IMG/VR virus record: IMGVR_UViG_3300044676_005314
Location: 7,807 to 71,806 of that record
DNA from: a virus
Taxonomy: Duplodnaviria > Caudoviricetes
DNA length: 64,000 nt
Direction: 5' to 3' (one strand)
This document shows, one piece after another, positions 1 through 64,000 of this stretch. The translations under genes were made by a program, and so were the position numbers. The notes below the pieces were generated by a model, which was not told where the DNA came from, searched no databases, and was given only the letters and a program-made list of their open reading frames with translations. Position 1 is the first letter of the stretch. The number at the start of each line of letters is the position of its first letter.

Positions 1-353
1 ACCTAAAAAATCTAAAGTAATTCTTTAGATTTATCCATAAGCAATAATCTCCCCTGCTCCAATATCTCCATAGGACTAGAACGGATGTTCTAAACTCCTG
101 TGGGACTCCATTGGACGAAGGAACGACCCACCTCGTGGGTCCAACCTATCTTCCAACTAGGTTCTCCTTTAGTAAGTCGGGCTCTCTGCGAATTGCTTTG
201 ACTTACTCGCCCATTTCCACATTTCCAAAGTTTTATTCTTTGTACTGTGCTTGGTATTCAGTGGGGGCTTTTCCTAACATTGCAAGTACTTTTCCCACCT
301 GCTCCAATTTTATTTCGCTCTCTCCTTTTATGGTTTAATCAATTTATATATAT

Positions 354-382
354 ATATTGCCACATCATAGGAAGTTTGTCAA
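354..382 (-). promoter_or_regulatory. sigma70-type promoter, divergent from the ArdC-like gene promoter
   Basis: TTGACA-17-CAATAT with TGG extended -10; only micro-ORFs (under 30 aa) follow on the minus strand. Confidence 0.75.
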
Positions 383-413
383 GTCATATCCAAAATATTT
401 TTATTAAATAAAC

Positions 414-442
414 TTGACAACAATCCTACTATATGGCATACT
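414..442 (+). promoter_or_regulatory. sigma70-type promoter, leaderless transcript
   Basis: TTGACA-17-CATACT, TGG extension, ATG at 449 is 6 nt after the -10. Confidence 0.85.
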
Positions 443-448
443 TAAATT

Positions 449-1369
449 ATGAAAACACAAACAACAAAATTAAGCAATAAGGATATAGTCAAGGATTTAT
501 CTGAAAAAATAGATGCATCCATTGATGAGTTGATTGCATCGGATGATTGGACTAAGTACCTATCTTTCGTAAAAGGTCAGCACCCATATTCTTGGAACAA
601 TACATTCCTTATACAATTTGAGGGTTGGGTTAGAGGTTTCAATCCTTCATATGTACGAGGAGCAAAGCAATGGAACGCTGTCAATAGAACTATCAAAAAA
701 GGGGAGAAAGCTATTTGGATTTTAGCACCTCGTTTTGGATATTCTTGTGCAGAAAAAGGATGCGTTGGAAGCAAAGCTGTTTGGAATAAAAATCTAAAGA
801 GAATGGTTTGTAATAAATCCCTATCACATAGAACTGAAAAACAATTATTTGGATTTATGGGCGTACCTGTTTTTGATATATCACAAACAGAGGGAGATGA
901 AATCTCTTTTATTACTCTTAAAGAAAAATGCGAGGGAGCTACAACTCAATTATGGGATGAGCTTATCGTAATGGCAGAGAGTAAAGGATTCAAAGTTGAA
1001 GTGGGCAACGCAAAAGGAGCCGATGGATTCTGCGACCCAAATAAAAAGGAGATTGTTATTGATAGTAATAGTTCCTTTGGGTATCAAGTAAAGACACTAG
1101 TCCACGAAATGGCTCATATGCTCTTACACGATGACTTGGATGCATATAGGCAAAATAGGGCTAGGTTTGAAACCGAAGCCGAAGGAGTTGCGTGGATAGT
1201 CTGTCAAGCACTTGGTGTCCATTCAGAAGGAGATAAATATTCTTTTGGGTATATCAAAAATTGGGGAGGCGATGATGCTAAGGCACTCGTTAAATCTTCC
1301 CTAGCTAGGATACAAAAGACAGCTACACAAATCCTTGATGAGATTGAAAACGATTTGGAGAGTTTGTAA
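449..1369 (+). CDS. ardC: ArdC-like antirestriction / ssDNA-binding protein with C-terminal HExxH metalloprotease-like domain
   Basis: N-term W..YL.F...HPYSWNN..LI.......V.G..QW....R.I.KGEKAIWILAP and F..V.VFDISQTEG; C-term TLVHEMAH..LH and ETEAEGVAWIVC..LG. Confidence 0.85.
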   Translation: MKTQTTKLSNKDIVKDLSEKIDASIDELIASDDWTKYLSFVKGQHPYSWNNTFLIQFEGWVRGFNPSYVRGAKQWNAVNRTIKKGEKAIWILAPRFGYSCAEKGCVGSKAVWNKNLKRMVCNKSLSHRTEKQLFGFMGVPVFDISQTEGDEISFITLKEKCEGATTQLWDELIVMAESKGFKVEVGNAKGADGFCDPNKKEIVIDSNSSFGYQVKTLVHEMAHMLLHDDLDAYRQNRARFETEAEGVAWIVCQALGVHSEGDKYSFGYIKNWGGDDAKALVKSSLARIQKTATQILDEIENDLESL

Positions 1370-1387
1370 AAAAATTCTCCAAAGAAC

Positions 1388-1416
1388 TTGACAAACTTAT
1401 ATGGATGTGGCATTAT
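1388..1416 (+). promoter_or_regulatory. sigma70-type promoter
   Basis: TTGACA-17-CATTAT with TGG. Confidence 0.8.
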
Positions 1417-1462
1417 TAAATTATAGGGAAAGAGATGCCCTAAGAATTCCATAGGAGGAAAA

Positions 1463-1753
1463 TTGGAAAACACAATAAAATTGGACAGTAGGCAAACACT
1501 TACTATCCTTGAGAGCTATTTGAAAGCAGGAGCAAGACTACACCACTTCAATGGAGCACAATGGTATATCGCTATTAGTGAGGACCTAGTTGCAATAATT
1601 GACAGTGGGAGAAGAGATGACTGCACTCTTGACTTCTTTACAGGAGACAAGGCTGTCAGCTATCTTGAGACAGGTAGCAACTGCCAAGAGGAGAACGCGT
1701 TTGAGGATTCGTTTGAAAGCTACAAGGAGCTAATTGTAGGAGTTTGCGTTTAA
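1463..1753 (+). CDS. hypothetical protein
   Basis: GGAGG RBS before TTG, own promoter. Confidence 0.7.
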   Translation: MENTIKLDSRQTLTILESYLKAGARLHHFNGAQWYIAISEDLVAIIDSGRRDDCTLDFFTGDKAVSYLETGSNCQEENAFEDSFESYKELIVGVCV

Positions 1754-1771
1754 TAAATATTGTCATAGAAC

Positions 1772-1800
1772 TTGACAAATGTTGAGTTGTATGGCAATAT
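1772..1800 (+). promoter_or_regulatory. sigma70-type promoter for an ORF-free region
   Basis: TTGACA-17-CAATAT with TGG. Confidence 0.8.
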
Positions 1801-1806
1801 GGATTA

Positions 1807-2235
1807 TAAGAGTTAGACAAAAGAAAGTAGGAAAGTAATTAAAAGGTTCCCTAAATCGCTAAGGTAAAACGGAACGCTAGGATACTTAGGGTGGGTAGCC
1901 CAAAAGGCCTTGTTAGTACAAATTAAAAAGCCATTGAAGCAAGTAGGAAGCAATAACTATCTGAAGCTATATAGAAACCATTTGGATGTGTCATCCGTGG
2001 GGAATGTAAGTCAGCAGTACTGATTTTATAGTGGTTAGACAAGTTACCGAAAGTGTAGAGTATGGGACTTAGTTAAAATTGTTAGGTCTGTATATAAAAC
2101 TTGGAGCAATTGATAAAAAAGTCTTAGGACTCGACCTTGTGGCGTTGCAGAAGCAAAGGACCTTTTAATTCTTTGTTACTTTAGATTTATAGGACAGCTG
2201 TGGATTTAGTTGCTTTCCCCACAGCAAAGTCCTTT
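1807..2235 (+). ncRNA. putative large structured ncRNA (RNA-A)
   Basis: own promoter, no ORF of 60 aa or more, closing helix AATTAAAAGGTTCC (about 1837-1850) / GGACCTTTTAATT (2157-2169), internal helices with G-U pairs valid on the plus strand. Confidence 0.55.
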
Positions 2236-2304
2236 ATCCAATCCAATCCAACGGAGTTTTAGGAGCAGGGGAGCCTATCGCTGTTTTTTGGAACTAAAAA
2301 TAAA

Positions 2305-2478
2305 TTAACCTAAAATATTAAAAGTTGCTAAGAAACAGCCTAAGAGGGTTAACGCATCTAGGTTAATTTGTAGAGCGATATCCATTTCTTTTAGCTTTGA
2401 GCCGTTAGTAATGGAGTTATCTACAAAGTACCATTTACTGTGGTAATTGCCCTTAACTCGGTATTGTGTTGCTTTCAT
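2305..2478 (-). CDS. 57-aa leaderless protein with hydrophobic C-terminus (MKATQYRVKG...LGCFLATFNILG)
   Basis: translated by hand; TTGACA(2513-2508)-17-GATAAT then 6 nt to ATG. Confidence 0.65.
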   Translation of the reverse strand: MKATQYRVKGNYHSKWYFVDNSITNGSKLKEMDIALQINLDALTLLGCFLATFNILG

Positions 2479-2550
2479 ATAAGTATTATCTCATCTTTCC
2501 TAATCTTTGTCAAGTCATATCCAAAAAAGATTTGGAGCCATAGGTTGGGG

Positions 2551-2973
2551 TTACCAACCTACGCTATACTCCTCGAACTCATCTTCGTAGAAGTCGCCTC
2601 CTAAGAAGAACCATTCTTCTTCTGTTAACAGTGTTTTGATAACGAAGATGTCCTTTAATTGGTCCTCTCTACTGAGTTGGTCGTAACCTACTCTCATAGA
2701 GTTATGACTTGCTCTCTTCTCGGGGGTGTAATCTATATCTATTGAATAGAATTCGCCACCGTCCTCAGCTAGAAGTTCCCAAACATATTCGAGGCAACTT
2801 ACCCAATAAGCGTGAACCCATTCAGCTAGCTCCTCTAGGTCTGAGGTGTGTTTTAAGCCCTCTCCTAGCCCTAATTGACTGAACTCGGTAGATAGTTTAG
2901 CCCACTTGATAGTCCTGTAGTCAGTGCCGTTTCCTTGGTTATCGGTCAACGGTCTTTGTGCTTTCGCTTTCAT
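2551..2973 (-). CDS. acidic hypothetical protein (start revised to MKAKAQ)
   Basis: open frame; conserved 21-nt motif ends 6 nt before this ATG. Confidence 0.65.
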   Translation of the reverse strand: MKAKAQRPLTDNQGNGTDYRTIKWAKLSTEFSQLGLGEGLKHTSDLEELAEWVHAYWVSCLEYVWELLAEDGGEFYSIDIDYTPEKRASHNSMRVGYDQLSREDQLKDIFVIKTLLTEEEWFFLGGDFYEDEFEEYSVGW

Positions 2974-3036
2974 ACTTATTACTAGTGGCAAGTTTTCCAA
3001 TATATCCTAAATATAGAAAAAAATCTTTTTTTTTAT

Positions 3037-3065
3037 TTGACATATATCCAATAATCTGTTATATT
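3037..3065 (+). promoter_or_regulatory. sigma70-type promoter
   Basis: TTGACA-17-TATATT. Confidence 0.75.
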
Positions 3066-3101
3066 TAAATTATAAAAGTTAAAAATTAGAAAAGGAATAT
3101 T

Positions 3102-3401
3102 ATGGAAATTATGGACGCAATTATGTTTCTACGCGAGTGGAACGATAAGGAAGCATTTGAAGCTACAGGAATGAGACCACACGAGTTCCAAAAGAAAATA
3201 GTTATGGAAGATATAGTCCAATCAGAGGAACACTTTCTTGGATACAAAGAAGCCCTTTACGACTTATCCCAATACTTTTTCTTTTTAAGAGGACCACTCC
3301 GTGAAAAAGAGTTAGAAATTAAGAAAAAAATTGAAGAACTTGGGAAGAATACCGTTGACCATTATGGTTATGACGGATATATGGACAAGCCGAAAGGATA
3401 A
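3102..3401 (+). CDS. hypothetical protein
   Basis: AAGGA RBS, own promoter. Confidence 0.75.
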   Translation: MEIMDAIMFLREWNDKEAFEATGMRPHEFQKKIVMEDIVQSEEHFLGYKEALYDLSQYFFFLRGPLREKELEIKKKIEELGKNTVDHYGYDGYMDKPKG

Positions 3402-3403
3402 TT

Positions 3404-3553
3404 ATGGAATACATTGTAGATATTGGAAGCTTCGAGATTGCAGAGGAAGAGAAGTCCTTTGTGGAGTCAATGGATGTTTATTCTCAAAGAGAATGGTTAA
3501 TCCAACAAATTCGAAGTGGATTTTGTGATATTGACCAAATAATTCCAAATTAA
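3404..3553 (+). CDS. 49-aa hypothetical protein (MEYIVDIGSF...)
   Basis: AAGGA RBS, starts 2 nt after the previous stop; replaces the track ORF 3331..3528. Confidence 0.6.
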   Translation: MEYIVDIGSFEIAEEEKSFVESMDVYSQREWLIQQIRSGFCDIDQIIPN

Positions 3554-3589
3554 CTTGACAAAGTTTTTAGGATGTGTTATATTTATATT

Positions 3590-3739
3590 ATGAAAGTTAA
3601 AAAATTCAAAGAAATTTTAGACCTCATAGAAGGGCATAACTGCGATGCAGATATGTGCTCCTTGATGTCTTATGAGTGGGCAGAACACTTCCAAGGGGCT
3701 AAGAGCCACCTAGAAGAGCTCCAAGCTTACTCTAGATAG
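3590..3739 (+). CDS. 49-aa leaderless protein (MKVKKFKEIL...)
   Basis: TTGACA(3555)-17-TATATT then 6 nt to ATG. Confidence 0.65.
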   Translation: MKVKKFKEILDLIEGHNCDADMCSLMSYEWAEHFQGAKSHLEELQAYSR

Positions 3740-4042
3740 ACTTGGTTCCTTACTGCAGTGGGCTAACCATCCATTGTAACGGCAGGGATATCGTAGGGAT
3801 ATCTGACGGCTACTAGGAGCAAGAAGGATTGGAAGAGGGTCCACGAAGAAAAAAATGGACCGGCAATAAGCGTGGGATGAAATTGAAGCCCACCTCCATT
3901 CCTGCATCCAACGGAAATAAAAAGGAACTTCGTTCCCTCCCTGTCCTTGCCTCCCCTCCAAGTCCTAAGAGTCCTATGGATATGGTGGAACAGGGGAGCC
4001 TCTGTCTTTAGGGAGTTTTATCTCTCTCATTGCTTATATTCC

Positions 4043-4071
4043 ATAATAACATTTCCTAGGGGAGTTGTCAA
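4043..4071 (-). promoter_or_regulatory. sigma70-type promoter
   Basis: TTGACA-17-TATTAT with TGT extension. Confidence 0.75.
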
Positions 4072-4094
4072 GGTAATTTAAAAGTTTTTTTTAT

Positions 4095-4325
4095 CGTCCA
4101 TAGGAAACAGGAAGAAATTACTTCCTTGGGCAGACCATAAAGGCTCCTTTATCTTTGTGCTACTCCTCGGGTTATTAAGTAGATTACAAGTTATGCGTTC
4201 GTTATCGCTCTACTCCCGAAACTTTCACACTCTGATTAAAGTGCCTTCCTGTCGGTCTGTTATAAAGTTGAGACCGAGAGTCCATTTATAAATCATCTCT
4301 CATTGTGGTGCGTTCTCAACCTTAT
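4095..4325 (-). ncRNA. putative structured ncRNA (RNA-C, about 230 nt)
   Basis: promoter TTGACA(4360-4355)-17-TATTAT; only ORFs under 30 aa; helices AAGGTTGAGA/TCTCAACTTT, TTCGGG/CCCGAG, AGGAAG/CTTCCT. Confidence 0.45.
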
Positions 4326-4379
4326 ATATCCATAATAACATATCCAATTTTATTTGTCAAGTTATTTTGAAACTTTTTT

Positions 4380-4787
4380 TATTTTTTTTTTGGAAGGCTA
4401 GGTGGTTAGGCTCTTGTGCTCCATTATTAATTTTATATTTGGAAGTTTCGTCCCATTCACAAGATTTAGTTATAACCCTCCACTCTAGCTTTCCATTGGT
4501 TAGACAAGGAGCCTGCTTGCAGACCTTATTGTCGGGTCCGATTCCTTGCCTTCCCAAATCTTCTTTCCTTTGTGTATTTAGAGAGGTGTGGACAGAGCCT
4601 TTCGACACTGCCACACGGACCACTATTGTGCATCTCTTAAGGTTGTTGCTTGAAGATGGGGCTCTAGCTAAAGACTTATTACAACCATTCTTCAAGCTGT
4701 CAAATAATTTTGCAACCTTAGTTTCTTAGTGTCATTGGTGGCCATCATTGCTTAGTGGCCGTTCTTCGCAAACCTATCAACTAAGAT
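4380..4787 (-). ncRNA. putative large structured ncRNA (RNA-B, about 400 nt)
   Basis: promoter TTGACA(4822-4817)-17-TATATT; GAAA-capped hairpin 4616-4586; helices that pair only on the minus strand via G-U. Confidence 0.55.
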
Positions 4788-5052
4788 ATAATAAATATAA
4801 CACAAAGCTTTCTATTTGTCAAGTATATTTATAATTTATTTTATACATTTTTTATACATTTATACACAAAATATACATTTTTTATACTTTCTCCAATTTA
4901 GCTCCAATGGCCTGTAGGAGGCTCTCCCTCAAGGCCTTCTTCATCCTCGAACCGTTAGGCCTAGACTTGACAAGTATGCCTTAAAATGTAAATATAAGCA
5001 TACTATATATAGTGGTGTTTTCCGACCAAATAAAAAAAACTTTGGAATTAAC

Positions 5053-5171
5053 TTGACAAACTCCGAACTCCTGCTAGAATGGAAGTAGAACTCCAATTGC
5101 TCCACAGGACTCCACTTTATAAAAAAAAATCTTAAAATTGACTTGACAAAAGGAATGGGGTATGGCAATAT
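5053..5171 (+). promoter_or_regulatory. two tandem sigma70-type promoters
   Basis: TTGACA(5053)-16-TAGAAT and TTGACA(5143)-17-CAATAT. Confidence 0.75.
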
Positions 5172-5199
5172 GGATGTATAAGCAACAGAAAGGTCAGCA

Positions 5200-5433
5200 A
5201 TGACATACATAAGCAAAGAACACGGCGACAAAAAAATTGTTGGAAGATACGAGGTGGAAATGCCTGCTCAAACTTTAGAGTGTAAAACTAGAGGAGAGGG
5301 ATGTTACTTACCGGGATATTTTAAATATCAAGAGGACGAACAAGGACGCAGATATCGTACCAAGTTCCACAGAGTAACAGCTCACACCGTATCAATGCCG
5401 ATTTTTGAGGGAGAATCTAGACCTATACTTTAG
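5200..5433 (+). CDS. small Cys/His protein, paralogue of 6262..6504
   Basis: AGAAAGG RBS; C-x6-C-x-LPGY...KFH-x2-T-x-HT shared with 6262. Confidence 0.75.
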   Translation: MTYISKEHGDKKIVGRYEVEMPAQTLECKTRGEGCYLPGYFKYQEDEQGRRYRTKFHRVTAHTVSMPIFEGESRPIL

Positions 5434-5605
5434 GTTTAGATTTCCACAGGACAGGAAGGGAGACCAAGTGGATGTAAAAATTTATTCCACGGAGGATGGC
5501 TTGTTCATCCAAACCGAGGAAATCTAACAGGACTTGACGATAGGAAATTCGGGGAAAACCCCGAGTTCCTGTATTCCCTCCAAGAAAAAAAATCCTAAAA
5601 AGTCC

Positions 5606-5634
5606 TTGACAAATTCCTTGTCTCCTGTTATAAT
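5606..5634 (+). promoter_or_regulatory. consensus sigma70 promoter with no ORF downstream
   Basis: TTGACA-17-TATAAT, TG extension. Confidence 0.75.
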
Positions 5635-5777
5635 GGAGTTAGAAAAAATAAATAAAAAAAAATAATCTCCCCTGCTCGAGTTTATCCGGAGTGTTGGAAG
5701 AGGACCCTAATGAAGGTTCCGGAGTTTTTGGAGCTCTCTAAATGCGCCTCCAATGGATTTTTTGGCATTTTGTGGAT

Positions 5778-5793
5778 TAGAACATTTGTTCTA
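5778..5793. promoter_or_regulatory. LexA (SOS/Cheo)-like palindrome
   Basis: TAGAAC-ATTT-GTTCTA fits the Gram-positive GAAC-N4-GTTC box. Confidence 0.5.
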
Positions 5794-5795
5794 TT

Positions 5796-5811
5796 TGTGA
5801 AATTTTTCACA
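5796..5811. promoter_or_regulatory. CRP/GlxR-like palindrome
   Basis: TGTGA-AATTTT-TCACA, exact TGTGA-N6-TCACA. Confidence 0.5.
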
Positions 5812-5838
5812 ATCTATATATGGTAATTTTTACCAAAA

Positions 5839-5868
5839 AATTAGAGGGTTATTTCTAGCCCTCTAATT
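5839..5868. terminator. hairpin at the 3' end of minus-strand gene 5855
   Basis: AATTAGAGGG / CCCTCTAATT 10-bp stem. Confidence 0.55.
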
Positions 5869-6010
5869 CTATTAATTCAGCTATAAACATTTCACATTCT
5901 AAATATTCACATATAAAGAAATCAGAAATTTCTGTAACAGCTCGTCTGTCGCAACTATCGCAAAAATTCATTTTGCCCCCTTTCATCTTTTTAGTTTTAT
6001 TTTCTTTCAT
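5855..6010 (-). CDS. small Cys-rich protein (start 6010 or 5971)
   Basis: CDSC...CEYLEC; conserved upstream motif 6 nt before ATG 6010; AAGGGGG before ATG 5971. Confidence 0.55.
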   Translation of the reverse strand: MKENKTKKMKGGKMNFCDSCDRRAVTEISDFFICEYLECEMFIAELIELEG

Positions 6011-6261
6011 ATAAAGTACTAGTGACAAGTTTTTCAAAATCATAGATTTTTACAGAAATATTTTAATTAGAATAGTTTCTAACCTAACTCTAGAAATGAA
6101 AGTCTTAAGCACTTTTAGAGGTAAAATCAGCAAAGTTTTTTTTGGTCAAAATGGTCAATATCTGAAATAGTCAATGTTTATGGGCTTTTATGGGTAAATA
6201 TTTTTTCTGTTTTTCTAACATTTAAGTTGATTAGTGTCTTCTTTTTAGTACACTTAATCTT

Positions 6262-6504
6262 ATGAAAACAACAAAAACAGAAAGAGATACAAAAATGAAT
6301 ACCATAATTAAAGACGGCGTAGAATACTTAGTAGAAGAAATCGGCTCAATGACTGTACCGTGTACAGCTAAGGGTTTCTGTACACTACCGGGTTATTCTA
6401 AAAAAAGACTAATTAAAAGAGAAGATGGTAGCTTCGATGAAAAAGTTAAAAAGTTTCATAAGCTAACACCACACACACTATATACAAAGATAGAGAAAGG
6501 TTAA
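6262..6504 (+). CDS. small Cys/His protein, leaderless, paralogue of 5200..5433
   Basis: TTGATT-16-TACACT, 7 nt to ATG; shared motif. Confidence 0.75.
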   Translation: MKTTKTERDTKMNTIIKDGVEYLVEEIGSMTVPCTAKGFCTLPGYSKKRLIKREDGSFDEKVKKFHKLTPHTLYTKIEKG

Positions 6505-6520
6505 ATAGAAAGGTTAATAA

Positions 6521-6545
6521 AACCCCTAGAAATAGGGGTTTTTTT
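6521..6545 (+). terminator. intrinsic terminator
   Basis: ACCCCTA-GAAA-TAGGGGT followed by T run; near-identical to 12809. Confidence 0.75.
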
Positions 6546-6560
6546 GAAAGGTAAAACATT

Positions 6561-6866
6561 ATGAAAAATTATAAAGACTTAAACACAGAAATATCACTCA
6601 ATATAGAAAATAGAATATTTGAAAATCTTAACAATGGCGAAGACTTTTTTACTGAAGTTTATAACTTATTAAATTCAATAGGGGTAACCGTTGAAGACTT
6701 AGACATTGCTGGGTTAGATTTTATTCTAAACGTAGAATTTGGCGTTAACATTACAGTTAATGAAGAAGAAGAAAACTACGATAATTTTTCGCCACGCTTA
6801 GCTAGATTTATAATAAGCGCGTTAGATTTAGGGTATAGAAGATTTTTAGAAAATAAGAAAGGTTAA
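6561..6866 (+). CDS. hypothetical protein
   Basis: GAAAGG RBS, open frame. Confidence 0.7.
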   Translation: MKNYKDLNTEISLNIENRIFENLNNGEDFFTEVYNLLNSIGVTVEDLDIAGLDFILNVEFGVNITVNEEEENYDNFSPRLARFIISALDLGYRRFLENKKG

Positions 6867-7082
6867 AAATTAACATATAAAAATAACCCCCTGTAATTGG
6901 TAAATTTTACCAAATAGGGGGTAATTTTAAATCGCTAACCAAATCAAGCAAAAGCCCTCGCGGAGCACTGCGTGTGGGAATAACCAAATCAAAGGGTAGG
7001 GGCCCAATCCATCTAAGGAAAGTAAATTAATCTAAATACCGATATGCAAATTTTATTTTTTTAAAAAAACCGGCCTTCGAGT

Positions 7083-7346
7083 TTATTCTTGGTCTTTGTC
7101 ATATGAAGGTAAGTGATACTCAATAGTTAGTAATATAATCTCTAATGACTTATGTAGTTGTGTGTGTAGTTGCTTAGTCATTTTTATGTTATCTATGATA
7201 AGCAATGTATCTAAGATACTGTCACTCATTTCAAACAATAGGCTATTTAATGGCTTGCCTGTGTGCTCTTCTATTACAGAAGCAACCCCTTTATACGCTT
7301 CAAACATTGTTTGCATCTCACTTACTAGTTCTTCGTTTGTCTTCAT
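7083..7346 (-). CDS. leaderless hypothetical protein
   Basis: TTGACA(7381-7376)-17-CATAAT with TGG, 6 nt to ATG. Confidence 0.75.
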   Translation of the reverse strand: MKTNEELVSEMQTMFEAYKGVASVIEEHTGKPLNSLLFEMSDSILDTLLIIDNIKMTKQLHTQLHKSLEIILLTIEYHLPSYDKDQE

Positions 7347-7424
7347 ATTTATATTATGCCACAGGATAGATGAAATGTCAAATTTTAAAATAGTCGCAAA
7401 ACTACTTGCTAGAATATATATGTA

Positions 7425-7826
7425 ATGACAAAAGAAAATGGTAGGCCTTCAAAGCTAACAGCTGAAGTGATAGAGAACATTCAAAATTGGTTACGAATGG
7501 GTTTTTTCGTTGAAGATGCTGCTCGTATGGCTGGTATTCACAAATCAACCCTTTACCGTTGGTTAGAAAAAGGTAGAGAAGATAGAGATAACGAAATAGA
7601 GTCTTTATATGCTGACTTTTGCGACGCTATGGAGAAATCTAGAGCAGAAGCTGAGGGTATGTATCTCAATTCAATCAAGACTGCTGCAAGCCGTGGGCAA
7701 TGGCAAGCTGCTGCTTGGTGGCTAGAGAGAAGCTTTGATAAGTGGTCAAAACCAAACAAAGTTCAATTATCGGGTTCAGATGAAGAACCTGTCAAAATTA
7801 AGATTAAATACTCTGGCGACAAATAA
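7425..7826 (+). CDS. terS: terminase small subunit
   Basis: GRPSKLT...G.FVEDAARMAGIHKSTLYRWL.KG helix-turn-helix, then F.DAMEKSRAEAE and WQAAAWWLER. Confidence 0.75.
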   Translation: MTKENGRPSKLTAEVIENIQNWLRMGFFVEDAARMAGIHKSTLYRWLEKGREDRDNEIESLYADFCDAMEKSRAEAEGMYLNSIKTAASRGQWQAAAWWLERSFDKWSKPNKVQLSGSDEEPVKIKIKYSGDK

Positions 7827-7994
7827 TCGTAAAAATCTGGGTTCGCGCGCCGTTGGCCTAATGCGAGTTGCAATGTCAGATGTCATATCCTTTTTTTCAG
7901 AATCTAGAGTTTTAGTTTAGATTTATTTTGGGCAGGGGGTGTTCTGCACCTTTTGAAGCTGTGCCCTACTCTCTGTTGGTATGTATTTAATTGT

Positions 7995-8054
7995 AAAAAA
8001 AAGAAGTAGGAATTCGTTATCGCTAGTAAACGATTAATCCCCACTTCTTCTTAT
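7995..8054 (-). ncRNA. putative sRNA of about 55 nt (single long hairpin)
   Basis: TTGCTA(8089-8084)-17-TACTAT with TGG; hairpin arms 8048-8029 and 8018-8002, then T8. Confidence 0.5.
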
Positions 8055-8278
8055 ATATTAATAGTACCACATAAGTAGTTTTTTAGCAAGTCAAAAGTAA
8101 AAAATTTTTTTTGGCCCTTTGGGTGATATGAGTGACCTATTGCTTATTCCCAGCCGAGTTTCGCTGGCCTTTTCGGACACCCCAAAACAATTAAGCTTTA
8201 GGGTACATACCGACAGAAAGGAGGCTAATAATGAAATTAGCTTCTACTCCATTATACCACAAGATATAGTATGTGATG

Positions 8279-8463
8279 GTATATACCACTATATTTAGTA
8301 TGTTTTTTGACACCACTATATATTGTGTAGTTCAGTTTTGACACTACCGTAGTATGATTCTGACACTACTGTAGTATGAATTTGAGACTACCGTAGTACC
8401 GCTGATGACACTATAACTATACTAATATAACTAGACATATTAACTATAAGAATATAACTATTT
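8279..8463 (+). repeat. left copy of an inverted repeat of at least 185 bp (origin-like)
   Basis: reverse complement of 63815-64000, one-T indel in a homopolymer. Confidence 0.95.
8339..8463 (+). other. iteron array plus AT-rich tract, putative replication origin
   Basis: TGA(C/G)ACTAC(C/T)GTAGTA at 8339, 8361, 8383 (22-bp period, internal ACTAC-N-GTAGT palindrome), partial copies at 8308 and 8406, then four TAACTA repeats in AT-rich DNA. Confidence 0.6.
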
Positions 8464-8495
8464 GCATTCTAGTAAAGATTTGTTATACTGAAAGT

Positions 8496-8563
8496 ACTCA
8501 TTGCACCTCAATGACAGTGGTGGGAGAGATTTTCTCAATTTTCTCTCCCCACTACTTTTTTTT
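8496..8563 (+). ncRNA. putative sRNA of about 68 nt
   Basis: TTGCAT-16-TGT-TATACT(8484); TCATTG/CAATGA hairpin; 13-bp terminator 8517-8555 plus T8. Confidence 0.55.
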
Positions 8564-8573
8564 AAGTAATGAT

Positions 8574-8602
8574 TTGACTTTCCAAACAATGTGTGGCAAT
8601 AT
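8574..8602 (+). promoter_or_regulatory. sigma70-type promoter
   Basis: TTGACT-17-CAATAT with TGG. Confidence 0.8.
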
Positions 8603-8620
8603 AGATAATCGGAGGTAGTA

Positions 8621-9328
8621 ATGACAAATGAAGACAATATATACGAACTTCAACCAATACAAGCTAACTTAGATGATATTAAGTCACCTATAGAGCAAGT
8701 AAAGGAAGATGGTAACATAGGCCTAAATTGGGACCAATGGATAGAATGCGTTCAATTTATGGCCATAAGATACACAAGCGGTACAGATACACCTAGTTCT
8801 TGGGGAGAAGTAAAACTAAGAGCAATGTATCAAGACCTACAATACTTTACCTATGAAGATGTTCAAAAGGCAATAATAAGACTCCACGAAGAGGGAAGAA
8901 GTTTTGCCCCGAACAGTTCACAGATTATAGGAAAGTTAAATGCATTAAATTCCCAACAGGTTATGTCAGCGTCTCAAATAGAGAGGTTGTCTAAGGGTCA
9001 GTACAGCGAATGTAAAGGTGGTGCACAGCACGAATGGGCAGATTGGGGATGGTTCTTTGATGAACAAGGATATCCAATGTTCTTAGAGGTTTGCTGTTCT
9101 ACACTAGGACCTAATATGCCTACTTGTTTAGCAGAGCGAACGAAATCAAATCCAAGCGAAGCTAACAAAAGTATGCACCCGGGTTTTCATATGACTAGAG
9201 AAAAATTCATAGAGAGTATGAAGAAGCTCAAGTTGAGTGACAAGAAACAAGATGAACTATTGGAATACAGAAACAGGCTACTCACAGAAGAAGAAGTAGC
9301 AAAATTAGGAGTTACATATGATAAGTGA
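8621..9328 (+). CDS. putative replication-associated protein (helicase loader/inhibitor-like segment plus Cys/His region)
   Basis: MYQDLQYFTYEDVQKAIIRL.EEGRSFAPNSSQI resembles the G39P/DnaB-loader-type L...y..V..A......FaP motif; lies next to the iterons. Confidence 0.4.
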   Translation: MTNEDNIYELQPIQANLDDIKSPIEQVKEDGNIGLNWDQWIECVQFMAIRYTSGTDTPSSWGEVKLRAMYQDLQYFTYEDVQKAIIRLHEEGRSFAPNSSQIIGKLNALNSQQVMSASQIERLSKGQYSECKGGAQHEWADWGWFFDEQGYPMFLEVCCSTLGPNMPTCLAERTKSNPSEANKSMHPGFHMTREKFIESMKKLKLSDKKQDELLEYRNRLLTEEEVAKLGVTYDK

Positions 9329-9986
9329 TTTTATAGACAATAATGTAAATGAAGATAAGTCGGTACCGATGTTCTACGCTATGACTTTCTACAATGATTT
9401 GAGACAACAAATCTATGACAAGAATGCAATCTTTATATTAAAAGATAAATTAGATTGGCTTGGTTACAATGGAACAAAACAAGATATGGATGAAGACTTA
9501 TGTGTTTCAGCTGTATTTGCTTATGTTGAACTTTGTATGGCCGAGCTATTGTATGAAGGTATGAGAGACATCAAGAAGATGGATGACTTATACCAAGCTA
9601 CTTACATTAGAGACCATATTCAAAAAGGATTTAAGAAGTATAAGACTTATGGGAATTGGCCCGAAGATATGAAGAAAGATACGATAAGACATTCTTTATG
9701 GAATTATGAAGATGAAGTACTAGCTATGCAAAACAGTGTTAAAAATATTTTAGCAAGTGTTATGAGAGCAGTAGGAGTAATCAATAGAGAAAAAGATAAA
9801 GTTTCTATGAACCATATGCATATGATTTATGATGAACTTTCAGAGGAACTAAAAGAAATGCCTTTACCAAAACTTATGGAAGATGTAGAAGATGATGAAA
9901 AAACTTCTCTAGATTTGATTTCATCTAGTATGTTTTCAGATAACTATATTGAAAATGTGGTTGACTTTTGTTTTAACAAGGGTTAA
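9318..9986 (+). CDS. hypothetical alpha-helical protein
   Basis: AGGAG RBS, overlaps previous stop. Confidence 0.75.
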   Translation: MISDFIDNNVNEDKSVPMFYAMTFYNDLRQQIYDKNAIFILKDKLDWLGYNGTKQDMDEDLCVSAVFAYVELCMAELLYEGMRDIKKMDDLYQATYIRDHIQKGFKKYKTYGNWPEDMKKDTIRHSLWNYEDEVLAMQNSVKNILASVMRAVGVINREKDKVSMNHMHMIYDELSEELKEMPLPKLMEDVEDDEKTSLDLISSSMFSDNYIENVVDFCFNKG

Positions 9987-9995
9987 AATTATCTT

Positions 9996-10375
9996 GCGAT
10001 AATCTTATTACATAGTAGTAAGGTTATGCAGGACAGTGCGCCTGTGGAAAATGATTCGATGGGAAGGTATTGGTTTGGACACTTGTACTATTCATTTGGG
10101 AGCAATACCCAACACAGGCACTAGGGAATCGGAAATATAACTAAATTTGTTTATGTACGGATTTAAATACTAAATGTAGTGTATTAGTAAAAGTTATAAT
10201 TAGATTCCCTTATTTTTACCCTCACACATTATTTAGATAATGATGAATAAGTATTAGTTAGTGAGGTGAAACGGCGAGCAATTGAGAGGGTATAATGGAA
10301 ATGTCGGTGGATAACTAGCAATAGTTGTCCCTTTGCCGATACCCTCCCATCGTCGGCTCTCTTAGGAGAGCCGTA
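9996..10375 (+). ncRNA. putative large structured ncRNA (RNA-E, about 380 nt)
   Basis: TTGACT(9961)-17-TAAAAT; at least six helices, including GGATAACTA-GCAA-TAGTTGTCC and a terminal CGGCTCTC/GAGAGCCG. Confidence 0.6.
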
Positions 10376-10411
10376 TCTAAAATGACTTTACAAAATTTTT
10401 TTTACTTTGAC

Positions 10412-10440
10412 TTGACAAACTAAATATACTATGGCATACT
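10412..10440 (+). promoter_or_regulatory. sigma70-type promoter
   Basis: TTGACA-17-CATACT with TGG. Confidence 0.8.
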
Positions 10441-10474
10441 TAATATATAACGATTAGAAAGGTAGGTATAACCT

Positions 10475-10702
10475 ATGGATTACGATATTAAAGATAGAAT
10501 CATTTCAGAAACAATGTCTGAATATGAAGATATTGACATTAAAAGAACTACAAATGGATTATCTGTAGAAATCCATTTCTCTAGTGACGTAACTAAAGAT
10601 GAAGCAATTGCTTGGTTTGAAGATACTTTATCAAAAGTAGAAAGCCAAAGTTTTTTAAGAGCAAGTCTTGATTTATGGATTACCCCAAAGGAGGAAGTAT
10701 GA
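10475..10702 (+). CDS. hypothetical protein
   Basis: RBS, first gene of a coupled chain. Confidence 0.7.
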   Translation: MDYDIKDRIISETMSEYEDIDIKRTTNGLSVEIHFSSDVTKDEAIAWFEDTLSKVESQSFLRASLDLWITPKEEV

Positions 10703-10884
10703 GTCAAACAGTTTTTTGGAGTAACGAAGCTGAAGATGGTGAAGGCTATGGTGGAATGTTTGTTCGTTCTGACTTAGGTAAGACTTTCACTAAATGGACT
10801 GACAAAGGATTACAAATTGTTGGTATTGTTATTGACGACTCTAATGAAGTAGAGTTCATTCTTAGGGATAAAGAAGAAGAATGA
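10699..10884 (+). CDS. hypothetical protein (start revised to MSQTVF)
   Basis: AAGGAGG RBS, ATGA overlap. Confidence 0.7.
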   Translation: MSQTVFWSNEAEDGEGYGGMFVRSDLGKTFTKWTDKGLQIVGIVIDDSNEVEFILRDKEEE

Positions 10885-10979
10885 AAAAAGTCGAATACGA
10901 ATTTTGGTACGATGACCAAGGTAGAGTTGTAGGTAAAATACCTATTACTGATGTTGTCGGATTAGATGAGGAAGAATAA
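10881..10979 (+). CDS. 32-aa peptide
   Basis: ATGA overlap, hand translation MKKVEYEFWY...DEEE. Confidence 0.5.
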   Translation: MKKVEYEFWYDDQGRVVGKIPITDVVGLDEEE

Positions 10980-11125
10980 TGGGTGGAATATTATTATGCT
11001 CAAAGTGTGATAGCCGTTGGCATTCTCACGATGGTACAGGTTCTTATGTTAATGATGAACATTACTGTGAAAACTGTACTCAAGAGATAGAAGCTCATTG
11101 GTTATTAAAAAGTGAGGAAGAATGA
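10979..11125 (+). CDS. 48-aa zinc-finger-like peptide
   Basis: CSKC...CENC; TAATG overlap. Confidence 0.6.
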   Translation: MGGILLCSKCDSRWHSHDGTGSYVNDEHYCENCTQEIEAHWLLKSEEE

Positions 11126-11283
11126 AAAAACATACAGTATTCTTGTTAGGAAAGCTAACTTATCTAACAGATAGTGAAGATGAAGCTGTAGCTTTTGCAG
11201 AAAAAGATTTAAAATTTCTGCACCCTAAATACAATATGGAAGTTAGTGGATTAATAGCAATCGACAATATGGAGGAAGAATGA
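11122..11283 (+). CDS. 53-aa hypothetical protein
   Basis: ATGA overlap, GAGGA RBS. Confidence 0.6.
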   Translation: MKKHTVFLLGKLTYLTDSEDEAVAFAEKDLKFLHPKYNMEVSGLIAIDNMEEE

Positions 11284-11405
11284 AAGATAACCCTTTTGAT
11301 GGGCCTAGTATAAAAATAGGTTCTGATGAATTTAAAGAAATGATTATGCAAGTTATGATTAACAAACATAATGACGCAGACGAGGATTTCGATTTAAATG
11401 CGTAG
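11280..11405 (+). CDS. 41-aa hypothetical protein
   Basis: ATGA overlap, GGAGG RBS. Confidence 0.55.
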   Translation: MKDNPFDGPSIKIGSDEFKEMIMQVMINKHNDADEDFDLNA

Positions 11406-11488
11406 AAGATTTCGTAAAGAACAACACGAGAGAACTTATCAGATAAATTGGAATCATAGTTTGCCCGTTTATGGTGAAGGGAAAAAAG

Positions 11489-11587
11489 ATGAACCGACAT
11501 CAAAGACGAGCAAGTAAGTCTAAAAAGAAAACACAATATCGAGGTTTGAGTAAGAAACAAATTCTTACGCCCGATAGTTGGAGATAA
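11489..11587 (+). CDS. 32-aa basic peptide (MNRHQRRASKSKKK...)
   Basis: hand translation; MNRxQRR opening is common in small phage proteins. Confidence 0.45.
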   Translation: MNRHQRRASKSKKKTQYRGLSKKQILTPDSWR

Positions 11588-11596
11588 GGGGGAATA

Positions 11597-11983
11597 GTGA
11601 CTGAAGAAAATCACGATTTACATAAAGTAGGTATGGGTAAACTATACGAAAAATATATGATGGCTAAAAATCTATCAGATATGTTAGATGTAGCTTATTC
11701 ATATAACACTGAAACAAAAAGGAACGAAATAATTCTTATCATTAAAGATGGTGAAAGAACAATTCCTTTGGGCAACTTATGGTCTGCAGAAGACTTTGCG
11801 TTGCGTGACTATAAATTAAATGATTCATTGATTATGTCTAGAGTCTTTAAACAGTATGAATCTGTTGACGAAAGAAGTACTCTTGATGAATTCAATGACG
11901 AGTATCATCCTGTTGATAAAAACTATGATGATATTTGGACGTTTATCGATGGTGCTAGACAAGCATTAGACGATACAGAATAA
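11597..11983 (+). CDS. hypothetical protein
   Basis: GGGGG RBS before GTG. Confidence 0.7.
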   Translation: MTEENHDLHKVGMGKLYEKYMMAKNLSDMLDVAYSYNTETKRNEIILIIKDGERTIPLGNLWSAEDFALRDYKLNDSLIMSRVFKQYESVDERSTLDEFNDEYHPVDKNYDDIWTFIDGARQALDDTE

Positions 11984-12078
11984 ATACTTTCAGACTACCG
12001 GCAGAATACAAGTAATACCTACCTACTCATATACCGTTGGTAGTCTGTGAGTATCTATTCGTGAGAATGAATAACTAG

Positions 12079-12804
12079 TTGAAAGGTGCAGAAATGCCTA
12101 ATCAAAATAACAATAGAATAGATACTGAAGATAGTTATGGCTATAACTATCAAACAGACAAATGTGCTGTTCGTAAATGTAAGTGGGAATCTCACGATAC
12201 AAACAACGAAGGTGCCTTAGATTTAATAACACAAGGTGGTTATGGTGATTTTATGGATTACTATGACGAATCTCCTGTGTATTTTCGTCTCTGTCATAAA
12301 CACGCACATCAATTTTCAAGTTGGTTAAATAACACAAATGTCTTACCAAGACACAACGGACACGCCCACAATGGTAGTGAACCGGGTTTTTGGTATGGTC
12401 ATATTGGTTGGGACCAATACACTTGGTTGTCTTACCTAAATAACTTTTTCTATCATCTCCTTAAGGAGAACTTAAAGTTTGCAATAGGTGCTTTTAATAG
12501 ACAATTACGTCATCACATAACTTGGACAAAACAGAATATTAACGACAAAACTACTCCCGTTGTTAAGAAAAGATTTATCTTTAAACTGTTTTTCCTTGAT
12601 AAAGCTTATAAAGGTTTTGTTAACACAAAATTAAGACAAGCTAAAGTAATGTATCGTAATTGGATAAAGAAAACTTATCGTAATTATATCTCTCTAGATA
12701 GGGAAATATGGGAAAAAGTATTACAAGGTAAACTGTCTGACAAAGATTTAGAAATAATGGCTCATATCACTGATGCCAATAGGTCTAACTCTGAAGAAGA
12801 ATAA
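12079..12804 (+). CDS. hypothetical protein with Cys/His cluster (start possibly ATG 12094)
   Basis: CAVRKC...LCHKHAH...HNGHAHNG; long open frame. Confidence 0.7.
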   Translation: MKGAEMPNQNNNRIDTEDSYGYNYQTDKCAVRKCKWESHDTNNEGALDLITQGGYGDFMDYYDESPVYFRLCHKHAHQFSSWLNNTNVLPRHNGHAHNGSEPGFWYGHIGWDQYTWLSYLNNFFYHLLKENLKFAIGAFNRQLRHHITWTKQNINDKTTPVVKKRFIFKLFFLDKAYKGFVNTKLRQAKVMYRNWIKKTYRNYISLDREIWEKVLQGKLSDKDLEIMAHITDANRSNSEEE

Positions 12805-12808
12805 CTAA

Positions 12809-12831
12809 GCCCCCTAGAAATAGGGGGTTTT
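12809..12831 (+). terminator. intrinsic terminator
   Basis: GCCCCCTA-GAAA-TAGGGGGT plus T run. Confidence 0.75.
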
Positions 12832-12851
12832 CTTCGTTATATAATATAAGT

Positions 12852-14111
12852 ATGTCTAGAGATATACTTGAATCAGTAGCTTCAGAACAAGAACAAGTTT
12901 TTGACTTAGAATTTCCAGACCTTCACGAAGCTCAGCAAACGGTAAGAGATGACCCCGCACGTTGGAAAATACTTTGTGCAGGCCGTCGTTTCGGTAAATC
13001 ACGACTTGGAGTACAACTTTGTTTAGAAGAAGCACTCAAAGGTGGCCGTGTTTGGTGGGTAGCACCTACTTTCGCTATTGCTAGAGTTGGTTGGAGAGAT
13101 GTGGTAGCTGCAGCAAATGAGTTTCCAAAAGAAGCAGGCGTAGATGTACGCATTGGTGATATGGAAGTTAAATTTCCCGGCGGCGGTTCTATAGCAGTTA
13201 AATCTGCCGATAACCCTCAGCGTCTTAGAGGTGAAGGTTTGAACTATCTAGTTATGGATGAGGCCGCATTCGTTAGAGAAGAAACTTGGACAGAAGTATT
13301 AAGGCCTACACTTACAGAAAACAAAGGTTCTGCATTATTCATAAGCACCCCTATAGGAATGGACAATTGGTTTTTTCATTTATGGGAGAAAGCAGATAAA
13401 GCTGATGATTGGGCTAGATTTCAATTTCCTACAGTAGCTAATCCTATTATTGACCCTGCTGAAGTTGAATCAGCTAGAGAAGACTTAGGTGAATTAGTAT
13501 TCGCTCAAGAGTATCTTGCAGAGTTTATATCTGAAGGTGCTCAGATGTTTAGAAGTCATTGGTTTAACTATTACAAACTTGGTGTAGGAACACTTTGGTG
13601 TGAAGGTGAAAAATTTGACATAAATAATGATTTAGTAAAGTTTGCTACAGTAGACTTAGCAGCATCAACAAAAGAATCAGCTGACTACACAGTCATATCA
13701 GTATTTGGTTACCATATGCAATCAGACAGATTGTTTATGATTGATATGATTAGAGACAGACTTGAAGCACCCGACATTGTACCTCAAATAAAAAGAGCAA
13801 TAGGTATTCATAATCTTGAATGGGTTGGAATTGAAAAAACAGGATACCAATTAGCTATAGTTCAGTTTGCTAGAAGAGAAGGTCTCAGAATCAAAGAATT
13901 AAGGGCTGACAAAGACAAGCGTTCACGAGCACTTCCTTTGTCTGCTAAGATGGAAAGAGGACTTGTATATTTTCCTCAAAATGAGGAATGGGTAGGTGAA
14001 GTTGAGAGAGAGCTCTTAACTTTCCCTGTAGGTACTCACGATGATATCGTGGATACTCTTGCCTATGCTTGTCTTAGTAGCGGAACGAAAAGAAAATGGG
14101 AAGCATTTTAA
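12852..14111 (+). CDS. terL: terminase large subunit (leaderless)
   Basis: Walker A AGRRFGKS, Walker B LVMDEAAF, nuclease motifs VDLA..DYT and HDDIVDTLAY; TATAAT 6 nt before ATG. Confidence 0.97.
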   Translation: MSRDILESVASEQEQVFDLEFPDLHEAQQTVRDDPARWKILCAGRRFGKSRLGVQLCLEEALKGGRVWWVAPTFAIARVGWRDVVAAANEFPKEAGVDVRIGDMEVKFPGGGSIAVKSADNPQRLRGEGLNYLVMDEAAFVREETWTEVLRPTLTENKGSALFISTPIGMDNWFFHLWEKADKADDWARFQFPTVANPIIDPAEVESAREDLGELVFAQEYLAEFISEGAQMFRSHWFNYYKLGVGTLWCEGEKFDINNDLVKFATVDLAASTKESADYTVISVFGYHMQSDRLFMIDMIRDRLEAPDIVPQIKRAIGIHNLEWVGIEKTGYQLAIVQFARREGLRIKELRADKDKRSRALPLSAKMERGLVYFPQNEEWVGEVERELLTFPVGTHDDIVDTLAYACLSSGTKRKWEAF

Positions 14112-16625
14112 ATGGCTGAAGAGAAAAGTTTTTATAGAAAAACAGTAGATTACTTACAGAGACCACCACAAAGATTAGAAGTTAAAAGAGGGCCTCTAGA
14201 TAAACACGAACAAGTACAAGGCTCTGTTTGGGGATACAATACACAATCCGGTTATTTTCCACAAAAATTAATTGATGACTTAGGAGATGGATTAGGTAAT
14301 TCAGCTGTAGTCGCTTGTCTTAATGTTTTAGCAACATCATTCGCAGAACCTCAATTAAAAGTTTATATAAAAAATGACCAAGGTAAGTTAGAACAAAAAG
14401 CTCATCCATTAGAACAATTACTTCAAAGACCAAATGAATTTATATCCGGTTCTATTCTTTCACACTACATAGTTACTTCTTTATCTGCTCACGGAGATGC
14501 TTTCTTAATGAAAGTTAAAGATGGTCAAGGTAAAGTCGTTCAGTTAGTTCCTTTAATGCCTAGTTATGTAAAGGTTAGAGGAAACACTCGTGAATTAATT
14601 ACTCATTATGAATATCACGCAGTACAAAAAGGCAACGGGTTGCATCAAGAATATATTGAAATACCTAGAGAAAATGTAGTTCACATTAGACAAGGAATGG
14701 ACCCCGATGACCACAGAAGAGGTTTCTCGCCACTTCGCTCAGTTATGAGAGAGTTGGCAGGAGACGAGGCAGCAGGACAATTCGCTGTTGCTTTGCTACA
14801 CAATATGGCTGTCCCGGGAGTTATCTTAAGTCCAAAAGATGACTCTATGGGCGGGCCTACAAGAGAAGAAGCAGAAGGAATAGCACAATCTTTTAAATCT
14901 AAATTTTCCGGTGCTAACAGAGGTGCGCCAATGATTATGACAGGTGCTATGGATGTAGATGTAGTTTCATTTACCCCGGAACAATTAAACTTAACTGCTT
15001 TAAGAAGATTACCGGAAGAAAGAGTTTCTTCTGTTTTAGGTGTGCCCGCAATTCTCGCCGGCCTCGGCGCTGGATTGGACGCAGCAACATACAACAATAC
15101 TCGTGAACTAAGAGAGTTTTTTACTGAACAAAAAATGATTCCAATGTGGTCTTCTGTAGCAGATGAACTTACACATCAATTATTACATCAAGATTTTGTA
15201 GATAGTAACTACGAATACTTCTGTGCTTATGACTTAGACCAAGTTAGAGCATTATCAGAAGACAAGAAAGAACAAGTCCTAACAATGAACTCCGCGGTGC
15301 AAGGGGGCTTCGTCACAATAAGCGAAGCTAGACAAGCATTAGGTTTAGAGGTTGATGATTCTCACGATATCTATTTAAGACCTTTAAATATGGTAGCTGT
15401 GCCGGAAGGAGAGACAGGAATTGTGACTCCTATTGAAGGAGAGCCTGCCCCTTCGGCACAACCACCATCTGATGAAGATGAGCCGGAAGAAGATGATGAA
15501 AAGGCAACTTTAAATACATCTCGATTCCAACCGGAGGTTCGTAGAAGCAAGAGAAGAATAGGAAAGAGAAAATCTGTTATAATTGACACAACAATGGAAT
15601 TTAAAGCATCAGAACAAGACAATATAGTTTTATCAGAAGAAGAAAAAGCTGCTGCTGTCTCTGCTAAAGTAAAAAAAGTATTACAAAAGAAAGTAAAAGA
15701 CCACAATGCAGGAAGTTCAAAATATAAAGTTACTTATGGAAAGTTGGCAATTATATTCAGACGAGGTGTTGGTGCCTATAGAACGAACCCAGCTTCAGTG
15801 CGAGGTAATGTTTCTTCGGCAACACAGTGGGGAATAGCCCGTGTCAACGCTTGGTTAAAAGGACTTAAAGGTTCTTTCCCAAGAAAACCTTTTGATACCG
15901 ATTTATTACCAGCAGGACATCCTCAAAAAAAGAAACAAGATAAAAAAGCTGCATCAGTTAAAGCTGGAGATACAGTTTCTTGGTCAATAAATAAAGACCC
16001 CGACCCACCTTCAACAGTTCACGGTGTAGTTACTTCTGTCAATAGTGAGAAGAAAGAAGCAACTATGATGGTATGGGCAATTATGGATGATGGTTCACAT
16101 CAAAAAACTGATAGAAGCGTTACTCAACCAATTTCTAAATTAAAAAAAATTAAAGATTTTCGTAAAGAATCTAAAGCTAAAAAAGATAAACCAACCAATT
16201 TCCCTTCATCCGGTGATAATCAGAAAATTAGCTTAAGTAATTCTAAATTCAAACAGTTTCCAGATAAAAGATATGTTGATAATTTGAAAGAAAATTATCC
16301 AGCTATATGGAGAAGAGCAGGTACCGGAGGTAATCCACCTACTTCGTTTACTGGAAACGATGCCTACAGAAATTGGAGTAAGTATAAAGCTGGAGACAGA
16401 AGTTCATCAGTTTTATCTTGGGTTAAAAGACGAGAAAGTTTTATGGCCCGACACCAAGGAAATACCAGACTGAACGGAATTATTGCTGTAATGAAATGGG
16501 GAGGTGTGACGAAATCTGGAGTGAGTACTATGAAAAAGATAGTTAATGAGCAAAAGAAAAAAGAAGATGCTCGTAAAAAGAAAGCTCACGAAATGTTGTC
16601 TCACACTGACGATTTAACAAGTTAA
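14112..16625 (+). CDS. HK97-family portal with a long C-terminal multi-domain extension
   Basis: NSAVVAC..VLA, HGDAF, HIRQ...GFSP, NMAVPG.IL, LRRL..E.V..VLGVP, TYNN motifs in the first ~440 aa; position after terL. Confidence 0.92.
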   Translation: MAEEKSFYRKTVDYLQRPPQRLEVKRGPLDKHEQVQGSVWGYNTQSGYFPQKLIDDLGDGLGNSAVVACLNVLATSFAEPQLKVYIKNDQGKLEQKAHPLEQLLQRPNEFISGSILSHYIVTSLSAHGDAFLMKVKDGQGKVVQLVPLMPSYVKVRGNTRELITHYEYHAVQKGNGLHQEYIEIPRENVVHIRQGMDPDDHRRGFSPLRSVMRELAGDEAAGQFAVALLHNMAVPGVILSPKDDSMGGPTREEAEGIAQSFKSKFSGANRGAPMIMTGAMDVDVVSFTPEQLNLTALRRLPEERVSSVLGVPAILAGLGAGLDAATYNNTRELREFFTEQKMIPMWSSVADELTHQLLHQDFVDSNYEYFCAYDLDQVRALSEDKKEQVLTMNSAVQGGFVTISEARQALGLEVDDSHDIYLRPLNMVAVPEGETGIVTPIEGEPAPSAQPPSDEDEPEEDDEKATLNTSRFQPEVRRSKRRIGKRKSVIIDTTMEFKASEQDNIVLSEEEKAAAVSAKVKKVLQKKVKDHNAGSSKYKVTYGKLAIIFRRGVGAYRTNPASVRGNVSSATQWGIARVNAWLKGLKGSFPRKPFDTDLLPAGHPQKKKQDKKAASVKAGDTVSWSINKDPDPPSTVHGVVTSVNSEKKEATMMVWAIMDDGSHQKTDRSVTQPISKLKKIKDFRKESKAKKDKPTNFPSSGDNQKISLSNSKFKQFPDKRYVDNLKENYPAIWRRAGTGGNPPTSFTGNDAYRNWSKYKAGDRSSSVLSWVKRRESFMARHQGNTRLNGIIAVMKWGGVTKSGVSTMKKIVNEQKKKEDARKKKAHEMLSHTDDLTS

Positions 16626-16662
16626 AATAAGTTATAGTATCGAAAGGTATATGAGTAGGTAA

Positions 16663-17940
16663 ATGAAAGATAAATTTAACAAGTCTATTGAGTTTAAAAC
16701 AATAGATGAAGAAAAAGGAAAAGTTGAGGCAGTTTTCTCTGTTTACAACAAATTAGACACAGATGGCGATGTAGTCATTCCCGGAGCAATCAAATCCGGT
16801 TTTAAAGATAATCAAGTTCCTATGGTATTCGCTCACAAGTGGGACCAACCAATTGGTAAAGGGACAATAGAAACAGATGACAACAAAGCTACATTCAAAG
16901 GCACATTCTTTATGGGTACAGAAGCCGGTAAGGAAGCATACAATCTTGCAAAAGAGATGGGCGACTTACAAGAATGGTCATTTGGATTTAGAATCAACGA
17001 TTATGAAGTAGCACCATTTAAAAAAGATGGTATAGATGAAGAAGTTGATGTTCGCTATCTAAAAGATTTAGAAGTATTTGAAGTTTCACCAGTTTTAGTT
17101 GGTGCAAACAGAGAAACCTACACATTAGCAATTAAGTCTGGCGAAGATGCAGTTTATGAATCTAGCGAGGAAAAAGCTGCAAATGATGAGGATATCTTCG
17201 ATAACGAAGAAGATGCTAAAAAAAGAGCAGAGGAACTAGGATGTTCCGGAACTCATCAACACGATGTAGATGGTAAAGAGGTTTATATGCCTTGTTCTAC
17301 ACACACAGCTTATGAAAATATGATTAACGACGAAAAAGATTTAGGTGGAGAACCAGAAGAAGAGTCTTCTTGCAGTTGTGACTGTAAGAAAGAAAATTCT
17401 GAGGAGCCACAAGAAAAGATTTCTGAAGAGGAAAATTCCAGCTTGCAAGGAGTAACTTTTTCAGCCGAGGTGAAGGAAGTGCTTGCTGCTTTAGAGAGCC
17501 TCATAGTACGAGCAAAGGCAATAGCCATTTTGCGCGAAAAAGATGGAAGGACATTATCGGTGAAAGCTAGTTCTGCTTTAAGGGCAGTACAAGATGACCT
17601 AAATGATGCGTGGAACGAGATTGATACAATTATCGATGAAAACATAGAAATCCCAGAAGCCGAAGCTGACGCTGAAGTTGAAACTGCTATTGAAGAAGTT
17701 GCAACTGAGGAAGTTACAGAAGAGGCTGTATCTGAAGAAGTTACTGAGGAAGTATCCGAAGAAGTTTCTGAAGAAGTAGAAGTCGAAGTTTCAGAAGAAA
17801 TTGTAGAAGAAGAGGAAGAAGCTGAAGATGAAGTCGTTGAACTCGAAGAGATTGACGAAGAATTTGAAGCTCTTTTTACAGAAGCTCAAAATACGCTCAC
17901 AGAGGCCACTTTACTTGAATTAGACGACGAAGAAGTATAA
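16663..17940 (+). CDS. HK97-type prohead protease with acidic scaffold-like tail
   Basis: D.DGDV..PGA, PMVFAH...PIG, WSFGF, L.VFEVSPV..GAN. Confidence 0.92.
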   Translation: MKDKFNKSIEFKTIDEEKGKVEAVFSVYNKLDTDGDVVIPGAIKSGFKDNQVPMVFAHKWDQPIGKGTIETDDNKATFKGTFFMGTEAGKEAYNLAKEMGDLQEWSFGFRINDYEVAPFKKDGIDEEVDVRYLKDLEVFEVSPVLVGANRETYTLAIKSGEDAVYESSEEKAANDEDIFDNEEDAKKRAEELGCSGTHQHDVDGKEVYMPCSTHTAYENMINDEKDLGGEPEEESSCSCDCKKENSEEPQEKISEEENSSLQGVTFSAEVKEVLAALESLIVRAKAIAILREKDGRTLSVKASSALRAVQDDLNDAWNEIDTIIDENIEIPEAEADAEVETAIEEVATEEVTEEAVSEEVTEEVSEEVSEEVEVEVSEEIVEEEEEAEDEVVELEEIDEEFEALFTEAQNTLTEATLLELDDEEV

Positions 17941-17965
17941 GCTAACAATTTTGGAGACAAATATA

Positions 17966-19207
17966 ATGTCAAATTATAAAGAACAAATTTCCAAAAAGCG
18001 TGCTGAGTTAAAAGACGTATTTGATAATCCTGCTTTAGAGGACGGAAAATATGATGCCGAGCAAAAAAATGCTATAAACGGTCTTAACACAGAACTTGCT
18101 GGATTAGTTGATGCTGCTAACTTAGAAAAAAGCAAAGCCAAGAATGAAAAAGCTATGGAAACTGAAGCATATGCTCCAGAAGCTCCAAAAGGCGTTGAAA
18201 CCATTGGTGAAGCTTTCATTAAGTCAGAAGCATACAAAGGATATCAAGCAGACGGTGTTAAAGGAATGGACTCAACAGTAGATTTTTCCCCTATGGGATA
18301 CAAAGCTACTTTGGGTGCTGGTTTAACTCAAGCTTACGCTCCGGAAGTTTTAAGGCAACCGGGAATCTTAGAGAAAGCTCTTAGAGACCCAGATGCTGTT
18401 ATTGGTCTATTCGACCAAATCGAAACAACCCAAAATTCCTTCGCATATATGGAAGAAACTACCTTCACTAATGCTGCTGCTGAACAAGCTGAAGAAGCTA
18501 CAACAGCTGAAGCAACATTAGATTTCACAGAACAAACTGCACCAATTAGAAAAGTTGGTGTTTTCTTGCCTGTGACAGAAGAACTTCTTGCAGATGTTGC
18601 TGGAATTCAAGGTTATGTAAACTCAAGACTCGGAACAATGATGAAATTGAGATTAGATTCTCAACTTCTTTCCGGTGACGGTACAGCACCAAACATCGAG
18701 GGTCTCCTTGATGCTGGTAAAACTAATGTCGATTCAATCGACTATAGCTCTTACTCTGGTGAACTGAAGCAATTCGGTGCTATGTATCAAGCAATTACAA
18801 ATATTAGAACTGGTGCTTTCGTAGAACCAGATAATATTGTAATGCACCCTAACGATTGGAACTCAATTGTGACTTCAGTCACAGACTTTGCGGGTACATC
18901 TTCAGCAGGTTATGCTGCTAAGAACCCTCTATATGTCGTTTCTGGTGGTTTTGGAGATTCTCCAACACCTAGAATTTGGGGTCTTCCAGTTGTGCCAACC
19001 ACAGCTATCGCAGAGAACACAGTTCTTATCGGTAGATTTGGTGGCGGTGAAGCTGCTCACGTTGTGATGCGACAAGGTCTCGACCTTGCAGTATCTGATT
19101 CTCATAGTGACTTTTTCCTTAAAGGAAAATTAGCTATTAGAGCAACTATGAGAGTTGGTCTTGTTGTTTATAGACAAGAAGCATTCTCAAAGATTACATC
19201 CTTCTAA
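17966..19207 (+). CDS. major capsid protein, HK97 fold (start revised to MSNYKE)
   Basis: N-terminal coiled coil (delta-like), IRKVGVFLPVTEELL.D, LD.QLL.GDG, VMHP.DW, IWGLPVV.T, LAIRA.MR....VYR.EAF. Confidence 0.95.
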   Translation: MSNYKEQISKKRAELKDVFDNPALEDGKYDAEQKNAINGLNTELAGLVDAANLEKSKAKNEKAMETEAYAPEAPKGVETIGEAFIKSEAYKGYQADGVKGMDSTVDFSPMGYKATLGAGLTQAYAPEVLRQPGILEKALRDPDAVIGLFDQIETTQNSFAYMEETTFTNAAAEQAEEATTAEATLDFTEQTAPIRKVGVFLPVTEELLADVAGIQGYVNSRLGTMMKLRLDSQLLSGDGTAPNIEGLLDAGKTNVDSIDYSSYSGELKQFGAMYQAITNIRTGAFVEPDNIVMHPNDWNSIVTSVTDFAGTSSAGYAAKNPLYVVSGGFGDSPTPRIWGLPVVPTTAIAENTVLIGRFGGGEAAHVVMRQGLDLAVSDSHSDFFLKGKLAIRATMRVGLVVYRQEAFSKITSF

Positions 19208-19223
19208 GGATTAATCTAATTTT

Positions 19224-19252
19224 TGAAGGGGTGGGCAACTGCCCCTTCATTT
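19224..19252 (+). terminator. hairpin/terminator after capsid gene
   Basis: TGAAGGGG / CCCCTTCA stem. Confidence 0.6.
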
Positions 19253-19267
19253 AAAATAAAGGAAATT

Positions 19268-19513
19268 ATGGAATATATAAAAGTAAAAAAAGATATTTGG
19301 AAAATGCAAGACGGTTCTTTATTTGAGGGAAACATCAATGATGTTCCTAAAGGTAATCCTTCAAAAATAGCTAAAGCAGGACACGAATATAAAGTAGAAT
19401 ATTTAGAATCTCACGGTTGGGGTGAAAAGAAAGCTGCTCCTAAGAAAAAAGCTGCAGCAAAAAAATCTCCAGAGACTAAAGCTGTCAAAAAAGACGACGT
19501 AGAAGACAAGTAA
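19268..19513 (+). CDS. small head-associated protein with Lys/Ala-rich tail
   Basis: AAGGA RBS; position after capsid. Confidence 0.65.
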   Translation: MEYIKVKKDIWKMQDGSLFEGNINDVPKGNPSKIAKAGHEYKVEYLESHGWGEKKAAPKKKAAAKKSPETKAVKKDDVEDK

Positions 19514-19523
19514 GGAGTAGCCA

Positions 19524-20210
19524 GTGGCACTTTCAGCAGTTTCTGACGTACAGTCTGCCATTGGTATAGATGTTTCTACAACAGATGAAACTTCTATTAC
19601 AAACATTTTTATACCGGCAGCAGATGCGGCTATTAAAAATTATGTTGGATATGAATTAGAATACTCATCTTCTATCGTTGATACTTTTGACGGTAATAAT
19701 GAAGATGAACTTTATTCTTCAGTGGCACCCATAGTTTCTGTTACTTCTTTAGTGGAAGACGAAGTCACACTTACAGAAGGAAATCAAGAACATTTTGTTG
19801 TGTATAAAGCACTTGGCAAGATAAAAAGAACAAACTATAAAAGATTTAGTGATATTAGATTACAAAATGTAGTTTTAACTTACACAGCTGGTTATTCCGA
19901 TTCTGAAGCAACAGCTGAAGATATACCAAAAGATATAAAGTTTATTAGTGCTAGGGCTTCTGGAAGATTATTTGTTGCATCAGCTGCTTTAGGTTCACAA
20001 CAATCAACAGGTTCAGTAGGAACACACAGTGCAGATAGTTCAACTGATTCACAATTTCAGCTTGTGAGAAACGAAAGAATTGGTGATTATTCAGCAACTT
20101 ATGAGTCTGTAGCAGATTTAATGGGTCAAGATATATTAACTAAAGAAGATAAAGCAGTTTTAAGTAAGTATAAAAGACAATACTTCACATCGGCAACAAT
20201 ACTCGACTAG
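19524..20210 (+). CDS. head-tail connector/adaptor (gp6/gp15-like)
   Basis: AA..AIKNY.G, LTYTAGY...IP.DI, ERIGDYS.TY, L.KYKR; synteny. Confidence 0.8.
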   Translation: MALSAVSDVQSAIGIDVSTTDETSITNIFIPAADAAIKNYVGYELEYSSSIVDTFDGNNEDELYSSVAPIVSVTSLVEDEVTLTEGNQEHFVVYKALGKIKRTNYKRFSDIRLQNVVLTYTAGYSDSEATAEDIPKDIKFISARASGRLFVASAALGSQQSTGSVGTHSADSSTDSQFQLVRNERIGDYSATYESVADLMGQDILTKEDKAVLSKYKRQYFTSATILD

Positions 20211-20220
20211 ACTATATCAT

Positions 20221-20418
20221 ATGGATATAGAAGCAAATAAATCGCAAAGAACAGCATATCTTCGTGGAATCGATGATGCAAAGTTTAAAGAAGCAGTTCT
20301 AGACCAAATGAATTCTTTAAGATTACAAAAAGTAAATCTTGTTGATGATATGGATGTAATATTGAACGAATATCTTAAAGTTTGTAAAAAGTTCCCTACA
20401 AAGATAAAAAATAAGTAA
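20221..20418 (+). CDS. hypothetical protein, leaderless
   Basis: TAGACT 7 nt before ATG. Confidence 0.65.
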   Translation: MDIEANKSQRTAYLRGIDDAKFKEAVLDQMNSLRLQKVNLVDDMDVILNEYLKVCKKFPTKIKNK

Positions 20419-20420
20419 AA

Positions 20421-20660
20421 ATGGCTAGATATGACTACAAGTGTTCTAAATGTGAACATATGTTTGAAGTTACACATTCAATACACGATGAACCAAAGGT
20501 AAAATGTGAAAAATGTAAAGCAATATCTAATAGACAGATTAGCACTAGGGTTAATCTCTATGGAACTGTTGGCATTGATTGGAATACTGACCCTAGCAAA
20601 CTTTCTTCATCAATGAAAGAAAAAGCTAAGGCCGCATCCAAACGTAAAGTTAAATTTTAA
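20421..20660 (+). CDS. FmdB-family zinc-ribbon protein
   Basis: M.RYDYKCSKCEH.FE......DEP...CEKC. Confidence 0.85.
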   Translation: MARYDYKCSKCEHMFEVTHSIHDEPKVKCEKCKAISNRQISTRVNLYGTVGIDWNTDPSKLSSSMKEKAKAASKRKVKF

Positions 20661-20944
20661 GGATTAAAATATCCTGCTATACCGTAGCCACAGCTACCGG
20701 ATTCAATCTCAGAAACTAAACAATCTTCCGGAATTATAGAATCATCGTGTTCATCTACAATTTCTCCGTTATACCAAAATATAGCATTTGAATAATCAGT
20801 TCTATGTTGACAATCAGCAGGTGGTGTTGTTGGGTCTAAATCTTCACAATATATTTCTGTATAGTTGTCCCAATACATAGAAGGCATAGCATTTAAGTTC
20901 GCTCCCCCACCTAATATTGTTATTGTTAATAGTAAACTTATCAT
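20657..20944 (-). CDS. small secreted Cys-containing protein
   Basis: N-terminal hydrophobic signal, four Cys. Confidence 0.6.
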   Translation of the reverse strand: MISLLLTITILGGGANLNAMPSMYWDNYTEIYCEDLDPTTPPADCQHRTDYSNAIFWYNGEIVDEHDDSIIPEDCLVSEIESGSCGYGIAGYFNP

Positions 20945-21159
20945 TCTTCCCTCTTCTCTAATTCTTTAATCTGCTTATCAGACATAAACCACTCAGCAGG
21001 AAAAGAATGATTTCTTTTTTCTATTTCCCACTCTTTCATTTCTACATAATAATCTAGGCGAATACAAAACCAATCTGCTATTTTACCAATAACATTGCTA
21101 GTACTTCTAGCTAACTCCATTATCATAACTTCTATTCGTTGAGCCATTTTATTCTCCAT
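20941..21159 (-). CDS. hypothetical protein
   Basis: coupled overlaps on both sides. Confidence 0.6.
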   Translation of the reverse strand: MENKMAQRIEVMIMELARSTSNVIGKIADWFCIRLDYYVEMKEWEIEKRNHSFPAEWFMSDKQIKELEKREE

Positions 21160-21668
21160 TTCTCTTCATCTTCCCAACACCATTCGCTACTACTCCAATC
21201 TTTCCATTGAGTTCTACCGTAAATTTCCTCTGCAAGAATAGATGCAAATAATATATTGTAATATGGGGTGTATTGAACTTTTGAAAATTCAAAACCTATA
21301 TCTGTTTTAGATGTTGGTCCGTTATATGGTCTTCCATAACGCATAACTACCCATTCATTCCACATAGGTTGATTGTATTTTTCAGCTACCCAATCCCAAG
21401 TCCAAGACACGAATTGCATAACGCCGGTGTCTCCGTTATCTTCTCTATGAGCATTAGATTTACCTCTAGATTCACACCAACCTATTCTGACTGCTGTGTC
21501 TATGTTTTCATAGTTAAAAAACTCTACATATAGAGAAGAATATTGCAACATTGATTTAGGTACATTATCCTTACACTCTATATAAGAGTTGATTTGTTGA
21601 TTTTCTGACATATTTGGCGCATCTGGAGTACCAAAAGTTGCCAAAAAAAGCATACAGCTTGCTATCAT
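21132..21668 (-). CDS. secreted lytic transglycosylase (SLT/lysozyme-like; start revised to MIASC)
   Basis: catalytic AVRI.WCES.G..NA, G.MQF...TW, N...A..L and W..W motifs; signal-like N-terminus; TTGACA(21717)-17-CATTAT promoter overlaps the track start. Confidence 0.8.
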   Translation of the reverse strand: MIASCMLFLATFGTPDAPNMSENQQINSYIECKDNVPKSMLQYSSLYVEFFNYENIDTAVRIGWCESRGKSNAHREDNGDTGVMQFVSWTWDWVAEKYNQPMWNEWVVMRYGRPYNGPTSKTDIGFEFSKVQYTPYYNILFASILAEEIYGRTQWKDWSSSEWCWEDEEKWRIKWLNE

Positions 21669-21723
21669 TATTATCCTTTCTAGAATTAATAATGCCATAC
21701 ATTGACTAGGATGTCAAGTATAT

Positions 21724-21948
21724 TTAGATATTTATTTGAATCGCTTGTTGTATTGTTTCTTTTTCAGAGTTTCCAGTAACAGCAGTTACATATTCGTTGA
21801 CAAAACGACCGTATTGGTCTTGTATCAAACGAAATATTTCCGCTTCCCAGCAGTTGGCCCATTTGTTCCAACTTAAGTAGACTGTCCTATCTCCTATTTT
21901 AAAGATTTTTTGCTTATCATCTTGAGCAATCATCTCTAATTCAGCCAT
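21724..21948 (-). CDS. hypothetical protein
   Basis: AAGGAGG RBS, TGC-TATACT extended -10. Confidence 0.7.
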   Translation of the reverse strand: MAELEMIAQDDKQKIFKIGDRTVYLSWNKWANCWEAEIFRLIQDQYGRFVNEYVTAVTGNSEKETIQQAIQINI

Positions 21949-22054
21949 AAAGGCCTCCTTTGCTACACACTATAAGTATAGCAGATTTTGACTAAATGTA
22001 AAAAAAAACGAAAAAAACTTGACATTTTTTAAAAATTATGGCATTATTGGTGTA

Positions 22055-22843
22055 ATGATGATAAAGGAGGATATATTGAATATCAATATAGACAACAAGG
22101 TTATGGACACAAAACCCACAATAGAACAAGCAGAGTTCTTATTTAAGAGGTTTCCTAATAAACCATTGCGTGAATGGGCTGAAGATTGGGGTGTTTCACA
22201 CGAACAAGTAAGGATTATGAAGATTAGATTAGGAATTCCTACTAGTCGTAAAGTGGAATATTCACTAGAAGTAGCTCAACCTGTAATAGATTTTATTGCA
22301 GAGGGTAGAGGTACTCTTAATACAACTCGTACATTTGCTGGAAGAAAATTCGGCAAAACTACTTTTTTTAATTGGATGGCAGAATATCCGGAGTTAAAAG
22401 ATGCTGTTATGAATGCTTTAGAAGAAGCAAGACATAACAAATTAAACCCAACTCATAAAGTATGTTCTCAAACCGGTAAAAGATTGCCTGTCTCAGAATT
22501 TTATAAAGACAGTAATACTTTAGATGGTTATTCAAGTAGAAGTAAAGAAGCAGTAAAAGCTAATGCTAAAAAGTATTATGAAGCTAGAAATGTTCCTGCT
22601 CCTACAGTAGAGGAAAAAGTATGCCCTGCTGTTTCAGATTTAGGACCACTTCCTGCAAAATATTTTGGACTAAGTTCAAAGCATTCAACAGGATTGCAAA
22701 CATACTGCAAAGAGTTTCAAAAACAATATCAGAGACTCTTGAATCAAGGTGAGGTATCAGAAGGCGAAGCTTACGATTTAGCTAAAGAACCAACATACTT
22801 GTATTTCGAAGACGAAGGATTTTTACCAAGAATTACTAATTAA
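22055..22843 (+). CDS. putative DNA-binding protein (two HTH-like segments plus degenerate zinc-finger-like repeats)
   Basis: LREWAEDWGVSHEQVR; KTTFFNW...PEL; TTGACA(22019)-17-CATTAT promoter; start 22055 or TTG 22076. Confidence 0.6.
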   Translation: MMIKEDILNINIDNKVMDTKPTIEQAEFLFKRFPNKPLREWAEDWGVSHEQVRIMKIRLGIPTSRKVEYSLEVAQPVIDFIAEGRGTLNTTRTFAGRKFGKTTFFNWMAEYPELKDAVMNALEEARHNKLNPTHKVCSQTGKRLPVSEFYKDSNTLDGYSSRSKEAVKANAKKYYEARNVPAPTVEEKVCPAVSDLGPLPAKYFGLSSKHSTGLQTYCKEFQKQYQRLLNQGEVSEGEAYDLAKEPTYLYFEDEGFLPRITN

Positions 22844-22861
22844 GTAAAAACCCAAATCAAT

Positions 22862-22890
22862 AAAACCCCTCCAAAGTGAGGGGTTTTTTT
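22862..22890 (+). terminator. intrinsic terminator
   Basis: AAAACCCCTC / GAGGGGTTTT plus T run. Confidence 0.8.
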
Positions 22891-22907
22891 ATTGGTATAA
22901 TAATAAT

Positions 22908-23252
22908 ATGCCAACATTACCAACATCGTTATTGAACGAAAGCGTGACAATACAATCATTAAGTGGTTCTTCTGTAGATGACAGAGGATTATCCACATCA
23001 ACTTGGTCAGATGCATCAACAAATGTACAAGCTCGTATTATGGATTCGGGCGGTGTAAGTGAAGTAGATGCAGATGGTAGAACTGAACAAAATGTAGAAT
23101 TTAGAATTTATATACCTGCAGACACAACTGTTTCTATGGATAACAGAGTTTCGTATGATGGCGTTTACTACAACATAAAAAATATTAAAAATATCAAAGA
23201 TAGATTTGGTAATACATTTTATAAAGAATTAATAATGGACTCGGGGTACTAA
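22908..23252 (+). CDS. head closure / head-tail adaptor (SPP1 gp16-like), leaderless
   Basis: LL...VTIQ....DD.G....W....V.AR; RIY.P.......RV..DG..Y.I; TATAAT 6 nt before ATG. Confidence 0.85.
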   Translation: MPTLPTSLLNESVTIQSLSGSSVDDRGLSTSTWSDASTNVQARIMDSGGVSEVDADGRTEQNVEFRIYIPADTTVSMDNRVSYDGVYYNIKNIKNIKDRFGNTFYKELIMDSGY

Positions 23253-24238
23253 TGGCTCAAGGACAGCTAAGAATGAAGAACTTATCGCTTAGAAGCTTTA
23301 AGCAAGTAACGGATGGTTTTGCAGGTAAAGGTCGTTATAATTTTCAAAAAATTAAAAGTGTAAAAGATTTAAGAACTTTTTTCTATGAATATTCATTATT
23401 TATTGGCGACTTATCTTCAATACCGGGAATGCCTAATTTTAAAACAGCAAACAACATAAGGCATTTCTTTCTTAAGTCTGCTCGTATTATGGGTGATGCT
23501 AATTCACTTATGGGTACAGCTCAAAAACTAGCTGATGGTTTTCAAATGTCAGACTTAGAAACTGCTGGAGAGCGTGCATTTCGTCGTGTTGGTGGAAGAA
23601 TGACTGGTAAAGCTATGATGACAGTACCCGGAACTAACCCTTTATCTCGTGCAGCTAGGTCTGGTATTGGTGCTAACTTACAAAAAGGATTTGACAGTAT
23701 GACAAAGAAAGCTTTTAGGTCAACTGGTTTGGCCTCAAAACCTGCAGTAAGAGTTTATGGAAAAACAAATGTAGCTAGTCTTTATGACCATTCTTCAGTT
23801 CATAAAATATTAGAGCTTTTTACCGAAGATGTAGCAAGACAAGCTTATATGTTTACTCCTGTAAAAACAGGAAAACTCAGAAGCACTCTTTATCCGTCTT
23901 TTAAAGACACAAAAGTAAAAGGTGGTTTTATAAGAAGAGGAAGAGTAAGCATCGGTGAGGGAACTGATTATGGAATGAAAATAGAGTTCGGTAGCGGTGC
24001 AGGTTTTGATGTAGGTGTCGGTGCTATAAAAGCTAGATACTTTCCAGTGACACCAAAGTCAGTTCAATATCTTAGAAGTGCTAGTGAAAATAGAAGAGCA
24101 GTGACCAATGGTAGAGGTGCTATGTTAAGAAGAGGTTTTGCTAAAGCGGCAGCAAGAATGAAAATGTCTGGATTAGGTACAGTAAGACAACACAATATAG
24201 AAAAAGTAATTAAGGATATGACAGGGAAAGTTAAGTAA
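23252..24238 (+). CDS. HK97 gp10-like neck/tail component, N-terminally extended
   Basis: TPVKTGKLRS.L and YG..IEFG in the C-half; synteny. Confidence 0.6.
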   Translation: MAQGQLRMKNLSLRSFKQVTDGFAGKGRYNFQKIKSVKDLRTFFYEYSLFIGDLSSIPGMPNFKTANNIRHFFLKSARIMGDANSLMGTAQKLADGFQMSDLETAGERAFRRVGGRMTGKAMMTVPGTNPLSRAARSGIGANLQKGFDSMTKKAFRSTGLASKPAVRVYGKTNVASLYDHSSVHKILELFTEDVARQAYMFTPVKTGKLRSTLYPSFKDTKVKGGFIRRGRVSIGEGTDYGMKIEFGSGAGFDVGVGAIKARYFPVTPKSVQYLRSASENRRAVTNGRGAMLRRGFAKAAARMKMSGLGTVRQHNIEKVIKDMTGKVK

Positions 24239-24690
24239 TGGCACAACAATTACCAGACGCAGAAATTTTATTTAGAACTTGGGCTTTATCTCAAGCACCT
24301 ATAACTAACTTAGTAAATACAAGAGTAGCAACAAGACTTCCAACTAGTGGAGATATGCCTTTTTTAGTTTACACAATGCTAGGTGGTGCACCTATTGGTG
24401 GAGAGTCTTTAATATACGAAGCAACTATGTTTATAGATGCATATGCAGGTAAGTATGCTTCTTCAGGAACAAAGGGCCAGCCAGATTTTGCTGGTGCTTT
24501 CGGTTTAGCAAACACGACAATAGAACAAACATTTGATTACACACCAACAAAATTAACTTCAAGTGGTGGAGAAATTGGAGTAATACACGGTTTCTATAAT
24601 CAAAGTGGGCCTGCAAGAGTTGAAGAGCCCGACCTCGGTTTGGCACGCTATAATATAGAAGTAGTAATGGTATATGGAGCGGCAACGTGA
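24238..24690 (+). CDS. tail terminator protein
   Basis: synteny; P..MPF.VY...GG, ..ID.YA, GP..V.EP....ARY. Confidence 0.7.
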   Translation: MAQQLPDAEILFRTWALSQAPITNLVNTRVATRLPTSGDMPFLVYTMLGGAPIGGESLIYEATMFIDAYAGKYASSGTKGQPDFAGAFGLANTTIEQTFDYTPTKLTSSGGEIGVIHGFYNQSGPARVEEPDLGLARYNIEVVMVYGAAT

Positions 24691-24959
24691 AGAATATAAA
24701 ATTAAACCCATTTATTAGGGATTTTGACGCTATTAGAGATGAAAAACTCGATGTCATTATCGGTAAACAATGGGTAGAAGTTAAAGAGTCTGATTGGAAA
24801 AGGCTTGCAGAAGCACAGACCAAACAAGGCGATTCTTTACTTCCAACGTTCATTGCCGAAGGTGATGGAATGGGTGAAGTGAAGTCTATTGTTTCTTCTG
24901 AAGCAATAAACAAAGATGATGAGTGGTTCGGTGCTGACGAAGTAGTAGAAGAAGAGTGA
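24687..24959 (+). CDS. hypothetical tail-region protein
   Basis: GTGA overlap. Confidence 0.65.
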   Translation: MKNIKLNPFIRDFDAIRDEKLDVIIGKQWVEVKESDWKRLAEAQTKQGDSLLPTFIAEGDGMGEVKSIVSSEAINKDDEWFGADEVVEEE

Positions 24960-24998
24960 CAAACTTTTCATAAGTTAAGCATAGGTAGGTAAAACAGT

Positions 24999-25604
24999 AT
25001 GGCACAAAGCATTACAGAAGTAGTCTTGGGAACAGGAAACTTGTTTGTGGCTAGCGAGAGTGATTTAAATGGAAGTAGCCCAAGCGCTACATTCCCATCC
25101 ACTCCTGCAGACACACCAAGTTCGTCTTACTGGGATAACATTGGTTATTCCGAAGGAGGATTTTCCCTTGAGTATGACAAAACTTTTGAAGATGTAATGG
25201 TAGCAGAAGAGATTGACCCAATTAAAACAATTAAAACTGCACAAGAAGTCAGAATAACAGGTGAGCTAGCTCAAGCGTCGTTAAGAAACTTGAAGTTTGC
25301 TATGGCTGGTGGTACAACAACCGCAGACACACCTTCAGCTGGCTATACAGAATTAGTTCCTCCAACAACAGATAGTTTCGAAGAGAAATCATTGTTGTTA
25401 AGAGTTAACGCTCCGGGAACTGATGAAGCAGGAACAACGAAGTTGAGAGACATCCACGTTCCTCGTGCAGTCAATATTGGTGCATTCTCTATGGTTCACG
25501 CAAAAGCACCTCAAAAAGTGACAATCACAATTGAGTACAAAGTGTTGAAACCAAATAGCGATGCTCCATTTGCAAATATCTTTAAAGTTATAGATACAGT
25601 ATAA
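24999..25604 (+). CDS. major tail (tube) protein
   Basis: V.LGTG.LFVA, W..IGYSEGG..L.Y, synteny before chaperones and tape measure. Confidence 0.85.
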   Translation: MAQSITEVVLGTGNLFVASESDLNGSSPSATFPSTPADTPSSSYWDNIGYSEGGFSLEYDKTFEDVMVAEEIDPIKTIKTAQEVRITGELAQASLRNLKFAMAGGTTTADTPSAGYTELVPPTTDSFEEKSLLLRVNAPGTDEAGTTKLRDIHVPRAVNIGAFSMVHAKAPQKVTITIEYKVLKPNSDAPFANIFKVIDTV

Positions 25605-25625
25605 AAAATTAAGTAGGAGGATATC

Positions 25626-25976
25626 GTGGCAGAGTTTAAAGACTTTGACGAAGCATTGGCAGAGGATGCCGAACAAAAGATTACTTTCAAGGTAGGGGGA
25701 CGGAACTACGAAGCTCCAACATCCCTACCTGCGAAAGTCGTTTTAGCACAGTTAAAGCTGTCTAATGACGAAGGTGGCATAGACCAAAAGAACATTGGTG
25801 AATGGCTTGGAGCCGTAATGGGTGAAGCGCAATTCAACGAAATGTTAGAAGACGGCATAAGTTGGATACAGTTGGAGAAAGTATTAGTATTCTTACTTGT
25901 ACAGTACGGTGTAATACCAGACCCCGACGCAGAAGCATCAGATGCTGAAGGGGGAGAAGAAGAAGACCCAAAATAA
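25626..25976 (+). CDS. tail assembly chaperone G
   Basis: synteny; slippery heptamer at the 3' end. Confidence 0.8.
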   Translation: MAEFKDFDEALAEDAEQKITFKVGGRNYEAPTSLPAKVVLAQLKLSNDEGGIDQKNIGEWLGAVMGEAQFNEMLEDGISWIQLEKVLVFLLVQYGVIPDPDAEASDAEGGEEEDPK

Positions 25977-26239
25977 ACCTTACTTGGGATGATGTCCTAG
26001 GAAGGTGGGCTTCTGTAGAATCTGATTTTTTAAGATTTTACAAACTTGACCCTTTGAACATCACTTGGAGATTATTTAAAAATCTTTTATTCAGCTTAGT
26101 CTCCGAAGAATCTTCTTTTTATGCCCCTTATTTAGCTGAGCAAATGCGTGAGTTAAGGGAAGATGCAGAAGAAAAGCAAAACGAAAAGCCAAAAGTCCAA
26201 GTATCTCTTGGAGAAGCTATGAAAGAATTAGGTGTTTAA
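25967..26239 (+). CDS. tail assembly chaperone GT extension via -1 frameshift
   Basis: C CCA AAA (25967-25973); the -1 frame is open: INLTWDDVLGRWASVESDFLRFYKLDPLNITWRLF... Confidence 0.8.
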   Translation, partial: PKINLTWDDVLGRWASVESDFLRFYKLDPLNITWRLFKNLLFSLVSEESSFYAPYLAEQMRELREDAEEKQNEKPKVQVSLGEAMKELGV

Positions 26240-29200
26240 ATGTCAAAAATAGGTGAAGGACATATAGACGTAGATGTAGATGCGTCCAAAGCCGAAGAAG
26301 GTGCTAAAGCCAGTACGCTGAGAATCGGTGCCATTTTATCAAAGGCTTTCTCTGGAATATCTGGAATGATAAATATGGCAGGCATTGGTATGCTTGCCGG
26401 TATTAGTATTTCTTTGACTGCTGGTGTTAGAGCTGCAGTTGAGTTTGAAGATGCATTCGCTATGGTCAAAAAGACTATGGCAGATGTAGATAGTCCGGAA
26501 GTTTTTGATAAAATTGCCGACGACCTAAAAGCACTAGCAACACAAATACCTGTTCGAGCTTCTGAATTAGCAGCTTTGGGTTCTGTTGCAGGTCAGTTAG
26601 GTGTTGGTGCTGATGACGTATCTCGATTCGTTGAAGTCACCGGTAAATTAGGCGTTGCAACAAATATGACAGGTGAGCAAGCGGCTACATCTCTAGCAAG
26701 ATTTCTTAATGTCACAAATCAGTCAACAGATACAGTAGGTAAGTTTGCATCTATATTGGTTCAATTAGGTAACAATGTTGCTGCTCAAGAATCTGAAATT
26801 ATATTATTAGCTCAAAACTTTGGTGCTATTGGTACTGTTGCAGGTTTGTCAGCTACAGATATTCTTGCATTTTCTGCTGCTATGAGGGAAACAGGTCAGC
26901 AAGCATCTGCAGGTTCTACTGCATTAGGTAAGTTATTTACAATTATGGCTGATGCTAATAAGTCTGGTGGTGGCGCTATCTTTGACTTTGCAGAAGTTGC
27001 AGGAATGGAAATGGGTGCATTTGCAGAGTTAGTCGAAACAGATATAGCTAGAGCAGCTCAAGCATTCTTAGCTGGATTAGACAAGATGAATGATTCGGGT
27101 CAAGCATTGACACCAACATTACAAAAATTAGGTCTAAACCAAGTAAGAACTGCAAGAGCAGTACTCTCATTAGCTAACAACCAAGAAGGCCTAAATGAGG
27201 CACTTGCTTTAGCTAGAGAAGAAGCAGTATCACAAAACGCTTTGAATGAAGAAGCTGCAACAAGATTCGAAACAGTTTCACAAAAAGTTGCACAGTTTAA
27301 AGCTATAACAAATGTTGCATCATCTGAAATTGGTGAGGTATTTATGCCAATAGTTAGCAAGCTTATGGATTTCTTTATTACATTAGCAAAAGGTCTAGTT
27401 GGACTAGTAAGAGGTTTTAAAGAACTTGGTACTGCTATGAAAGTACTATTTACAACAGGTGCACTCGGTACAATATTTGCGATGTTTCGAAATCTAGTAG
27501 GAATATTTAAACAGATTATTGGTGCTGCTACTCCTATGGGTAAATTCTTTAATGGCTTCAAAGGTATATTGGGTAAACTTATGGGGCCTCTCAAACTTCT
27601 CACCGGTGCTGTTGGTGTCTTAGTGGCAGCTATTACTGGATTGTTTAAGTTAGGAAAAAAACAAGAAAATTTTGACCAGTTTGAAGAAGGCATCAAAGGA
27701 ATAGCAGATGTACTAAAAGAAGTAGATTCTATGGATGGTGGTATAGCTGGAAACTTGTCTGACGAAGTTGTAAGAGGTTTTATTGAGGGTGTTCCAGAAG
27801 GATACAAAGAAGGTGTTCGTAAAGCTATAGCAGATGGAACAATTACAGGTGCAACCGCTCAAGCAGCTGTTGAAATCGGTAATGTTATGGGAGACAATAT
27901 AAGCGACTCATTAAGAAACGCACTAAGCGTTGGCGATATTATGGATGGGAACGCTTTGACTCAATTAAGTGGCGCTATAGAAGATATGGATTTAGATGGA
28001 GGTGTTGATAAGTTTGGAGTAATATATGAGACTTCAAAACTACTACAAGAAGAATTGAGAAAAGGTGCTAACGCTAACTCAGATACTGTAGATGAATTAA
28101 AAGCACAGCTTGCTTTATATATGCAAATAGCAGAGGCTAGTGGAAATCTTGAAACTAATCAAGAAAAAATGGTTCGACTCATTAAAGATGCAGTTGGTTT
28201 ACAGGCGTTTCAAACACCTTGGATGCAGAAGGCGCTGGAAACCGAAGCCGGAAGAGTTGCGATGGCAAAAAGATTAGTAGGTTCAAGCACAGAACTAAGA
28301 GACCTATTAGTAGAGATGGGGCTAATAGATATATCAGACCCAATAACTGATGCCTTTACACAGTTAGAAAGAGATGTAAATAACTTTTTACAATTAGTTG
28401 AAGATATAACTAGACCACAAGACTTAGTATTCGATGTTGAGATGGCAGAGTTTGATGTAGCTGATGCACATAAAGAACACAATGAATTACATCAAGAATC
28501 TAAGGACTTACATCAAGAAGATGTAGATTTGGCAAATGAGTTAGCAAAAATACAAGCTGCTGATGCTATGACTCAAGAAGAGAAACTTAAGCAACAGGAA
28601 TTATTAAATGAGGCTTTAGTTCTAGAAAATGAGCATAAGACTAAATCATTAATGACTTTACAAGAGCAACAAAAACAACAAGATTTAATTAATGAAGCTT
28701 TAGAAATTGAACAAAGACTTAGAGATGGTTTATCTTTATCAGCTAATGACCAATTACAAAGAGAAAAACTTCGTAAAGATAGAAGAAGAGTTGAGCTAGC
28801 AGTACAGCAGGGTTCTTTAGAGTTTGGAGATTTAGAACTACAAGCTATAGATGAAAACATAGCTGCTATTGAGGGCAAAGCTGTAACCCAACAAGATGCT
28901 GATATAGCTAGAGAAAAAGCTGCTGCAGTATTTCAAAAAGCAGAAGCTCGAAGAGAGAGAGAAATTGCTGAGATTGAAAAAATGCGTGCTGACGCTGCAG
29001 AAATTGCAGCCGATGCTCAGATTAGAAAACAAAAAGAAATTGAAGTTATCCAGAAGCGTCAAATAGAAATACAAGAAAGATTATTAGAACTACCTAGAGA
29101 AATTAAAGAAGCTCATATAGATATACACGATGCACAAATGGATTTGATTAAAGCAAATAGTAATTTACTTTTAAGTTTTAGAGATTTAAGAAGTGTTGTT

Positions 29201-29695
29201 GTAGAAGATGCAATGGCAATGGCAGAAGCATTAGGTATGCCACTGAGTGTTTTAGATGGCATTATGACATTGTTTAATCACGCAAAAGTTGAAGCAGTGC
29301 CAAAAATTAATGATAGATTAGATGCTATTGACCCAGCACTAGCAAATCAACTTTCTGGAATATCATACTCCAACTCAAGAATGGATGAAAGAAGAAAACA
29401 ATACAGTTTATTTAAACAATATGAATTTGGAAACAAACATATTGGTGGTGCTGTTAAGCCATACGGAACATATATGGTTGGTGAGCTTGGACCCGAAATA
29501 CTTAAGATGAACCCATCTGGTGGTGGTTTCATTAACAGAACAGGCCAAAGTGGTGGTATGTCACAGAACAATGTTGTAAATGTAAATGTTACAGGATTAC
29601 CTACTGACCCTATAGCTTCAAGAAGAATTGCACAAAATATTCAAAGAGAACTTAACAAACTATCTAGAGACGGAAGGAGTGGAAGTGTTAGGTAA
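26240..29695 (+). CDS. tape measure protein (TP901-like)
   Basis: A..FE.AFA.VKKT, LA.LG..AGQLG, ..KLG.AT, LGNN.AA.E.EI; long helical; C-term GG.V.....YMVGE.GPE. Confidence 0.95.
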   Translation: MSKIGEGHIDVDVDASKAEEGAKASTLRIGAILSKAFSGISGMINMAGIGMLAGISISLTAGVRAAVEFEDAFAMVKKTMADVDSPEVFDKIADDLKALATQIPVRASELAALGSVAGQLGVGADDVSRFVEVTGKLGVATNMTGEQAATSLARFLNVTNQSTDTVGKFASILVQLGNNVAAQESEIILLAQNFGAIGTVAGLSATDILAFSAAMRETGQQASAGSTALGKLFTIMADANKSGGGAIFDFAEVAGMEMGAFAELVETDIARAAQAFLAGLDKMNDSGQALTPTLQKLGLNQVRTARAVLSLANNQEGLNEALALAREEAVSQNALNEEAATRFETVSQKVAQFKAITNVASSEIGEVFMPIVSKLMDFFITLAKGLVGLVRGFKELGTAMKVLFTTGALGTIFAMFRNLVGIFKQIIGAATPMGKFFNGFKGILGKLMGPLKLLTGAVGVLVAAITGLFKLGKKQENFDQFEEGIKGIADVLKEVDSMDGGIAGNLSDEVVRGFIEGVPEGYKEGVRKAIADGTITGATAQAAVEIGNVMGDNISDSLRNALSVGDIMDGNALTQLSGAIEDMDLDGGVDKFGVIYETSKLLQEELRKGANANSDTVDELKAQLALYMQIAEASGNLETNQEKMVRLIKDAVGLQAFQTPWMQKALETEAGRVAMAKRLVGSSTELRDLLVEMGLIDISDPITDAFTQLERDVNNFLQLVEDITRPQDLVFDVEMAEFDVADAHKEHNELHQESKDLHQEDVDLANELAKIQAADAMTQEEKLKQQELLNEALVLENEHKTKSLMTLQEQQKQQDLINEALEIEQRLRDGLSLSANDQLQREKLRKDRRRVELAVQQGSLEFGDLELQAIDENIAAIEGKAVTQQDADIAREKAAAVFQKAEARREREIAEIEKMRADAAEIAADAQIRKQKEIEVIQKRQIEIQERLLELPREIKEAHIDIHDAQMDLIKANSNLLLSFRDLRSVVVEDAMAMAEALGMPLSVLDGIMTLFNHAKVEAVPKINDRLDAIDPALANQLSGISYSNSRMDERRKQYSLFKQYEFGNKHIGGAVKPYGTYMVGELGPEILKMNPSGGGFINRTGQSGGMSQNNVVNVNVTGLPTDPIASRRIAQNIQRELNKLSRDGRSGSVR

Positions 29696-29804
29696 AGTAA
29701 AAGAAGATTTTCAATTACCGGATGATATGTTTGAAGATAATCCAGTATTTGTAGATACTTCACACGAATTCGATGATGACTGTGGTGACGCGTGCAAAAT
29801 ATAG
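29685..29804 (+). CDS. 39-aa acidic peptide ending DDDCGDACKI
   Basis: AGGAG RBS before GTG; hand translation. Confidence 0.5.
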   Translation: MLGKVKEDFQLPDDMFEDNPVFVDTSHEFDDDCGDACKI

Positions 29805-29880
29805 GATACTCTCACGCTAACTTCCATATGCACAAAGCTACCCACGATAATGAATGGGTAGAATGGGAAGAGGAAGAATA

Positions 29881-30006
29881 ATGCTTCTTAGTAATAAACA
29901 AGATGAAATACTCAAACCTTGTGAATCAGATTCTAAATGTGGTAATTATTTTTATCACAGTACTTATAGATACTGTGAAATATGTAGAGCAAAGGATATG
30001 TGCTAA
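29881..30006 (+). CDS. 41-aa Cys-rich peptide
   Basis: GAGGA RBS; C-x5-C...CEIC. Confidence 0.5.
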   Translation: MLLSNKQDEILKPCESDSKCGNYFYHSTYRYCEICRAKDMC

Positions 30007-31262
30007 TGGCTAACACAATAACAATAGGAAGAATGAGTTTTACTTCTCCTGCTACTTTTAGCATTGCAGCAGTTCCAACTAATCAAAGAAACTCAATGGA
30101 TAGAACATCTACTATGTCTGGAAGGTTTGTAGCTAGTTCTGTCACTGAAGCTAAATTATTAAGAGATGAATTAATATCTATGGCAAATTCAAATTTGCTA
30201 TTACCACTTACTTATACAGGAGACACAACATTTGAAGGTTTTTGTAAGTTACAAAATGCAAGTATTAACCACGCAAAATTAGCTACTGGTGTTTTAGATT
30301 ATTCAATAACAATACTTGTACAAGGTAGAACATCCGAGATGTTATTTGAAAGTAATATGTCGGGTGCTTTACTAACTAATTCTCACAGTCTCACAACTAG
30401 TGATACTACTTATGGACCATTTCACGCTTTGCCTGTAAACGCATATAGTTATAATCACGAAAATGCACCGACTGGTGTTCAGAGAGCAACAGAAGAAGGC
30501 AATGTGACACTATTTTACGGAAGCGACATAAGAGATAAAGCAGCTCAATGGTTAGTTGAACCTGATAATTTTTATAAAGGTGCTTGTAAGGTTTATGTAA
30601 ACAATACTTTAAGAACTGGCTATCTAGCACCAAATCATCCAACAGGTGTTTTATTAACTAATGGAATTATTAGATTAACTTCTGGTTCTACTACTAATGA
30701 ATCAAGATTTACTTTGGAATTTTATGATAACGGTTCTTGGACAAGTTCAAGAGAGATATCATTTAATTCTGGTTCTTCTACTACTGACTGGAATCTATGG
30801 ACAACAGCTCAAATTATAAGAAATGAACCACAAGAATGCGTTGTAAGATTTACTTCGTATTCTTCAGATGATAATGGTGATGGGCGACTCACAGTCGATG
30901 CCACCATAAAAAGGGGTGCTCATCACATATCATTTGTTGCTAATCAAGGACCTACTGCTAGTAGAGCTGCTGCTTCAAGAATAAATTTACAAGTCACTGA
31001 AAATGGTGGAACATTTAGTGACAGCACAGGTTATATGGTTGAGAGTTCTGCAGACTCATCGGGACAAAAACTTATTGTTGGTAGCCCTCAAGGGTATACA
31101 GCAGATACAACTAATAAACTTATACATTTATCAACTGCACAATTTAAAACTTTTGTAGGTTATGTTTATGGAACATCACCTTTAGCACACGATACTGCAG
31201 ACGCTGTAAGAGACCAATACCTTGAAAGTGTTTATGAGAATGTGAGACTAGTGAGGGCATAA
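30006..31262 (+). CDS. distal tail / hub protein (start revised to MANT)
   Basis: synteny after tape measure, beta-rich. Confidence 0.7.
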   Translation: MANTITIGRMSFTSPATFSIAAVPTNQRNSMDRTSTMSGRFVASSVTEAKLLRDELISMANSNLLLPLTYTGDTTFEGFCKLQNASINHAKLATGVLDYSITILVQGRTSEMLFESNMSGALLTNSHSLTTSDTTYGPFHALPVNAYSYNHENAPTGVQRATEEGNVTLFYGSDIRDKAAQWLVEPDNFYKGACKVYVNNTLRTGYLAPNHPTGVLLTNGIIRLTSGSTTNESRFTLEFYDNGSWTSSREISFNSGSSTTDWNLWTTAQIIRNEPQECVVRFTSYSSDDNGDGRLTVDATIKRGAHHISFVANQGPTASRAAASRINLQVTENGGTFSDSTGYMVESSADSSGQKLIVGSPQGYTADTTNKLIHLSTAQFKTFVGYVYGTSPLAHDTADAVRDQYLESVYENVRLVRA

Positions 31263-34200
31263 TGGCGATAACCGAAAGGCTGATGGGGCCGGGGAACTTT
31301 ACGGTCACATTTTCCCAAGAATTTACTCCTACAGCAATAATTGAAGCAATCAAAGAATGGGGACATATTGTTATTACCCCACAAGAAATTGATATAGACA
31401 CGCTTTCAGATAGTGAAATATTAAATTCATCAAGATACACAGGTATTGTTTTAAATAGAACTTTAGAAGAAGGCTCTGTACAAATAAACGGACAAGGCCT
31501 TGAATTATATATGGGTGATGGCAACGCAAAAGGTATGGTAATTGCTGAGTCTAATAATGTAGGTAAAGTAAGAAACTATACAGCAACTACTCTTTCAGAA
31601 ACATTATTTAACTCTACTGCACAAACTAACAAGCCATTAGGAATTATGCTTGATGAAGCTGGTAATACACAAGCTATAACTCAAGGAACGATATCTAATC
31701 CTGCTTCAACATACACAGGTAGTCACTTTGTTGAAACAGCTTTATCTGCACTTAAATTTGTTTGCGAAATATTAAATGTTGAGTACAGAGTCAATTCAAA
31801 CGCAACTATAGATGCTGGACCACAAGCTAACTTGTTTGAAGGAGTGGGAACATCAGAGCCAAATAGTATTATTGTCAAAACTGCTTATGGACAAGACCCA
31901 GAATTTGAAGGTGTCGTACCACAAGGTTTGAGAACAGAATTTGATGCTTCTGATTGGGTATCAAGAGTTGATTTTACTGGTGAAGTAGGTTTCTTTGATA
32001 CAGCTACTGATGTTGCTGGAGAGGCAAACTTAGGTTCTAATCCATATAAAGATTTACACGGAAATGAACTTAAAAGAGTTGCATTAGTACAAGAGCCAGA
32101 TGTTCCAGAAGCTAACTTAAATACAAAAGCTACAACAATGCTTAATGAACTTTCCAGAATAAAGAAAGTACTTAATCTAGATTTAGAACAATATGAAGTT
32201 TCTGGAGATATGAAAGTCGGTGACTACATATATGCTTTTGACCCGGATGTTGGATTTAAAGATACAGCTACTGACGCTACTGCAGAAAGTAGAGATTTAT
32301 ACGAAATAACATTTAGAGGTCAAACAATAACACCTGTAAAAATAAGAGTATTAGGTATTACTTTCCCTGTAACGACAGGAATGGGTTGTTATTACCGTGA
32401 TAAAGATGGAAACTATACAGACATAACTGAATATGTCAATTATGAAAACGGTGCAGCTCAAGTAGAGCTTGGTGATTTAATTAGAACTATAGGTGATGAT
32501 TTAAGATTTTCCGAATTTTCATTATCTAAAAGTACAGCAGGTGCTTTTTCTATACCAAACTTACCTAGTACTCCAACATTGCAATCTGGTACATATTTAA
32601 ACGCAACTGGAGACTCAAGTGGTTTTATAAGGGTGACTGTCTCGAGACCAACTAATATTGATGGTTCTCAAATTACGGATGGTAGTCATTATAAAATCAG
32701 ATATAAAAGAATTACAGAATCTGATTACTCCTATCAAAACTTTCCCTTTACAGGAGTTAGTTCTGAAAGCTTATTAATACAAGACTTAACAGTAGGGGAA
32801 ACTTATGATGTAGGAGTTGCTGTAGTTGATAAATCTGGTTTTAAAAAGATGTCAGCATACGATGGAACTGGTTCAGATTTATATACAAACTCCTCAAGTA
32901 TTAATCCAAGTTTTGCTACAAATGCAAGGGTTGAGATAGAAAAAGATGGTCAAGCACCATCAAAGCCAAAAACTGCAACAATTGCAGCAGGACCATTAAG
33001 AGTTCAAATCACACATTACTTAGGAAAAGATGGTACTGATGGAAATGGTAACCCTTATGGAAACTTCACACTTGAAGGTGATGTTGACCACTTAGATGTA
33101 CACGCAGTGACACAGTCTGGGAACAGTGCAACATTTACTACTTCTGCAAGTACAAAGATTGGTGAAGTAAGAGTCACTTCTGGAAACTTATTACAACAGA
33201 TACCTGTAATTGCAACAATTGAATTAGAAGACTCTGAAGACTACTACTTCAGAATAATTGCTGTAGATAAATCTGGAAACTCCTCAGATGCTTCTGATGG
33301 ACAATCTGCTACAGCTAACTTAATAGCAGAAGCTAATATTGCTGATGCAACTATCACTACAGCTAAAATTGGGGAAGCTCAAATAACAAACGCTCTTATT
33401 GCAGATGCAACAATAACTACTGCAAAGATAAATGACCTATCAGCAGATAAAATAACATCAGGAACTATTACCGGTGGAGAGATAACTGTTGGTGGTGTAT
33501 CTAATACAAGTGGATTTATAAAATCTTATAACTTTTCTAGTGGTTCTGCCGGATGGGCAATCAATTCAGATGGTAGTGCAGAGTTCGCAAATGCAACTGT
33601 AAGAGGAACATTAAATGCTAGTGACATAACAGCAGGAACTTTAGATGCTTCTAATATCACAGTGACAAATTTAAATGCAGGTGAAATTAGTACAGGAACT
33701 TTAAACGTAGACAGATTACCAACAATTACAACTTCTCAAATTAATTTTACTGCTTCTGATATTGATGGTGTTGACCCAGATACAATACTTGCAACTATTA
33801 ATGCATCTTCTGAAGGTATAGAAATAAATGCAAATAAATTAGATTTAAGTGGTTCATTGTCAGTAGGAGATGCTTTAGACGTAGGTGGTTCTGATGCTTC
33901 TAGTTTCCACGTTGATATAGACGGAAATATGTGGTTAGGAGCTGGAACTTATGCAGCTGCTCCATTCAAAGTTTCCAATGCTGGTGCTCTAGAGGCTAGT
34001 TCATTTTCTTTGACTGGTGGTAGTGCAACTAACTTAGCCTTACAAGTAGCAACGCAATCTAGTGGAACACCAACTTCTGCATCAAGTAGTGCAATAAAAA
34101 TAGGTACATCAGTTATGTTTGAACAAAGTGATAAGCTAAAAGTTACTAAACCTTTTGTTGTTTTACCAGATGGAAGTGAATCCGCACCATCTTTAACTAT

Positions 34201-35311
34201 ATCTGGGGATTATGATGAATTAGGTTTTTTTGTAACTAATACAACATCAGAAGGAGGATATTCTACATTTTCAGCTTCTAATGGTACTGATGATATATTT
34301 GCTTTTAACACACTAAGTGACCAATTTAATATAAGAGGAGAGTTACAAGTAGCAGGTAACTTAGCAGTTAACTCTGGTTTAAAAGCTGGGGGAGTAACTG
34401 GAAGCTCTGGACAGGTTTTACAAAGTACAGGCTCTGGTGTTCAGTGGGCAAATGCTGGTGGTTCACACGCAGATAGTGACCATAACAGTTTTGCTGATAG
34501 TACACATAGTCATAATGATTTATATTATACAGAAACAGAAGCAAATAACTTATTAAACAATAAAGCAGATAGCTCTCACGGAACTCACGTTAGTTATGGT
34601 GGAAATGGTAGTCAATCTACTGTATCAAGGTCTGACCATACTCACGCAAGTTCTGGTGGTGTTACTTCTATAACTGGTGGTGGTTCTGCTATGACAGGAG
34701 CAATAGCATTCACAAGTACTGGTGGTGGTTTTTTTGATACAATATCTCAAGATACTCAACAAGTTAAATTTACAAGAAGTGGTGTTAGCTCTGTAACATT
34801 AAGACCATCTTCTTCTAATACAACCACTACACTAGGAACTTCTGGCAACAGGTGGTTGCTTCTTTATTCTCAATTTAGTACAAATGTAAGCTCTGATGAA
34901 ACACTTAAAGAAAATATTAATGTATCGGATTTAGGTTTAGATTTTATCAATGACTTACAACCAAAGAAATTTACATACATAAGACAATTTGGTTGGGTTT
35001 GTCAAAATACAGAAGAAGAAGTGGAAGCAGAAGATTCAGAATGTAATTCTTGTGACGAAGATACTGATTGTGTTATTGAATGGACAGATGTAACAGGTAT
35101 AGAAGAAGATGCAATTTCTTATGGATTAATTGCACAAGAAGTTGAAGCATTACAACCAGAAGGAACTAATTGGAACTTAGTTAGAGGTGAAGGAGACGAA
35201 ACTAAGTCTCTCGCTTATTCAGAATTTATATCTCCATTAGTAAAAGCAGTACAAGAGCTATCTCAACAGAACAGTGATTTACTAGCTAGAATAGAAGTAC
35301 TGGAAGGATAA
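31262..35311 (+). CDS. tail tip/central fibre with FN3-like repeats and C-terminal intramolecular chaperone (peptidase S74-like)
   Basis: TY.VGVA.VDKSG and YYFRIIAVDKSGN; SSDETLKENI...LGLDFI..LQP..F.Y; YGLIAQEVE; LVKAVQEL. Confidence 0.85.
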   Translation: MAITERLMGPGNFTVTFSQEFTPTAIIEAIKEWGHIVITPQEIDIDTLSDSEILNSSRYTGIVLNRTLEEGSVQINGQGLELYMGDGNAKGMVIAESNNVGKVRNYTATTLSETLFNSTAQTNKPLGIMLDEAGNTQAITQGTISNPASTYTGSHFVETALSALKFVCEILNVEYRVNSNATIDAGPQANLFEGVGTSEPNSIIVKTAYGQDPEFEGVVPQGLRTEFDASDWVSRVDFTGEVGFFDTATDVAGEANLGSNPYKDLHGNELKRVALVQEPDVPEANLNTKATTMLNELSRIKKVLNLDLEQYEVSGDMKVGDYIYAFDPDVGFKDTATDATAESRDLYEITFRGQTITPVKIRVLGITFPVTTGMGCYYRDKDGNYTDITEYVNYENGAAQVELGDLIRTIGDDLRFSEFSLSKSTAGAFSIPNLPSTPTLQSGTYLNATGDSSGFIRVTVSRPTNIDGSQITDGSHYKIRYKRITESDYSYQNFPFTGVSSESLLIQDLTVGETYDVGVAVVDKSGFKKMSAYDGTGSDLYTNSSSINPSFATNARVEIEKDGQAPSKPKTATIAAGPLRVQITHYLGKDGTDGNGNPYGNFTLEGDVDHLDVHAVTQSGNSATFTTSASTKIGEVRVTSGNLLQQIPVIATIELEDSEDYYFRIIAVDKSGNSSDASDGQSATANLIAEANIADATITTAKIGEAQITNALIADATITTAKINDLSADKITSGTITGGEITVGGVSNTSGFIKSYNFSSGSAGWAINSDGSAEFANATVRGTLNASDITAGTLDASNITVTNLNAGEISTGTLNVDRLPTITTSQINFTASDIDGVDPDTILATINASSEGIEINANKLDLSGSLSVGDALDVGGSDASSFHVDIDGNMWLGAGTYAAAPFKVSNAGALEASSFSLTGGSATNLALQVATQSSGTPTSASSSAIKIGTSVMFEQSDKLKVTKPFVVLPDGSESAPSLTISGDYDELGFFVTNTTSEGGYSTFSASNGTDDIFAFNTLSDQFNIRGELQVAGNLAVNSGLKAGGVTGSSGQVLQSTGSGVQWANAGGSHADSDHNSFADSTHSHNDLYYTETEANNLLNNKADSSHGTHVSYGGNGSQSTVSRSDHTHASSGGVTSITGGGSAMTGAIAFTSTGGGFFDTISQDTQQVKFTRSGVSSVTLRPSSSNTTTTLGTSGNRWLLLYSQFSTNVSSDETLKENINVSDLGLDFINDLQPKKFTYIRQFGWVCQNTEEEVEAEDSECNSCDEDTDCVIEWTDVTGIEEDAISYGLIAQEVEALQPEGTNWNLVRGEGDETKSLAYSEFISPLVKAVQELSQQNSDLLARIEVLEG

Positions 35312-35312
35312 T

Positions 35313-36554
35313 ATGGCTGATATTATTAATGAAGGTGATTCCAAGTTAGAGGTAGTTGATGCCTCTTCTGATGCCTTAGCTAAAATAATTGCTGAAATCA
35401 ATGGTGTTGAAAGAATACACCAGTCCTCAACACTACTTACATTTTCTAATCCAGCTGACCAAATGGAAACCGGTAATGCTACCGATGACCAAAATGGTGC
35501 TGCTTCTACATTCAATGGATTTACTGTTGCTGATGGTGTAGTTAAAGTTGTATCCGGTGATGGTTCTACAATTCCACAATCTAACTTATATATTGATGGT
35601 AAATCAATCATATCTGACAAAACCCTTGCTATTGGTACTACAGGACAGAAAGAATTACATTTTGGAACTAATGGAACTCAATGGGTAAAGATTACAGAAA
35701 GTGGTTATTTAGACTTTCAAAAAATGACAATCAACGGTTCTCAAGGAACTGCTGGTCAATACATAAAGAATGCGGGAAATGGAACTATTGAATGGGCAAC
35801 TATTGATAGCAACAATGCATTTGGAACTGTTACCGTCGGTGCTACAAGTTTAGATGCAGGAAGTGTAGGAGATACATTTACAATTGCAGCAGGTAGTAAT
35901 ATAACTCTTACACCGGATAGCTCAAATAATACTTTAACAATTGCAGCAAATTCTCAGAATATATTTCAAAATATTGCTGTTTCGGGACAATCAATTGTTG
36001 CTGCTGACGGTTCTTCAGATACACTCAATTTTGCTGCAGGTACAGGAATATCTATAACAACAGATTCTGCTACCGACACAATAACAATAACTTCTACTGG
36101 TGGTGTAGGAGGTTCTACAGAAGATGTATTTAAAACTATTGCAGTTAGTGGTCAATCTAGTGTTGTAGCAGATAGTTCAACAGATACTCTGACACTTGTT
36201 GCAGGCGACGATATGGAAATCACTACAGATGACGCTTCTGACACAATAACCTTCAAAAATGATTCAGCAAGAAAACTATCTAAACTTGGTTACTTAGCTT
36301 TAACAGGAAGTAATGGCTCAGCGAACATATTACCTTTAAAGAATTACTTTATTAATCAAAGTACTTCTTTAAGCGTAAATGGGGGCGGTTCTAACGTAGG
36401 TATGTCAACACGAGCTTTGAGACTGCTACAATCAGATGGTAGCACTTATAGTTTTATGATTATGCCAGCTACAAGCGACGGGGAAAGCTTAATTTTTACA
36501 TACACAAAGACAGATGGGACAACAACAACCAAAAATATAACAATGGCAGCTTAA
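35313..36554 (+). CDS. tail fibre-like virion protein
   Basis: three F..I.V.GQ.S.VAD...DTLT..AG..I.ITTD...DTITI repeats. Confidence 0.7.
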   Translation: MADIINEGDSKLEVVDASSDALAKIIAEINGVERIHQSSTLLTFSNPADQMETGNATDDQNGAASTFNGFTVADGVVKVVSGDGSTIPQSNLYIDGKSIISDKTLAIGTTGQKELHFGTNGTQWVKITESGYLDFQKMTINGSQGTAGQYIKNAGNGTIEWATIDSNNAFGTVTVGATSLDAGSVGDTFTIAAGSNITLTPDSSNNTLTIAANSQNIFQNIAVSGQSIVAADGSSDTLNFAAGTGISITTDSATDTITITSTGGVGGSTEDVFKTIAVSGQSSVVADSSTDTLTLVAGDDMEITTDDASDTITFKNDSARKLSKLGYLALTGSNGSANILPLKNYFINQSTSLSVNGGGSNVGMSTRALRLLQSDGSTYSFMIMPATSDGESLIFTYTKTDGTTTTKNITMAA

Positions 36555-36570
36555 ACGAGTAGGTAGGTAA

Positions 36571-39500
36571 ATGGCTCAAAAATCTCCAATTAGGGGGGAC
36601 TTTAATGGTTCCGATTTAGTTGGTTTAGCAGAATATCAAGCATCAGATTTTATAGGAATAGATGATGGTGGTACAGGTGCAAATACTGCATCTGGTGCTA
36701 GAACAGCTTTGGGACTTGCTATTGGTTCTGACGTACAATCTTACGATGCTCAGTTAACTGATATAGCAGGATTAACACCTACAGATGCTAACTTCATTGT
36801 TGGTGATGGTTCTAACTTTGTCACTGAATCTGGTGCAACAGCTAGAGCGTCTTTAGGGTTAAGCTCTAGTGATTCACCTACGTTTAACAATTTGTCTGTT
36901 TCTGGAAACCTCACAGTTTCGGGTACTCAAACTATCTTATCTACCGAAACATTAACAGTCGATGACAATACAATAGTTTTAAATTCTAATGCTACAGGTT
37001 CTGCTTCAGAAGATGCTGGTATAGAAATAGAAAGAGGAGACGATACAAATGTCACTCTTATCTGGGATGAAACAAATGATAGATGGACTGTCGGGTCATA
37101 TGATTTTGTAGCTGCAACATTTATTGGTAATTTGACTGGTAATGTTACAGGTACAGTATCTGATGTCAGTAACCACAATACTGACGATATATCTGAAGGC
37201 TCAACAAATCTGTATTACACAACTGCTCGTTTTGATACAGCTTTCAGTAGCAAAGACACAGATGATTTAACTGAGGGTTCAACTAATTTATATTACACCG
37301 ATGCAAGGGTTGGAACTTACCTGACAACAAACAGTTATGCTACCGAAAGCTATGTACAAACTCAAGTAGCTACTGCTAATGAATTATCAGAGATGACAGA
37401 TGTTACTTTAACATCTACTACTACTGGCGATTTTATACAATATAACGGTTCTGCTTGGGTCAATATAGCACCTGACACAGACGATATAGCTGAAGGAACA
37501 AACCTTTATTATACAAATACAAGAGCAGATGCTCGTATAGCAGCAGCTAGTATTGGAGATTTATCAGATGTAACTTTAACTTCTACACAAACAGGTGACA
37601 TCCTTAGATACAATGGTTCAGCATTTATTAATGAACCACTTAATTTAGGAACAGATACTGAAGGTGCATACGTTGCAAGCCTTGTTGCTGGAACAGGTAT
37701 AGACCTAAGCAACAATACTGGAGAAACAGCAACACCAACTATTACAGTTGATTTCGGTGACTTTAGCACTAGTGACTTAGCAGAAGGAACAAACCTTTAT
37801 TACACAGATGCTAGGTGGGATACCAAAATGGCAGCAGCAGACACTGGAGATTTGTCTGAAGGTTCTAATCTTTATTACACAACAGCAAGATTTGACACAG
37901 CTTTTACAGGTAAATCTACTTCTGATTTATCAGAGGGAACTAACCTCTACTACACAACAGCAAGATTTGATACTGCGTTTAGTGGTAAAGATACAGATGA
38001 CTTAACAGAAGGAAGTACTAACTTATACTTTACTTCTGAAAGAGTTGATGACAGAGTTGCCGCACTATTAATAGATTCTGCAACAAGTGGTATAGATATA
38101 AGCTATGACGACAATAATAACCAATTAACTTTAACTGTAGATTTACCAGAAGTAGAAGATGCTTTAGAAGACATTGTAAATGGACTTGTAGTTGGAGGAA
38201 CAGGAATAACATCTACTTATGATGACACTGCTGGAACATTAACTTTAACCATACCTCAAGAAGTAGGAACATCAAGCGATGTAACTTTTAATCAAGTTAC
38301 TGCTGACTTAGTTGGTAATGTTACAGGAAATGTAACCGGTACTGTATCTTCTTTATCCAATCACGACACTGATGATGTAACCGAGGGTTCATCTAATCTT
38401 TATTACACTGATGCAAGAGCTAGAGCTTCTGTTTCTGTTACTGATTCCGGAGGAGACGGTTCACTGTCATATGACAACTCGACAGGAGTTATAACATATA
38501 CAGGACCATCTGCTTCAGAAGTCAGAGCACATTTAAGTGGTGGAACGGGTGTAACTATAACATCTGGTTCTATTGCAATAGGACAAGCTGTTGCAACTAC
38601 TGATGATGTAACATTTGCAACTGTAGAAACCACTGGAAACGTAACTGTTGGAGGAAATCTAACTGTATCTGGAACAACTACAACATTAAATACTGAAACA
38701 TTAACAGTTGATGATAACTTAATTATTTTAAATTCAAACGCTGCATCAACACCTACAGAAAATGCTGGTATTGAAATAGAACGTGGTGATTCTTCAAACA
38801 AGACACTTCTATGGAATGAAACAGATGATAAATGGTCAATAGGCTCTGAGACATTTGTAGCAGGGACTTTTGAAGGAGCCTTGACTGGGAATGTCACAGG
38901 AACTGTATCAAGCATCAGCAATCACGACACTGATAGCTTAAGTGAGGGCTCCACCAATTTATACTACACAGATGCAAGAGTTTCTAACTATTTAACTGAT
39001 GGCACTGGTATAAATGAATCTGGTGGTACATTAAGCATAGACTTTAATGACTTTGATACTGATAGTATCACAGAAGGTTCTAGCAATCTATATCACACTA
39101 CTGCAAGAGCTAGAAGTTCAGTATCGGGTGGTACTGGATTAGATTACAATAGCTCAACAGGTGTATTTGATATTGATGCAACTGTAGCAACTCTTACTGG
39201 TTCACAAACATTAACAAATAAAACAATAGACTTTGAAAACAATACTGCTGTATCAGTAATTATGGTCACAGTTGCCAATGCTTCCGGCACTAATAAATAT
39301 TTATTAGATGGTGAAGTAGCAGGTAGTTTACAATTAACTCCGGGAATTACATATAGATTTGATATGTCTGATTCTTCTAACAGTGGTCATCCACTTAAGT
39401 TTTCAGCAACATTAGGTGGAACTCATAACAGTGGTACTGAATACAGTACAGGAGTATCAACAAATGGTACTGCAGGAAATAGTGGGGCTTATGTAGATAT

Positions 39501-42500
39501 AAAAGCAGACGCTTCTACACCGGACAGATTGTTCTATTATTGTGCCAATCACTCTGGTATGGGTGGAGGTGTATTAGAAGTTGCTGGTAATTCGATTGTT
39601 GAATTTGCAGTCACAGTAGCCAACGTAAGTGGTAACAAATATCATCTAGATGGAGAAACTGCTGCAAGCGTTCAATTAGTTCCGGGAACAGTTTATAGAT
39701 TTGACCAAGGAGACAGTTCTAACAATGGACATCCACTTAGATTATCTACTACAAAAGATGGAACATTTAACAGTGGTAGCGAATACACAACTCAAGTTTC
39801 TACTTCCGGAACTCCGGGAACAGCAGGTTCATACACACAAATAATTGTAAATGGTGCCACTGCAGATAAGCTTTATTATTACTGTTCTAATCACTCTGGA
39901 ATGGGTGGAGATTCAGTTGTGTCAGTACAAGGAAGTAGTTTTGTTGCAGGAACTGGAATAAGTATATCCGGTGAAACAATATCAACAACAATAACTCAAT
40001 ATGCAGATAGTGATGCTAGAGGAGCGATATCCGTCACAGATAGTGGTGGGGATGGTTCGTTAGCGTACAATTCAAGCACAGGTGTAATAACCTATACAGG
40101 ACCTAGTTCTAGTGAAATTAGAGCACACTTTAGTGGTGGAACAGGTATTGATATAAACTCCGGCTCTGTTGCTATTGATAGCACCGTATTAACATCAAGC
40201 AATAATACTGACGATATCACAGAAGGTTCTTCAAATCTTTATTACACAGATGCTAGAAGTCGTGCTGCAGTATCAGTCACTGACTCGGGTGGCGATGGTA
40301 GCCTTGCTTACAATAGTTCAACAGGAGTAATTACATACACTGGGCCTTCAGCTGCTGAAGTTAGAGCTCACATTACTGCAGGTACAGGTGTTTCCATAAC
40401 TTCTGGTGAAGTTGCAATAGGTCAGTCAGTTGGAACCTCAGATAATGTAACTTTTAACGATATGACAGTATCCGGTAATTTAACTGTTAGTGGAACTACA
40501 ACAACTTTAAATACAGAAACTCTTACTGTTGACGACAACATAATTGTATTAAATAACAATGTCACAGGTACACCTAGCGAAAACGCAGGTATTGAGATTG
40601 AAAGAGGAAGCTCTACTAATAAAACATTTGTATGGGATGAATCAAATGACAAGTGGACTATCGGTTCAGAAACTTTTGTTGCAGGAACAGTAGAAGCTAG
40701 CTTAACTGGAAATGTCACAGGTGATGTCACAGGTAATGCTGATACAGCAACTGCTTTAGCTACAGCTAGAACTATAGGTGGTGTTTCTTTTGATGGAACA
40801 GCAAATATAGATTTACCGGGTGTTAATACTTCTGGTAATCAAAATACAAGTGGTAGTGCTGCTACTTTAACAACAGCTAGAAACTTTTCTTTAACTGGCG
40901 ATGTAACTGCAAGTGCAGTTAGCTTCGATGGTTCCGGTGCCGTAGCATTAGCTACAACAATAGGTGCAGGTGCTGTTGACTTTGCAATGATTGCAGACAC
41001 TGTAGATGAAGATGATATGACTTCTAACTCTGCAACTAAATTACCAACACAGCAATCAGTAAAAGCTTATGTAGATGCTCAAATAGCTACTAAAGATGCT
41101 TTATCAGAACTTAGTGGAGATACTGATGATATAACTGAAGGCTCTACTAATCTTTACTTTACTAACGCTAGAGCAGACGCAAGAATTACAGCTGCTGATA
41201 TACAAGATTTAAACAATGTAGGATTCTCTGCACCGGGCGCTTCTGATGATGATAAAGTTGTCACTTGGGACAACTCAGCAGGAACATTTGCTCTAAAATC
41301 TGTTAGTGGTATATCCGGTTCGGGTGAAACAAACACAGCTTCTAACATTGGTACTGCAGGTGTAGGACTTTTTGATGGAAAAGTTGGAGAAGATTTACAG
41401 TTTAAGAAGATTAATGCAGGTTCTGCAAAAATTACAATTACTGATGATACTTCAAATAACGAAGTAGATATAGACTTTGGTTCTGTATCAATTGATGATT
41501 TAAGTGATGTAGATACAACAAGTTCAGCACCTACAAGCGGTCAAGCTCTTAAATGGTCTGGTTCGCAATGGGAACCGGGAGATGCTAGTTCACAAGTAGC
41601 ACAATTAACAGATGTTACTCTTACATCACTAGCAACCAATGAAGTATTAAGATATAACGGCAGTGCTTGGGTTAATGTAGCTTTAGATACTGATGACATA
41701 GGAGAAGGTTCTACAAACCTTTACTACACAGACGCTAGAGCTGATGCAAGAATAGCTGCAGCAACAACAGATGACCTAACTGAAGGTTCAACCAATCTTT
41801 ACTATACAGATGCAAGAGCTAGAGGTTCTATTAGTGTAACAGATAGTGGTGGCGATGGTTCACTAGCTTATAACTCAAGTACCGGTGTTCTTACTTACAC
41901 AGGTCCTAGTGCCTCTGAAGTTCAAGCACACATTACAGCTGGTACTGGTGTGTCAATTAGCTCTGGTGAAGTATCTATAGGTCAAGCTGTAGCTACAACT
42001 TCTGATGTAACATTTAATGACTTAATAGTATCTGGTGACTTAACAGTTTCTGGTACTACAACTACTGTCAATACAGAAACAATAGCTTTAGCTGATAATC
42101 AAATTGTTCTTAATTCCAATGCAACTGGCTCTGCTTCAGAGAATGGTGGTATTGAAATTGAGAGAGGTGATGATGCTAATAAGACACTTATATGGGATGA
42201 AAGCATAGACAAGTGGACAGTTGGCTCAGAGACTTTTGTAGCTGCAACCTTTGAAGGTGATGCTACAGGTATTACAACAGCAGCAATAACTGCTTTAACA
42301 GAAGATAGCTCTCCAGCAGAAGATGACTTCTTAGTAACATTTGATACAAGTGCTTCTGCATTAAAGAAAGTTGCAAAATCAAATATCGCAGCAGCAGTTA
42401 GCTTCAGTGTAAATGATGAAATGCCTCTTACACTTTCAGACGCAAGTTCAGACCCAATAGATTTTACAAACGTTGGTACCTCAGCTACAGACATAGACTT

Positions 42501-43176
42501 AGTTCTTTCTGATGGTACTAGTGACCCAATACAAATTGTAGGAACATCAAACTCTGCAACAGTATTTAGAGATGGCGATACAGATACTTATATCAAAGTA
42601 GAAGAAACTACTGATGATGACACGATTAGAATGGCTACTGCTGGAACTGAAAGACTTGTTATTGAAAGTACAGGTGAAGTTAAAGCAAATGGTAAAGACT
42701 TAGCTGGCTATTCAGATGGTGTAGAATTTAGCGTTCAACAGTTTAGGGTTACATCAGACCAAACTACTACTGGTGCTAATGCAGATGTAGGAAACTGGGA
42801 AGTTCCAGATAGCACATTACAAGCAAACTTTGGTAGTAATGTTAGCGAAAGTTCTGGAACATTTACATTTAGCAAAACAGGTTACTACAAAGTAGAAATT
42901 GTAGGATTAGGTGCAGCTGGAACTGATGGCTCTGCACATCACAATATATACATACACGCTACAGATGATAACTTTAGCAATGGAGTAGATATTGCTAGAG
43001 GTATTACACAAGCAGGTGGTGGTGGAGATAGTGCTTACGCTTCAGCAATTATAGATGTAACAGATTTGACAAATCACAAAATTAAATTTAGATATTTCAA
43101 CACAGGTGGAAGTTTTATAGGAGATAGCGCCCAAAATAAAACTTATGCAACATTCACAAGACTAGGAGATACATAA
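36571..43176 (+). CDS. giant repetitive tail fibre (2201 aa) with two cupredoxin-like modules
   Basis: 14 TDD.TEGS.NLYYT.AR repeats, 4 NLTVSGT..GIEIERG..WDE..DKW modules, 4 SVTDSGGDGSL.Y modules, 2 HP..FS...YYC.NHSGMGG modules. Confidence 0.85.
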   Translation: MAQKSPIRGDFNGSDLVGLAEYQASDFIGIDDGGTGANTASGARTALGLAIGSDVQSYDAQLTDIAGLTPTDANFIVGDGSNFVTESGATARASLGLSSSDSPTFNNLSVSGNLTVSGTQTILSTETLTVDDNTIVLNSNATGSASEDAGIEIERGDDTNVTLIWDETNDRWTVGSYDFVAATFIGNLTGNVTGTVSDVSNHNTDDISEGSTNLYYTTARFDTAFSSKDTDDLTEGSTNLYYTDARVGTYLTTNSYATESYVQTQVATANELSEMTDVTLTSTTTGDFIQYNGSAWVNIAPDTDDIAEGTNLYYTNTRADARIAAASIGDLSDVTLTSTQTGDILRYNGSAFINEPLNLGTDTEGAYVASLVAGTGIDLSNNTGETATPTITVDFGDFSTSDLAEGTNLYYTDARWDTKMAAADTGDLSEGSNLYYTTARFDTAFTGKSTSDLSEGTNLYYTTARFDTAFSGKDTDDLTEGSTNLYFTSERVDDRVAALLIDSATSGIDISYDDNNNQLTLTVDLPEVEDALEDIVNGLVVGGTGITSTYDDTAGTLTLTIPQEVGTSSDVTFNQVTADLVGNVTGNVTGTVSSLSNHDTDDVTEGSSNLYYTDARARASVSVTDSGGDGSLSYDNSTGVITYTGPSASEVRAHLSGGTGVTITSGSIAIGQAVATTDDVTFATVETTGNVTVGGNLTVSGTTTTLNTETLTVDDNLIILNSNAASTPTENAGIEIERGDSSNKTLLWNETDDKWSIGSETFVAGTFEGALTGNVTGTVSSISNHDTDSLSEGSTNLYYTDARVSNYLTDGTGINESGGTLSIDFNDFDTDSITEGSSNLYHTTARARSSVSGGTGLDYNSSTGVFDIDATVATLTGSQTLTNKTIDFENNTAVSVIMVTVANASGTNKYLLDGEVAGSLQLTPGITYRFDMSDSSNSGHPLKFSATLGGTHNSGTEYSTGVSTNGTAGNSGAYVDIKADASTPDRLFYYCANHSGMGGGVLEVAGNSIVEFAVTVANVSGNKYHLDGETAASVQLVPGTVYRFDQGDSSNNGHPLRLSTTKDGTFNSGSEYTTQVSTSGTPGTAGSYTQIIVNGATADKLYYYCSNHSGMGGDSVVSVQGSSFVAGTGISISGETISTTITQYADSDARGAISVTDSGGDGSLAYNSSTGVITYTGPSSSEIRAHFSGGTGIDINSGSVAIDSTVLTSSNNTDDITEGSSNLYYTDARSRAAVSVTDSGGDGSLAYNSSTGVITYTGPSAAEVRAHITAGTGVSITSGEVAIGQSVGTSDNVTFNDMTVSGNLTVSGTTTTLNTETLTVDDNIIVLNNNVTGTPSENAGIEIERGSSTNKTFVWDESNDKWTIGSETFVAGTVEASLTGNVTGDVTGNADTATALATARTIGGVSFDGTANIDLPGVNTSGNQNTSGSAATLTTARNFSLTGDVTASAVSFDGSGAVALATTIGAGAVDFAMIADTVDEDDMTSNSATKLPTQQSVKAYVDAQIATKDALSELSGDTDDITEGSTNLYFTNARADARITAADIQDLNNVGFSAPGASDDDKVVTWDNSAGTFALKSVSGISGSGETNTASNIGTAGVGLFDGKVGEDLQFKKINAGSAKITITDDTSNNEVDIDFGSVSIDDLSDVDTTSSAPTSGQALKWSGSQWEPGDASSQVAQLTDVTLTSLATNEVLRYNGSAWVNVALDTDDIGEGSTNLYYTDARADARIAAATTDDLTEGSTNLYYTDARARGSISVTDSGGDGSLAYNSSTGVLTYTGPSASEVQAHITAGTGVSISSGEVSIGQAVATTSDVTFNDLIVSGDLTVSGTTTTVNTETIALADNQIVLNSNATGSASENGGIEIERGDDANKTLIWDESIDKWTVGSETFVAATFEGDATGITTAAITALTEDSSPAEDDFLVTFDTSASALKKVAKSNIAAAVSFSVNDEMPLTLSDASSDPIDFTNVGTSATDIDLVLSDGTSDPIQIVGTSNSATVFRDGDTDTYIKVEETTDDDTIRMATAGTERLVIESTGEVKANGKDLAGYSDGVEFSVQQFRVTSDQTTTGANADVGNWEVPDSTLQANFGSNVSESSGTFTFSKTGYYKVEIVGLGAAGTDGSAHHNIYIHATDDNFSNGVDIARGITQAGGGGDSAYASAIIDVTDLTNHKIKFRYFNTGGSFIGDSAQNKTYATFTRLGDT

Positions 43177-43280
43177 TGGAAGTATTTATATCATTTGCAT
43201 CAGGTTTTGCAATAGGTTGGGGTAGTGTATGGTTTATTTTTTGTATCAAAGAAATAAGAGGAACAAAAGAGGAGATATAA
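43176..43280 (+). CDS. 34-aa single-TM peptide
   Basis: AGGAG RBS, TAATG overlap, hydrophobic. Confidence 0.45.
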   Translation: MEVFISFASGFAIGWGSVWFIFCIKEIRGTKEEI

Positions 43281-43331
43281 TGACGCTTATACTTGCTATA
43301 ATTAGAGTGTTTAATTCTATAAAGGAAAACG

Positions 43332-43790
43332 ATGGCAACTAGACAACATCTTATTCGTGTATCTACCACAGCTGGTGGTGATAGTAATGGATTATCCGAA
43401 TTTATACCGGGTTCTACAGATGGTGGGCCTTTAATCCCATCATATACAACAACAGAAAGAAATGCCATATCAAGTGCAAATGCCGGTATGGTGATATACA
43501 ACTCTACAGATAGCCGTTTACAGGTATATACAGGCTCTAGCTGGCAAGTATTAGAACAAGGTGATGTTACAGGTGTAACAACAGCAGCAACTTCTGGTCT
43601 TGATGGAGGTGCCGATTCTGGTGCAGTCACACTAGTAGTTGACGCATCAAGACTTACAGACGGAACATCAATAGATGTTGATGAGGACAATGACTTAGTA
43701 ATGTTATACGACAATTCCGCTTCAGCAATGGTAAAGGTGAAAGCTCAACAACTTCACACTACCGAAGCTTTACAGTGGATGGGATTATAG
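43332..43790 (+). CDS. virion structural protein
   Basis: P..TTTER.AI...AGM.IYN.T...LQVY.G..W fibre motif. Confidence 0.7.
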   Translation: MATRQHLIRVSTTAGGDSNGLSEFIPGSTDGGPLIPSYTTTERNAISSANAGMVIYNSTDSRLQVYTGSSWQVLEQGDVTGVTTAATSGLDGGADSGAVTLVVDASRLTDGTSIDVDEDNDLVMLYDNSASAMVKVKAQQLHTTEALQWMGL

Positions 43791-43799
43791 GAGAAATAA

Positions 43800-44129
43800 A
43801 TGGCAGTATATACAGCAGCAGAGTTGAATGCTAGCGAGACACTTGGTACTTCTGAAGCTGAAATTTTCAGCAATAGCAATAAAATAATTATCAAGCAAAT
43901 CTTATTAGCAAACTACACAGCTACTGATAGAACAGCACAGATTAAAGTTGTACCTTCAGGTGGAACTACAGGAGATGAGCATATCATTTTTGGAGATATT
44001 ACTGTGCCAGCTAACACAACCTCAGTTATTGACTTAGCAATGGTTGTAGCAGCAAGTGCGTCTATCAGAGGATTAGCTAGTGCAGCAAGCTCTATCAATG
44101 TACATATATCCGGTGTAGAGGTTAGTTAA
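43800..44129 (+). CDS. small beta-sandwich virion protein
   Basis: IIKQI.LAN....R and IN..ISG.E pattern. Confidence 0.6.
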   Translation: MAVYTAAELNASETLGTSEAEIFSNSNKIIIKQILLANYTATDRTAQIKVVPSGGTTGDEHIIFGDITVPANTTSVIDLAMVVAASASIRGLASAASSINVHISGVEVS

Positions 44130-45457
44130 TGGCTGAAATAGAGATACCAGAACCCCTGTTGTTAGACAGACTAGGGGGAGATGAAGTATACGGTTTTGGT
44201 CAAGACGGAGATGTAACAATCGCAGCTGATACCGTTCTTACTAGAGATATGTACTACAACGATTTAAATATTAATTCATCTTGTACATTAGACACAAATG
44301 GTTATCGTGTCTTCGTTAGAGGAACATTAGCTTTTACAGATGCTACTTCTCGTATTGGTAGGTTCACATCTAAAACAACAGCAGGAACACTTAAGGGTGG
44401 ATTTGCTAAGGGTGTAGATGCTACAGATACACTTGGTGGAGCTTCCGGTGAACAAGGTGGTTCCCACTCTTCCGGAGATGAATTCTTTAAAGGTGATAAC
44501 GAAATGTTTAACCTTACAGTAGCTTTATTAGGAAAAAAATTCGACCCTTCAGATAATACCACTAAGTTTATTGGTGGAGGTTCTGGAGGAGACGACGGAG
44601 CCATCACAGCAAATGAGGGAGCAGGTGCAGATGGTGGAGACTCGGGCTGGGGAGACTACCAAACAGTAGGAGCAGCTGGAGGTAAAGGGTCTTCTGGTAA
44701 CGCAGCAACACCGGGTTCAGGTGCTGTAGGTGGTGGAGTTGTATTAGTAATAGCTAAGACAATCACAGGTGAGGGAACAATTAGAGCTGATGGAGATGCT
44801 TCAACAGCAGCAACAGCAGGTAATGCTGGAACACCAGCACCAAACGCATCAACACCGGGAAATACAAACCCAACAAACTATGGTGCTAACAATCCTAGCC
44901 CTTACTCTTATTCTGGTAATAACTATTCTTACAATAACAGTGGTACTAACCCAACTAACTATGGTTCTAATCCACCAAGCCCCTACACAAACTATGGTTC
45001 TAATCCACATACACATTATCATTGGCATCCATCTCCTAACCCAATAAATAACTTTGCCAATGGTTTTTATCATTACCACTATGCACATTCACATCCATAT
45101 TCTTATAGTGGCAGTAATCCGGGGAACCCTTACTCTTATTCGGGTAATAATTATTCTTATACAAACTATGGCTCTAACCCAACTAACTATGGTGCTAATC
45201 CCGGTAATAACTACTCTTACCCGGGCAATACTAATCCAACAACACCTCATCCGGGTGGTGCAGGTGGTTCAGCAGGAACTGCTTCAGATGGATACAATGC
45301 TGGTGGTGGGACAGTAGTTTTAGTTACAGGAACAAAGCCGTTACCTTCTTTAACATTGGCGGCAGCAGCAGGAACTGGTGGAACTGGTTCTGCAAGTGCT
45401 GGCTCAGTAATTACAGTTTTCAATATAAACGCAGACGACACAGACCCGGGAGCATAA
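44129..45457 (+). CDS. Gly-rich fibre/adhesin with a Pro/Asn/Tyr/His repeat insert
   Basis: YG.G.DG.VTI...T.LTRDMYYN.L head shared with 45459; insert at about 44855-45245. Confidence 0.75.
   Translation: MAEIEIPEPLLLDRLGGDEVYGFGQDGDVTIAADTVLTRDMYYNDLNINSSCTLDTNGYRVFVRGTLAFTDATSRIGRFTSKTTAGTLKGGFAKGVDATDTLGGASGEQGGSHSSGDEFFKGDNEMFNLTVALLGKKFDPSDNTTKFIGGGSGGDDGAITANEGAGADGGDSGWGDYQTVGAAGGKGSSGNAATPGSGAVGGGVVLVIAKTITGEGTIRADGDASTAATAGNAGTPAPNASTPGNTNPTNYGANNPSPYSYSGNNYSYNNSGTNPTNYGSNPPSPYTNYGSNPHTHYHWHPSPNPINNFANGFYHYHYAHSHPYSYSGSNPGNPYSYSGNNYSYTNYGSNPTNYGANPGNNYSYPGNTNPTTPHPGGAGGSAGTASDGYNAGGGTVVLVTGTKPLPSLTLAAAAGTGGTGSASAGSVITVFNINADDTDPGA
44855..45245 (+). repeat. intragenic low-complexity repeats (NPTNYG, PYSYSGNNYSY) flanking HxH motifs
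   Basis: read directly from the translation. Confidence 0.9.
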
Positions 45458-45458
45458 T

Positions 45459-46118
45459 ATGGCAATAACAGAAATAGGGAAAATACCTTCAGACTTTGAA
45501 ACTTTTGATGTCATTCCGGATAGCATTTACGGTTCCGGTATGGATGGAAATGTGACTATATCAGCCAACACAACATTAACAAGAGATATGTATTATAACA
45601 ATTTAACGGTAGGTGCTGGTTACACATTAAATACAGCAGGATACAGGGTGTTTGTTAGAAATACATTGACTGGTGCAGGAACATCAGCAAATCAATCAGA
45701 TACAATAATTGGTCGAGTAGGTGCAGCATCCACTTCCGGGACACTTAGTGGTGGTGCTCAATCCGCAGCTACAGATTCTTTAGGTGGTAATGGAAATGGA
45801 TACACAGCTACTGAACCAGCAGAAGGTGCAGAATATTTTAATCATCCCGATATAGCAATAGATGGAGTGATTCAGCACGGTGGTTCCACAACTGCTACAG
45901 CTTTAGTAGGTGGAGCAGGAGACTCTGTCAACTATGGTGGTGGAGTTGTTGTAGTTTGTGCTAGAAAAATACAAGGATATGGAACATTTGAAGCTAGTGG
46001 GGAAACAACTACTGGTGGAGGAGTAATATTTATTGTTTCGCAAAATATACCGTTAACAGGTTTTGCAACAGATGTTACAGGATACGCAAGCGGGACCGTT
46101 AAGACATTTAAGGTGTAG
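45459..46118 (+). CDS. paralogue of 44129..45457 lacking the insert
   Basis: same N-terminal motif and C-terminal GGGVVV..A..I.G.GT..A.G. Confidence 0.75.
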   Translation: MAITEIGKIPSDFETFDVIPDSIYGSGMDGNVTISANTTLTRDMYYNNLTVGAGYTLNTAGYRVFVRNTLTGAGTSANQSDTIIGRVGAASTSGTLSGGAQSAATDSLGGNGNGYTATEPAEGAEYFNHPDIAIDGVIQHGGSTTATALVGGAGDSVNYGGGVVVVCARKIQGYGTFEASGETTTGGGVIFIVSQNIPLTGFATDVTGYASGTVKTFKV

Positions 46119-46120
46119 TA

Positions 46121-47023
46121 ATGAGTACACCATCATATATTCGTGTACACTTTAGTAAATTAGGTTCTGACATTGAACTCTATAAAATACATTATTTTTT
46201 AGGTATTTATAAACCCGATTTTACCAACCCATTATTTCCAGATTTTACAACTGATGTTGATTTACCAACATACCCAAGAAAAGAGATAGCATTTAATAGT
46301 GAGGGCTATGTTGATATCCCTATGAATAATTCTGATGTAGTAAGTTTTTATATATTAAGAAAAGACGGTTACTACGAATATAACGATGAAATATCTGGAG
46401 CAGAGAACTTAAAAACTGGTGCATTAGACCCTTTTAAGTATGAAACAGGATATTTATATACAATTGATAAAAGTTTAAATCCACAAAGTAATTTTTATAT
46501 AAAACAAAACAAACCATATCTATACAAAGATAATACTTATAACGAGTTATTAGCTATGGGTGTTTCTTTTGCAGTTACTGAGGGTGACTTAGATGATGAC
46601 GAAGATGAAAACACAAAGACTTATGGAGATAAATTTAGAATATTTTATGACTTTAAAAACTACGAAGAAATAGACGTTCCAGAAGAAGCATATATGACCC
46701 CTACTTTGTGGGGTGGTGACACTGAACCATCGCAGTTTACAATGCTATACTTAAGGGGTAAAACGTTTAATAATATAGGAGTAAACAATATGGACTTATC
46801 ATTAAGTGCAGAAGCTTTACAAACTCAAAAAGATGACGCAGTAGCAATGCTAGAAGGTGGCGTAGCTAATAGTCTTTTTAAATTAGGCGAAGACATAGCT
46901 GCTTTTGACGAAGCTGCTTTCTTGGCTGATGTAGATGCATATAAAGCTACCAAAGATGCTTCTTTGCATACTGTGATTGATTATATGAAAGTTTGTTTAG
47001 ATAATTTAGCAGCAATCGAATAA
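46121..47023 (+). CDS. hypothetical protein, possible internal start at 46790
   Basis: long ORF; AGGAG RBS before in-frame ATG 46790. Confidence 0.65.
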   Translation: MSTPSYIRVHFSKLGSDIELYKIHYFLGIYKPDFTNPLFPDFTTDVDLPTYPRKEIAFNSEGYVDIPMNNSDVVSFYILRKDGYYEYNDEISGAENLKTGALDPFKYETGYLYTIDKSLNPQSNFYIKQNKPYLYKDNTYNELLAMGVSFAVTEGDLDDDEDENTKTYGDKFRIFYDFKNYEEIDVPEEAYMTPTLWGGDTEPSQFTMLYLRGKTFNNIGVNNMDLSLSAEALQTQKDDAVAMLEGGVANSLFKLGEDIAAFDEAAFLADVDAYKATKDASLHTVIDYMKVCLDNLAAIE

Positions 47024-47040
47024 TTTTACGAGGAGGGTTC

Positions 47041-47514
47041 GTGCGAAAAATATTTTATGTCCCAAAAGAAGAAAATATTGATGAATATAAATCTCAATGG
47101 GAAAATGTTTATGCTGAAATCCAACACGGTATAAGTGAAAACACAAAAGATTTAATTAAAGATGTCGATAAAGCTGGTGAAGTTTCTATCCCTGAATATA
47201 GATTTCTTGAAGTACCGATAAATTTTTCTGATAAAGATTATGTACAATTTAATTATTGGGATGATTTTGAAGTAATCAAAAAAGATAAACCAGAAATTAT
47301 TTCTGAAATATATACAAATGATTTAGACAATCCAAGTTCTCAATCTGTATTGTTAAAAACATTACCTATGCATTATGTTGAAATAGGAAATCATTGGCAA
47401 TCAGATTTTTTAAAACTTGACATAGGTTGGTATGAAGTCGTTATAAAAGTAGATGGTATAGAAGTCGAAACTAAAGAAACTTCTGTATATGAATATTATT
47501 TTGAAGAAGAATAA
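47041..47514 (+). CDS. hypothetical protein
   Basis: GAGGAGG RBS before GTG. Confidence 0.7.
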   Translation: MRKIFYVPKEENIDEYKSQWENVYAEIQHGISENTKDLIKDVDKAGEVSIPEYRFLEVPINFSDKDYVQFNYWDDFEVIKKDKPEIISEIYTNDLDNPSSQSVLLKTLPMHYVEIGNHWQSDFLKLDIGWYEVVIKVDGIEVETKETSVYEYYFEEE

Positions 47515-48209
47515 TGCAAGAAAATATTTGGAAATCAGTACAACCAAAAATTTTAGCACCCGGAATAGTTGCTTTTGAAAAATGTATAGAAACATATTCA
47601 GAAGTTATAGATATTATGAATTCAGAAGTAGATGAATGGAAAAAATATAACGTAACACAAGATGGTCAAGGTTATGGTAAAGCAAATGGCCCTATAAGAT
47701 TTAGTCCTGAAAGTAATTTTAAAGCAAAAGAATCTATTTCATACTTTAAACAGGTGCAAAGAAATGCAATTGATAAAGCAGCATCATATATGCAAATATA
47801 TCCAGAAGTTGAAAGAGAAGTAAATTGGATGGAATCTTGGCAATATATATCTTATAGACCTCCTAAGCATATGGAATTTCATAGTGATAACCATTCTGTA
47901 AGAGATAAAAGAACAAATAAACATCATATAGCACCTTATTTGAGAAGATTTACTATCCTTACTTATATGAATGATAATTTTAAAGGAGGAGATTTATTGT
48001 TTAGGTATTTTCCAGAAATGGGTGCTTATAAAGCACCTGCTGGTACTTCAGTTATTATGCCTAGTGCGTTTGTATATTCACACGCAACAACTCCACTTTT
48101 AAATGGTAGAAAAACAGCTTTCCTAGTATCTTTTTCAAGTCACTATAACGTTGATGGAGAGATGGCAGGAGAACCTGTACAAGAATTAGCTAGAAGGGAA
48201 TTAAGATGA
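47514..48209 (+). CDS. 2OG-Fe(II) oxygenase, P4H-like
   Basis: FHSD...RRFTILTYMND.F.GG.L.F...P..F.YSH...P...G.K. Confidence 0.9.
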   Translation: MQENIWKSVQPKILAPGIVAFEKCIETYSEVIDIMNSEVDEWKKYNVTQDGQGYGKANGPIRFSPESNFKAKESISYFKQVQRNAIDKAASYMQIYPEVEREVNWMESWQYISYRPPKHMEFHSDNHSVRDKRTNKHHIAPYLRRFTILTYMNDNFKGGDLLFRYFPEMGAYKAPAGTSVIMPSAFVYSHATTPLLNGRKTAFLVSFSSHYNVDGEMAGEPVQELARRELR

Positions 48210-48886
48210 TAAAAAAAGCAGGAACTATACATATTTATGATGATTTTTTAACAGATGTGCAAGCTGAAGAAATTATAAAAACAACAGAGGAAATAGATAA
48301 CTCAAAATTAAAAATGGGTTATATAAGTGCAAAAGTTGGTAAAGGTCACGAAGGTGGAAATATAAGAAGCAATATGACTTTTAATTTAACTGAGCACGCA
48401 TTTACAGACCCGTCGTCTCGTGAATATAGAGAAGCAGTTAAAGCAGACTTGGATGATTACTATTTAAAATGTAAGCAAATTCAAGATTTAATTAGCAAAA
48501 AGTTGCAAGAATATGTAGGACTATATTGCGAAGAATACGAAATCCCTATACATTTTGACGAAGGTTTTACAATTCTCAGATATCAAGGTGGTCAAGAGTA
48601 CAAAAGTCATTGTGACTATGCACCTCACATACCTAGGTATTTATCAGCATTAATACTTCTAAACCCACAAGATTATGAAGGTGGTGGAACATACTTTGAA
48701 TATTTTGATGAAAATATTAAACCCGACAAACCATCACTAGTTTTATTTCCTAGTAACTATGCATACGCACATAGAGCTATGCCTGTAATTAAAGGAACTA
48801 AATATGCAATAGTGACTTGGTTGGGTCACGTTTTAGATTGGGATGGAATGCCCGTTATGTATACGCCACAAGGAGGACAGAAATAA
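48206..48886 (+). CDS. prolyl 4-hydroxylase-like 2OG-Fe(II) oxygenase
   Basis: YKSHCD...R.LSALILLN..YEGG.TYF...KP....VLFPS...AHRAMPVIKGTKYAIVTW. Confidence 0.92.
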   Translation: MIKKAGTIHIYDDFLTDVQAEEIIKTTEEIDNSKLKMGYISAKVGKGHEGGNIRSNMTFNLTEHAFTDPSSREYREAVKADLDDYYLKCKQIQDLISKKLQEYVGLYCEEYEIPIHFDEGFTILRYQGGQEYKSHCDYAPHIPRYLSALILLNPQDYEGGGTYFEYFDENIKPDKPSLVLFPSNYAYAHRAMPVIKGTKYAIVTWLGHVLDWDGMPVMYTPQGGQK

Positions 48887-49431
48887 TGGATGCTGTAAAA
48901 ATTACGGATTTATTCAAAGGTAATCAATTAGAAGAATTAAAGTATTTTCTGGATAATGAAAGTCCTTTTATTGACGAACATAACTGGAATAAAAAAATAA
49001 ATCATTATTTTAAAAGGTCCTATGAAATTGATGTTCTTGCAACTTATCTAATAGATAAAGCAAGAGAAGTTTTTGAAGTACATAATCTACTTCCAACAAT
49101 TTCAGGAATAAGATGGTATGAAGAGTCACCTCCAACAATAGAACACATAGATTTTGGGCCTGCACAATATAACATTTTGTATAACTATTATTCTGTAGAA
49201 CCTGTAACTATTACATACGATAATCACGAAATTGTATTAGAAAATGAAGAAGCATTAGCTTATTTTGGAGAATTTCCGCACTCAAGAAAAAAAACAGATG
49301 ACATATCAATATGTTTAAGTTTTGGGTTTAATACACCGGACAGTCCACACTTCGCTTTAGCAGAGTATAATGATAAAGGTAATTATGTTTATAAATCAGA
49401 TAAACCGGAGGTAGAAGTAGATTGGCTATAG
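48886..49431 (+). CDS. divergent 2OG-Fe(II) oxygenase (start revised)
   Basis: EHID...YNI...L....AL.YFG..PHSR; similar layout to 51784. Confidence 0.6.
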   Translation: MDAVKITDLFKGNQLEELKYFLDNESPFIDEHNWNKKINHYFKRSYEIDVLATYLIDKAREVFEVHNLLPTISGIRWYEESPPTIEHIDFGPAQYNILYNYYSVEPVTITYDNHEIVLENEEALAYFGEFPHSRKKTDDISICLSFGFNTPDSPHFALAEYNDKGNYVYKSDKPEVEVDWL

Positions 49432-50132
49432 TATCACAAGTTTTTAGATGTGGACCAACATTAGATTATGATGATTCTGATTGGTATGAATCTCGTGTTT
49501 CCGATTTAGGCCACATAAACCCTTCCTTAGAATTTTGGTTAAAAGATAACGCTTCTAGTTACACAAATGCCATTGTTATTGGTGCTGGATTCGGTTTGTC
49601 TTCTAAACAGTTAATAGATGCTGGTACTTCAGTTACTTCATTGGAACCTATAGCTTCTAGATTTGCTTTACTAGAAACAAATGTGCCAACAGGAACAAAT
49701 CTTAATAAAGGTGCTGGTGCGTTGCCGGGTACTGAAATTGTCTATTACAACAGTGATAACAAATCTGGAGCAGTAATTGATAAAGAAGTAGGTTTACAAT
49801 CTCAAGAAGTAGAAGTAATAACTATCGACAGCTTAGATTTATCACCAGATTTAATGATTATCTATGCCAATGGAAAAGAAATGGAAGTTTTAGATGGTGC
49901 TTCACAAACAATTGCAGACAACCCTAGTTGTAAAATAATAATAAGATGGGTTCCTGATAAATTTGAAAATATAGATACTGCTTACAATAAATTAACTTCA
50001 CTAGGGAAAACAATAGACATTATCCACTGGGAAGAAGACGGAGATGAAATTTCTGTTAAAAGACAACTTGATGGTATAAAACCAAATGATAATCTAAAAG
50101 CAGTTACAACAGCAGATTTACTATTGGAGTAG
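49422..50132 (+). CDS. FkbM-like methyltransferase fold, degenerate
   Basis: IVIGAGFG.SS, LEP......L..N, V.TIDSL...PD..I...G.E..VL.GA. Confidence 0.6.
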   Translation: MAIVSQVFRCGPTLDYDDSDWYESRVSDLGHINPSLEFWLKDNASSYTNAIVIGAGFGLSSKQLIDAGTSVTSLEPIASRFALLETNVPTGTNLNKGAGALPGTEIVYYNSDNKSGAVIDKEVGLQSQEVEVITIDSLDLSPDLMIIYANGKEMEVLDGASQTIADNPSCKIIIRWVPDKFENIDTAYNKLTSLGKTIDIIHWEEDGDEISVKRQLDGIKPNDNLKAVTTADLLLE

Positions 50133-50133
50133 T

Positions 50134-50961
50134 ATGAAAAAATGGTGGGAGACAAAAAAATACTCTAGAATATTAGAAAATAAAACTCATATTCTTGGAA
50201 AAGAAGAAGAAATACTATTTTTGGTTAATCCGGGCCACGCACACTATGTAGACTTAGCACCCGTAAAACCCTCAAAAGAATTTATGCCTGCTTGGTATAA
50301 AAATTTACAGAGAGAGTGGTCTTATATGAACGAAGCGGACCATTCTTGGAACACTATTCCATATAGAGATAACTCTGTAAAAAAATGCCCTACTGTCAAA
50401 GATATGATGTTTGCTGGTTACATAATACCTTTGTGGCTAGATTTAAGAATAGATTATAACGTACAAACTGGATTTAACTGGTATAACAAGCACGCTAATG
50501 AAGAAACTGTAACTTACCACGAACCAAGTTCTATAGGTTCTATGCCTATAAATGATAACTCTTTTAATACTGCACTAAAATTTACTAACCCTTGGGATAT
50601 TATTACCCCACCGGGTTGGTCTATATTAGTTACTTCACCTTGGTACCACAGAAATTGGGAAATAGAAATTATGCCGAGCATTGTAGAAACTGATAGTTAC
50701 CATCAAATGAATATACCTTTTTTATATCACGGTCAAGGTGAAAGAACATTTAGACAAGGTATGCCATTAATACAAATAATTCCTTTTAAAAGAGAAGGTT
50801 TTGATAACTTAGGTTATCAATCAAGAATTATGAATGAAGATGAAAAGCTTTATTACGATAAAAGTAGAGAGGCAGAACGAACCAAACAAAATGGATGGTA
50901 TCGATGGTTGACTCAACAAAATAAAAAAATATGGAAAAGAGATGGGATTATAGATGAATAA
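50134..50961 (+). CDS. DUF6065-like / DSBH-fold protein
   Basis: P.WYKNL, KKCP...D....GY.IPLW, KF.NPW...TPPGWS, P.IVETD. Confidence 0.65.
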   Translation: MKKWWETKKYSRILENKTHILGKEEEILFLVNPGHAHYVDLAPVKPSKEFMPAWYKNLQREWSYMNEADHSWNTIPYRDNSVKKCPTVKDMMFAGYIIPLWLDLRIDYNVQTGFNWYNKHANEETVTYHEPSSIGSMPINDNSFNTALKFTNPWDIITPPGWSILVTSPWYHRNWEIEIMPSIVETDSYHQMNIPFLYHGQGERTFRQGMPLIQIIPFKREGFDNLGYQSRIMNEDEKLYYDKSREAERTKQNGWYRWLTQQNKKIWKRDGIIDE

Positions 50962-51802
50962 ATGTCCAGTACCACAAAATTATAGATTAAAGATACCAAA
51001 GATTACTGATTTATGGAGTAAGAAGTTAAGTTCACTCAATAAAGATATGCCAACTGTAGCATTTACATTACCTCGTAAGAATTTAGAGTGGGGCCAAATG
51101 GAAAATAACGAAACTCAAAGTGAACAACCGGCTATTAATTTTAGAACACCTAGCAAGTTTGTTAAAGCACCTAATGGTTGCGTATCTACACAATTTATGA
51201 GACATAGAATGTATGAAATGTATTTTCCTTGGTCATATGTAAAACTTAAATTAAGAAAGAATACATTTGCTGATGAAGTAGATAGGTATGGTGGATATGA
51301 TGTTTCTGCAAGATTTACAGGCCTAGTAAAGCATCACGGACCATTTAATGATTTTATATTAGAAGAAAAAGAAGCTTGGGGAGACAGGGATACCCCTGTA
51401 ATGCAAATAACAATGCCTGTTATGTTGTTTACTGACGATGAAGAAGTTTGGATGGATGTTATACCCTCAGATAGAAACACAGGACAAAATTTGCCTATAT
51501 CTACTATTCCGGGATTTATGCCAATATATGCTTGGTCAAGAGGATTGTCTTGGGCTTTTGAATGGACAAACTTAGAACAAGATGAATGCATAATTAATCA
51601 CGATACAGTTATGTTTAACTTGTTATTCAGTAAGCCAGTCAAACTCAAATATGTAGAGTGGAATGAAACCTTTTCAAAACAATGGAATCAAATAGTTGGT
51701 TCAAGTGTAAATAGAAGAGATAGTAATATGCTTTATCCAGATATGCTTGATAGAAGACCAGATAAAGTAATGCCCAAGGAGAAATGGTGGAAGAAGCTTT
51801 AA
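50954..51802 (+). CDS. DUF6065-like protein (distant paralogue)
   Basis: V.IPG..PI..W.R.L.WAFEW pattern; cluster context. Confidence 0.5.
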   Translation: MNKCPVPQNYRLKIPKITDLWSKKLSSLNKDMPTVAFTLPRKNLEWGQMENNETQSEQPAINFRTPSKFVKAPNGCVSTQFMRHRMYEMYFPWSYVKLKLRKNTFADEVDRYGGYDVSARFTGLVKHHGPFNDFILEEKEAWGDRDTPVMQITMPVMLFTDDEEVWMDVIPSDRNTGQNLPISTIPGFMPIYAWSRGLSWAFEWTNLEQDECIINHDTVMFNLLFSKPVKLKYVEWNETFSKQWNQIVGSSVNRRDSNMLYPDMLDRRPDKVMPKEKWWKKL

Positions 51803-52362
51803 TACTCGATAATGTTTATCCTAAAAATATATTTGAAAGACTAGTAACCATTGCTAAGAGACAAGCCCATTTAGGGTTATATTCATCTGATTTTGGTAGA
51901 TTTGGTTTAACTTACGGTGATGAAGAAAGAAAAGATAGTGAAAACGCTAACTGGATAAGACAATTTAAACCCGTCCTTGTTCCTTTAGCTAGAGAAATAT
52001 TTAATTCTCCTAACCTAGAAGCATCTTATTCAATGTTTGCAGAATATAAATTAGTAGATGACAATATACCTAATTTACCAAAACACAAAGACAACAACGC
52101 TTGTACTTACACGATTGATGTTTGTTTATATCAAGAAACAGAACCTTGGGGTATTTGGATTGAAGGTAAAGAATATTTCTTAGAGCCTAATCAAGCAATT
52201 ATTATTTATGGCGAAGAACAAGAGCATTGGAGAGAAGAATTTCCGGACCCTAATAATAATAAAATAGGTATGATGTTTAATCACTATGTAGAGCCAGACC
52301 ACTGGTGGAACAATCCTGTACTTAATACAAGAGAAAAAAGACAAGCAGCGGGTTTAATTTGA
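51784..52362 (+). CDS. 2OG-Fe(II) oxygenase
   Basis: LPKHKDN.ACTYTI..CL....PW.IWIEG....L.P..A...GE..EHWRE. Confidence 0.85.
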   Translation: MVEEALILDNVYPKNIFERLVTIAKRQAHLGLYSSDFGRFGLTYGDEERKDSENANWIRQFKPVLVPLAREIFNSPNLEASYSMFAEYKLVDDNIPNLPKHKDNNACTYTIDVCLYQETEPWGIWIEGKEYFLEPNQAIIIYGEEQEHWREEFPDPNNNKIGMMFNHYVEPDHWWNNPVLNTREKRQAAGLI

Positions 52363-53108
52363 AATCTTTTAAAACACCAACTATAACTTTTAAAACACAA
52401 AATCCTGCACTCTTAGATTTAGAACCACCAATACCTGCAGCACAAGCAATACCCGAATGGTTTCAAAATCTAAATATGGATTTACCAAGACCCGACCATA
52501 AACCATTTCCAGTATTAGGAAAAATACTTAAGAAGTGGTCTTCACATACTATTAAAAAATGTCCAGCAGTAGTAGATTATTTTTCACAAGGATACATTAT
52601 TCCTATGTGGTGCGACTTTTTAATACAAAGACACGGTCAAGAGTTTTATTTTGAAACAAATGGCATACAAGATGGAATTGGAAGTGGTATCGAGTTTCAC
52701 GAAGAAGGACAATTTAAAACATATCCGTTTAAAAGAAATGATTACAGAAGAGCAGTAAAGTTTACAAGTCCTTGGTTCTTTCATACTCCACCGGGATGGT
52801 CTACCTTATTTATACAACCATTGATGCATCCACAAGATAATTACACATTATTTCCGGGAATTGTAGAAACAGATAGTTTTCATCAAGTTAATTTTCCTAG
52901 CATATGGCATACAGAAGGGGATAGAATCTTACAAAGGGGATACCCGTTTCTACACGTCATACCTTTTAAGAGAAGTAAAACAAAATTAAATATTGAAGAG
53001 TTCACACAACAAGACCATAAAGAAAATAATATTGAGTCATATAAACTTCGTAGCAAGATGACAGCAGGATATAGGGAGATAACACGACGAAATAGAAAGC
53101 TACAATAG
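52359..53108 (+). CDS. DUF6065-like protein, paralogue of 50134
   Basis: IPEWF..L, TIKKCPA..DY..QGYIIP.W.D, KF.SPW...TPPGWS, PGIVETD. Confidence 0.65.
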   Translation: MKSFKTPTITFKTQNPALLDLEPPIPAAQAIPEWFQNLNMDLPRPDHKPFPVLGKILKKWSSHTIKKCPAVVDYFSQGYIIPMWCDFLIQRHGQEFYFETNGIQDGIGSGIEFHEEGQFKTYPFKRNDYRRAVKFTSPWFFHTPPGWSTLFIQPLMHPQDNYTLFPGIVETDSFHQVNFPSIWHTEGDRILQRGYPFLHVIPFKRSKTKLNIEEFTQQDHKENNIESYKLRSKMTAGYREITRRNRKLQ

Positions 53109-53112
53109 TTAT

Positions 53113-53367
53113 ATGAAAGTGTGGATTGACCAAGATTTATGTACCGGTGATGGTCTTTGTGCAGAAATTTGTCCCGAAGTATTCACTATGTTGCCGGATG
53201 GATTAGCTTATGTGCAAGAACACACACCATATCCTAAAATATACGCTGCTTCACAAGGTAACCCCGAAGGTGCAGAAGGCACAGCAGTAGTTCCAATAGG
53301 TAAAGAAGAGTTGGTAAAAGAAGCTGCAGAAGAGTGTCCCGGCGAGTGCATTTTTATAAGTTTATAA
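53113..53367 (+). CDS. fdx: ferredoxin (single-cluster, actinobacterial type)
   Basis: MKVWIDQDLCTGDGLCAEICPEVF...EAAEECPGECI. Confidence 0.92.
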   Translation: MKVWIDQDLCTGDGLCAEICPEVFTMLPDGLAYVQEHTPYPKIYAASQGNPEGAEGTAVVPIGKEELVKEAAEECPGECIFISL

Positions 53368-53373
53368 TGGAGT

Positions 53374-53511
53374 ATGGTAAATTTATACAACTTAGAGTGG
53401 GAACTTCTTAAAAAAAGTAGATTAACAGATAGAGCCCCTTCTTCTATCTTAGATTCTCCAGATTATGAGTCTACTTCTAAGCAATATACAAAATATAAAC
53501 AAGATATATAA
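53374..53511 (+). CDS. 45-aa hypothetical protein
   Basis: GGAG RBS; hand translation MVNLYNLEWELLKKSR... Confidence 0.5.
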   Translation: MVNLYNLEWELLKKSRLTDRAPSSILDSPDYESTSKQYTKYKQDI

Positions 53512-53581
53512 AAAATAATACAAAACTGTCATACCTTGTATGTAAAATGCTATAATAGTATTAACGCGAACAAGGAGAGTA

Positions 53582-53794
53582 ATGACAGAAGAAAATCAAA
53601 AGATTGATATAGAACAAGTTGTAGCTGCTTATAATCAAAATTTAGCAGAGCTTGACAAAGCCAGAAAAATGATTGATAAAATGGCTATCAACGAAGCTAG
53701 ACATACCGTAGAAATCGCTGAGCGAGATGTTGTTATTGACAACTTAAGAGCAATAGTAACTAATGCACAAGCACCTGTTTCCGAAGAGGAATAA
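53582..53794 (+). CDS. coiled-coil hypothetical protein
   Basis: AAGGAG RBS. Confidence 0.7.
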   Translation: MTEENQKIDIEQVVAAYNQNLAELDKARKMIDKMAINEARHTVEIAERDVVIDNLRAIVTNAQAPVSEEE

Positions 53795-54048
53795 TGAATA
53801 AATTTGATGAGGCGTTAAATGCATTACACGCACAGAGGGTTCAGAAACTTAAAATAGATAAAATATTAGCAAAGCTCAATCGTGGTTCAGACGAAGAAAA
53901 AGAATATGCAAGTACTCTTGAAACTGCACTTTTAAATACTGCTTATAATAATCAGACAATTGTAGATGCTTTAAAATCAGTTGATATTGAAATATCTTTA
54001 TCTGCTGTTAGAGCTTGGAGGATGAAAAGAAATGACACAGAAGCCTAA
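53794..54048 (+). CDS. small HTH-like protein
   Basis: I..ALKS..I.ISLSAVR.WR pattern. Confidence 0.55.
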   Translation: MNKFDEALNALHAQRVQKLKIDKILAKLNRGSDEEKEYASTLETALLNTAYNNQTIVDALKSVDIEISLSAVRAWRMKRNDTEA

Positions 54049-55282
54049 TAAGTTTCAACAAGCTTTAGAGTTTGCTAAAGCACAACAAGCAAAAATCCCA
54101 AAAAGAGAAGTTCCTAATGGTGTAGAACCGTATGTAGAGTTTGACCAAAATACAGGGGAAGGAACTGTTGCAGCCAATAGAGGAATCAATGAACCTTCAC
54201 CTGCAGAAAACTGGGATAGTTTTCTTTTAGAAAATGGCATAAGTCCCGAACATTTTAAAGTTTTAGACGACACAATGAAGTTTAGAACTTGGGATGGTGT
54301 AGATGGAGAAAAGAAAGTTCATTACACCTGTACAATTGTAGCTCGTATTCCGGGTGTTCTTGATGAAGAACTACAAGAAAGCTTAGTTAAAAAAATAAAT
54401 AAGTTTTCTGCTAAAGCTCCTAAAAAATCAAAAGGCAATGGAGCGTTCGTCACTCTTTTTTCTGACTGGCAAATCGGAAAAAATGAAGGTGGGGGAACAG
54501 AAGCATTAGTCAATAGAGTTGAAGTAGGGGTAGCCGAAACAATACAAAAGTTTAAACAGTATCAATCAATGGGATATAATTTAGATGAAATTGTTATAGG
54601 TTGTATGGGTGATATCGTCGAAGGGTGCGATGGGTTTTACGCACAACAAACCTATTCAGCCGAATACGATGACCGTGCTCAGCAAAAGATAGCAACTGAA
54701 CTTATGTTTGCAAGTATCAAAGAGTTTTCAAGACTTGATGTACCTGTCACAGTAATAAGTGTTCCCGGCAATCACGGAGAAAACAGAAAAAATGGTAAGA
54801 GCTATACAACATTTATGGATAATAAAGATTTAGCTGTTGCTTACTATACAGATTTTGCAATGAGACAAAACCCAAGTTCTTTCAGCCACATTGAACACAT
54901 ATATCCGGAACACTTAGATGACGACATAACTCTTACTTACAACTGTCACGGAAATATATTAGGATTCGTTCACGGCCATCAGTTTAGGTCGGGAGGTGGA
55001 GCCTTTGTTCCTGCTAAAGCTCAAGCTTGGCATAAGAATCAAAAGTATGGTGACTACCATATAGGTTTTGCAAACATTTTAAACTTTGGTCACTTTCATC
55101 ATTACACATTCGTAGAAGACCCACAACAAATTATTGGTGCCCCTGCACTAGATGGTGGTTCTAAATGGATAGAACAAACACACGGCAAATTGACAAAGCC
55201 GGGGATGTTAAGCTACACAGTTGATAAATATGGAGTTAACAATCTATATAAAGCACAGAAAAAGTCTATAAAAGAGTTATAG
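54032..55282 (+). CDS. calcineurin-like metallophosphoesterase / nuclease
   Basis: SDWQIGK, GDIVEG, PGNHG, HGH, GHFHH motifs in order. Confidence 0.88.
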   Translation: MTQKPNKFQQALEFAKAQQAKIPKREVPNGVEPYVEFDQNTGEGTVAANRGINEPSPAENWDSFLLENGISPEHFKVLDDTMKFRTWDGVDGEKKVHYTCTIVARIPGVLDEELQESLVKKINKFSAKAPKKSKGNGAFVTLFSDWQIGKNEGGGTEALVNRVEVGVAETIQKFKQYQSMGYNLDEIVIGCMGDIVEGCDGFYAQQTYSAEYDDRAQQKIATELMFASIKEFSRLDVPVTVISVPGNHGENRKNGKSYTTFMDNKDLAVAYYTDFAMRQNPSSFSHIEHIYPEHLDDDITLTYNCHGNILGFVHGHQFRSGGGAFVPAKAQAWHKNQKYGDYHIGFANILNFGHFHHYTFVEDPQQIIGAPALDGGSKWIEQTHGKLTKPGMLSYTVDKYGVNNLYKAQKKSIKEL

Positions 55283-55323
55283 TATAAAATAGACAATATA
55301 TAAATGTGTAGTACCATATACAT

Positions 55324-56115
55324 ATGGGATATTATTATTTACTAGATAATGAAAATCCATACGCGACAGTAAGAGAGAATAATAAGAAAGGGAACTACTA
55401 CCCATTTAGGGGGAGAGATATACAAGGAATAGTAGTTCACACTGCCGAAGGTGGCAGAGTTGCTAAAAATGTAGCAAAATACCTATCCGAAACAGAAAGA
55501 ACAGCGTCTGCACACGTCGTTGTAGATGATAAAAATATAGTTAATTTATTACCAGATGACTTTACTGCGTTCCACGTTAGAGGACATAACAGTAAATCTT
55601 TAGGATTAGAGTTAGCTTACTATGCTTCCGAATGGGGGCAAGACAAAGAATACGAAGATGCACTCATTACAACTGCGGCCAAGTGGGCTACAGATAAGTG
55701 TGAAGCGTATGAGATACCAGCAAGAAGATTAAATATCAACGAATGGTTAAAAGGTCAAAGAGGATTTATTTCTCACGCTGAACTCGACCCTGTAAGAAGA
55801 ACAGACCCGGGAATAAATTTTCCTTGGGAACAGTTTTTTACATTAATTAAAGGTAAAGCCTACAGAAAAGCACAGCGACAAGCACCAAAATGGAATGGTA
55901 GAATATTAGTGGTACAGTCACCGTACATCAAAGGAGATGATGTTTCTCAGTGGCAAGACTCTGCTGGAGGACTGACGGTTGACGGTATCTATGGAAGAAA
56001 TTCCGCTAAACGATGTAGGGAAATACAAAAATTAGCTGGGCTAGTTCAAGATGGTTTAGTCGGACCACAGACTTGGTACGCAACTTTTGGGCTTCCAGAG
56101 ATAACAGGAGAATAA
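55324..56115 (+). CDS. endolysin: amidase_2 plus peptidoglycan-binding domain
   Basis: GIVVHTAEG, SAHVVVD, AFHV, SLGLE, HAELDP.RRTDPG; DGIYG..S and DGLVGPQTW. Confidence 0.92.
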   Translation: MGYYYLLDNENPYATVRENNKKGNYYPFRGRDIQGIVVHTAEGGRVAKNVAKYLSETERTASAHVVVDDKNIVNLLPDDFTAFHVRGHNSKSLGLELAYYASEWGQDKEYEDALITTAAKWATDKCEAYEIPARRLNINEWLKGQRGFISHAELDPVRRTDPGINFPWEQFFTLIKGKAYRKAQRQAPKWNGRILVVQSPYIKGDDVSQWQDSAGGLTVDGIYGRNSAKRCREIQKLAGLVQDGLVGPQTWYATFGLPEITGE

Positions 56116-56116
56116 G

Positions 56117-56662
56117 ATGGAACTTGAAGTATTAAGAATAAGTTCACAAGCTGACTCTACAAACGGAATATTGTTCGATATCACTGATGGTGTTCGTAAA
56201 TTTCTTTGCTACACAATCGAAGATGAATTCAGAGCAGAAAAAATCAGAGGCGAAACAAGAATTCCAGAAGGTAAGTATAAACTTACTCTTCGTAAAGAAG
56301 GCGGTTATCACAATCGCTACACTGCAAAATATGGTGCTTGGCACCGTGGAATGATTTATGTAAATAATGTTCCAAATTTTGAGTGGATTTTATGGCACAC
56401 GGGAAATACCGACGAATCGACCGCCGGTTGTTTAATTTTGGGTTCTTCTCAAAACGAAAATATAACCAAAAAAGACGGCTTTGTCGGAGCGTCCGTTGTG
56501 GCATATAAAAAGGTTTACCCGGAAATTGCAGATGCAATAGAGTCGGGTGAAGAAGTCACAGTCAATTATGTTGATTATGACTACAGAGAAGGTGGAAAGT
56601 TTCTTTTACCATTGTCACCAAAAACTGGTGCTAGTGGTGGAGGAGTTAAAAAAATACTGTAG
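56117..56662 (+). CDS. DUF5675-family protein (putative cell-wall enzyme)
   Basis: T.G.L....FLCYTIED, RIPEG.Y.L, VPNF..IL.H.GNT...T.GCLILG. Confidence 0.8.
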   Translation: MELEVLRISSQADSTNGILFDITDGVRKFLCYTIEDEFRAEKIRGETRIPEGKYKLTLRKEGGYHNRYTAKYGAWHRGMIYVNNVPNFEWILWHTGNTDESTAGCLILGSSQNENITKKDGFVGASVVAYKKVYPEIADAIESGEEVTVNYVDYDYREGGKFLLPLSPKTGASGGGVKKIL

Positions 56663-56672
56663 GAGGTATTAA

Positions 56673-56885
56673 ATGCCAGATTACTGGAGAACAGCTCTAA
56701 TTAGAGCAGCAAGAACTGCAGCACAAACTTTTGTGGCTGTGATGATGGCTAACCAAGCTGGAATGTTCGAGGCAGATGTTATTATGGCTGCAAGCGTAGC
56801 AGCTGCATCAGCACTCGTTTCTGCAATTCAGAATGCATTAGAAGATGCACCATTCCCATTTATGTCTAAGATTCCTAAAGGATAG
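56673..56885 (+). CDS. holin, r1t-like
   Basis: W..A.IRA.RT.AQT..A, two TM segments. Confidence 0.8.
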   Translation: MPDYWRTALIRAARTAAQTFVAVMMANQAGMFEADVIMAASVAAASALVSAIQNALEDAPFPFMSKIPKG

Positions 56886-57019
56886 TCAAGATATAATCGG
56901 TTATAATAGATAGAGATGGTCGGGATATTACCCGACTATTTCTATTTATGGAGGTTATATAAATGATTTGTGGATTATGCAGCGGTGTTTGCTCAAATTG
57001 TCCTATTGGGTCAAAGTAA

Positions 57020-57280
57020 ATGACACAAAGGTTACAAGAAGGTTGGAGCCTGTATTTAAATATAGCTAAGAGAATATTAGCTGTGTTTATAGCACAAAGC
57101 CTATCAATATTAGGTGCCGGTTCGTTAGTAGGTATTGACGTATACCAATCTGCGTTGCTAGCTGGAATAATGGGGGTTGCACACGTCTTAGAGATGTTGG
57201 CAAGAAAATATATAGACGATGGAAAAATTACTTTAGAAGAAGTTAACGAGGTTTTCAATAGCGTTCCTACTAGAAAGTAG
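57020..57280 (+). CDS. second holin-like membrane protein
   Basis: two TM segments, DDGK.T.EE.N tail. Confidence 0.55.
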   Translation: MTQRLQEGWSLYLNIAKRILAVFIAQSLSILGAGSLVGIDVYQSALLAGIMGVAHVLEMLARKYIDDGKITLEEVNEVFNSVPTRK

Positions 57281-57283
57281 TAG

Positions 57284-60046
57284 ATGCTTAGGTCAATTAA
57301 TACATTTCTTAGATTAGCAATTGTTGGATTACTTATATATCCTTTACCTATTGCTATGGCTGACCACGTTCCAACACAACCACCTTATGGTACAAATGCT
57401 AGTGATGATGCTAACGCAGGAACTTTTACTATTGGTATATTAGGTTCAGATGGATTTGAAGATAGTCCACCAGAAAGTTATACAATATTCTTTAGTCAAT
57501 CTAGTGGTGTAACTGAAACAAATAGTTTTTGTGTCACTACTTCTTTTGGACATTCCACAAACACTTGGCAGTATCACACATTTAGTCTCGACAACTTAAA
57601 GTATTATTTTAATAACCCATCAGGAACAAATATTTATTATAGAGTTAGGTCTAACAACATAACTGATTACAGTTTTTCTACATTAACAGACCAAAATACT
57701 TGGAATTTATATGCAGGTACACCATTTGATTATAACCAAACAAATTGGTCTGCACCAACAGGAGATAATGCTTGTGATGACCCAAAGATACTTGATGGTA
57801 TAGGTGACCCAAGTAACTTAACTACTTCAGCTAATTTACACGATGGAAGTATAACTATTGACTGGGACGCAGCACCAGACAGATATGAATATAGTGCAGA
57901 ACGATACGCGATAGGTTTCGACAAAGCAAATCCACCTATGTATGGTGTAGCGACAGGTAATGTTGGCGATAGTAATGCTTTAAATACAGAATACACTTTT
58001 AGTAAGTCTTACTTAGAATCAGCTCTTAGTGCGACAGTTGGAGACACTATATACTTTAAAATAAGGTCAGACAACGATACAAACTCTAAATACTCTAATT
58101 GGACTTCTATAGCTAGTTATACGATACAAGATGTAGCTAGTGGTGTTACTAATTTATCTATTTCTAATACTGAGTATCAAGGTTTAGATTTTAGTTGGAC
58201 ACAACCCAATACAGGTTGGTCAGCAGTAGAGTCTTATAAAATTGAATATAAACTATCTAGCGAAGAAACATACACAAGTATTGATATTGCAGACGCTAGT
58301 GCTACTTCTTACACAATAGAAGACATAGCAGCAGGAACTTATGATTTTGTTGTTTATTCTTGCACACAGAGTGGTAGTTATTGTCACGGAGGTCAAGCAG
58401 GTCCAGTAACTAATTATGAAGTAGTATCTACTACTGCTACAACAACTATTGTTTATACTTTAGGACCACCTATGAATACTACTGCTACTAATGAATATAA
58501 CTCTGGTGTAAAAGTAGATTGGGAAGCACCTAATACAGGAAATGCAACTGCTGATACTTATGAACTATATTACAGAACAAGTCCTACAGATGAAGTAGTG
58601 ATTTACAATATAAGCAATACTGAATATACTATTCCTTATGCAAACATTTCTAATGGAACTTACACCTTTTCAATTAGAGCTTATGACTCTGTCAATAATG
58701 TTTATAGTGGTTACTCTACTGAGCCTACGCTAGCAGTATTCAATAAAAAAGCCCAAGATGACTCAGATGCAGCAGCCCAAGCAGCTTATGAAGCCGAACA
58801 AGCCCGTATAGCCGAAGAGGAGCGTAAAGCTGAGGAAGCTCGTAAGGCTGAGGAAGATAGAATAGCTAAAGAAAAAGCTGAGGAAGAAGCTCGTATTGAG
58901 GCAGAGCGTAAAGCTGAAGAAGAGCGTTTAGCTGAAGAAGAGCGTCTTCGTTTAAAAGAGGAAGCTAGAATCAAAGCTGAAAAAGAAGAGTTAGCTCGTC
59001 TCGAGGCTGAAGCAGAAGCTAAGATACAAGCTGAACTAGAAGCATCTATACTTAAAGATGTAGATACTGATAATTTATCAGACGATGAAAAAGAAGATTT
59101 AAAAGTATTAGTTGATACGATACAAGAGTTACAAGAAACATTAGAGGTTATTGAATATGAAGAAGAAATTTTTGAGTTGGAAGAAATTGTTATTGTTGCT
59201 CCTAGTACCACAACTACTACTACAACAACGCTCCCAATTAAAGAAGATTTTGCTGATGAAGAAACCGAACTTGATGAAGTGGAGATTGAGCCACTACCTA
59301 GTGAGGAAAGAGATACAGAGATACAACTTACAGAAGAAGAAGTAGAAATTCTCGTTGAGGAAACTGAAGAAGCTATCGCAGAAGTTATTACTATTGAGAT
59401 AGTAGAAGAGGAGCCTATCGATACCGAAGGTTTAACAGAGGAGGAAGTCGTTGAAGCAGAAGAAAAAGCTGACCAAGAGCTTACAGAAAAAGTTGAAGCA
59501 GCCGTTAAAGAATTACCTACAGAAGAAAAGGTTAAAGTTGTACAAGCCGTTGCAAAAACCAAGATACAGAACTTAGGTACTGCTGATAAAACTACACAAA
59601 AGGTAGTTCAAGCTGTTGTTAAAGAAGTAACTAAAGTCGAAACAGTTGCTACTTTATCTGAGGAACAAAAGACAGAAGTTGGTCAAGTATTAGGTTTTAC
59701 CGAAGAAGAGGCCTCTGAAGACCTTACAATCATTGCAGAACAAGCATCTAAAGATGAGAATACAGCACAAGCATTAGACGAGTTTGTTGAAAGGTCAATT
59801 GCAAGTTCTGATGTAGAAAACTTTACACTTGCTGATGTAGTTACAGAGGTACAAATAGAGGCGTTTATCAGCGACCCTATAGGTGCTATAATAGATGTAG
59901 ATTTAGAAAGTATTGACTTTGCGACTATAGGTCAAGATATGACCCAAGACCAAAGGCAAAAATCTAAAGAAGTAGTAGTTCCAGTGATTATTGCTTCGCA
60001 AATAGTTGCACAGGCAGGTGCACTCATAACTAGGAGACCATTTTGA
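57284..60046 (+). CDS. large membrane-anchored/exported protein with FN3-like repeats, E/A/R coiled coil and acidic stalk
   Basis: N-terminal signal, W..P...Y...Y repeats, AEEER coil, hydrophobic C-terminus VVVPVIIASQIV. Confidence 0.8.
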   Translation: MLRSINTFLRLAIVGLLIYPLPIAMADHVPTQPPYGTNASDDANAGTFTIGILGSDGFEDSPPESYTIFFSQSSGVTETNSFCVTTSFGHSTNTWQYHTFSLDNLKYYFNNPSGTNIYYRVRSNNITDYSFSTLTDQNTWNLYAGTPFDYNQTNWSAPTGDNACDDPKILDGIGDPSNLTTSANLHDGSITIDWDAAPDRYEYSAERYAIGFDKANPPMYGVATGNVGDSNALNTEYTFSKSYLESALSATVGDTIYFKIRSDNDTNSKYSNWTSIASYTIQDVASGVTNLSISNTEYQGLDFSWTQPNTGWSAVESYKIEYKLSSEETYTSIDIADASATSYTIEDIAAGTYDFVVYSCTQSGSYCHGGQAGPVTNYEVVSTTATTTIVYTLGPPMNTTATNEYNSGVKVDWEAPNTGNATADTYELYYRTSPTDEVVIYNISNTEYTIPYANISNGTYTFSIRAYDSVNNVYSGYSTEPTLAVFNKKAQDDSDAAAQAAYEAEQARIAEEERKAEEARKAEEDRIAKEKAEEEARIEAERKAEEERLAEEERLRLKEEARIKAEKEELARLEAEAEAKIQAELEASILKDVDTDNLSDDEKEDLKVLVDTIQELQETLEVIEYEEEIFELEEIVIVAPSTTTTTTTTLPIKEDFADEETELDEVEIEPLPSEERDTEIQLTEEEVEILVEETEEAIAEVITIEIVEEEPIDTEGLTEEEVVEAEEKADQELTEKVEAAVKELPTEEKVKVVQAVAKTKIQNLGTADKTTQKVVQAVVKEVTKVETVATLSEEQKTEVGQVLGFTEEEASEDLTIIAEQASKDENTAQALDEFVERSIASSDVENFTLADVVTEVQIEAFISDPIGAIIDVDLESIDFATIGQDMTQDQRQKSKEVVVPVIIASQIVAQAGALITRRPF

Positions 60047-60240
60047 AAGTAATTAAAAAAATGGTGGGAGTAGGCGACTGGATTATTGACGTTATAAAAG
60101 AGTCAATAGCACAGATTTTCACCCTCCTTGGGTTTTACATTGCTTGGTTCACATTGACCGGAACCGCCCAAGACATAGTAGGTATAGCAATAGTTATATC
60201 TACGGTAATATGGCTTTTAACAATAAGACTTAGAGATTAA
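60043..60240 (+). CDS. small two-TM membrane protein
   Basis: TTGA overlap, hydrophobic. Confidence 0.65.
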   Translation: MKVIKKMVGVGDWIIDVIKESIAQIFTLLGFYIAWFTLTGTAQDIVGIAIVISTVIWLLTIRLRD

Positions 60241-60342
60241 GGTATAATAAAGTATGTGTTATATAAATCAAAAAGAAGATGGTTCATTCATACAGATATG
60301 CAATTGCAAGTATGGTAGTGAGCATTGTGAGGATAGAAACTA

Positions 60343-60534
60343 ATGTCTAGTTCAAGTAATAGTAATGGTTTAACACAAAAAGAAATGTTGATGATGGTTT
60401 TAGAAGGACAGGAAAAAATTAATGAGCGTATTGACTCGCTCCACGAAAAAGTCAACGCAAAGATTTCAAGACAGGAACTCGCAGGATGGGTTGTCGTTGT
60501 AGGCACACTCTCCGCACTATCAACTCAAATGTAA
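60343..60534 (+). CDS. coiled coil plus C-terminal TM protein
   Basis: sequence pattern. Confidence 0.6.
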   Translation: MSSSSNSNGLTQKEMLMMVLEGQEKINERIDSLHEKVNAKISRQELAGWVVVVGTLSALSTQM

Positions 60535-60558
60535 TCAGTCGCCTCGAAAGGAGGTATT

Positions 60559-60699
60559 ATGACAGAAATCATATTAGTATTAACAGTCTCACTTATATCT
60601 ATTGGTCTTCTTATATGGGTAGGTGTAATGAGCAACAAATTTTTTAAGTATTTTAAAGAGATAGCACAGGAAATTTATAATGAGCAGAAAAAAAATTAA
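60559..60699 (+). CDS. 46-aa single-TM protein
   Basis: AAGGAGG RBS; hand translation. Confidence 0.6.
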   Translation: MTEIILVLTVSLISIGLLIWVGVMSNKFFKYFKEIAQEIYNEQKKN

Positions 60700-60853
60700 T
60701 AGATGTGATGAGTGTAAACAGCCACTCAAACACATACAGACAAATCAATGGATGTGTGACCAATCACCAAGTAATTGTATATTATCGTTAAAAATTTTGT
60801 TTTTAAACAACCCGGAAGATGAAGAAGAATGAGCCAATGGATAATTATGTTAT

Positions 60854-61039
60854 TTGCAGTTACGTTGCTTTATGTATCTGCTTATATTGGTTCTTCAAAA
60901 TGATGCAGGAGTGAGTCCTCCTTGCCCCATATGTCAGTCAGTTCTATTCGAAAGACACGCAGGACTTTACTGCTATAATGCAAAGTGTCCAGCATTTAGC
61001 CAAAAAGTAGTGGCTTGTTGTGAAGGAGGGGCGTGTTAA
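60854..61039 (+). CDS. small zinc-ribbon protein (start uncertain)
   Basis: CPIC...C..AKCP...CCEG. Confidence 0.55.
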   Translation: MQLRCFMYLLILVLQNDAGVSPPCPICQSVLFERHAGLYCYNAKCPAFSQKVVACCEGGAC

Positions 61040-61899
61040 AAACAATATTTGTAAAAATACCATCATTAGATGATAAAGAGTTAGTACCTACATTAAAAGA
61101 TTGCTTAAACAAAGCAGAGCATCCAGAAAGAGTTTATATAGCCGTATCTTTAATTTATAAAGATAGAAAAAGCTTAGACGAATTAATGATTTTTAAATCT
61201 CAATATGCAAACGCAAATGTAAAAATAGTTACTAGAGAGTTTGATATAAATTATATGGGTGTAGGCAAACAGCGAAAATTGGTTGGTGATATGTATGATA
61301 GTCAAGATTATGTATTGCAAATAGATTCTCATACTTGGTTTTGTAAGAATTGGGATACTAAACTTATAGACCTACACGATGGTGATGACAAAACAATTCT
61401 TACAGCTTACGCAGGGCAATATGGTTATGTAGATGGAATTAGAAAACCAATTGGAGATGGTAAGTTTAGATACACAACAATAGTAGAAGGTGATAGACAG
61501 TTCACACAGTTTACAGATGCTTGGGTAGATGAACCTATATACGATGATGATAGAGAATTTATACCTATCTCTAAGTTTTGTGCAAATTTTGCTTTTGGTA
61601 CTAAAGAGTGGGCTTTAAAAACAGGTTTAGTAGCTGAGTCAATTTTTTGGAGTGAAGAGCCTTTGCAAACAGAATATCTTAAAATAAATAAATTTAATTT
61701 ATTATATCCAAATATAGATGAACCAATTATATGTCATTTATATGCTCAACACATAACAGAGCAAAGTAGAAGAGAACCTTACACAAATTACCTAACAGTA
61801 GAGGAACACGAATATTTAGACCATTACGATAGTGAGGTGTATCACGGGCATATGAACCGAATAAAAAACTATACGCATATACAAGAATCTAGGAGGTGA
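61033..61899 (+). CDS. Gnt1/GT60-like glycosyltransferase (hydroxyproline O-GlcNAc transferase family)
   Basis: IFV.I.S.DD.EL..T.......A..PE.VYI.V; Y.LQIDSH..F..NWD..LI; NF.FG, EE and I.HLY motifs. Confidence 0.85.
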   Translation: MLKTIFVKIPSLDDKELVPTLKDCLNKAEHPERVYIAVSLIYKDRKSLDELMIFKSQYANANVKIVTREFDINYMGVGKQRKLVGDMYDSQDYVLQIDSHTWFCKNWDTKLIDLHDGDDKTILTAYAGQYGYVDGIRKPIGDGKFRYTTIVEGDRQFTQFTDAWVDEPIYDDDREFIPISKFCANFAFGTKEWALKTGLVAESIFWSEEPLQTEYLKINKFNLLYPNIDEPIICHLYAQHITEQSRREPYTNYLTVEEHEYLDHYDSEVYHGHMNRIKNYTHIQESRR

Positions 61900-61901
61900 T
61901 T

Positions 61902-61964
61902 GTGCCGTATCATAGAGGTAAGAAAAAGCCAAAGTCAAATGGTAAAAAACCTAAAAAAAGGTAA
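61902..61964 (+). CDS. 20-aa basic peptide MPYHRGKKKPKSNGKKPKKR
   Basis: AGGAGG RBS before GTG; terminator follows. Confidence 0.5.
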   Translation: MPYHRGKKKPKSNGKKPKKR

Positions 61965-61971
61965 ATGAGTA

Positions 61972-61998
61972 AGGCCCCTTCACAATAGGGGCCCTATT
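61972..61998 (+). terminator. hairpin terminator
   Basis: AGGCCCCT / AGGGGCCC stem. Confidence 0.6.
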
Positions 61999-62057
61999 CT
62001 TACTATGACACGAGACCATAGATGATTACCCTAATATTATAAGGCTATAATGAATAT

Positions 62058-62387
62058 ATGTTTTACTATAAAGTAGATGTTTTAAGGATTGTAGATGGAG
62101 ATACGGTAGATGTTAGAATTGATTTGGGTTTTAATGTGTGGCATAAATGTCGTGTACGACTCTTGGGCATTAATGCTCCAGAATCACGAACAAGAGATTT
62201 GGAAGAGAAAAAACGAGGGCTTGCTGCGAAACAGTGGCTTATTGATAAAGTAGAGTTCAAAGATGTGGAAATGCAATCTCACGGAACAGGTAAGTACGGT
62301 AGAGTACTAGGTGAATTATTTGTCGAAGGTGTAAATATAAATAAACTTATGGTCAAAGAAGGCCACGCTGAAGAATATAATGTTTAA
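62058..62387 (+). CDS. SNase-like (thermonuclease) protein, leaderless
   Basis: RIVDGDT.D...DLGF....RVRL.GI.APE; GKYGR.LG; TATAAT 6 nt before ATG. Confidence 0.92.
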   Translation: MFYYKVDVLRIVDGDTVDVRIDLGFNVWHKCRVRLLGINAPESRTRDLEEKKRGLAAKQWLIDKVEFKDVEMQSHGTGKYGRVLGELFVEGVNINKLMVKEGHAEEYNV

Positions 62388-62772
62388 AAAAATAAAAGAT
62401 AATCTAGGTTTAATAGCAACAGCTATAGCTCTTATGGGTTCTGTTGGTGCAGGTTTATCTACTGCTGGAGACATAGTCAATACACTACAAAACATTGATG
62501 ACAGAATGAATCAAGTTGAAGTAGATTTTGAAATGCTTAAAGATAGCACAATGGTACAAGGCGATATAGCTGTACTGTTTGAAAAAGTGCAGAAACTAGA
62601 AATAGATAATGATACTAACCAATATGTTCAAATTCAAAAATGGGAATGGGACGATATGAAAACACAAGTTATTCGTCTTGAATCACAACTTATGGACCAA
62701 GAACAAGATTTAATGGTAGTCAGAGAAATACAAACTAGATTAGCTTGGATAGAAGCTAATTGCTGTCGATAG
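62380..62772 (+). CDS. N-terminal TM plus coiled-coil protein
   Basis: LGLIATAIALMGSVGAG then heptad repeats. Confidence 0.65.
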   Translation: MFKKIKDNLGLIATAIALMGSVGAGLSTAGDIVNTLQNIDDRMNQVEVDFEMLKDSTMVQGDIAVLFEKVQKLEIDNDTNQYVQIQKWEWDDMKTQVIRLESQLMDQEQDLMVVREIQTRLAWIEANCCR

Positions 62773-62786
62773 CTGATATAAAGAGG

Positions 62787-63012
62787 GGGTGGGCCCAAGT
62801 TAAATACACTTACCTCAGTCTTTCGACACAGATAGATTTTTCACCTATCTAGGTTCAGCTTCTTTCCCACTAAGGCCGGTGAAACGGGGACTACCGAAGT
62901 TATATGGTAGTACACTATCCCCTTGCCTGCGAACTATAACAGACTTGCAGTTCAACTGCCCAGTTTAGCTACTGAGAAGCATCTCAGTGTATCAGAAAGG
63001 AGGAACCCACCC
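62787..63012 (-). ncRNA. putative structured ncRNA (RNA-D, about 226 nt)
   Basis: GC-rich, ORF-free; closing helix GGGTGGGTTC/GGGCCCACCC (two G-U, minus strand only), GTC-GAAA-GAC and four more hairpins. Confidence 0.5.
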
Positions 63013-63019
63013 TTACAAC

Positions 63020-63403
63020 TCAAAGAATGTCTTTTTCGTCCTCTTGCAGCATCATTTGTGCTACTGTTATTCTTCTACTTCCAAGTTTGGCTAACTCTTT
63101 AACCATTTCAATGAACACATTTAATTGCCCGGTTCTAAATTTATAGATAGGATGTTTGGTCTTACCAATGTCAATACCGCTTTCAAACTTTTTACAGTAC
63201 ATCTCAATCTCTTTAGCTCTTGCGTAGTAAGCTACTGCTAGCTCATACATTGTAGATACACCGTTAGATACGGGTGTTTCTTCTCTACCAAAGATAACAT
63301 TGTTGTAAGACTGAAGCTCACGTTCAAAGTTCCTAATCTGTTCCATAGAGGCACCTATGTTCTCTATTTCGTTAAACTGTACCGGTAGTAAGTTATTTTT
63401 CAT
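63020..63403 (-). CDS. hypothetical helical protein
   Basis: AAGGAG RBS. Confidence 0.75.
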   Translation of the reverse strand: MKNNLLPVQFNEIENIGASMEQIRNFERELQSYNNVIFGREETPVSNGVSTMYELAVAYYARAKEIEMYCKKFESGIDIGKTKHPIYKFRTGQLNVFIEMVKELAKLGSRRITVAQMMLQEDEKDIL

Positions 63404-63538
63404 TATTCTCCTTGTCTATAATATATCCATAGAGAAAGTTTAAATACTGAGTTCGCTTTTCTGCAGGTACCCAACTGTTAATAATGACAGCGACAAACAT
63501 CAAAAGTTTTTTGATTTTCCTGTCAGCAGCTTGTTCGT

Positions 63539-63775
63539 TCATTCTTCCTCTCTTAGCACCATCACATATTGGTCTTGTAGTTCAATGAGGTGGTCTTCAT
63601 ATTGTAGCACATATTTTTCTACCTTGCTTAGTGTGTCAGACAAAATAAACTTGGCAGTTCTTGCATCGGGCTCGGGAATCTTCATCAGCTCTTGTTCAAA
63701 TTCTCTTAGCTCATCAATTATTTCTGTTAGTTCATCTATAGATTCTAGTAGTTCAATTAAAAGTATTGGTCTCAT
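63539..63775 (-). CDS. acidic coiled-coil hypothetical protein
   Basis: open frame, first gene inward of the right repeat. Confidence 0.65.
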   Translation of the reverse strand: MRPILLIELLESIDELTEIIDELREFEQELMKIPEPDARTAKFILSDTLSKVEKYVLQYEDHLIELQDQYVMVLREEE

Positions 63776-63814
63776 CTAATAATTATAAACCATAATTTAG
63801 AAATCACATAAGTT

Positions 63815-64000
63815 AAATAGTTATATTCTTATAGTTAATATGTCTAGTTATATTAGTATAGTTATAGTGTCATCAGCGGTACTACGGTAGTCTCAAATTC
63901 ATACTACAGTAGTGTCAGAATCATACTACGGTAGTGTCAAAACTGAACTACACAATATATAGTGGTGTCAAAAAAACATACTAAATATAGTGGTATATAC
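63815..64000 (-). repeat. right copy of the inverted repeat (truncated by the window end)
   Basis: reverse complement of 8279-8463 including all iterons. Confidence 0.95.

Follow-up and report, generated by a model that had tools for sequence, protein, structure and literature searches.

Putative structured RNA families, most behind early promoters, in a lineage of uncultured marine tailed phages

The window is a 64 kb stretch of DNA from an uncultured marine tailed phage whose complete IMG/VR sequence measures 71.8 kb, and it probably encodes six or more conserved, folded non-coding RNAs, as genes or as modules, that fall outside the described families. We read them as new early phage RNA families, some of them free-standing and others forming the 5′ or 3′ domains of early transcripts. 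A sequence-only reading had proposed a battery of large, individually promoted structured RNAs matching no known class, and this finds support in conservation and covariation and in an Rfam search that gave no match. The observation was confirmed and is larger than claimed, with a sixth unit (R0) joining the five intervals R1 to R5, and its interpretation as a whole is partly supported. "Large" fits R1, R4, and R5, which are single domains of about 230 to 380 nt, but R2 and R3 are strings of 60- to 135-nt modules.

Relatives were gathered from IMG/VR and marine metagenomes (labels such as L003 denote their loci), and the resulting alignments are small, with 5 to 11 distinct sequences each. The unit sequences stay conserved among uncultured marine siphoviruses of one lineage, and nucleotide conservation of the RNAs exceeds that of the adjacent 149-aa gene in three of the four genome pairs compared. 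No unit is related to another, and relatives carry them in independently shuffled arrangements; module B of R2 mostly heads small genes as a 5′ leader, and R5 is tied to a protein gene. An RNA-based effector or scaffold system uniting the units, as the sequence-only reading had suggested, is a conjecture that nothing seen here supports. No DNA relative was found among GenBank phages, a search for related loci with the 149-aa protein alone returned nothing, and the RNAs were absent from loci retrieved with the 288-aa protein and the ArdC-like anti-restriction protein, the latter encoded among the neighbouring micro-genes of the RNA units. Cultured relatives of the portal and of a 127-aa protein are only distant (34 to 43% identity), so neither gives a clue to the host. 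A tRNA-like element outside the window (L077:7211-7293) was also considered as an attP copy of a host tmRNA gene. It scored 44.9 bits against the tmRNA model (cut-off 47), with 81 nt covering the two model ends; ARAGORN reported nothing there, and the element has the tRNA-like domain only, lacking the tmRNA tag reading frame and pseudoknots. Its 25-mer matched only unrelated, non-marine bacteria, and it was therefore rejected as a host clue.

Four intervals had been placed directly behind canonical promoters, and R1, R2, R3, and R4 do follow near-consensus sigma-70 promoters that are also kept in relatives. The form found by pattern scan is TTGACA, a 17-nt spacer, and a -10 element with TG extension. 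The R1 promoter (1772 to 1800, plus strand) has TTGACA, 17 nt, and a TATGG-CAATAT extended -10 and is kept in 6 of 7 homologues, and that of R4 (9961 to 9989, plus strand) has TTGACT, 17 nt, and TAAAAT and is kept in 5 of 8, as TATAAT in some. On the minus strand, the promoters of R0 (4043 to 4071; kept in 6 of 6 homologues), R2 (4332 to 4360; also present in homologues), and R3 (4794 to 4822; kept in 4 of 4) each match 11 of 12 consensus positions and carry the TG extension. R5 has no recognisable promoter of its own. R1, R0, R2, R3, and R4 each end at the next promoter, a hairpin, or a convergent gene, without a gene of their own, and the gene after R4 has its own promoter at 10412.

The failure to assign these intervals to a known RNA class by eye was borne out by Rfam 15, which gave no match at gathering score in the whole window; at E ≤ 5, positions 1 to 12000 and 62000 to 64000 gave only chance-level snoRNA or leader matches, none inside the units, and a tRNA search found none. 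The intervals are GC-richer than their surroundings, as had been stated, but only modestly (0.38 to 0.47 versus about 0.36 for the window). On the proposed strand, minimum free energy z-scores were -4.0 for R2, -4.25 for R3, -5.0 for R4, and -3.5 for R5, whereas R1 (-1.2) and R0 (-0.9) fold no better than shuffled sequence. G-U pairs far outnumber A-C in the predicted helices, in line with wobbles valid on the predicted strand, although prediction of the folds on that very strand biases the count. The collection of homologues provided a check through covariation, and the predicted folds of R1, R4, R5, and module B of R2 are supported by compensatory changes well above controls.

R1 (1807 to 2235, plus strand) has a core at 1837 to 2170, closed by AATTAAAAGGTTCC/GGACCTTTTAATT, and a terminator-like hairpin at 2192 to 2232. 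Across its homologues (L032, L042, L047/L050, L033, L046, and L021), 49 pairs were 93.8% paired and 20 showed compensatory changes, versus 11.3 in shuffles and 2 to 6 in slid controls; by eye, the closing stem covaries. R4 (9996 to 10378, plus strand) has about 16 predicted helices, and its homologues (L003/L017, L004, L006, L007, L008, L012/L016, L013, L085, and L079) gave 98 pairs, 93.7% paired, with 26 compensatory versus 10.1 in shuffles and 4 to 10 in slid controls. GNRA loops had been noted; among relatives, a hairpin loop of R4 varies among GCAA, GAAA, and GUAA with a covarying stem, and one of R5 between GAAA and GCAA.

The 3′ domain of R4 (10269 to 10377) is nearly invariant, even within helices, so a constraint beyond RNA pairing must act there too. 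That roughly 100 nt, including both helix strands, stay unchanged 2.5 kb upstream of the large terminase gene and 1.5 kb from an iteron repeat fits a reading in which the sequences function as DNA, as sites for replication, packaging, or regulatory proteins (e.g., pac/cos in the R4 3′ domain or origin-related elements near the iteron repeats). We consider this very unlikely, as the compensatory changes preserve pairing rather than sequence, many conserved G-U pairs would turn into A-C mismatches if the other strand paired or a cruciform formed, contig ends of relatives show no pile-up at R4, and the promoters are directed into the units. RNA families remain the preferred reading for R4 as for the other units.

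R5 (62787 to 63012, minus strand), closed by GGGUGGG/CCCACCC, directly follows the 127-aa gene (63403 to 63020, minus strand). In its homologues (L050, L110-L113, L114-L117, and L118-L121) it always occupies a gap of roughly 235 to 265 nt between this gene and a convergent SNase-like gene, a synteny held across proteins of 70 to 100% identity. Its 53 pairs were 92.3% paired, with 15 compensatory versus 7.1 in shuffles and 1 to 4 in slid controls; an exact 16-mer of R5 gave only chance matches across IMG/VR. The transcript of the 127-aa gene would carry R5 as its 3′ part, and the product of this gene falls into 89 protein clusters, many with Tara samples as their source. Modelled to see whether it looks like an RNA-binding protein, this product gave a predicted three-helix bundle (pLDDT 80.6) with no significant PDB match. 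Words in R5 and R4 that might mimic an anti-Shine-Dalgarno sequence (CCUCCUUUCU and CCCUCCC) made a weak case that was not adopted, the R5 word being GUCCUUUCG in L118 and the R4 word being paired in the supported fold.

R2 (4095 to 4325, minus strand) consists of a 60-nt hairpin, module A (4265 to 4323), and a 135-nt domain of seven helices, module B (4129 to 4262), and is closed by a terminator-like hairpin at 4109 to 4126. Module A has an invariant CCACAAU bulge and a AUGAGGUAnAAAUGG loop, and 7 of its 13 pairs showed compensatory changes among 7 sequences. The genome carries the module twice, with another copy at about L077:5520-5563 (plus strand), and it stands at the extreme 5′ end of two predicted transcripts, behind two promoters. 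A covariance model of module B scored 40 to 160 bits in 13 loci of the first search, where none of the distant loci had served to build the model, and matched 4 further IMG/VR contigs. Its 35 pairs were 96.8% paired, and 22 pairs (80 cells) were compensatory versus 3 to 9 pairs in slid controls, in an alignment that was fitted to the model's structure and favours it. In most relatives module B lies behind its own promoter and is followed by one of five unrelated kinds of 38- to 49-aa ORF (membrane-like, acidic, or Cys-rich among them) or by none.

These arrangements bear on the question of whether most or all of the units act in cis within early transcripts and not as free RNAs, which we regard as possible but not probable. 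Modules A and B would then be leaders acting as put-like antiterminators, a riboswitch, a protein-binding operator, or, for A, a leader-peptide attenuator; R5 a 3′-UTR stabiliser or an insulator between convergent genes; and R4 a regulator of read-through from early into late genes. A Shine-Dalgarno sequence and ATG directly after module B in 11 distinct relatives, the position of module A at the head of two transcripts, the promoterless R5 with the same gene always upstream, and the location of R4, with the early operon before it and the late promoter at 10412 after it, all agree with this. In the window, however, R1, R2, R3, R0, and R4 each run up to the next promoter or a convergent gene with no gene in between, and known leaders are far smaller and less ornate than R1 and R4. 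Module B is followed by mutually unrelated genes, and no shared alternative pairing that would sequester the Shine-Dalgarno sequence was seen by eye in the alignments, where L021 has a U-run right after P1 and the window a hairpin. The loop of module A can be read by eye as a short frame, MRYKW..., in 6 of 7 copies, but this frame has no usable Shine-Dalgarno sequence, has a length of 3 to 23 codons, and meets a stop at codon 3 in L046. A mixture of stand-alone RNAs and transcript domains is our favoured reading.

R3 (4380 to 4788, minus strand) is modular, with block 3a at 4786 to 4724, a variable insert at 4721 to 4638, block 3b with a GAAA hairpin at 4637 to 4579, and a 3′ half at 4578 to 4380. 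Blocks 3a and 3b are nearly invariant in L032, L047, and L042, where the insert is missing or replaced; the 3′ half occurs in L032/L034 only, and L110 carries a further copy of the 5′ half. R3 is conserved, with too little variation for covariation to be measured. Short words had been reported as shared between intervals; GTGTCGAAAG does occur twice versus 0.02 times expected, for a word chosen post hoc, but the three occurrences of AGGCAAGG versus 1.6 expected amount to chance. The two words stand in opposite order in R3 and R5 and thus give no sign of homology, and R3 and R5 were rejected as paralogues because the word order differs and one word is chance. R0 (3740 to 4036, minus strand) has strongly conserved 5′ and 3′ blocks and a variable, GGA-rich middle. 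Eight homologous loci gave 66 pairs, 93.6% paired, with weak covariation (just 6 compensatory versus 2.5 in shuffles). Neither this sixth promoter-led unit, running from 4036 to 3740, nor the modular build of R2 and R3 had been noticed in the sequence-only reading. R0 was not adopted as a CsrA/RsmA-type GGA sponge; a UCC-rich half lies opposite its GGA-rich half, and the two may do no more than pair.

R3 and R0 are also where coding potential has to be weighed. The intervals had been called ORF-free, which holds for R1, R2, R4, and R5 (several kinds of stop in all six frames) but not strictly for R3, which holds TTG-start frames of 112 aa (minus strand) and 120 aa (plus strand) without a protein family match. 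That the units are protein-coding micro-genes, overlooked or in decay, or just spacers separating promoter cassettes, seems exceedingly unlikely, even though the region is full of 40- to 150-aa genes lacking an assigned function and R3 and R0 hold open frames of 83 to 120 codons. Those of R3 persist only in near-identical relatives, as split pieces, with further relatives matching a stretch of 17 to 19 aa only, and the 83-aa frame of R0 is broken in L046. For R0 and R3, "translation" into relatives works as well on one strand as on the other, indels in the R1, R0, and R3 alignments are not multiples of three, and in none of the units is an open frame with a start and a ribosome-binding site kept across relatives. 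Conservation equal to or exceeding that of a neighbouring real gene is not expected of spacers. In the sequences compared, none of the intervals has a conserved reading frame.

If the units are early RNAs as we propose, host RNA polymerase would transcribe them in the first minutes of infection, along with the neighbouring micro-genes. R1, R4, R0, and R3 would act as free RNAs, and their long invariant unpaired stretches suggest binding of a host or phage protein or other macromolecule, for host take-over or the timing of the phage programme. Modules A and B would be portable 5′ domains, alone as here or at the head of early mRNAs that encode small, unrelated proteins; in the second case they would govern how the transcript is elongated, stabilised, or translated. 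More speculatively, and in our estimate rather unlikely, R1, R4, R5, and R0/R3 might take over the host or counter its defences as RNA alone (acting as decoys for nucleases, sensors, ribosomes, or polymerase of the host, or self-assembling into particles in the manner of ROOL/GOLLD), and would be made at once from consensus promoters as a sizeable share of the early programme, with module B a new ligand- or protein-sensing switch before interchangeable early genes.

Large, intricately folded bacterial and phage RNAs without a known function are rare, and past examples have proved to be ribozymes, ribonucleoprotein cores, or, recently, RNA-only cages. One phage lineage common in ocean metagenomes would add at least four covariation-supported families, two of them about 375 nt in length. 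Because they sit among early host take-over genes, behind consensus promoters, a role during the first minutes of infection can be tested directly, and module B, a portable domain before interchangeable small genes, is a candidate new regulatory element. For annotators there is a caution, as about 2 kb of "intergenic" DNA in this genome is probably functional.

The closest parallels are ROOL and GOLLD, large orphan RNAs of phages and prophages that both have Rfam families. Like these, the units appear to be ornate multi-helix non-coding RNAs of tailed phages, with many conserved unpaired nucleotides, not bound to one downstream gene and known through comparative sequence analysis. Unlike them, they match neither covariance model, measure 135 to 380 nt (intervals 226 to 430 nt) rather than roughly 500 to 800 nt as one domain, and lie in an early promoter array with several unrelated RNAs per genome instead of adjoining tRNAs. 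The phi29 pRNA is a packaging RNA, which R4 resembles as a phage-encoded structured RNA with its own promoter beside the packaging and head gene block; the likeness is of position, without similarity, and the phage here has terminase-type packaging. The HK022 put RNAs are cis-acting antiterminator RNAs just downstream of early promoters, and modules A and B likewise lie immediately after strong early promoters of several operons, whichever gene comes next. They are likened to put by position only, as module B is twice the size, with seven helices, and the window offers no downstream gene for read-through. With riboswitch aptamers, module B shares a P1 stem that closes the domain, a multi-way junction whose joining nucleotides are invariant, a 5′ UTR position, and a fold backed by covariation (compensatory changes in 22 of 35 pairs), but the genes that follow it are mutually unrelated rather than of one pathway, and a consistent expression platform was not seen by eye. 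A survey of candidate structured RNAs in IMG/VR reports 8,495 candidates of 29 to 151 nt, some upstream of genes (PMC10690425). Modules A and B, compared with these by description only, share the source database and element type, while R1, R4, and R5 are larger than the size range that the survey gives.

The sequence-only reading had described five intervals as ORF-free, GC-enriched, mostly promoter-led structured RNAs: R1 (1807-2235, +), R2 (4325-4095, −), R3 (4787-4380, −), R4 (9996-10375, +) and R5 (63012-62787, −). Taken as a whole, that observation was confirmed, and it is extended here by one more such unit, the sixth, R0 (4036-3740, −), which follows a promoter at 4071-4043 (−); the minus strand from 4822 to 3740 carries three promoter-led non-coding units head to tail. 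Stops of several kinds across the six frames leave R1, R2, R4 and R5 ORF-free, but TTG-start frames occur in R3 (4380-4787), one of 112 and one of 120 codons. These frames have no family match and are unlike protein, and they are retained solely in near-identical relatives, where they are broken. The GC enrichment of the five intervals is real, if modest. Consensus promoters lie upstream of R1, R2, R3 and R4, and none was recognised for R5. On the proposed strand, the folding of R2, R3, R4 and R5 surpasses that of dinucleotide shuffles by 3.5-5 standard deviations; R1 shows no such advantage (z −1.2). Comparison with Rfam, the check proposed with the earlier reading, gave zero family matches by gathering score or at E ≤ 5, and a tRNA search of the window found none.

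Homologues were reached by several routes. Those of R4 were obtained via terminase relatives in IMG/VR, and a 149-aa protein (2551-3000, −), used as a lead, gave 33 metagenome loci plus several assemblies in which homologues of R1, R0, R2 and R3 are present. A highly conserved 127-aa protein gene (63020-63403, −) lies upstream of R5; its product is represented by 89 protein clusters in public data, many Tara samples among them, and the corresponding contigs supplied R5 homologues spanning three more levels of divergence. A conserved word from module B, the second part of R2, identified four more IMG/VR contigs, two of which also have R4 and module A, the first part of R2. Of four genome pairs, three show higher nucleotide-level conservation for the RNAs than for the neighbouring protein gene.

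We then compared the number of pairs showing compensatory change with a shuffle control and with a slid control. For R4 (seven distinct sequences, 98 pairs, 93.7% paired), 26 pairs show compensatory change, compared with 10.1 ± 2.3 in the shuffle and 4-10 when slid, and two more distant relatives give the same picture. R1 (seven sequences, 49 pairs, 93.8% paired) has 20, with 11.3 in the shuffle and 2-6 when slid, and covariation is visible by eye in its 12-bp closing stem, while R5 (five sequences, 53 pairs, 92.3% paired) has 15, with controls of 7.1 ± 1.9 and 1-4. The covariance model for module B was built from five close sequences and a structure that we read from them, and it recovers distant copies at 40-94 bits; because the alignment was fitted to this model, the module B counts (11 sequences, 35 pairs, 96.8% paired, 22 compensatory pairs and 80 compensatory cells; shuffle 15.2 ± 1.7, slid 3-9) should be read with that caveat. 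Module A (seven sequences) has seven compensatory pairs among 13. R0 (six sequences, 66 pairs, 93.6% paired) has six, with controls of 2.5 and 0-2; its block conservation is strong, and its predicted fold is weakly supported. R3 is near-invariant wherever it is conserved, and its fold is therefore beyond a covariation test. In every tested alignment G-U pairs far outnumber A-C pairs on the called strand, which is also the direction of the promoters. The earlier interpretation is borne out in part. There is good support for the units being functional RNA elements that represent new families.

R1 is a single domain of about 335 nt enclosed by a long closing stem, and a terminator-like hairpin comes after it. 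In relatives, R1 and this 3' piece are separated by another promoter-led unit of about 310-430 nt (L042:5726-6040, L047:2948-3261, L046:6811-7126 and L033:1370-1804, all related loci), which is absent from the window. R2 consists of module A (4323-4265, −), a hairpin whose bulge and loop are invariant, and module B (4262-4129, −), a seven-helix domain with the invariant joining strands GACAG, GAAAG, CAUAACUUGUAA and CUUAAUAAC. The two are separated by 1-2.8 kb in the related loci L043 and L018. In six of seven copies the module A loop reads as a short frame starting MRYKW (3-23 codons, no good SD), which may be a leader peptide or may simply reflect conservation of the RNA. In most relatives module B has its own promoter, and a gene of 38-49 aa begins within 55-66 nt downstream; these genes are mutually unrelated, being hydrophobic, acidic or Cys-rich. 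In the window and in two relatives (L032 and L021) a hairpin or U-run comes next, with no gene. R3 comprises two conserved blocks flanking an insert that is missing or replaced in relatives, and its 3' half is present in the closest relatives only.

R4 contains about 16 helices. None of the eight relatives compared shows a change in the final 100 nt, helices included; since even the helices do not vary, some constraint besides pairing must act. A role at the DNA level could be this second constraint and is otherwise unlikely. Contig ends of relatives do not cluster at the R4 3' domain. A proposed CGAUGGGAAGGUA/UACCCUCCCAUCG pairing would compete with supported helices, and the word GGGA(A/G)GG occurs in all relatives at differing positions. 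R5 always occupies a gap of about 235-265 nt, with a gene of 127-132 aa on one side and a convergent SNase-like gene on the other. The 127-aa protein has homologues of 40-43% identity in Gordonia and Brevibacterium phages and is predicted to form a three-helix bundle, for which structural comparison gave no informative match. This fixed pairing raises the question of whether R5 and its neighbour work together.

The window corresponds to bases 7807-71806 of a 71.8-kb IMG/VR virus record rated complete, and it encodes a large terminase, portal, prohead protease, HK97-type capsid protein, tail proteins and an amidase. No close relative was found among the GenBank phages compared; the samples that yielded relatives are marine and estuarine. 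One tail protein (2201 aa, 36880-42260, +) has several internal repeats of about 225-530 nt, diverged to about 68-73% identity. A 186-bp inverted repeat (8279-8463 and 63815-64000; 99.5% identical, with short direct repeats) brackets an early-type region of about 16 kb, which runs from the right repeat through the genome ends to about 8460. This repeat is a frequent break point in assemblies of relatives, and several of their contigs begin exactly inside it. The region has many genes of 40-150 aa and, on both strands, about 30 near-consensus promoters of the form TTGACA-17-(TRTGn)-(-10). Amid this promoter array lies the gene for an ArdC-like anti-restriction protein (449-1369, +), which has a zincin-type metallopeptidase domain.

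Other features were noted in and around this region. The motif CTCCCCTGYTCC has six copies in the early region where about 0.2 are expected, four in the window (49-60, +; 2262-2273, −; 3987-3998, −; 5667-5678, +) and two in L077, the same genome's bases 1-7806 (6580-6591, −; 7314-7325, +). UCC(A/G)UAGGA usually comes next. Most copies are found where transcription units end, and one opens R0 at its 5' end; the motif could serve as a signal for processing, termination or protein binding. Further promoters in L077 and at 5600-8600 precede 150-320 nt with no SD-led ORF (for example, -2056, -162 and 7381(−) in window numbering), and RNA units beyond these six may exist in the genome. A tRNA-like element of 81 nt, similar to both ends of a tmRNA, lies 513-595 bases before the window start (L077:7211-7293, +), immediately 3' of a small gene and with no tag frame. 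Visual inspection shows an acceptor stem of 7 bp that includes a G3:U70-type pair, and a GGGGG/CCCCC T arm whose loop is UUCGACU. Against the Rfam tmRNA model the element reaches 44.9 bits, below the cut-off of 47, and ARAGORN found nothing there.

Judging by their promoters, the units are very probably transcribed early by the host polymerase. Modules A and B might, tentatively, be portable 5' regulatory domains, and the main rival explanation would extend cis action to all of the units. For R1, R4, R0 and R3 we infer action as free RNAs because the next promoter or a convergent gene follows each unit. Since they have long unpaired stretches that do not vary, lie in the early region and neighbour an anti-restriction gene, we propose, with low confidence, that these free RNAs could bind a protein or other macromolecule for host take-over or the timing of the phage programme.

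Among known systems, the HK022 put RNAs are like modules A and B in position only. Module B is like a riboswitch aptamer in form, but not in gene association. Module A or B may already be present in the IMG/VR catalogue of candidate structured RNAs of 29-151 nt (PMC10690425). The closest kind is that of the orphan ornate phage RNAs ROOL and GOLLD, although none of their models match the window units and the sizes differ. The elements are new families inside an already known kind of element, and they are unusual in how many there are and how densely they lie in a single early region.

Follow-up and report, generated by a model that had tools for sequence, protein, structure and literature searches.

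RNA-A, which lies between the gene for a 96-aa protein and a convergent gene for a 57-aa protein in the early region of an uncultured phage, is almost certainly a conserved, structured non-coding RNA of a new family. It is a well-delimited, strongly co-varying RNA of globally distributed ocean phages that is preceded by a consensus early promoter. The phage is represented by a 71,806-bp IMG/VR virus record, of which bases 7807–71806 make up the window, that is, the 64,000-nucleotide stretch of DNA analyzed here and to which all positions refer unless otherwise stated. The record contains genes for a terminase, a portal protein, a head protease, an HK97-type capsid protein and a tape-measure protein, which together indicate a siphovirus-like tailed phage; no isolated phage has a terminase more than 27.5% identical to that of the record, and the GC content of the record is ~36%. 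A first-pass annotation of the window had proposed a large multibranch RNA on the plus strand at positions 1807–2235, closed by a long stem, with a 3′ hairpin following where it meets the convergent gene. The existence of a closed, co-varying RNA is supported by 12 homologous sequences, 34 compensatory pairs, an excess of G-U pairs, a promoter and the absence of a codon signal, but about half of the proposed inner helix map proved wrong, and the 3′ hairpin is not part of the RNA.

The upstream 96-aa protein has homologues in marine metagenomes at 50–99% identity. We fetched the contigs encoding these homologues, which were drawn from Tara, JGI and ENA marine samples, and searched the gene-free gap after that gene with blastn and nhmmer. 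Counting the window, RNA-A was found on 28 marine or estuarine contigs that carry 12 distinct sequences, which amount to only ~6–7 independent lineages; one homologue is 98% identical to the window, one is 87% identical and nine are 60–66% identical. RNA-A was present in the gap wherever the 96-aa protein was at least 67% identical. It was absent from the locus in distant relatives in which this protein is at most 61% identical (L002, L024–27 and L091–102) and in L003 (61% ArdC), and the covariance model described below (R1) detected no RNA-A elsewhere in the fetched DNA of the more distant relatives. The site in the distant relatives that lack RNA-A is occupied by an unrelated 121-aa gene and not by a joined gene. 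Of the 34 matches that an invariant 21-mer gave in 241 million metagenome records, 7 were additional true loci, and these are included in the 28 contigs. By contrast, blastn of the region against 50,697 phage records returned no match, and scans of IMG/VR with three conserved words returned, beyond the source record, only chance matches in coding DNA. None of the 25 matches in a scan of 185,579 species genomes was confirmed by nhmmer, and thus these genomes provided neither a prophage copy nor a clue to the host. Within the phage, a search with R1 of the window, of the rest of the genome and of the other ORF-free intervals of the window revealed no paralogue. RNA-A is therefore a single-copy element at a fixed locus and, not being repeated, is neither a mobile element nor a type III antitoxin array.

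The structure of RNA-A was derived from comparison of these sequences. RNAalifold, applied to a MAFFT alignment of the 12 sequences, gave a consensus of 57 pairs in which 95.7% of cells were paired, as compared with 83% in column shuffles and 25–57% when partners were slid by 1–3 columns; compensatory changes were found at 27 of the 57 pairs versus 4–6 after sliding, and none of 500 shuffles matched the observed covariation. Hand curation of the central domain led to a covariance model of 366 positions and 68 pairs, and in the 12 sequences re-aligned to this model 89.9% of cells were paired (32–58% when slid), with compensatory changes at 34 of the 68 pairs (7–13 when slid) and, again, no match among 500 shuffles. 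The features of the locus and the helices of the consensus fold are listed in Table 1.

Table 1 Features of RNA-A and its surroundings in the window
Feature	Position	Strand	Description
ArdC-like gene	449–1369		Upstream of RNA-A
96-aa protein gene	1463–1753		Upstream of and adjacent to RNA-A
RNA-A promoter	1772–1800	+	−35 TTGACA 1772–1777, 17-nt spacer, extended −10 TGg-CAATAT 1792–1800
5′ leader	1808–1836	+	Purine-rich; conserved word AGAAAGUAGG-AAAG
Conserved core	1837–2170	+	334 nt, bounded by closing helix P1
P1	1837–1849 with 2158–2170	+	Compensatory changes at 3 of 8 scored pairs; 96.9% of cells paired
P2	1850–1854 with 2082–2086	+	CCUAA/UUAGG; stacked directly on P1; invariant, paired in 12 of 12
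P3	1858–1863 with 2068–2073	+	GCUAAG/CUUAGU; 5 of 6 pairs changed on both sides; 98.6% of cells paired
Invariant single-stranded word	between P3 and P4		AAAACGG
P4	1876–1881 with 1908–1913	+	One U-U mismatch in this phage; compensatory changes at 5 of 6 pairs
P4–P5 arm	1876–1913		Invariant words AUACUU and AAAAGG as conserved internal loops between P4 and P5
P5	1889–1892 with 1898–1901	+	GGGU/GCCC; loop GGGUA; U-G replaced by G-C in 3 sequences
Invariant single-stranded word	between P4 and P6		AAUUAAAAAGCC
Central domain	1931–2065	+	Closed by P6 and P7
P6	1931–1934 with 2062–2065	+	CCAU/AUGG; compensatory changes at 3 of 5 pairs
P7	1943–1946 with 2044–2047	+	GUAG/UUAC; compensatory changes at 3 of 6 pairs
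Inner helix	1967–1971 with 2027–2031	+	CUAUA/UAUAG; encloses P8 and P9; CUAUU/AAUAG in L054, CUAAAACAG/CUGUUUUAG in L023
P8 hairpin	1978–2000	+	CCAU 1978–1981, UU bulge, GGAUG 1984–1988, loop UGU, CAUCC 1992–1996, GUGG 1997–2000
Invariant word	2001–2010		GGAAUGUAAG; after P8
P9 hairpin	2011–2014 with 2020–2023	+	UCAG/CUGA; GCUU/AAGC, GCCU/AGGC, GCUC/GAGC and GUCG/CGAC in relatives
Conserved word	after P9		YGAUU
Invariant single-stranded word	between 3′ strands of P3 and P2		UUAAAAUUG
3′ domain	2074–2157	+	UUGGAGCAAUUGAUAAAAAAG, P11, then CUCGACCUUG and GCAAAG; palindrome CAAUUG 2107–2112
P11 hairpin	2120–2123 with 2128–2131	+	AGUC/GACU; loop UUAG here, UUCG in relatives; one pair changed on both sides in 6 sequences
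Hairpin, first element of 3′ cassette	2191–2233	+	AGGAC-A-GCUGUGG ... CCACAGC-AAA-GUCCU
Second element of 3′ cassette	2247–2290	+	UCCAACGGA, then GGAGCAGGGGAG in a weak stem-loop with CUGUU, then UUUUUU 2284–2289
Convergent 57-aa gene	2305–2478	−	Downstream of RNA-A

Covariation places P1, P3, P4 and P6, as well as single pairs in P5 and P11, on a secure footing, whereas P2 offers no covariation test because it is invariant. The closing stem of the first-pass annotation, AATTAAAAGGTTCC (1837–1850) with GGACCTTTTAATT (2158–2170) some 308 nt away, is present and is confirmed by the 11 other homologues; it comprises 11 perfect pairs, a U-G and a C-G, for a total of 13 bp, and its outer part co-varies (AATTA/TAATT here, GTAAT/ATTAC and AAATAT/ATATTT in relatives). 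Two of the proposed inner pairings also recur in the family. In particular, GGATG/CATCC is conserved across the homologues as part of P8, which in eight relatives forms an uninterrupted 9-bp hairpin that shares the UGU loop and shows compensatory changes at 4 pairs, and AAGTCAG/CTGATTT (2008–2014 with 2020–2026) is present in this phage, although what the family keeps is the small TCAG/CTGA hairpin. The other proposed pairings (CTAAGGTA/TACTTAG, AACCAT/GTGGTT, GACTTAG/TTAGGTC and TTGC/GCAA) found no such backing, since 68.9% of their cells were paired, as compared with 67.3% in shuffles, with no excess of compensatory changes. The first and third of these are replaced by P3, in which CTAAG pairs with CTTAG at 2068–2072; CCTAA pairs with TTAGG to form P2. 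The TTGC-AGAA-GCAA hairpin (2145–2156) does exist, but only in this phage and in the relative closest to it.

Confidence is lower for the central helices than for the outer ones. P7–P9 hold in an eight-member subgroup and, with small shifts, also in the subgroup of the window, which has no ~20-nt element. The inner helix at 1967–2031 may be the counterpart of a longer helix (CUAUACAG/CUGUAUUAG) in the other subgroup, which also carries an insertion of ~20 nt, and this correspondence is less certain than the outer helices. The conserved word after P9 could form a pseudoknot with AAUCG (1854–1858), and the potential for this pairing is kept in all 12 sequences. (Other candidate long-range contacts were rejected: a pseudoknot between AAGUA of the leader and UACUU in the P4 loop is broken in L054 and L023 without compensation, one between UACUU and AAGUA 3′ of P4 is missing in three homologues, and complementarity of the terminator loop to GGGGAAUGUAA (I5) is not conserved in relatives.) All seven differences between the window and its 98% identical relative L018 fall outside the consensus helices, which would be expected by chance with a probability of ~0.04 if ~36% of positions are paired.

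Folding energy against shuffles had been put forward as a test of this structure, but on a single sequence its support is marginal and would not have decided the question. The minimum free energy (MFE) of 1807–2235, −111.1 kcal/mol, was matched by 4 of 100 shuffles (z = −2.13), the z-score of the core alone is −1.41 and that of the reverse strand of 1807–2235 is −3.23. The case for more-than-chance structure consequently rests on covariation and not on folding energy. When imposed on the window sequence, the consensus fold has an energy of −57.2 kcal/mol, as compared with −81.3 kcal/mol for the unconstrained MFE fold, and is thus worse by 24 kcal/mol. RNAs with long-range, junction-rich folds that depend on tertiary contacts or partners usually show such a gap, yet it counts as a caution. 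The single-sequence MFE fold reproduces P1, P5, P8 and P9 and replaces P2–P4 with local pairings that the family does not keep.

Although most homologues are only 60–66% identical to the window, 145 of 349 aligned positions are invariant, and 40 of the 43 bases of the densest block, at 2097–2139, are the same in every one of the 12 sequences. This block is mostly unpaired and is more uniform than the neighboring 96-aa protein, which is 67–99% identical among phages that bear RNA-A, a comparison that points to partner recognition or tertiary structure. The strand is indicated by the paired cells themselves: G-U combinations outnumber A-C combinations by 35 to 8, and therefore the plus strand, which is also that of the promoter, is the one that folds. 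Several observations establish that RNA-A is not coding. Substitutions between homologues fall evenly on all three codon phases, almost every indel is 1–2 nt long and no reading frame is open in all 12 homologues. Consistent with the first-pass annotation, the region contains no ORF of 60 aa or more, the longest being 46 and 39 aa on the minus strand and 37 aa on the plus strand.

The promoter upstream of RNA-A (TTGACA-17-TGnCAATAT) is kept in all 12 homologues, ~45–110 nt upstream of the core, and in the window its position predicts a transcription start near A1808. It belongs to an early promoter cassette that occurs in ~25 copies, on both strands, in the first 18 kb of the phage genome. The cassette consists of an A-tract, ACTTGACAA, a 17-nt spacer, and TGn and CAATAT-like −10 elements (pattern ACTTGACAA..TATGGCAATAT), and each copy drives a tiny gene or an ORF-free stretch. 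In the leader that would follow the start, the columns of the conserved word are invariant in A1/A2. (The leader also resembles the Shine–Dalgarno leaders of phage early mRNAs; no start codon follows it.) In this phage, leader positions 1824–1835 can pair with 2171–2182 (inverted repeat I1), which would lengthen the closing stem to ~24 bp (1824–1849 with 2158–2182), a leader–trailer pairing that by our reading appears only partly conserved.

At the other end, blastn and nhmmer similarity to all relatives stops at the 3′ arm of P1, at ~2170. In the 10 other distinct homologues a second promoter lies within ~20 nt 3′ of the core and serves the gene for a small CxxC..CxxC protein together with one or two more small genes, with no terminator between the core and these same-strand genes. 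The small genes are missing from the window and its 98% identical relative (L018/L063), in which the core is intact and, as a consequence of this loss, abuts a trimmed 3′ cassette. The GCTGTGG/CCACAGC hairpin (2197–2203 with 2219–2225), which the first-pass annotation had listed with the RNA, is real and is the first element of this separate, reused cassette. Its counterpart lies 300–450 nt further downstream in most relatives and, in 10 of the 12 distinct homologues, behind the inserted small genes; it is for this reason a shared 3′ module and not a portion of the conserved RNA. In the five homologues compared in full, a run of T follows ~10 nt after the hairpin and is itself followed by a UCCUAUGG..GGAGCAGGGGAG stem-loop, and, in most of these relatives, by a bidirectional hairpin terminator. 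The run of T after the hairpin is missing in this phage, and a listing of terminators in the window contains none at 2191–2233. The second cassette element is the likely 3′ end of the primary transcript, ending 15 nt before the stop of the convergent gene. Copies of the cassette motif are found in the window at +2262, +3987, −60 and −5678 and in the genome at −7325; every copy is oriented with transcription and ends an ORF-free or short transcription unit, there being four units other than RNA-A that end in this way. RNA-A thus has a conserved promoter and, for a terminator, the reused cassette in this phage and nothing directly after the core in relatives. As for the size of ~370–430 nt that had been proposed, the core is shorter, at 334 nt, and the primary transcript in this phage is predicted to be ~425–480 nt.

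RNA-A bears no detectable relation to described RNA families. None of the 4227 models of Rfam 15, which include GOLLD, ROOL, OLE, raiA, HEARO, RNase P, 6S, tmRNA, group I and II introns, pRNA, riboswitches and self-cleaving ribozymes, matched the window at its gathering score, and at E values up to 10 the core of the window and the divergent homologues L012 and L023 each gave one unrelated weak match of 11–19 bits, in each case to a different family. The family is new, and the general kind to which it belongs, the orphan large phage RNA, is already known, with GOLLD and ROOL as the nearest analogues. Like RNA-A, these are large, multi-junction, highly conserved non-coding RNAs of tailed phages that were found by comparative analysis. 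However, the GOLLD and ROOL covariance models did not match at E values up to 10, and the RNA-A core, at ~335 nt, is smaller than either ROOL (~580 nt) or GOLLD (~800 nt). Furthermore, GOLLD and ROOL often adjoin tRNA clusters, in phages or prophages, whereas RNA-A was found on marine viral contigs only, with no prophage copy in bacterial genomes and no tRNA genes nearby; indeed, no tRNA gene was found across the 71.8-kb record. The pRNA of phi29-type phages is likewise a phage-encoded structured RNA with an early promoter near one genome end that acts in trans, as is presumed for RNA-A, but RNA-A is about twice as long, differs in architecture and has no Rfam match, and its phage has the usual terminase, portal and HK97-type head and is not a phi29-like podovirus with protein-primed DNA. 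Unlike tmRNA and other tRNA-like RNAs, RNA-A has no acceptor or T-arm features and matches no tRNA or tmRNA model. Nothing points to a group I or group II intron, since RNA-A sits between complete genes behind its own promoter, matches no intron model and interrupts no gene. Two further readings were weighed and dropped. A Csr/Rsm sponge, which displays many GGA repeats in the loops of serial stem-loops, might be suggested by the ten GGA counted, but the consensus has UGU, GGGUA and UUAG/UUCG as its hairpin loops and a long-range, multi-junction architecture. The GGGUGGUACCCC hairpin could be read as T-box-like, a resemblance that the overall architecture does not bear out.

We give roughly even credence to the idea that RNA-A is a trans-acting early RNA whose loops engage a protein or another macromolecule. 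In this model, the RNA-A gene, carried by one clade of uncultured marine siphovirus-like phages, would be transcribed on the plus strand from its own strong early σ70-type promoter, with a start near 1808. The functional unit would be the 334-nt core, in which the 13-bp closing helix joins the ends, P2 and P3 stack on that helix and open into two arms (P4–P5 and P6–P9), and the last part is a 3′ domain that is almost invariant and for the most part unpaired. With the co-varying helices keeping them in position, the invariant purine-rich loops would scaffold or sequester a partner that is most probably a protein of the host or the phage, and the folded RNA would act in trans early in infection, neither as an mRNA nor as a leader for a neighboring gene. 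That the folded RNA acts alone is suggested by its own promoter, by the retention of the core where the adjacent genes are deleted and by the presence of both a co-varying scaffold and invariant loops. The transcript of this phage would end in the reused 3′ cassette; in relatives with no terminator after the core, the RNA may persist as the 5′ portion of a longer transcript, or it may be excised at the extended closing helix, and a role for that helix as a processing site in relatives is speculation. No partner protein was found in the phage, which has no recognizable RNA-binding or RNA-processing gene and, in particular, no recognizable reverse transcriptase, Ro, ligase or nuclease gene. The neighboring 96-aa protein yields a confident AlphaFold model (pLDDT 90), but a Foldseek search of the PDB gave nothing below E = 0.046 and no informative fold match, and thus no hint of RNA binding.

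Other explanations account for parts of these data. The presence of same-strand small genes within ~20 nt of the core, with no terminator, in the 10 other homologues would be expected if the core were instead a riboswitch-like or attenuator-like leader that senses a ligand, a protein or temperature and controls read-through into these zinc-ribbon-type genes in cis. Moreover, a multi-helix junction closed by P1 with many invariant unpaired nucleotides resembles large riboswitch aptamers, and the palindrome CTCCTATAG..CTATAGGAG just downstream in relatives could sequester AGGAG. We nevertheless consider a cis-acting leader rather unlikely. The small genes are preceded by a consensus promoter of their own, which separates the core from the start codon; the core remains intact in the window and in L018/L063, in which the genes are absent and the seven differences spare the helices; in the window no same-strand gene lies between the core and the 3′ cassette; and we found neither an evident expression platform that co-varies with P1 nor a match to any riboswitch family. 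The missing terminator bears on another possibility as well, because in relatives with none after the core the 3′ end must arise by processing or read-through. By analogy with the large ornate RNAs of bacteria and phages, several of which have proved to be ribozymes or multimeric assemblies, and within whose range RNA-A falls in size, helix number and invariant unpaired fraction, the invariant core might be catalytic or self-associating. It could, for example, process itself to release the 334-nt unit, or dimerize through the invariant CAAUUG palindrome into a particle made of RNA only. There is, however, no match to a known ribozyme motif, and CAAUUG alone means little, since a 334-nt sequence should contain ~five 6-nt palindromes by chance; a ribozyme or self-assembling RNA strikes us as unlikely.

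The extreme conservation of the unpaired 43-nt block is also what would be expected of a seed region, and this raises the question of whether the 3′ domain pairs with phage or host RNA, or whether read-through transcripts act as antisense to the convergent 57-aa gene, given that the bidirectional hairpin terminator by which relatives keep the convergent units apart has been lost from this phage. We did detect one perfect 11-nt complement to UGGAGCAAUUG, at 5094–5104, but this site is a variant of the repeated 3′ cassette and not a specific target. In addition, the 52 complementary 11-mers to the rest of the phage fall within the range of shuffled controls (18–55), and for 11–13-mers, too, the phage contains complements at no higher frequency than those of shuffled sequence. 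A base-pairing regulator, judged on phage targets, is quite improbable. Least probable of all is that the region encodes small peptides or a minus-strand product, or is a decaying gene with a chance fold. A minus-strand stop-free frame does extend to 139 codons in L012 and to 99–103 codons in L034, L019 and L015, but it is explained by the purine-rich sense strand, lacks an ATG and in the remaining eight sequences is interrupted or shifted in frame. Neither coding nor decay would account for the covariation, and the indels of 1–2 nt and the evenness of substitutions over codon phases also tell against this reading.

RNAs that exceed 300 nt and have a complex fold are rare among bacteria and phages, and those described earlier have turned out to be ribozymes, the cores of ribonucleoproteins or RNA-only assemblies. 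It is tempting, if tentative, to suppose that RNA-A represents the first of a new class of large functional phage RNAs, being either a ribozyme or an RNA that self-assembles or captures a host factor such as a component of translation or defense. The 43-nt 3′ domain would then be the active or recognition center, and marine siphoviruses would deploy the RNA during the opening minutes of infection, together with a mini tmRNA-like RNA and further promoter-driven RNAs of the same early region. RNA-A can be studied apart from any neighboring gene, its size suits in vitro transcription, chemical probing and cryo-EM, and its covariance model is ready for the mining of viromes. GOLLD, ROOL and OLE have already been the subject of a cryo-EM study.

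The early region of this phage holds further promoter-driven, ORF-free units together with the mini tmRNA-like RNA, and so the clade may rely on RNA, and not only on small proteins, for the take-over of its host. The tmRNA-like element, an 81-nt tRNA-like domain, lies 0.5 kb to the left of the window in the same phage and, like the GAAC-N4-GTTC boxes, offers a lead to the identity of the host; its presence suggests that RNA-based early functions are a theme of this genome.

The 3′ cassette, a module that is used repeatedly at the ends of transcription units and is kept in relatives of this phage, is laid out as UCCUAUGG(R), ~7 nt and GGARCAGGGGAG, the last of which pairs with a CUGYUCC-like word further downstream to give a stem-loop. 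This stem-loop is often followed by a hairpin (AAUCUAAAG...CUUUAGAUU) and a U run. The cassette may serve as a terminator module or as a protein-binding site. Copies of it close two further ORF-free stretches of the window, and the minus-strand stretch has its own promoter, with TTGACA at 383-378 on that strand, as well as a hairpin terminator at 8-33.

Coordinates of additional features in the window, in the part of the phage's own record to its left (L005) and in distant relatives lacking RNA-A (L002, L003 and L024)
Feature	Location	Strand	Remark
3′ cassette copies	window 2233-2290 (+), 3960-4030 (+), 1-100 (-), 5651-5690 (-); L005:7295-7345
ORF-free stretch	window 1-355	-	ends in 3′ cassette
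ORF-free stretch	window 3740-4030	+	ends in 3′ cassette
Word AACTCCAATTGCTCCACAGGA	window 5089-5109	+	contains 11-nt perfect complement to invariant RNA-A word UGGAGCAAUUG
TAGAAC-N4-GTTCTA palindromes	window 79-92, 5780-5793; L005:7344-7357; L003 ~7948-7963		form GAAC-N4-GTTC
Mini tmRNA, 81 nt	L005:7213-7293 (513-593 nt left of window base 1)	+	Rfam tmRNA match slightly below gathering score
GC-rich ORF-free blocks	L002:5900-6060, 6490-6560; L003:6980-7140, 7870-7915; L024:4400-4500, 5150-5320		after terminators

In relatives that carry RNA-A, a second promoter is found downstream of it, ahead of the 3′ cassette (L006:4740-5100 and the equivalents in L012, L019, L023, L034, L039, L054 and L059). 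The spacer and -10 element of this promoter sit within an operator-like palindrome, CTCCTATAG-N9-CTATAGGAG. A gene for a small CxxC..CxxC protein has its ATG ~6 nt past the -10 element, and its mRNA may therefore lack a leader. This gene is followed by one or two small genes that vary, and the second promoter and all of these genes are deleted in the window and in the relatives L018 and L063. At L019:4300-4375, and at the equivalent position in L015, the promoter of RNA-A is separated from the core by an insertion of ~50 nt containing a 13-codon mini-ORF (MQRRAEAFPANRK), the stop codon of which is the UAG within the conserved leader word AAAGUAGG.

In the distant relatives without RNA-A, the GC-rich ORF-free blocks are those phages' own, and some repeat within a single locus, as does CCGGAGTATT..GGCTCTAATGAG, present twice in L003. 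The blocks may represent additional RNA families in this phage group.

The mini tmRNA combines a tmRNA-type acceptor stem containing G3:U70 and a T-arm, connected by a single hairpin; the mRNA-like part is absent, and the 3′ terminus is ACAA, not ACCA. Its match to the Rfam tmRNA model (44.9 bits, E = 1.9e-15) is slightly below the gathering score of 47, and ARAGORN made no call for it. The element may function as a tRNA-like RNA, or it may represent an attP-type copy derived from the end of a host ssrA gene. An end resembling that of the mini tmRNA (...GGAGTTCAACTCTCCACAGCTCCACGA) occurs in L003 near 5610-5640.

The complementarity between the word at 5089-5109 and RNA-A may reflect chance or a shared binding word; read on the minus strand, this site (UCCUGUGGAGCAAUUGGAG) resembles a variant 3′ cassette. 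Finally, in Gram-positive-type bacteria the LexA (Cheo) box has the GAAC-N4-GTTC form shown by the palindromes; these may point to SOS control and to the lineage of the host.

Follow-up and report, generated by a model that had tools for sequence, protein, structure and literature searches.

The early region of a phage is commonly interpreted as a row of small uncharacterised proteins, and the question raised by the locus described here is whether a slot of about 400 nt in such a region holds a protein gene at all or, as an initial annotation of the DNA had proposed, an RNA read from the minus strand (4380-4787), hereafter RNA-B. The locus belongs to a 71.8-kb phage record of IMG/VR, of which bases 7807-71806 were analysed; this 64-kb stretch is referred to as the window. 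The window codes for TerS, TerL, a head-tail adaptor, an endolysin and an ArdC-like protein, and its TerL is at most 27.5% identical to that of any deposited phage. RNA-B lies inside an ORF-poor region of approximately 6 kb, which extends from the ArdC-like gene (449-1369), comprising an ArdC N-terminal domain and a region with a zincin metallopeptidase motif (Pfam ArdcN, DUF6782 and Peptidase_M78; PHROG ‘anti-restriction protein’), to the small terminase gene at 7425. In this region a sigma-70 scan returned 27 promoter-like sites, distributed over both strands, compared to 15.3 ± 4.5 in shuffled sequences.

Some further elements of the surroundings are reported here for completeness. The ArdC-like gene is the opening gene of an RNA-rich region. 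An 81-nt tag-less tmRNA-like element was found about 0.5 kb ahead of the window (G000:C1:7213-7293, plus strand, equal to L048:1501-1581), with a second copy in one of the relatives introduced below (L036:3895-3975, minus strand). This element scores 44.9 and 43.4 bits against the tmRNA model (gathering score 47), of which it matches both ends, and has an acceptor stem with G3-U70 and a T-arm, while the tag-coding region is missing, as in a ‘tRNA-like domain only’ mini-tmRNA; it was not called by ARAGORN on L036. A 274-aa protein matching Lar-like restriction-alleviation and endonuclease VII/HNH PHROGs is encoded at 22019-22843, within the structural gene block.

Relatives of RNA-B were collected in two ways. 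A 20-mer from its invariant part, searched against metagenome contigs, led to L036, L037, L038 and L040, while three other matches (L034, L035 and L039) were discarded as chance hits in high-GC coding DNA. Translated ORFs of the region, searched against a protein collection, returned six gene-caller fragments, and the contigs carrying them provided L041-L047. Eight distinct variants were obtained, i.e., the window and seven others, from contigs of at least seven other samples that include two Tara scaffolds; in public sequencing runs, near-identical DNA was found in estuarine, riverine and soil-labelled metagenomes. The general alignment (A2) holds nine copies and the alignment used for covariation of the core holds eight sequences, from which a covariance model of the core (R1) of 160 positions and 40 pairs was built.

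Two overlapping ORFs cover the locus, one on the minus strand (4357-4695) and one on the plus strand (4367-4729). In favour of a protein gene, both frames are open in the window (112 and 120 codons), a 90-nt deletion with a 3-nt insert found in some relatives changes the length by a multiple of three, and pieces of these frames have been called by gene callers on some contigs. The initial annotation had nevertheless described the two ORFs as not protein-like and named the conservation of ORF 4357-4695 as the observation that would speak against an RNA; both this ORF and its antisense partner turned out to be broken or frameshifted in the relatives. The sense frame (121 codons) is divided between two frames in L038, and in L036 no piece longer than 41 codons is left; the antisense frame changes frame midway in L038 and is interrupted in L036. 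Insertions and deletions of 1, 2, 13 and 74 nt occur within the ORF span, and in neither frame do the 68 variable columns show a significant excess of third-position changes (12/18/23 and 18/12/25; chi-square p = 0.18 and 0.10). Neither product has a Pfam or PHROG match, and the exact products are absent from a collection of 15 billion proteins; searches with shorter ORF products also found none. The start codons are TTG and, according to the first inspection of the sequence, are not preceded by a ribosome-binding site. A 20-codon ORF (MVWEDKESDPTIRSASRLLV) over module m3 (see below), open in six variants, was rejected as well: its AUG is missing in the window, L036 and L043, and it is frameshifted in L043.

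What the relatives do keep is a series of folded modules behind a promoter. Read along the minus strand, the features of the locus are the following.

4794-4822, minus strand: promoter P_B, with TTGACA, a spacer of 17 nt and TG-n-TATATT (scan score 11/12, with an extended -10 TG).
4724-4786, minus strand: m1, the 5' hairpin domain, with a closing helix from transcript base 2 and an inner GGCCAC/UGGCC hairpin.
4639-4720, minus strand: V1, a variable hairpin domain of 82 nt, a single closed domain in the minimum-energy fold.
4581-4636, minus strand: m2, a three-way junction of the core, formed by P1, a short CAC/GUG arm and a 12-bp GAAA hairpin (4616-4586).
4558-4580, minus strand: an A-rich single-stranded linker, 25-35 nt long in the relatives, with a semi-conserved motif near GAAAGAU.
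4496-4557, minus strand: m3, the most conserved part of the core, in which UUGG/CCAA and P3 enclose two small hairpins.
4392-4495, minus strand: the optional 3' module, with a long closing helix of UGGAA-GCUAG-GUGG and CCAC-CUAGC-UUCCA.
4332-4391, minus strand: an A-tract (4374-4391) and the next promoter (4360-4332), which drives ‘RNA-C’.
3919-3941, minus strand: a terminator-like hairpin with a U-run, found by scan, the first downstream of P_B on the minus strand.

The fold of the minus strand at 4380-4787 has a predicted energy of -118.5 kcal/mol (z = -4.98, with none of 100 shuffles as good), compared to a z of -1.82 for the plus strand; in the shortest variant (L044) the z is only -1.43, so this thermodynamic signal is not general. 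The comparison of the variants is based on only eight distinct sequences of one narrow phage lineage, with significance taken from shuffles. In the core, 99.0% of the cells of the 40 pairs are paired over the eight sequences, and six pairs show changes on both sides, against 1.2 ± 0.9 in shuffled alignments (0 of 500 as many). As a control, sliding the partner strand by one to three columns lowered pairing to 38-48%. These double changes are attributed to four different sequences and several of them are single events; they involve the window once (P1), L043 twice (GAAA hairpin) and L036 three times (P3). P1 carries one change from A-U to G-C, the GAAA hairpin two double and three one-sided changes, and P3 three pairs with double changes and one pair seen as G-U, A-U and G-C. 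Outside the core, all cells of the 16 pairs of m1 are paired, with double changes at two pairs, and the closing helices shared by V2 and V3, two domains that replace V1 in some relatives, differ by two adjacent double changes (GGAAGG/CCUUCU versus GGAGAG/UUCUCU). Altogether, compensatory changes were found in five helices across the eight variants.

The same helices indicate the strand. In the minus sense they contain 20 G-U cells and three mismatches over the eight variants, whereas in the plus sense one G-U cell and 22 mismatches would be present, and the RNA strand is therefore the minus strand, as had been argued from the wobble pairs of the single copy.

The five helices initially listed are all present in the sequence at their given places. 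Comparison with the relatives separated the GAAA hairpin and one other helix, which are kept, from three that are perfect in this copy only. The hairpin at 4616-4586 had been written without three unpaired bases and reads in full GUGUGG-CAG-u-GUC-GAAA-GGC-u-CUG-u-CCACAC; this 31-mer is unique in the window, and none would be expected by chance. The remaining four are listed below.

4551-4544 / 4509-4502, minus strand: AGGCAAGG/CCUUGUCU, the 8-9 bp helix P3, supported by the relatives.
4540-4535 / 4525-4520, minus strand: CGGACC/GGUCUG, not conserved.
4562-4555 / 4468-4461, minus strand: AAGAUUUG/UAAAUCUU, not conserved.
4554-4548 / 4398-4392, minus strand: GGAAGGC/GCCUUCC, not conserved.

A C-to-A change in three variants affects CGGACC/GGUCUG, and the helix is broken in L043; the alternative pairing of UCG/CGA and GUCUG/CAGGC fits all cells except two of L043. 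For both AAGAUUUG/UAAAUCUU and the long-range GGAAGGC/GCCUUCC pairing to the 3' end, the relatives either carry an uncompensated change or have no 3' partner. Moreover, GGAAGGC overlaps the covarying helix P3, so that the two cannot form together.

With these helices in place, the architecture of RNA-B can be described module by module. In m1, a four-pair helix between the loop and an upstream stretch (UUGC with GCAA) keeps pairing through a change from U-A to A-U in two sequences and is regarded as a candidate pseudoknot, resting on one event. The base of m2, P1, is GAGA/UCUC in the window and GGGA/UCCC in relatives, and the short arm bears an extra hairpin in five variants, with UUUG, GCAA or UUCG as its loop. 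The letters GAAA of the main hairpin are kept in all variants, including L043, in which the inner stem is different. The two small hairpins of m3 are UCG-GACC-CGA and GUCUG-CAAG-CAGGC, and the unpaired stretches GGAAU and CAAUAA of this module are invariant.

In alignment A2, m2, the A-rich linker and m3 are present in all variants, and the other parts come and go. Positions 4635-4724 of the window are replaced by 3 nt in L038, L040, L041 and DNA run X14. The slot of V1 is taken by an unrelated domain, V2, in L042, L044 and L036 and by V3 in L043, L047 and L045; in L045, m1 is also replaced by a V1-like hairpin. L036 carries a self-contained hairpin of 74 nt inserted between the linker and m3. 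The 3' module is of the window type in L038, L041, L042 and L043 (with one change from G-U to A-U in L038 and a weakened helix in L043), is different in L045, and is lacking in L044, L047 and L036. Mean pairwise identity follows the same partition, with 0.92 for m3, 0.87 for m2, 0.82 for the linker (which also varies in length), 0.70 for the 3' module and 0.56 for the middle domain. In the flanking protein genes, amino-acid identity is 70-94%; with 92% nucleotide identity in m3, the RNA core is at least as constrained as its protein neighbours. Hairpin domains were deleted, inserted or swapped exactly at helix boundaries and, to judge from these alignments, RNA-B is a mosaic of an invariant core and exchangeable peripheral hairpin domains.

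Upstream of the modules, P_B is a near-consensus sigma-70 promoter of the extended -10 type, whose -35 and -10 hexamers are preserved throughout the nine fetched copies, in contrast to a variable spacer. Transcription is expected to start at about 4787, where an A is the seventh base after the -10 element, in agreement with the start in the initial annotation, and the transcript is helical from base 2 onward. The last helix closes at 4392, which defines a unit of 396 nt (4787 to 4392, minus strand). No U-run terminator was detected by the terminator scan between RNA-B and RNA-C, whose promoter lies downstream of RNA-B in eight of nine copies. RNA-B opens a tandem series of three ORF-less units, each with a promoter, a third minus-strand promoter being located at 4071-4043. 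The first hairpin with a U-run is found only at 3941-3919, indicating that the 3' end of RNA-B is not set by an intrinsic terminator; RNA-B may therefore be part of a longer transcript, and any read-through from P_B would probably end at this hairpin.

Evidence of expression was found in two assembled metatranscriptome contigs from two studies, which lie wholly inside RNA-B and, as assemblies, show neither strand, ends nor level. One, of 346 nt, is identical to 4419-4763, and the other, of 371 nt, covers 4401-4771 with a middle part of 146 nt reported as ‘same length, diverged’. Both RNA contigs are without loose ends, while the DNA contigs run on, a weak hint of a discrete RNA. The flanks of RNA-B had no cover in RNA runs X15 and X16, but no weight is given to this, given that contigs do not rank expression.

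Several observations concern the sequences next to RNA-B. RNA-C (4145-4233, minus strand) contains a 45-nt core (4171-4215) whose identity is 95.6% in L012 and 90.6% in L009 and which can be recognised in L004, L006 and L007, phages whose coding regions are only about 70% identical; the core is also present in a metatranscriptome contig (X16), and RNA-C is far more widespread than RNA-B. The stretch 4320-4413, which contains the promoter and A-tract, reached a summed contig depth of 310-520 in a riverine run (X10), compared to about 3.5 for its flanks. Its loose ends run into many different contigs, which points to a repeated cassette common to many phages, and the stretch matches Fusobacterium phages Fnu1, FNU2 and FNU3 over 57 nt, at 84.5%. 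Finally, ‘RNA-A’ (plus strand, 2032-2043) holds UGGUUAGACAAG, a perfect 12-nt complement of CUUGUCUAACCA in RNA-B (4496-4507), that is, of the 3' strand of P3 plus CCAA; this complementarity was dropped as a candidate interaction, since chance alone would give 12-mer matches in such numbers.

RNA-B shows what is expected of a structured non-coding RNA (ncRNA) gene, namely its own promoter, compensatory pairs in its homologues and no conserved reading frame. The RNA of about 400 nt initially proposed has thus gained a promoter, compensatory changes, strand-specific wobble pairs and two RNA contigs, and 4787 to 4392 is very probably a real minus-strand ncRNA gene. As for its identity, the covariance-model search of Rfam suggested at the outset returned no family: Rfam 15 at gathering thresholds had no match in the window and nothing relevant up to E = 10 over 1300-6700, and four variant contigs and the L042 unit in isolation gave no match either. 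The models of GOLLD (RF01998) and ROOL (RF03087) matched neither the window nor the variants, and a full-text literature search for motifs of the RNA-B core found no paper.

The distribution of RNA-B is narrow. R1 detected exactly one copy per RNA-B contig (130-201 bits) and none elsewhere in the window, in 32 related loci or in five full related phage records. Likewise, the body of RNA-B gave no blastn match in 32 loci taken from phages with a related TerS or ArdC, and it is absent from deposited phages, a search of phage GenBank entries having matched only 57 nt of the neighbouring promoter region. Scans of viral contigs with four core motifs and of genome contigs with two motifs also gave no match and hence neither a prophage copy nor the name of a host; in a protein atlas, the endolysin led to no host taxon. 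The divergent promoter region that lies to the right of RNA-B is also present in L006 and L007, whose corresponding slot (L006:6263-7166, same in L007) contains a weaker minus-strand promoter and four small ATG ORFs of 41-109 aa. Given that RNA-B is confined to its own contigs and that small ORFs fill the slot in L006 and L007, it can be regarded as an accessory cassette of a narrow lineage. In contrast, window positions 10097-10462 (‘RNA-E’ of the initial annotation) are 68-79% conserved in nine related phage loci (L003, L004, L006, L008, L009, L010, L012, L013 and L015) and belong to the shared backbone.

With regard to function, the best overall explanation, which we rate at about an even chance, is that of a structured ncRNA gene acting in trans by binding protein, as a decoy or scaffold; this mode of action taken by itself, given that the RNA is real, is put slightly below even. 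According to this proposal, host RNA polymerase would transcribe RNA-B early and abundantly from the sigma-70 extended -10 promoter, and the RNA would accumulate as a stable molecule owing to its base-paired 5' end. The functional unit would be the invariant core (the GAAA junction of m2, the A-rich linker, and the m3 junction with its invariant unpaired bases), the 5' hairpin, middle domain and 3' module being exchangeable ornaments. The junction loops of the core would bind a host or phage protein in a sequence-specific manner, and RNA-B would serve as protein decoy or scaffold during host takeover.

Several findings favour action in trans. The unpaired letters of the junctions are where conservation peaks, and this points to a protein that recognises them or to a tertiary contact. 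Neither an ORF further along the minus strand nor a gene on the opposite strand is present. Complementarity to the rest of the phage does not stand out either, with 34 matches of 11 nt, compared to 19.9 ± 6.6 in shuffles, and a longest match of 13 nt. Moreover, the periphery is dispensable. The neighbourhood, with its ArdC-like gene and tag-less tmRNA-like RNA, fits a host-takeover island. One specific protein-binding candidate was rejected: among GGA motifs of the CsrA type, the best (ACAAGGA) has its GG paired in the covarying helix P3.

A tertiary contact could also be made between RNA molecules. RNA-B may be an RNA-only homo-oligomer, as are ROOL, GOLLD and OLE, with the GAAA tetraloop and the junction loops as intermolecular contacts, an option that we consider unlikely. 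It would explain the retention of GAAA above a stem that changes, and the layout of a conserved core plus variable parts resembles that of GOLLD (PMC12286853); as a lead only, the 11-nt GAAA receptor is half-matched at the base of P1, by UAUGG or by CCUAAG, two pieces that no variant combines. On the other hand, RNA-B, at 300-430 nt, is much smaller than ROOL or GOLLD and does not match their Rfam models, no tRNA genes are nearby (ARAGORN called none in the 64-kb window or in six variant contigs), and a conserved self-complementary loop was not found.

The position of RNA-B directly at its promoter, the lack of a terminator of its own, and the presence of two more minus-strand units followed by one terminator-like hairpin that faces plus-strand genes are what a cis-acting transcription element would show. 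Such an element would exert processive antitermination, as put or EAR do, or control read-through from P_B; polymerases reading through would pass the next two units and the terminator at 3919 and continue, antisense, into the convergent genes at 3102-3739. However, put and EAR are far smaller or unrelated and no Rfam match was obtained; each downstream unit has its own strong promoter, so that read-through is not needed for its expression; and L036 combines an unchanged core with a different downstream unit. This explanation, too, has little likelihood in our view.

The A- or purine-rich single-stranded linker, which is kept in all variants, together with the strong promoter would suit a base-pairing regulator or sponge, in which linker or junction loops bind Hfq or base-pair with an mRNA or sRNA of the host. 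Yet conservation within the core is lower in the linker (0.82 identity and variable length), complementarity within the phage does not stand out from shuffles, and 400 nt of conserved structure is far more than a seed-pairing sRNA needs; we see only a slim chance for such a role.

A replication primer or origin transcript, similar to ColE1 RNA II or to the R-loops of T4 oriF/oriG, would be a structured pre-primer that forms a persistent hybrid, and the strong promoter, the long structured RNA ending in a homopolymer tract and the lack of a polymerase, primase or helicase among about 40 scanned proteins are in line with it; it is nevertheless very improbable, as close relatives lack RNA-B and have small protein genes in its slot, while an origin should not be dispensable, and as whole modules are optional, including the 3' end. 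The protein-coding reading is refuted by the comparison with the relatives presented above and keeps almost no probability.

Returning to the trans-acting, protein-binding explanation, a bolder version can be formulated, although it is speculative and rather improbable in its full extent: RNA-B would be an RNA effector of host takeover or counter-defence, the core of which traps a host protein while the peripheral modules are shuffled in an arms race, and which would form, with the tmRNA-like and neighbouring RNAs, an accessory island in place of small early proteins. If the protein decoy proves true, RNA-B would represent a new kind of RNA-based tool for host takeover or anti-defence. Irrespective of this, a slot of the kind usually filled on paper by small proteins is here occupied by a well-supported structured RNA, and the exchange of hairpin domains around a two-junction core among near-identical phages amounts to domain shuffling at the RNA level. 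The core, of about 140 nt and with clear module borders, is small enough for SHAPE, pull-down and cryo-EM.

Among known phage RNAs, the pRNA of phi29 is a structured RNA encoded by the phage, expressed from a strong early promoter and located a few kb from the packaging genes. RNA-B is likewise structured, has a strong promoter and lies a few kb from packaging genes, but it has no Rfam match, its phage packages DNA by a TerS/TerL terminase, and close relatives with the same terminase lack RNA-B. ColE1 RNA II, HK022 put and EAR are promoter-proximal structured RNAs that act where they are made; RNA-B has no sequence or structure match to them, is dispensable in relatives, and has an optional 3' part.

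The closest parallels are of a more general nature. GOLLD and ROOL occur in phages and prophages, and RNA-B is likewise phage-borne, highly structured and presumably abundant. GOLLD has a universal 3' region and a 5' region that is conserved to a lesser degree (PMC12286853), and RNA-B also combines a conserved with a variable region; however, RNA-B measures 300-430 nt, compared to about 600-800 nt or more for GOLLD and ROOL, and is not next to tRNA genes, while tRNA islands are their usual neighbours. The long ncRNAs of the lytic Kayvirus phages (phage K, vB_SauM-515A1) show substantial expression and are of unknown function (PMC10383478). They are RNAs of Staphylococcus phages, known from RNA-seq and encoded next to tRNA genes, whereas RNA-B comes from an unrelated estuarine phage and is documented only by comparative evidence and contigs. 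Fremin, Bhatt and Kyrpides (2023) reported 10,006 candidate structured RNAs of IMG/VR phages (PMC10690425); these are covariation-supported intergenic motifs of the same kind and from the same database as RNA-B, which may be among them. With RNA-B, the small set of large phage RNAs of unknown function gains a defined family: it is a new family, absent from Rfam, within the structured phage ncRNAs such as GOLLD, ROOL and the Kayvirus lncRNAs.

Follow-up and report, generated by a model that had tools for sequence, protein, structure and literature searches.

A 186-base inverted copy of a short element beside the small terminase gene marks, as far as assembled contigs reveal it, a junction at which a 55-kb block of structural genes is joined to the same early core either way round. 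The window, that is, the whole 64,000-nt stretch analysed, ends on the final base of a 71,806-nt record. We regard it as an even call that the complete genome is a linear molecule of ~84 kb that bears short inverted repeats at its ends and exists as flip-flop isomers, as in the Burkholderia phage Matilda. Features of the window are as follows.

1–8278, no strand assigned: right-hand 8.3 kb of the 17,212-nt core (early region), in which small genes are numerous and TTGACA-type promoters occur on each strand
7425–7826, + strand: small terminase subunit TerS, last gene of the core (phrog_4102, E 2.7e-36; N-terminal HTH)
8253–8335, + strand: two to three imperfect 'ATACCAC...TAGTATG' repeats, from direct reading of the sequence, the first lying outside the 185-nt identity
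8279–8463, no strand assigned: internal copy of the element (E), with T6 at 8303–8308, from sequence comparison and self-BLAST
8338–8400, no strand assigned: three iterons of 22-bp period with the palindromic core ACTACNGTAGT, unique to the element
8414–8460, + strand: four direct TAACTA words spaced 14/13/14 nt, conserved across all lineages and always downstream of terS
8461–8489, + strand: promoter-like sequence TTTGCA-17-TATACT, preceded by a TG, which spans the fork and is directed towards the arm
8464–63814, no strand assigned: U2, a bidirectional arm of 55,351 nt, both ends of which adjoin the element
8621–9328, + strand: 235-aa protein, first gene of the arm, its N-terminal domain predicted to resemble the SPP1 G39P helicase loader
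63021–63776, − strand: three small genes (78, 49 and 127 aa) reading inward from the far end of the arm, mapped back from the gene calls of contig L163
63815–64000, no strand assigned: distal inverted copy of the element, with T7, ending on the last base of the record

The inverted repeat and its element

An inverted repeat with copies 55 kb apart had been proposed by a sequence-only reading, and it is genuine: positions 8279–8463 match the reverse complement of 63815–64000 at 185 of 186 nt (self-BLAST E 1e-89), the sole mismatch being a homopolymer indel of T6 versus T7 (63970–63976). The inner edge is as sharp as that reading had described, with identity breaking off at 8463/8464 and 63814/63815, plus two shared T. 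The match does reach the window edge, as was also noted, but the contig itself ends there, so that the outer limit at 8279 is a contig end and no observed repeat boundary; k=31 core contigs cross 8279 unbroken and end at 8463.

The element is composed of three kinds of repeat and always follows terS. Here it starts 453 bp past that gene, and a three-module element of the same make-up came after terS in all 11 relatives examined. The three palindromic repeats of 22-bp period and the TAACTA tract that had been pointed out are both present. The ACTACNGTAGT cores lie at 8343, 8365 and 8387 and nowhere else in the window (none of 100 shuffles reached 7 hits), and the iteron sequence is specific to the lineage, with different iterons at the same place in other lineages. 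The TAACTA words start at 8414, 8428, 8441 and 8455, and the 'ATACCAC...TAGTATG' module was found in all related lineages. Public assemblies contain the exact TerS protein in 135 indexed blocks, Tara scaffolds among them.

The arm beyond the element encodes a helicase-loader-like protein, TerL, portal, protease, capsid, tail and fibre proteins, lysis proteins, an exonuclease and glycosyltransferases. The AlphaFold model of its first product, the 235-aa protein (pLDDT 73), aligned with 1no1_A over 67/67 residues (VIA-align, Z 8.9, rmsd 1.9 Å), 2 Z units over the next match, and an atlas lead pointed to PF11417/PF06992. Homologues of the three small genes at the far arm end occur in L006, L008 and L012.

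The structural arm joins the core in both orientations

Contigs assembled at K=31 from four runs show a three-way fork exactly at 8463/8464; these contigs mix strains, and their depths are per contig. The contig carrying core and element overlaps both the U2-start contig and the reverse complement of the U2-end contig by 30 nt. The opposite join is found in the same strain: L163 (75.3 kb) and L166 (8.6 kb) are 100% identical to the window up to 8463 and, past the fork, 99.97–99.98% identical to the sequence running downwards from 64000. It recurs in L055, L164 and L167, which are 98–99% relatives, in L053, L049 and L051, and in the lineages L006, L008 and L012/G002, whereas the join of the record is shared by L054, L177, L180, L003–5, L007 and others. 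L007 and L008 agree at 99.9% as far as the fork, after which their sequences are unrelated, and in this lineage the shared sequence takes in the promoter and RBS. Thus, the suggestion that the 55-kb segment is invertible holds in so far as terS and the element are joined to either end of it, in same-strain contigs and in several related lineages.

Breakage at the fork is common to several assemblers, and contigs that exit an arm overlap by about k or k-1 (30, 123–127 and 141 nt). Core-only, arm-only and pass-through contigs occur among JGI, ENA, Tara and Logan assemblies. They include a core-only contig of 17,212 nt running from fork to fork (Ga0453785_0001379) and three Tara scaffolds of 17.5–17.7 kb, whose end that was read lies at 8462–8463. 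MEGAHIT k141 contigs (L164, L167 and L180) read across the 185-nt element, each in one of the two orientations, and contigs with the opposite join continue 5–10 kb into the early region.

A second fork carries a replication arm

The core starts 943 nt to the left of the first base of the record, at a second fork where a replication module of 11,287 nt, absent from the record, is attached. This left arm likewise occurs in both orientations: a shared stretch is inverted within the contig pairs L200/L201 and L202/L203, and the core of L206 borders on one end of the arm, that of L207 on the other, with core identity of 99.96–99.99% within the three pairs. The assembly graph is therefore a dumbbell, with a 17.2-kb core and two bidirectional arms. 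The left arm encodes an HTH_36 O/DnaD-like initiator, SSB and a Rad52-like protein, the initiator lying more than 17 kb from the element in a different module, and the junction of this arm has 32-nt tandem repeats of its own.

Recombinase searches were negative within their scope: PF00239 and PF00589 (resolvase and integrase) were absent from the record while positive controls were detected, and the called left-arm genes gave no recombinase Pfam hits. No type-B polymerase was detected in a search run without a positive control.

Terminal copies and read depth

Three long contigs terminate in an inverted repetition of the neighbouring core end, short in each case: 186 nt in the record, 102 nt in a 28.6-kb contig and 87 nt in G005. 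The terminal copy in the record has T7, the state of all other strains found, whereas the internal element of the same strain has T6 even at opposite-join junctions with the other arm end, which fits two distinct copies, although the T7 could come from co-occurring T7 strains. At 87–186 nt, these terminal copies are about one read length, and assembler spill-over across the fork could create them. The contig ends 24 nt past the copy-specific T7, which is at most suggestive of a terminus at the distal copy, and an end inside an element copy is no more than a hint that virion DNA may end at the element.

Core depth against arm depth was 72.5 versus 123 in run X1, where the core had zero mismatches to the record, 40–69 versus 96 in X3 and 86 versus 86 in X8; strains are mixed and the depths soft, but values no higher than those of the arm suggest that the core is not duplicated. 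In X3, a 286-nt element contig had a depth of 58 versus 96 for the arm (per-contig depth, mixed strains). This is below the value expected if every arm had a second copy, although ~1.5 times that of the adjacent core contig.

Proposed genome layout and its alternatives

In the layout that we put forward, the genome would be a tripartite dumbbell, with a 17.2-kb core of early genes ending in terS and the composite element, and two flippable arms: the 55.4-kb right arm (window 8464–63814), with structural and lysis genes, and the 11.3-kb left arm, with replication and recombination genes. At its outer end, each arm would repeat the core end next to it briefly and in inverted form, over 186 nt on the right (63815–64000) and ~100 nt on the left. 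Homologous recombination between the internal and terminal repeats of an arm would flip it, so that as many as four isomers could arise, with the Rad52-like annealase, SSB and exonuclease encoded by the phage as candidate catalysts. We infer that the distal copies lie at physical ends and that flipping is recombinational. In IMG/VR, no sequence joining the proposed termini end to end was found.

Each genome could instead have one element copy, the last 186 nt of the record being assembly spill-over from a minority isomer or from reads of a T7 strain, so that the arm orientations are real variants and there is no distal repeat. We think this rather unlikely. It would agree with the outer 'boundary' being merely a contig end, with the absence of a second outer flank from the K=31 contigs, with T7 being the allele of every other strain found, and with an X3 element depth below that of the arm; moreover, MEGAHIT k141 contigs cross the element (L164, L167, L180), which is what a sample with one predominant junction should give. 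However, a bubble from a second strain at k=127 should, judging from the sequence, extend the contig 127 nt past the T-run and not 24 nt, and three unrelated long contigs close with the same kind of short inverted copy. Inversion of a terminal 55-kb arm lacking repeats has no known mechanism, and the element's promoter and RBS are common to both arm ends in the L007/L008 lineage, which would be hard to keep if one end were always bare.

Alternatively, the whole 17-kb core could be a long inverted repeat present twice per genome, circular or linear and of ~103 kb, in which single-copy segments of 55 and 11 kb flip through recombination between the two core copies, on the pattern of a chloroplast or herpes simplex genome; this we judge distinctly improbable. 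Such a repeat would likewise yield a dumbbell graph. The sequence-only reading had allowed for a repeat extending far into the early region, and opposite-join contigs do reach 5–10 kb into the core, albeit as assembly paths. In assembly 3300066022, two contigs appear to hold ~8–10 kb of core on both sides of an arm, as with a long inverted repeat. In a 33.4-kb contig, the small arm is flanked on both sides by core sequence that is identical over 1,616 nt or more, with a further 8.4 kb out of sight; the 75.3-kb contig has room for 8.45 kb past the far arm end. Nevertheless, depth gave no sign of a second full copy: the core should be twice as deep as the arm, and the ratios found in three runs of mixed strains were 0.6, ~0.5–0.7 and 1.0. 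Nor could MEGAHIT cross the fork were both junctions always equimolar. The TerS look-up gave one place in the 75.3-kb contig, a weak argument in that one place per contig may be listed.

What the element does is a separate matter, compatible with any of these structures. The earlier proposal of a theta origin at both arm ends ('twin origins') fared poorly, and we hold it unlikely. In its favour, three palindromes two helical turns apart are accompanied by an AT-rich TAACTA tract. The only origin-leaning evidence beyond the repeats is that the next gene is predicted to have a G39P/DnaD-like helicase-loader fold. In SPP1, the origins oriL and oriR both contain one and the same kind of initiator box. 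On the other side, the element, ~450 bp after terS, is always linked to that gene and not to the initiator; the HTH_36/O-like initiator, SSB and Rad52-like genes are all in the other arm. The GC-skew analysis that had been suggested as a check gave no switch or inflection at the element, and the 13–14-nt TAACTA period would suit an array of protein-binding sites better than a simple unwinding element. The 32-nt tandem repeats at the left-arm junction are a better origin candidate. The element has repeated sites and lies beside terS, as in a pac/cos-type arrangement, and a role in packaging or at the terminus seems likelier than one as an origin; we infer a terminase recognition or terminus sequence plus a promoter region.

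Comparison with known systems

The closest precedent for the proposed dumbbell is the Burkholderia jumbo phage Matilda, in which three connected contigs form a dumbbell graph, as they probably do also in the Sarumanvirus phages BcepSaruman and BcepSauron (bioRxiv 10.64898/2026.10.21.760668). Matilda, a 267-kb myovirus, has a 220-kb core with two terminal segments (1.3 and 25 kb) in both orientations, distal repeats (1.5 and 18 kb) at the ends of the linear genome and coexisting isomers, as proven by coverage peaks, PCR and PacBio reads (bioRxiv 10.64898/2026.10.21.760668). Here too the graph is a dumbbell and, at the level of contigs, a core end is linked to both ends of a segment. Unlike in Matilda, the genome would be of ~84 kb, the arms would account for 80% of it and carry all virion genes, the putative repeats would be ~0.1–0.2 kb, and the right repeat would be the terS-adjacent iteron/TAACTA element. 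So far, this layout has been reported for a few jumbo phages only.

In herpes simplex virus class E and chloroplast quadripartite genomes, too, unique segments lie between inverted repeats and flip, although those repeats are kilobases long and of double depth, whereas the core here appears to be single copy. In herpes simplex virus, the repeat at the segment junction and termini carries cleavage/packaging signals, resembling in this respect the position of our element beside terS. The invertible segments of Mu (G) and P1 (C) are likewise bounded by inverted repeats and present in two orientations in a phage population; however, they are internal, of 3–4 kb and flipped by the Gin/Cin serine invertases at short crossover sites, while the segments here are terminal and measure 55 and 11 kb, and the record has neither a resolvase nor an integrase domain. 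With lambda ori and SPP1 oriL/oriR, the element shares helically phased repeats by an AT-rich tract and an adjacent helicase-loader-like gene, but it differs from these iteron origins in that the initiator gene is not adjacent and in its linkage to terS in every relative, being at most a putative origin. The protein-primed genomes of phages phi29, PRD1 and Cp-1 also have inverted sequence at a genome end; their termini copy each other, whereas the two termini proposed here would be copies of two separate internal sites.

Implications

Dumbbell genomes split into three contigs at their forks, and an arm contig can pass for a complete genome. CheckV rated one record '100% complete' although it is without the whole 11-kb replication module, and a 61-kb contig with the structural arm only was also called complete. 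What viral catalogues give as genome size, completeness and gene order for this lineage may thus be wrong.

Taken as a whole, our reading is tentative and falls a little short of an even chance: a widespread marine/estuarine lineage of tailed phages would have a ~84-kb linear genome in which two arms, holding 80% of the DNA and all genes for virion and replication proteins, flip independently of each other round a 17-kb core through internal/terminal inverted repeats of 0.1–0.2 kb, the right repeat being a terminase-recognition and terminus sequence. This would amount to herpesvirus-like segment inversion in a phage of ordinary size. If true, it would raise the questions of how a terminase deals with DNA that ends in copies of internal sites and what purpose flipping serves, and dumbbell genomes with segment inversion, so far a matter of a handful of Burkholderia jumbo phages, would occur also in an abundant uncultured group of phages from marine and estuarine waters.

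A three-module element downstream of terS

The inverted repeat proposed in the sequence-only reading was reconfirmed by self-BLAST (E 1e-89): window 8279-8463 and 63815-64000, 55 kb apart, are reverse complements over 185/186 nt, the sole difference being the length of one T run (T6/T7). The window spans G000:C1 positions 7807-71806, and its base 64000 is also the final base of the 71,806-nt record, i.e., a contig end, and position 8279 has therefore never been seen as a repeat boundary.

Features of the element and of the terminase genes (window coordinates)
7425-7826: TerS, the small subunit of terminase (phrog_4102, E 2.7e-36); its ORF ends 453 bp before the element
8279-8463, ATACCAC repeats: two to three imperfect copies of ATACCAC...TAGTATG
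8279-8463, iterons: three palindromic cores ACTACNGTAGT with a 22-bp period, absent from the rest of the window
8279-8463, AT-rich array: four TAACTA words spaced 14/13/14 nt, the last one at the inner edge of the repeat
Straddling the inner edge: promoter-like TTTGCA-17-TATACT with TG
12852-14111: TerL, beginning 4.4 kb downstream of the element and followed by portal, protease and capsid genes

This three-module build was found downstream of terS in 11 of the 11 relatives examined; its conserved part is the TAACTA array, and the 22-bp iterons vary from one lineage to another. BLASTN searches with the element and distal repeat regions yielded no match among 50,697 phage records. The interval between terS and the element (window 8160-8260) has a TTAGGG..ACCGACAGAAAGGAGG block that every related lineage conserves; it contains a 12-codon mini-ORF and a strong RBS.

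Both ends of the structural arm join the same core end

We placed Logan k=31 contigs from four estuary runs on record positions 1-20000. In three of the four runs (X1, X3 and X8), contigs crossed window 8279 unbroken, one X1 contig covering record 1011-16269, and all of them ended at record 16269 (window 8463). Two further contigs overlap by exactly 30 nt at this point, one leading into the start of the 55,351-nt structural arm (window 8464-63814) and the other into the sequence adjoining the second copy of the element (loose end AACTTATGTGATTTC...), and therefore both arm ends attach to the same end of the early region. No other partner was found in the k=31 contigs on either side of this fork. 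An apparent fork inside the core, with a loose end at record 14349, was discarded, being only the similarity of two terminators; these near-identical hairpins (CCCCTAGAAATAGGGG plus a T-run; window 6516-6545 and 12804-12833) lie 6.3 kb apart.

Both joins occur in assembled contigs. The JGI contig Ga0610007_02931 (L163; 75,304 nt) is 100.000% identical to window -1125 to 8463, past which it continues as window 64000 down to 53020 (99.98% identity), and a second JGI contig, L166, carries the same join, opposite to that of the record; as judged from their sequences, both are the record's own strain. The element is likewise joined to the end of the arm in L055/L165, L164, L167 and L168 (98-99% relatives) and in L053, L049 and L051, with up to 9.6 kb of the early region, and to its start in L054, L177, L180 and the record. 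Distant lineages, with terS 70-82% identical, also contain the arm-start join (L003-5, L007, L009-11, L013, L014 and L016) and the arm-end join (L006, L008 and L012/G002, the last a 56.7-kb contig). For instance, L007 and L008 show 99.9% identity over 11,119 nt, including the promoter and RBS, and are unrelated beyond. The fork lies immediately past the TAACTA array in the lineage of the record and in that of L010-L014, and ~85 nt further on, past a common promoter and RBS, in that of L006-L009. A fork that shifts between lineages in this way suggests the point where sequence homology runs out, more than a fixed site of cleavage or crossover.

Many contigs begin or end at the fork: those that leave the arm share about k or k-1 nt of the assembler (30, 123-127 or 141) with the element, and core contigs end at 8462-8464. 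The contig G006 (60.9 kb) is a complete arm without terS that ends just short of the element on both sides, and no inverted repeat was found between its two ends. An exact-pattern search for the arm-end junction gave no matches in IMG/VR and JGI metagenome contigs, from which near-identical entries may have been excluded, and the junction was later recovered by other routes. Library chimeras were rejected, since these junctions turn up repeatedly in assemblies from JGI, ENA, Tara and Logan, and in lineages with differing junction sequences.

These contigs support an invertible 55-kb segment, as had been suggested from sequence, with both joins in independent contigs, including those of a single strain. 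Via the contigs with the arm-end join, the path beyond window base 64000 runs on into the early region in reverse complement, which answers in the affirmative the alignment proposed in the sequence-only reading.

A second fork and a replication arm

The left fork was reached by looking up the first ORF of the record in public assemblies. This retrieved a contig of 28.6 kb that matches record 1-10295 at 100% identity and reaches 10 kb further left, into an 11,287-nt module encoding a Rad52-like protein, an HTH_36/O-like initiator, an SSB, a PAPS-reductase-like protein and ParB-like proteins, none of which was found in the record. Rightward from a position 943 nt before record base 1, the contig pairs L200/L201, L202/L203 and L206/L207 show 99.96-99.99% identity. 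L200/L201 and L202/L203 have their common stretch of the replication arm inverted, and in L206/L207 the core is adjoined by opposite ends of this arm; the same inversion separates G005 from G001, of different species. Additionally, core-only contigs measure 17,212 nt (943 + 16,084 + 185). With two forks and a contig of exactly the intervening length, the assembly graph is therefore a dumbbell, consisting of a replication loop, a 17.2-kb core and a structural loop. The true feature is larger than the repeat originally noticed: assemblies from JGI, ENA, Tara and Logan show a dumbbell genome throughout the family.

CheckV scored both the 71.8-kb record and the 61-kb arm-only contig G006 as 100% complete, although the 11.3-kb replication module is missing from both. 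Further family contigs give, by scaling, a CheckV expected length of ~58 kb, which is near that of the arm; the genomes used as reference may therefore be arm contigs too, in which overlaps at the fork were taken for terminal repeats.

Beside the replication module, ~365 nt right of the left fork and 515-578 nt left of record base 1, L158:9413-9476 contains tandem 32-nt repeats (TCCGGAGTTTTTTGAG..CCTAATGCG), and a similar unit occurs three times at the corresponding position of G001. In every run, record 797-1044 (~6.8-7 kb left of window base 1) breaks up into short k-mer contigs of high depth, tangled with joints and alternative continuations; depth reached 2.6x that of the core over the 2 kb on its left in X8, and 2.9x (X1) and 4.4x (X3) in short contigs within it. 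The tangle is either a strain-variation hot spot or the place where a longer repeat on the left has its outer edge. The loose-end sequence at record 1044 matched none of the fetched loci.

Physical structure behind the dumbbell

All structural evidence consists of contigs. We give about an even chance to a linear genome whose arms each terminate in a short inverted copy of the core end beside them, the layout of phage Matilda; such a genome would measure 102 + 11,287 + 17,212 + 55,351 + 186 = 84,138 nt. Three unrelated long contigs end in such copies of the nearby core end, of 186 nt (the record), 102 nt (the 28.6-kb contig) and 87 nt (G005). The study that produced the 102-nt copy also has contigs whose start lies exactly 127 nt into the element, suggesting an assembler k of 127; the 102-nt copy is shorter than k, and this contig therefore seems to stop at a genuine end and not at a fork. 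Moreover, the terminal copy of the record has T7 and the internal element of the same strain T6, even in the contigs with the opposite join (L163 and L166), which fits two distinct copies with outer parts left unexchanged by crossovers in the inner 155 nt. Against capped linear ends, T7 is the allele of every other strain, which leaves room for contaminating reads; no terminal copy is longer than about one read; in X3 the contig with the element is shallower than the arm; and two contigs of assembly 3300066022 seem to have 8-10 kb of core on both arm sides. Look-ups with TerL and the proteins at the arm start did not return the 75.3-kb one of these, L163, which was read up to its last 8.45 kb. 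A search for the junction of the two proposed termini gave no match in IMG/VR.

These terminal copies could instead be assembly spill-over from a genome with one element and arms in two orientations, which we consider unlikely, because the three unrelated contig ends, the sub-k 102-nt end and the T7/T6 split favor capped ends. Still less probable is a core present twice as a long inverted repeat, as in chloroplast or HSV genomes. This arrangement predicts a core-to-arm depth ratio of 2:1, whereas we measured 72.5 versus 123 in X1 (zero mismatches to the record), 40-69 versus 96 in X3, and 86 versus 86 in X8; depths are soft in these strain mixtures, yet strain sharing would not push a duplicated core below the arm. 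Likewise, the MEGAHIT K141 contigs L164, L167 and L180 cross the 185-nt element in one or the other orientation, suggesting that one junction can dominate a sample, which also argues against a duplicated core. Core depth, at or below arm depth, thus gives no support to the second full copy of the early region envisaged in the sequence-only reading. Hairpin-telomere (N15-like) ends were rejected, as the fold-back joins sequences 55 kb apart and not adjacent ones.

Gene content and possible roles of the element

TerL is only 22-28% identical to its counterparts in cultured phages. The remainder of the structural arm encodes tail, fibers, endolysin, exonuclease and glycosyltransferases, and at its far end three small genes read inward from the second element copy. 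A 2,201-aa fiber-like ORF (window 36571-43176) is built of many diverged ~75-78-nt units and larger repeats of ~1.6-1.8 kb. Left of the element lies an early-type region with numerous promoters on both strands. No resolvase or integrase domains were found in the record, and scanning the window with Rfam and for tRNA genes gave nothing or chance matches only. A pPolB family search, in which no positive control gave a signal, was uninformative. Public assemblies index the exact 133-aa TerS sequence in 135 blocks, among them Tara scaffolds, ENA MEGAHIT assemblies and JGI samples from estuaries and ponds; by this sequence record, the phage group appears widespread in marine and estuarine water.

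The gene following the element (window 8621-9328) encodes a 235-aa protein without Pfam or PHROG matches, and its model (pLDDT 73) gave no significant Foldseek match in the PDB. By VIA-align, its N-terminal domain matches the SPP1 G39P helicase loader (1no1_A; Z 8.9, rmsd 1.9 Å, 67/67 residues), and several invariant Cys/His in the C-terminal half suggest a putative metal site. The neighboring 222-aa protein had no sequence match in the PDB.

Tentatively, we favor a terminase-recognition or terminus role for the element, in packaging, because it is linked to terS and has a copy at the probable genome end. It would also provide homology for flipping and form the upstream region of promoters reading into the arm. 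The predicted helicase-loader domain of the adjoining gene speaks for a replication origin, an unlikely role nonetheless, given that the initiator is located in the other arm, whose junction has its own 32-nt tandem repeats; GC skew was uninformative. These repeats beside the replication arm appear a better origin candidate than the terS-linked element, and the twin origins first proposed were not upheld. A purely regulatory element seems slightly less probable again.

Relation to known genome architectures

The segments described here are very large, would be terminal and have no invertase, in contrast to the inversion systems Mu G and P1 C; neither of the proposed termini copies the other, unlike the terminal repeats of phi29 and PRD1; and the core is single copy by depth (a soft measure with mixed strains), unlike in HSV and chloroplast layouts. 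The Burkholderia jumbo phage Matilda, which has Sarumanvirus as probable relatives, assembles as three connected contigs in a dumbbell graph; inverted repeats of 1.5 and 18 kb flank its bidirectional segments, which are terminal and measure 1.3 and 25 kb. Its isomers were confirmed by PCR and PacBio, and its authors put the architecture forward as the first description of its kind (bioRxiv 10.64898/2026.10.21.760668). Compared with Matilda, the present genome, as proposed from contigs, would be three times smaller, with arms making up 80% of the genome and repeats about ten to a hundred times shorter, one of them being a terS-linked iteron element. Matilda is the nearest described architecture, and the present phage would be a variant of it.
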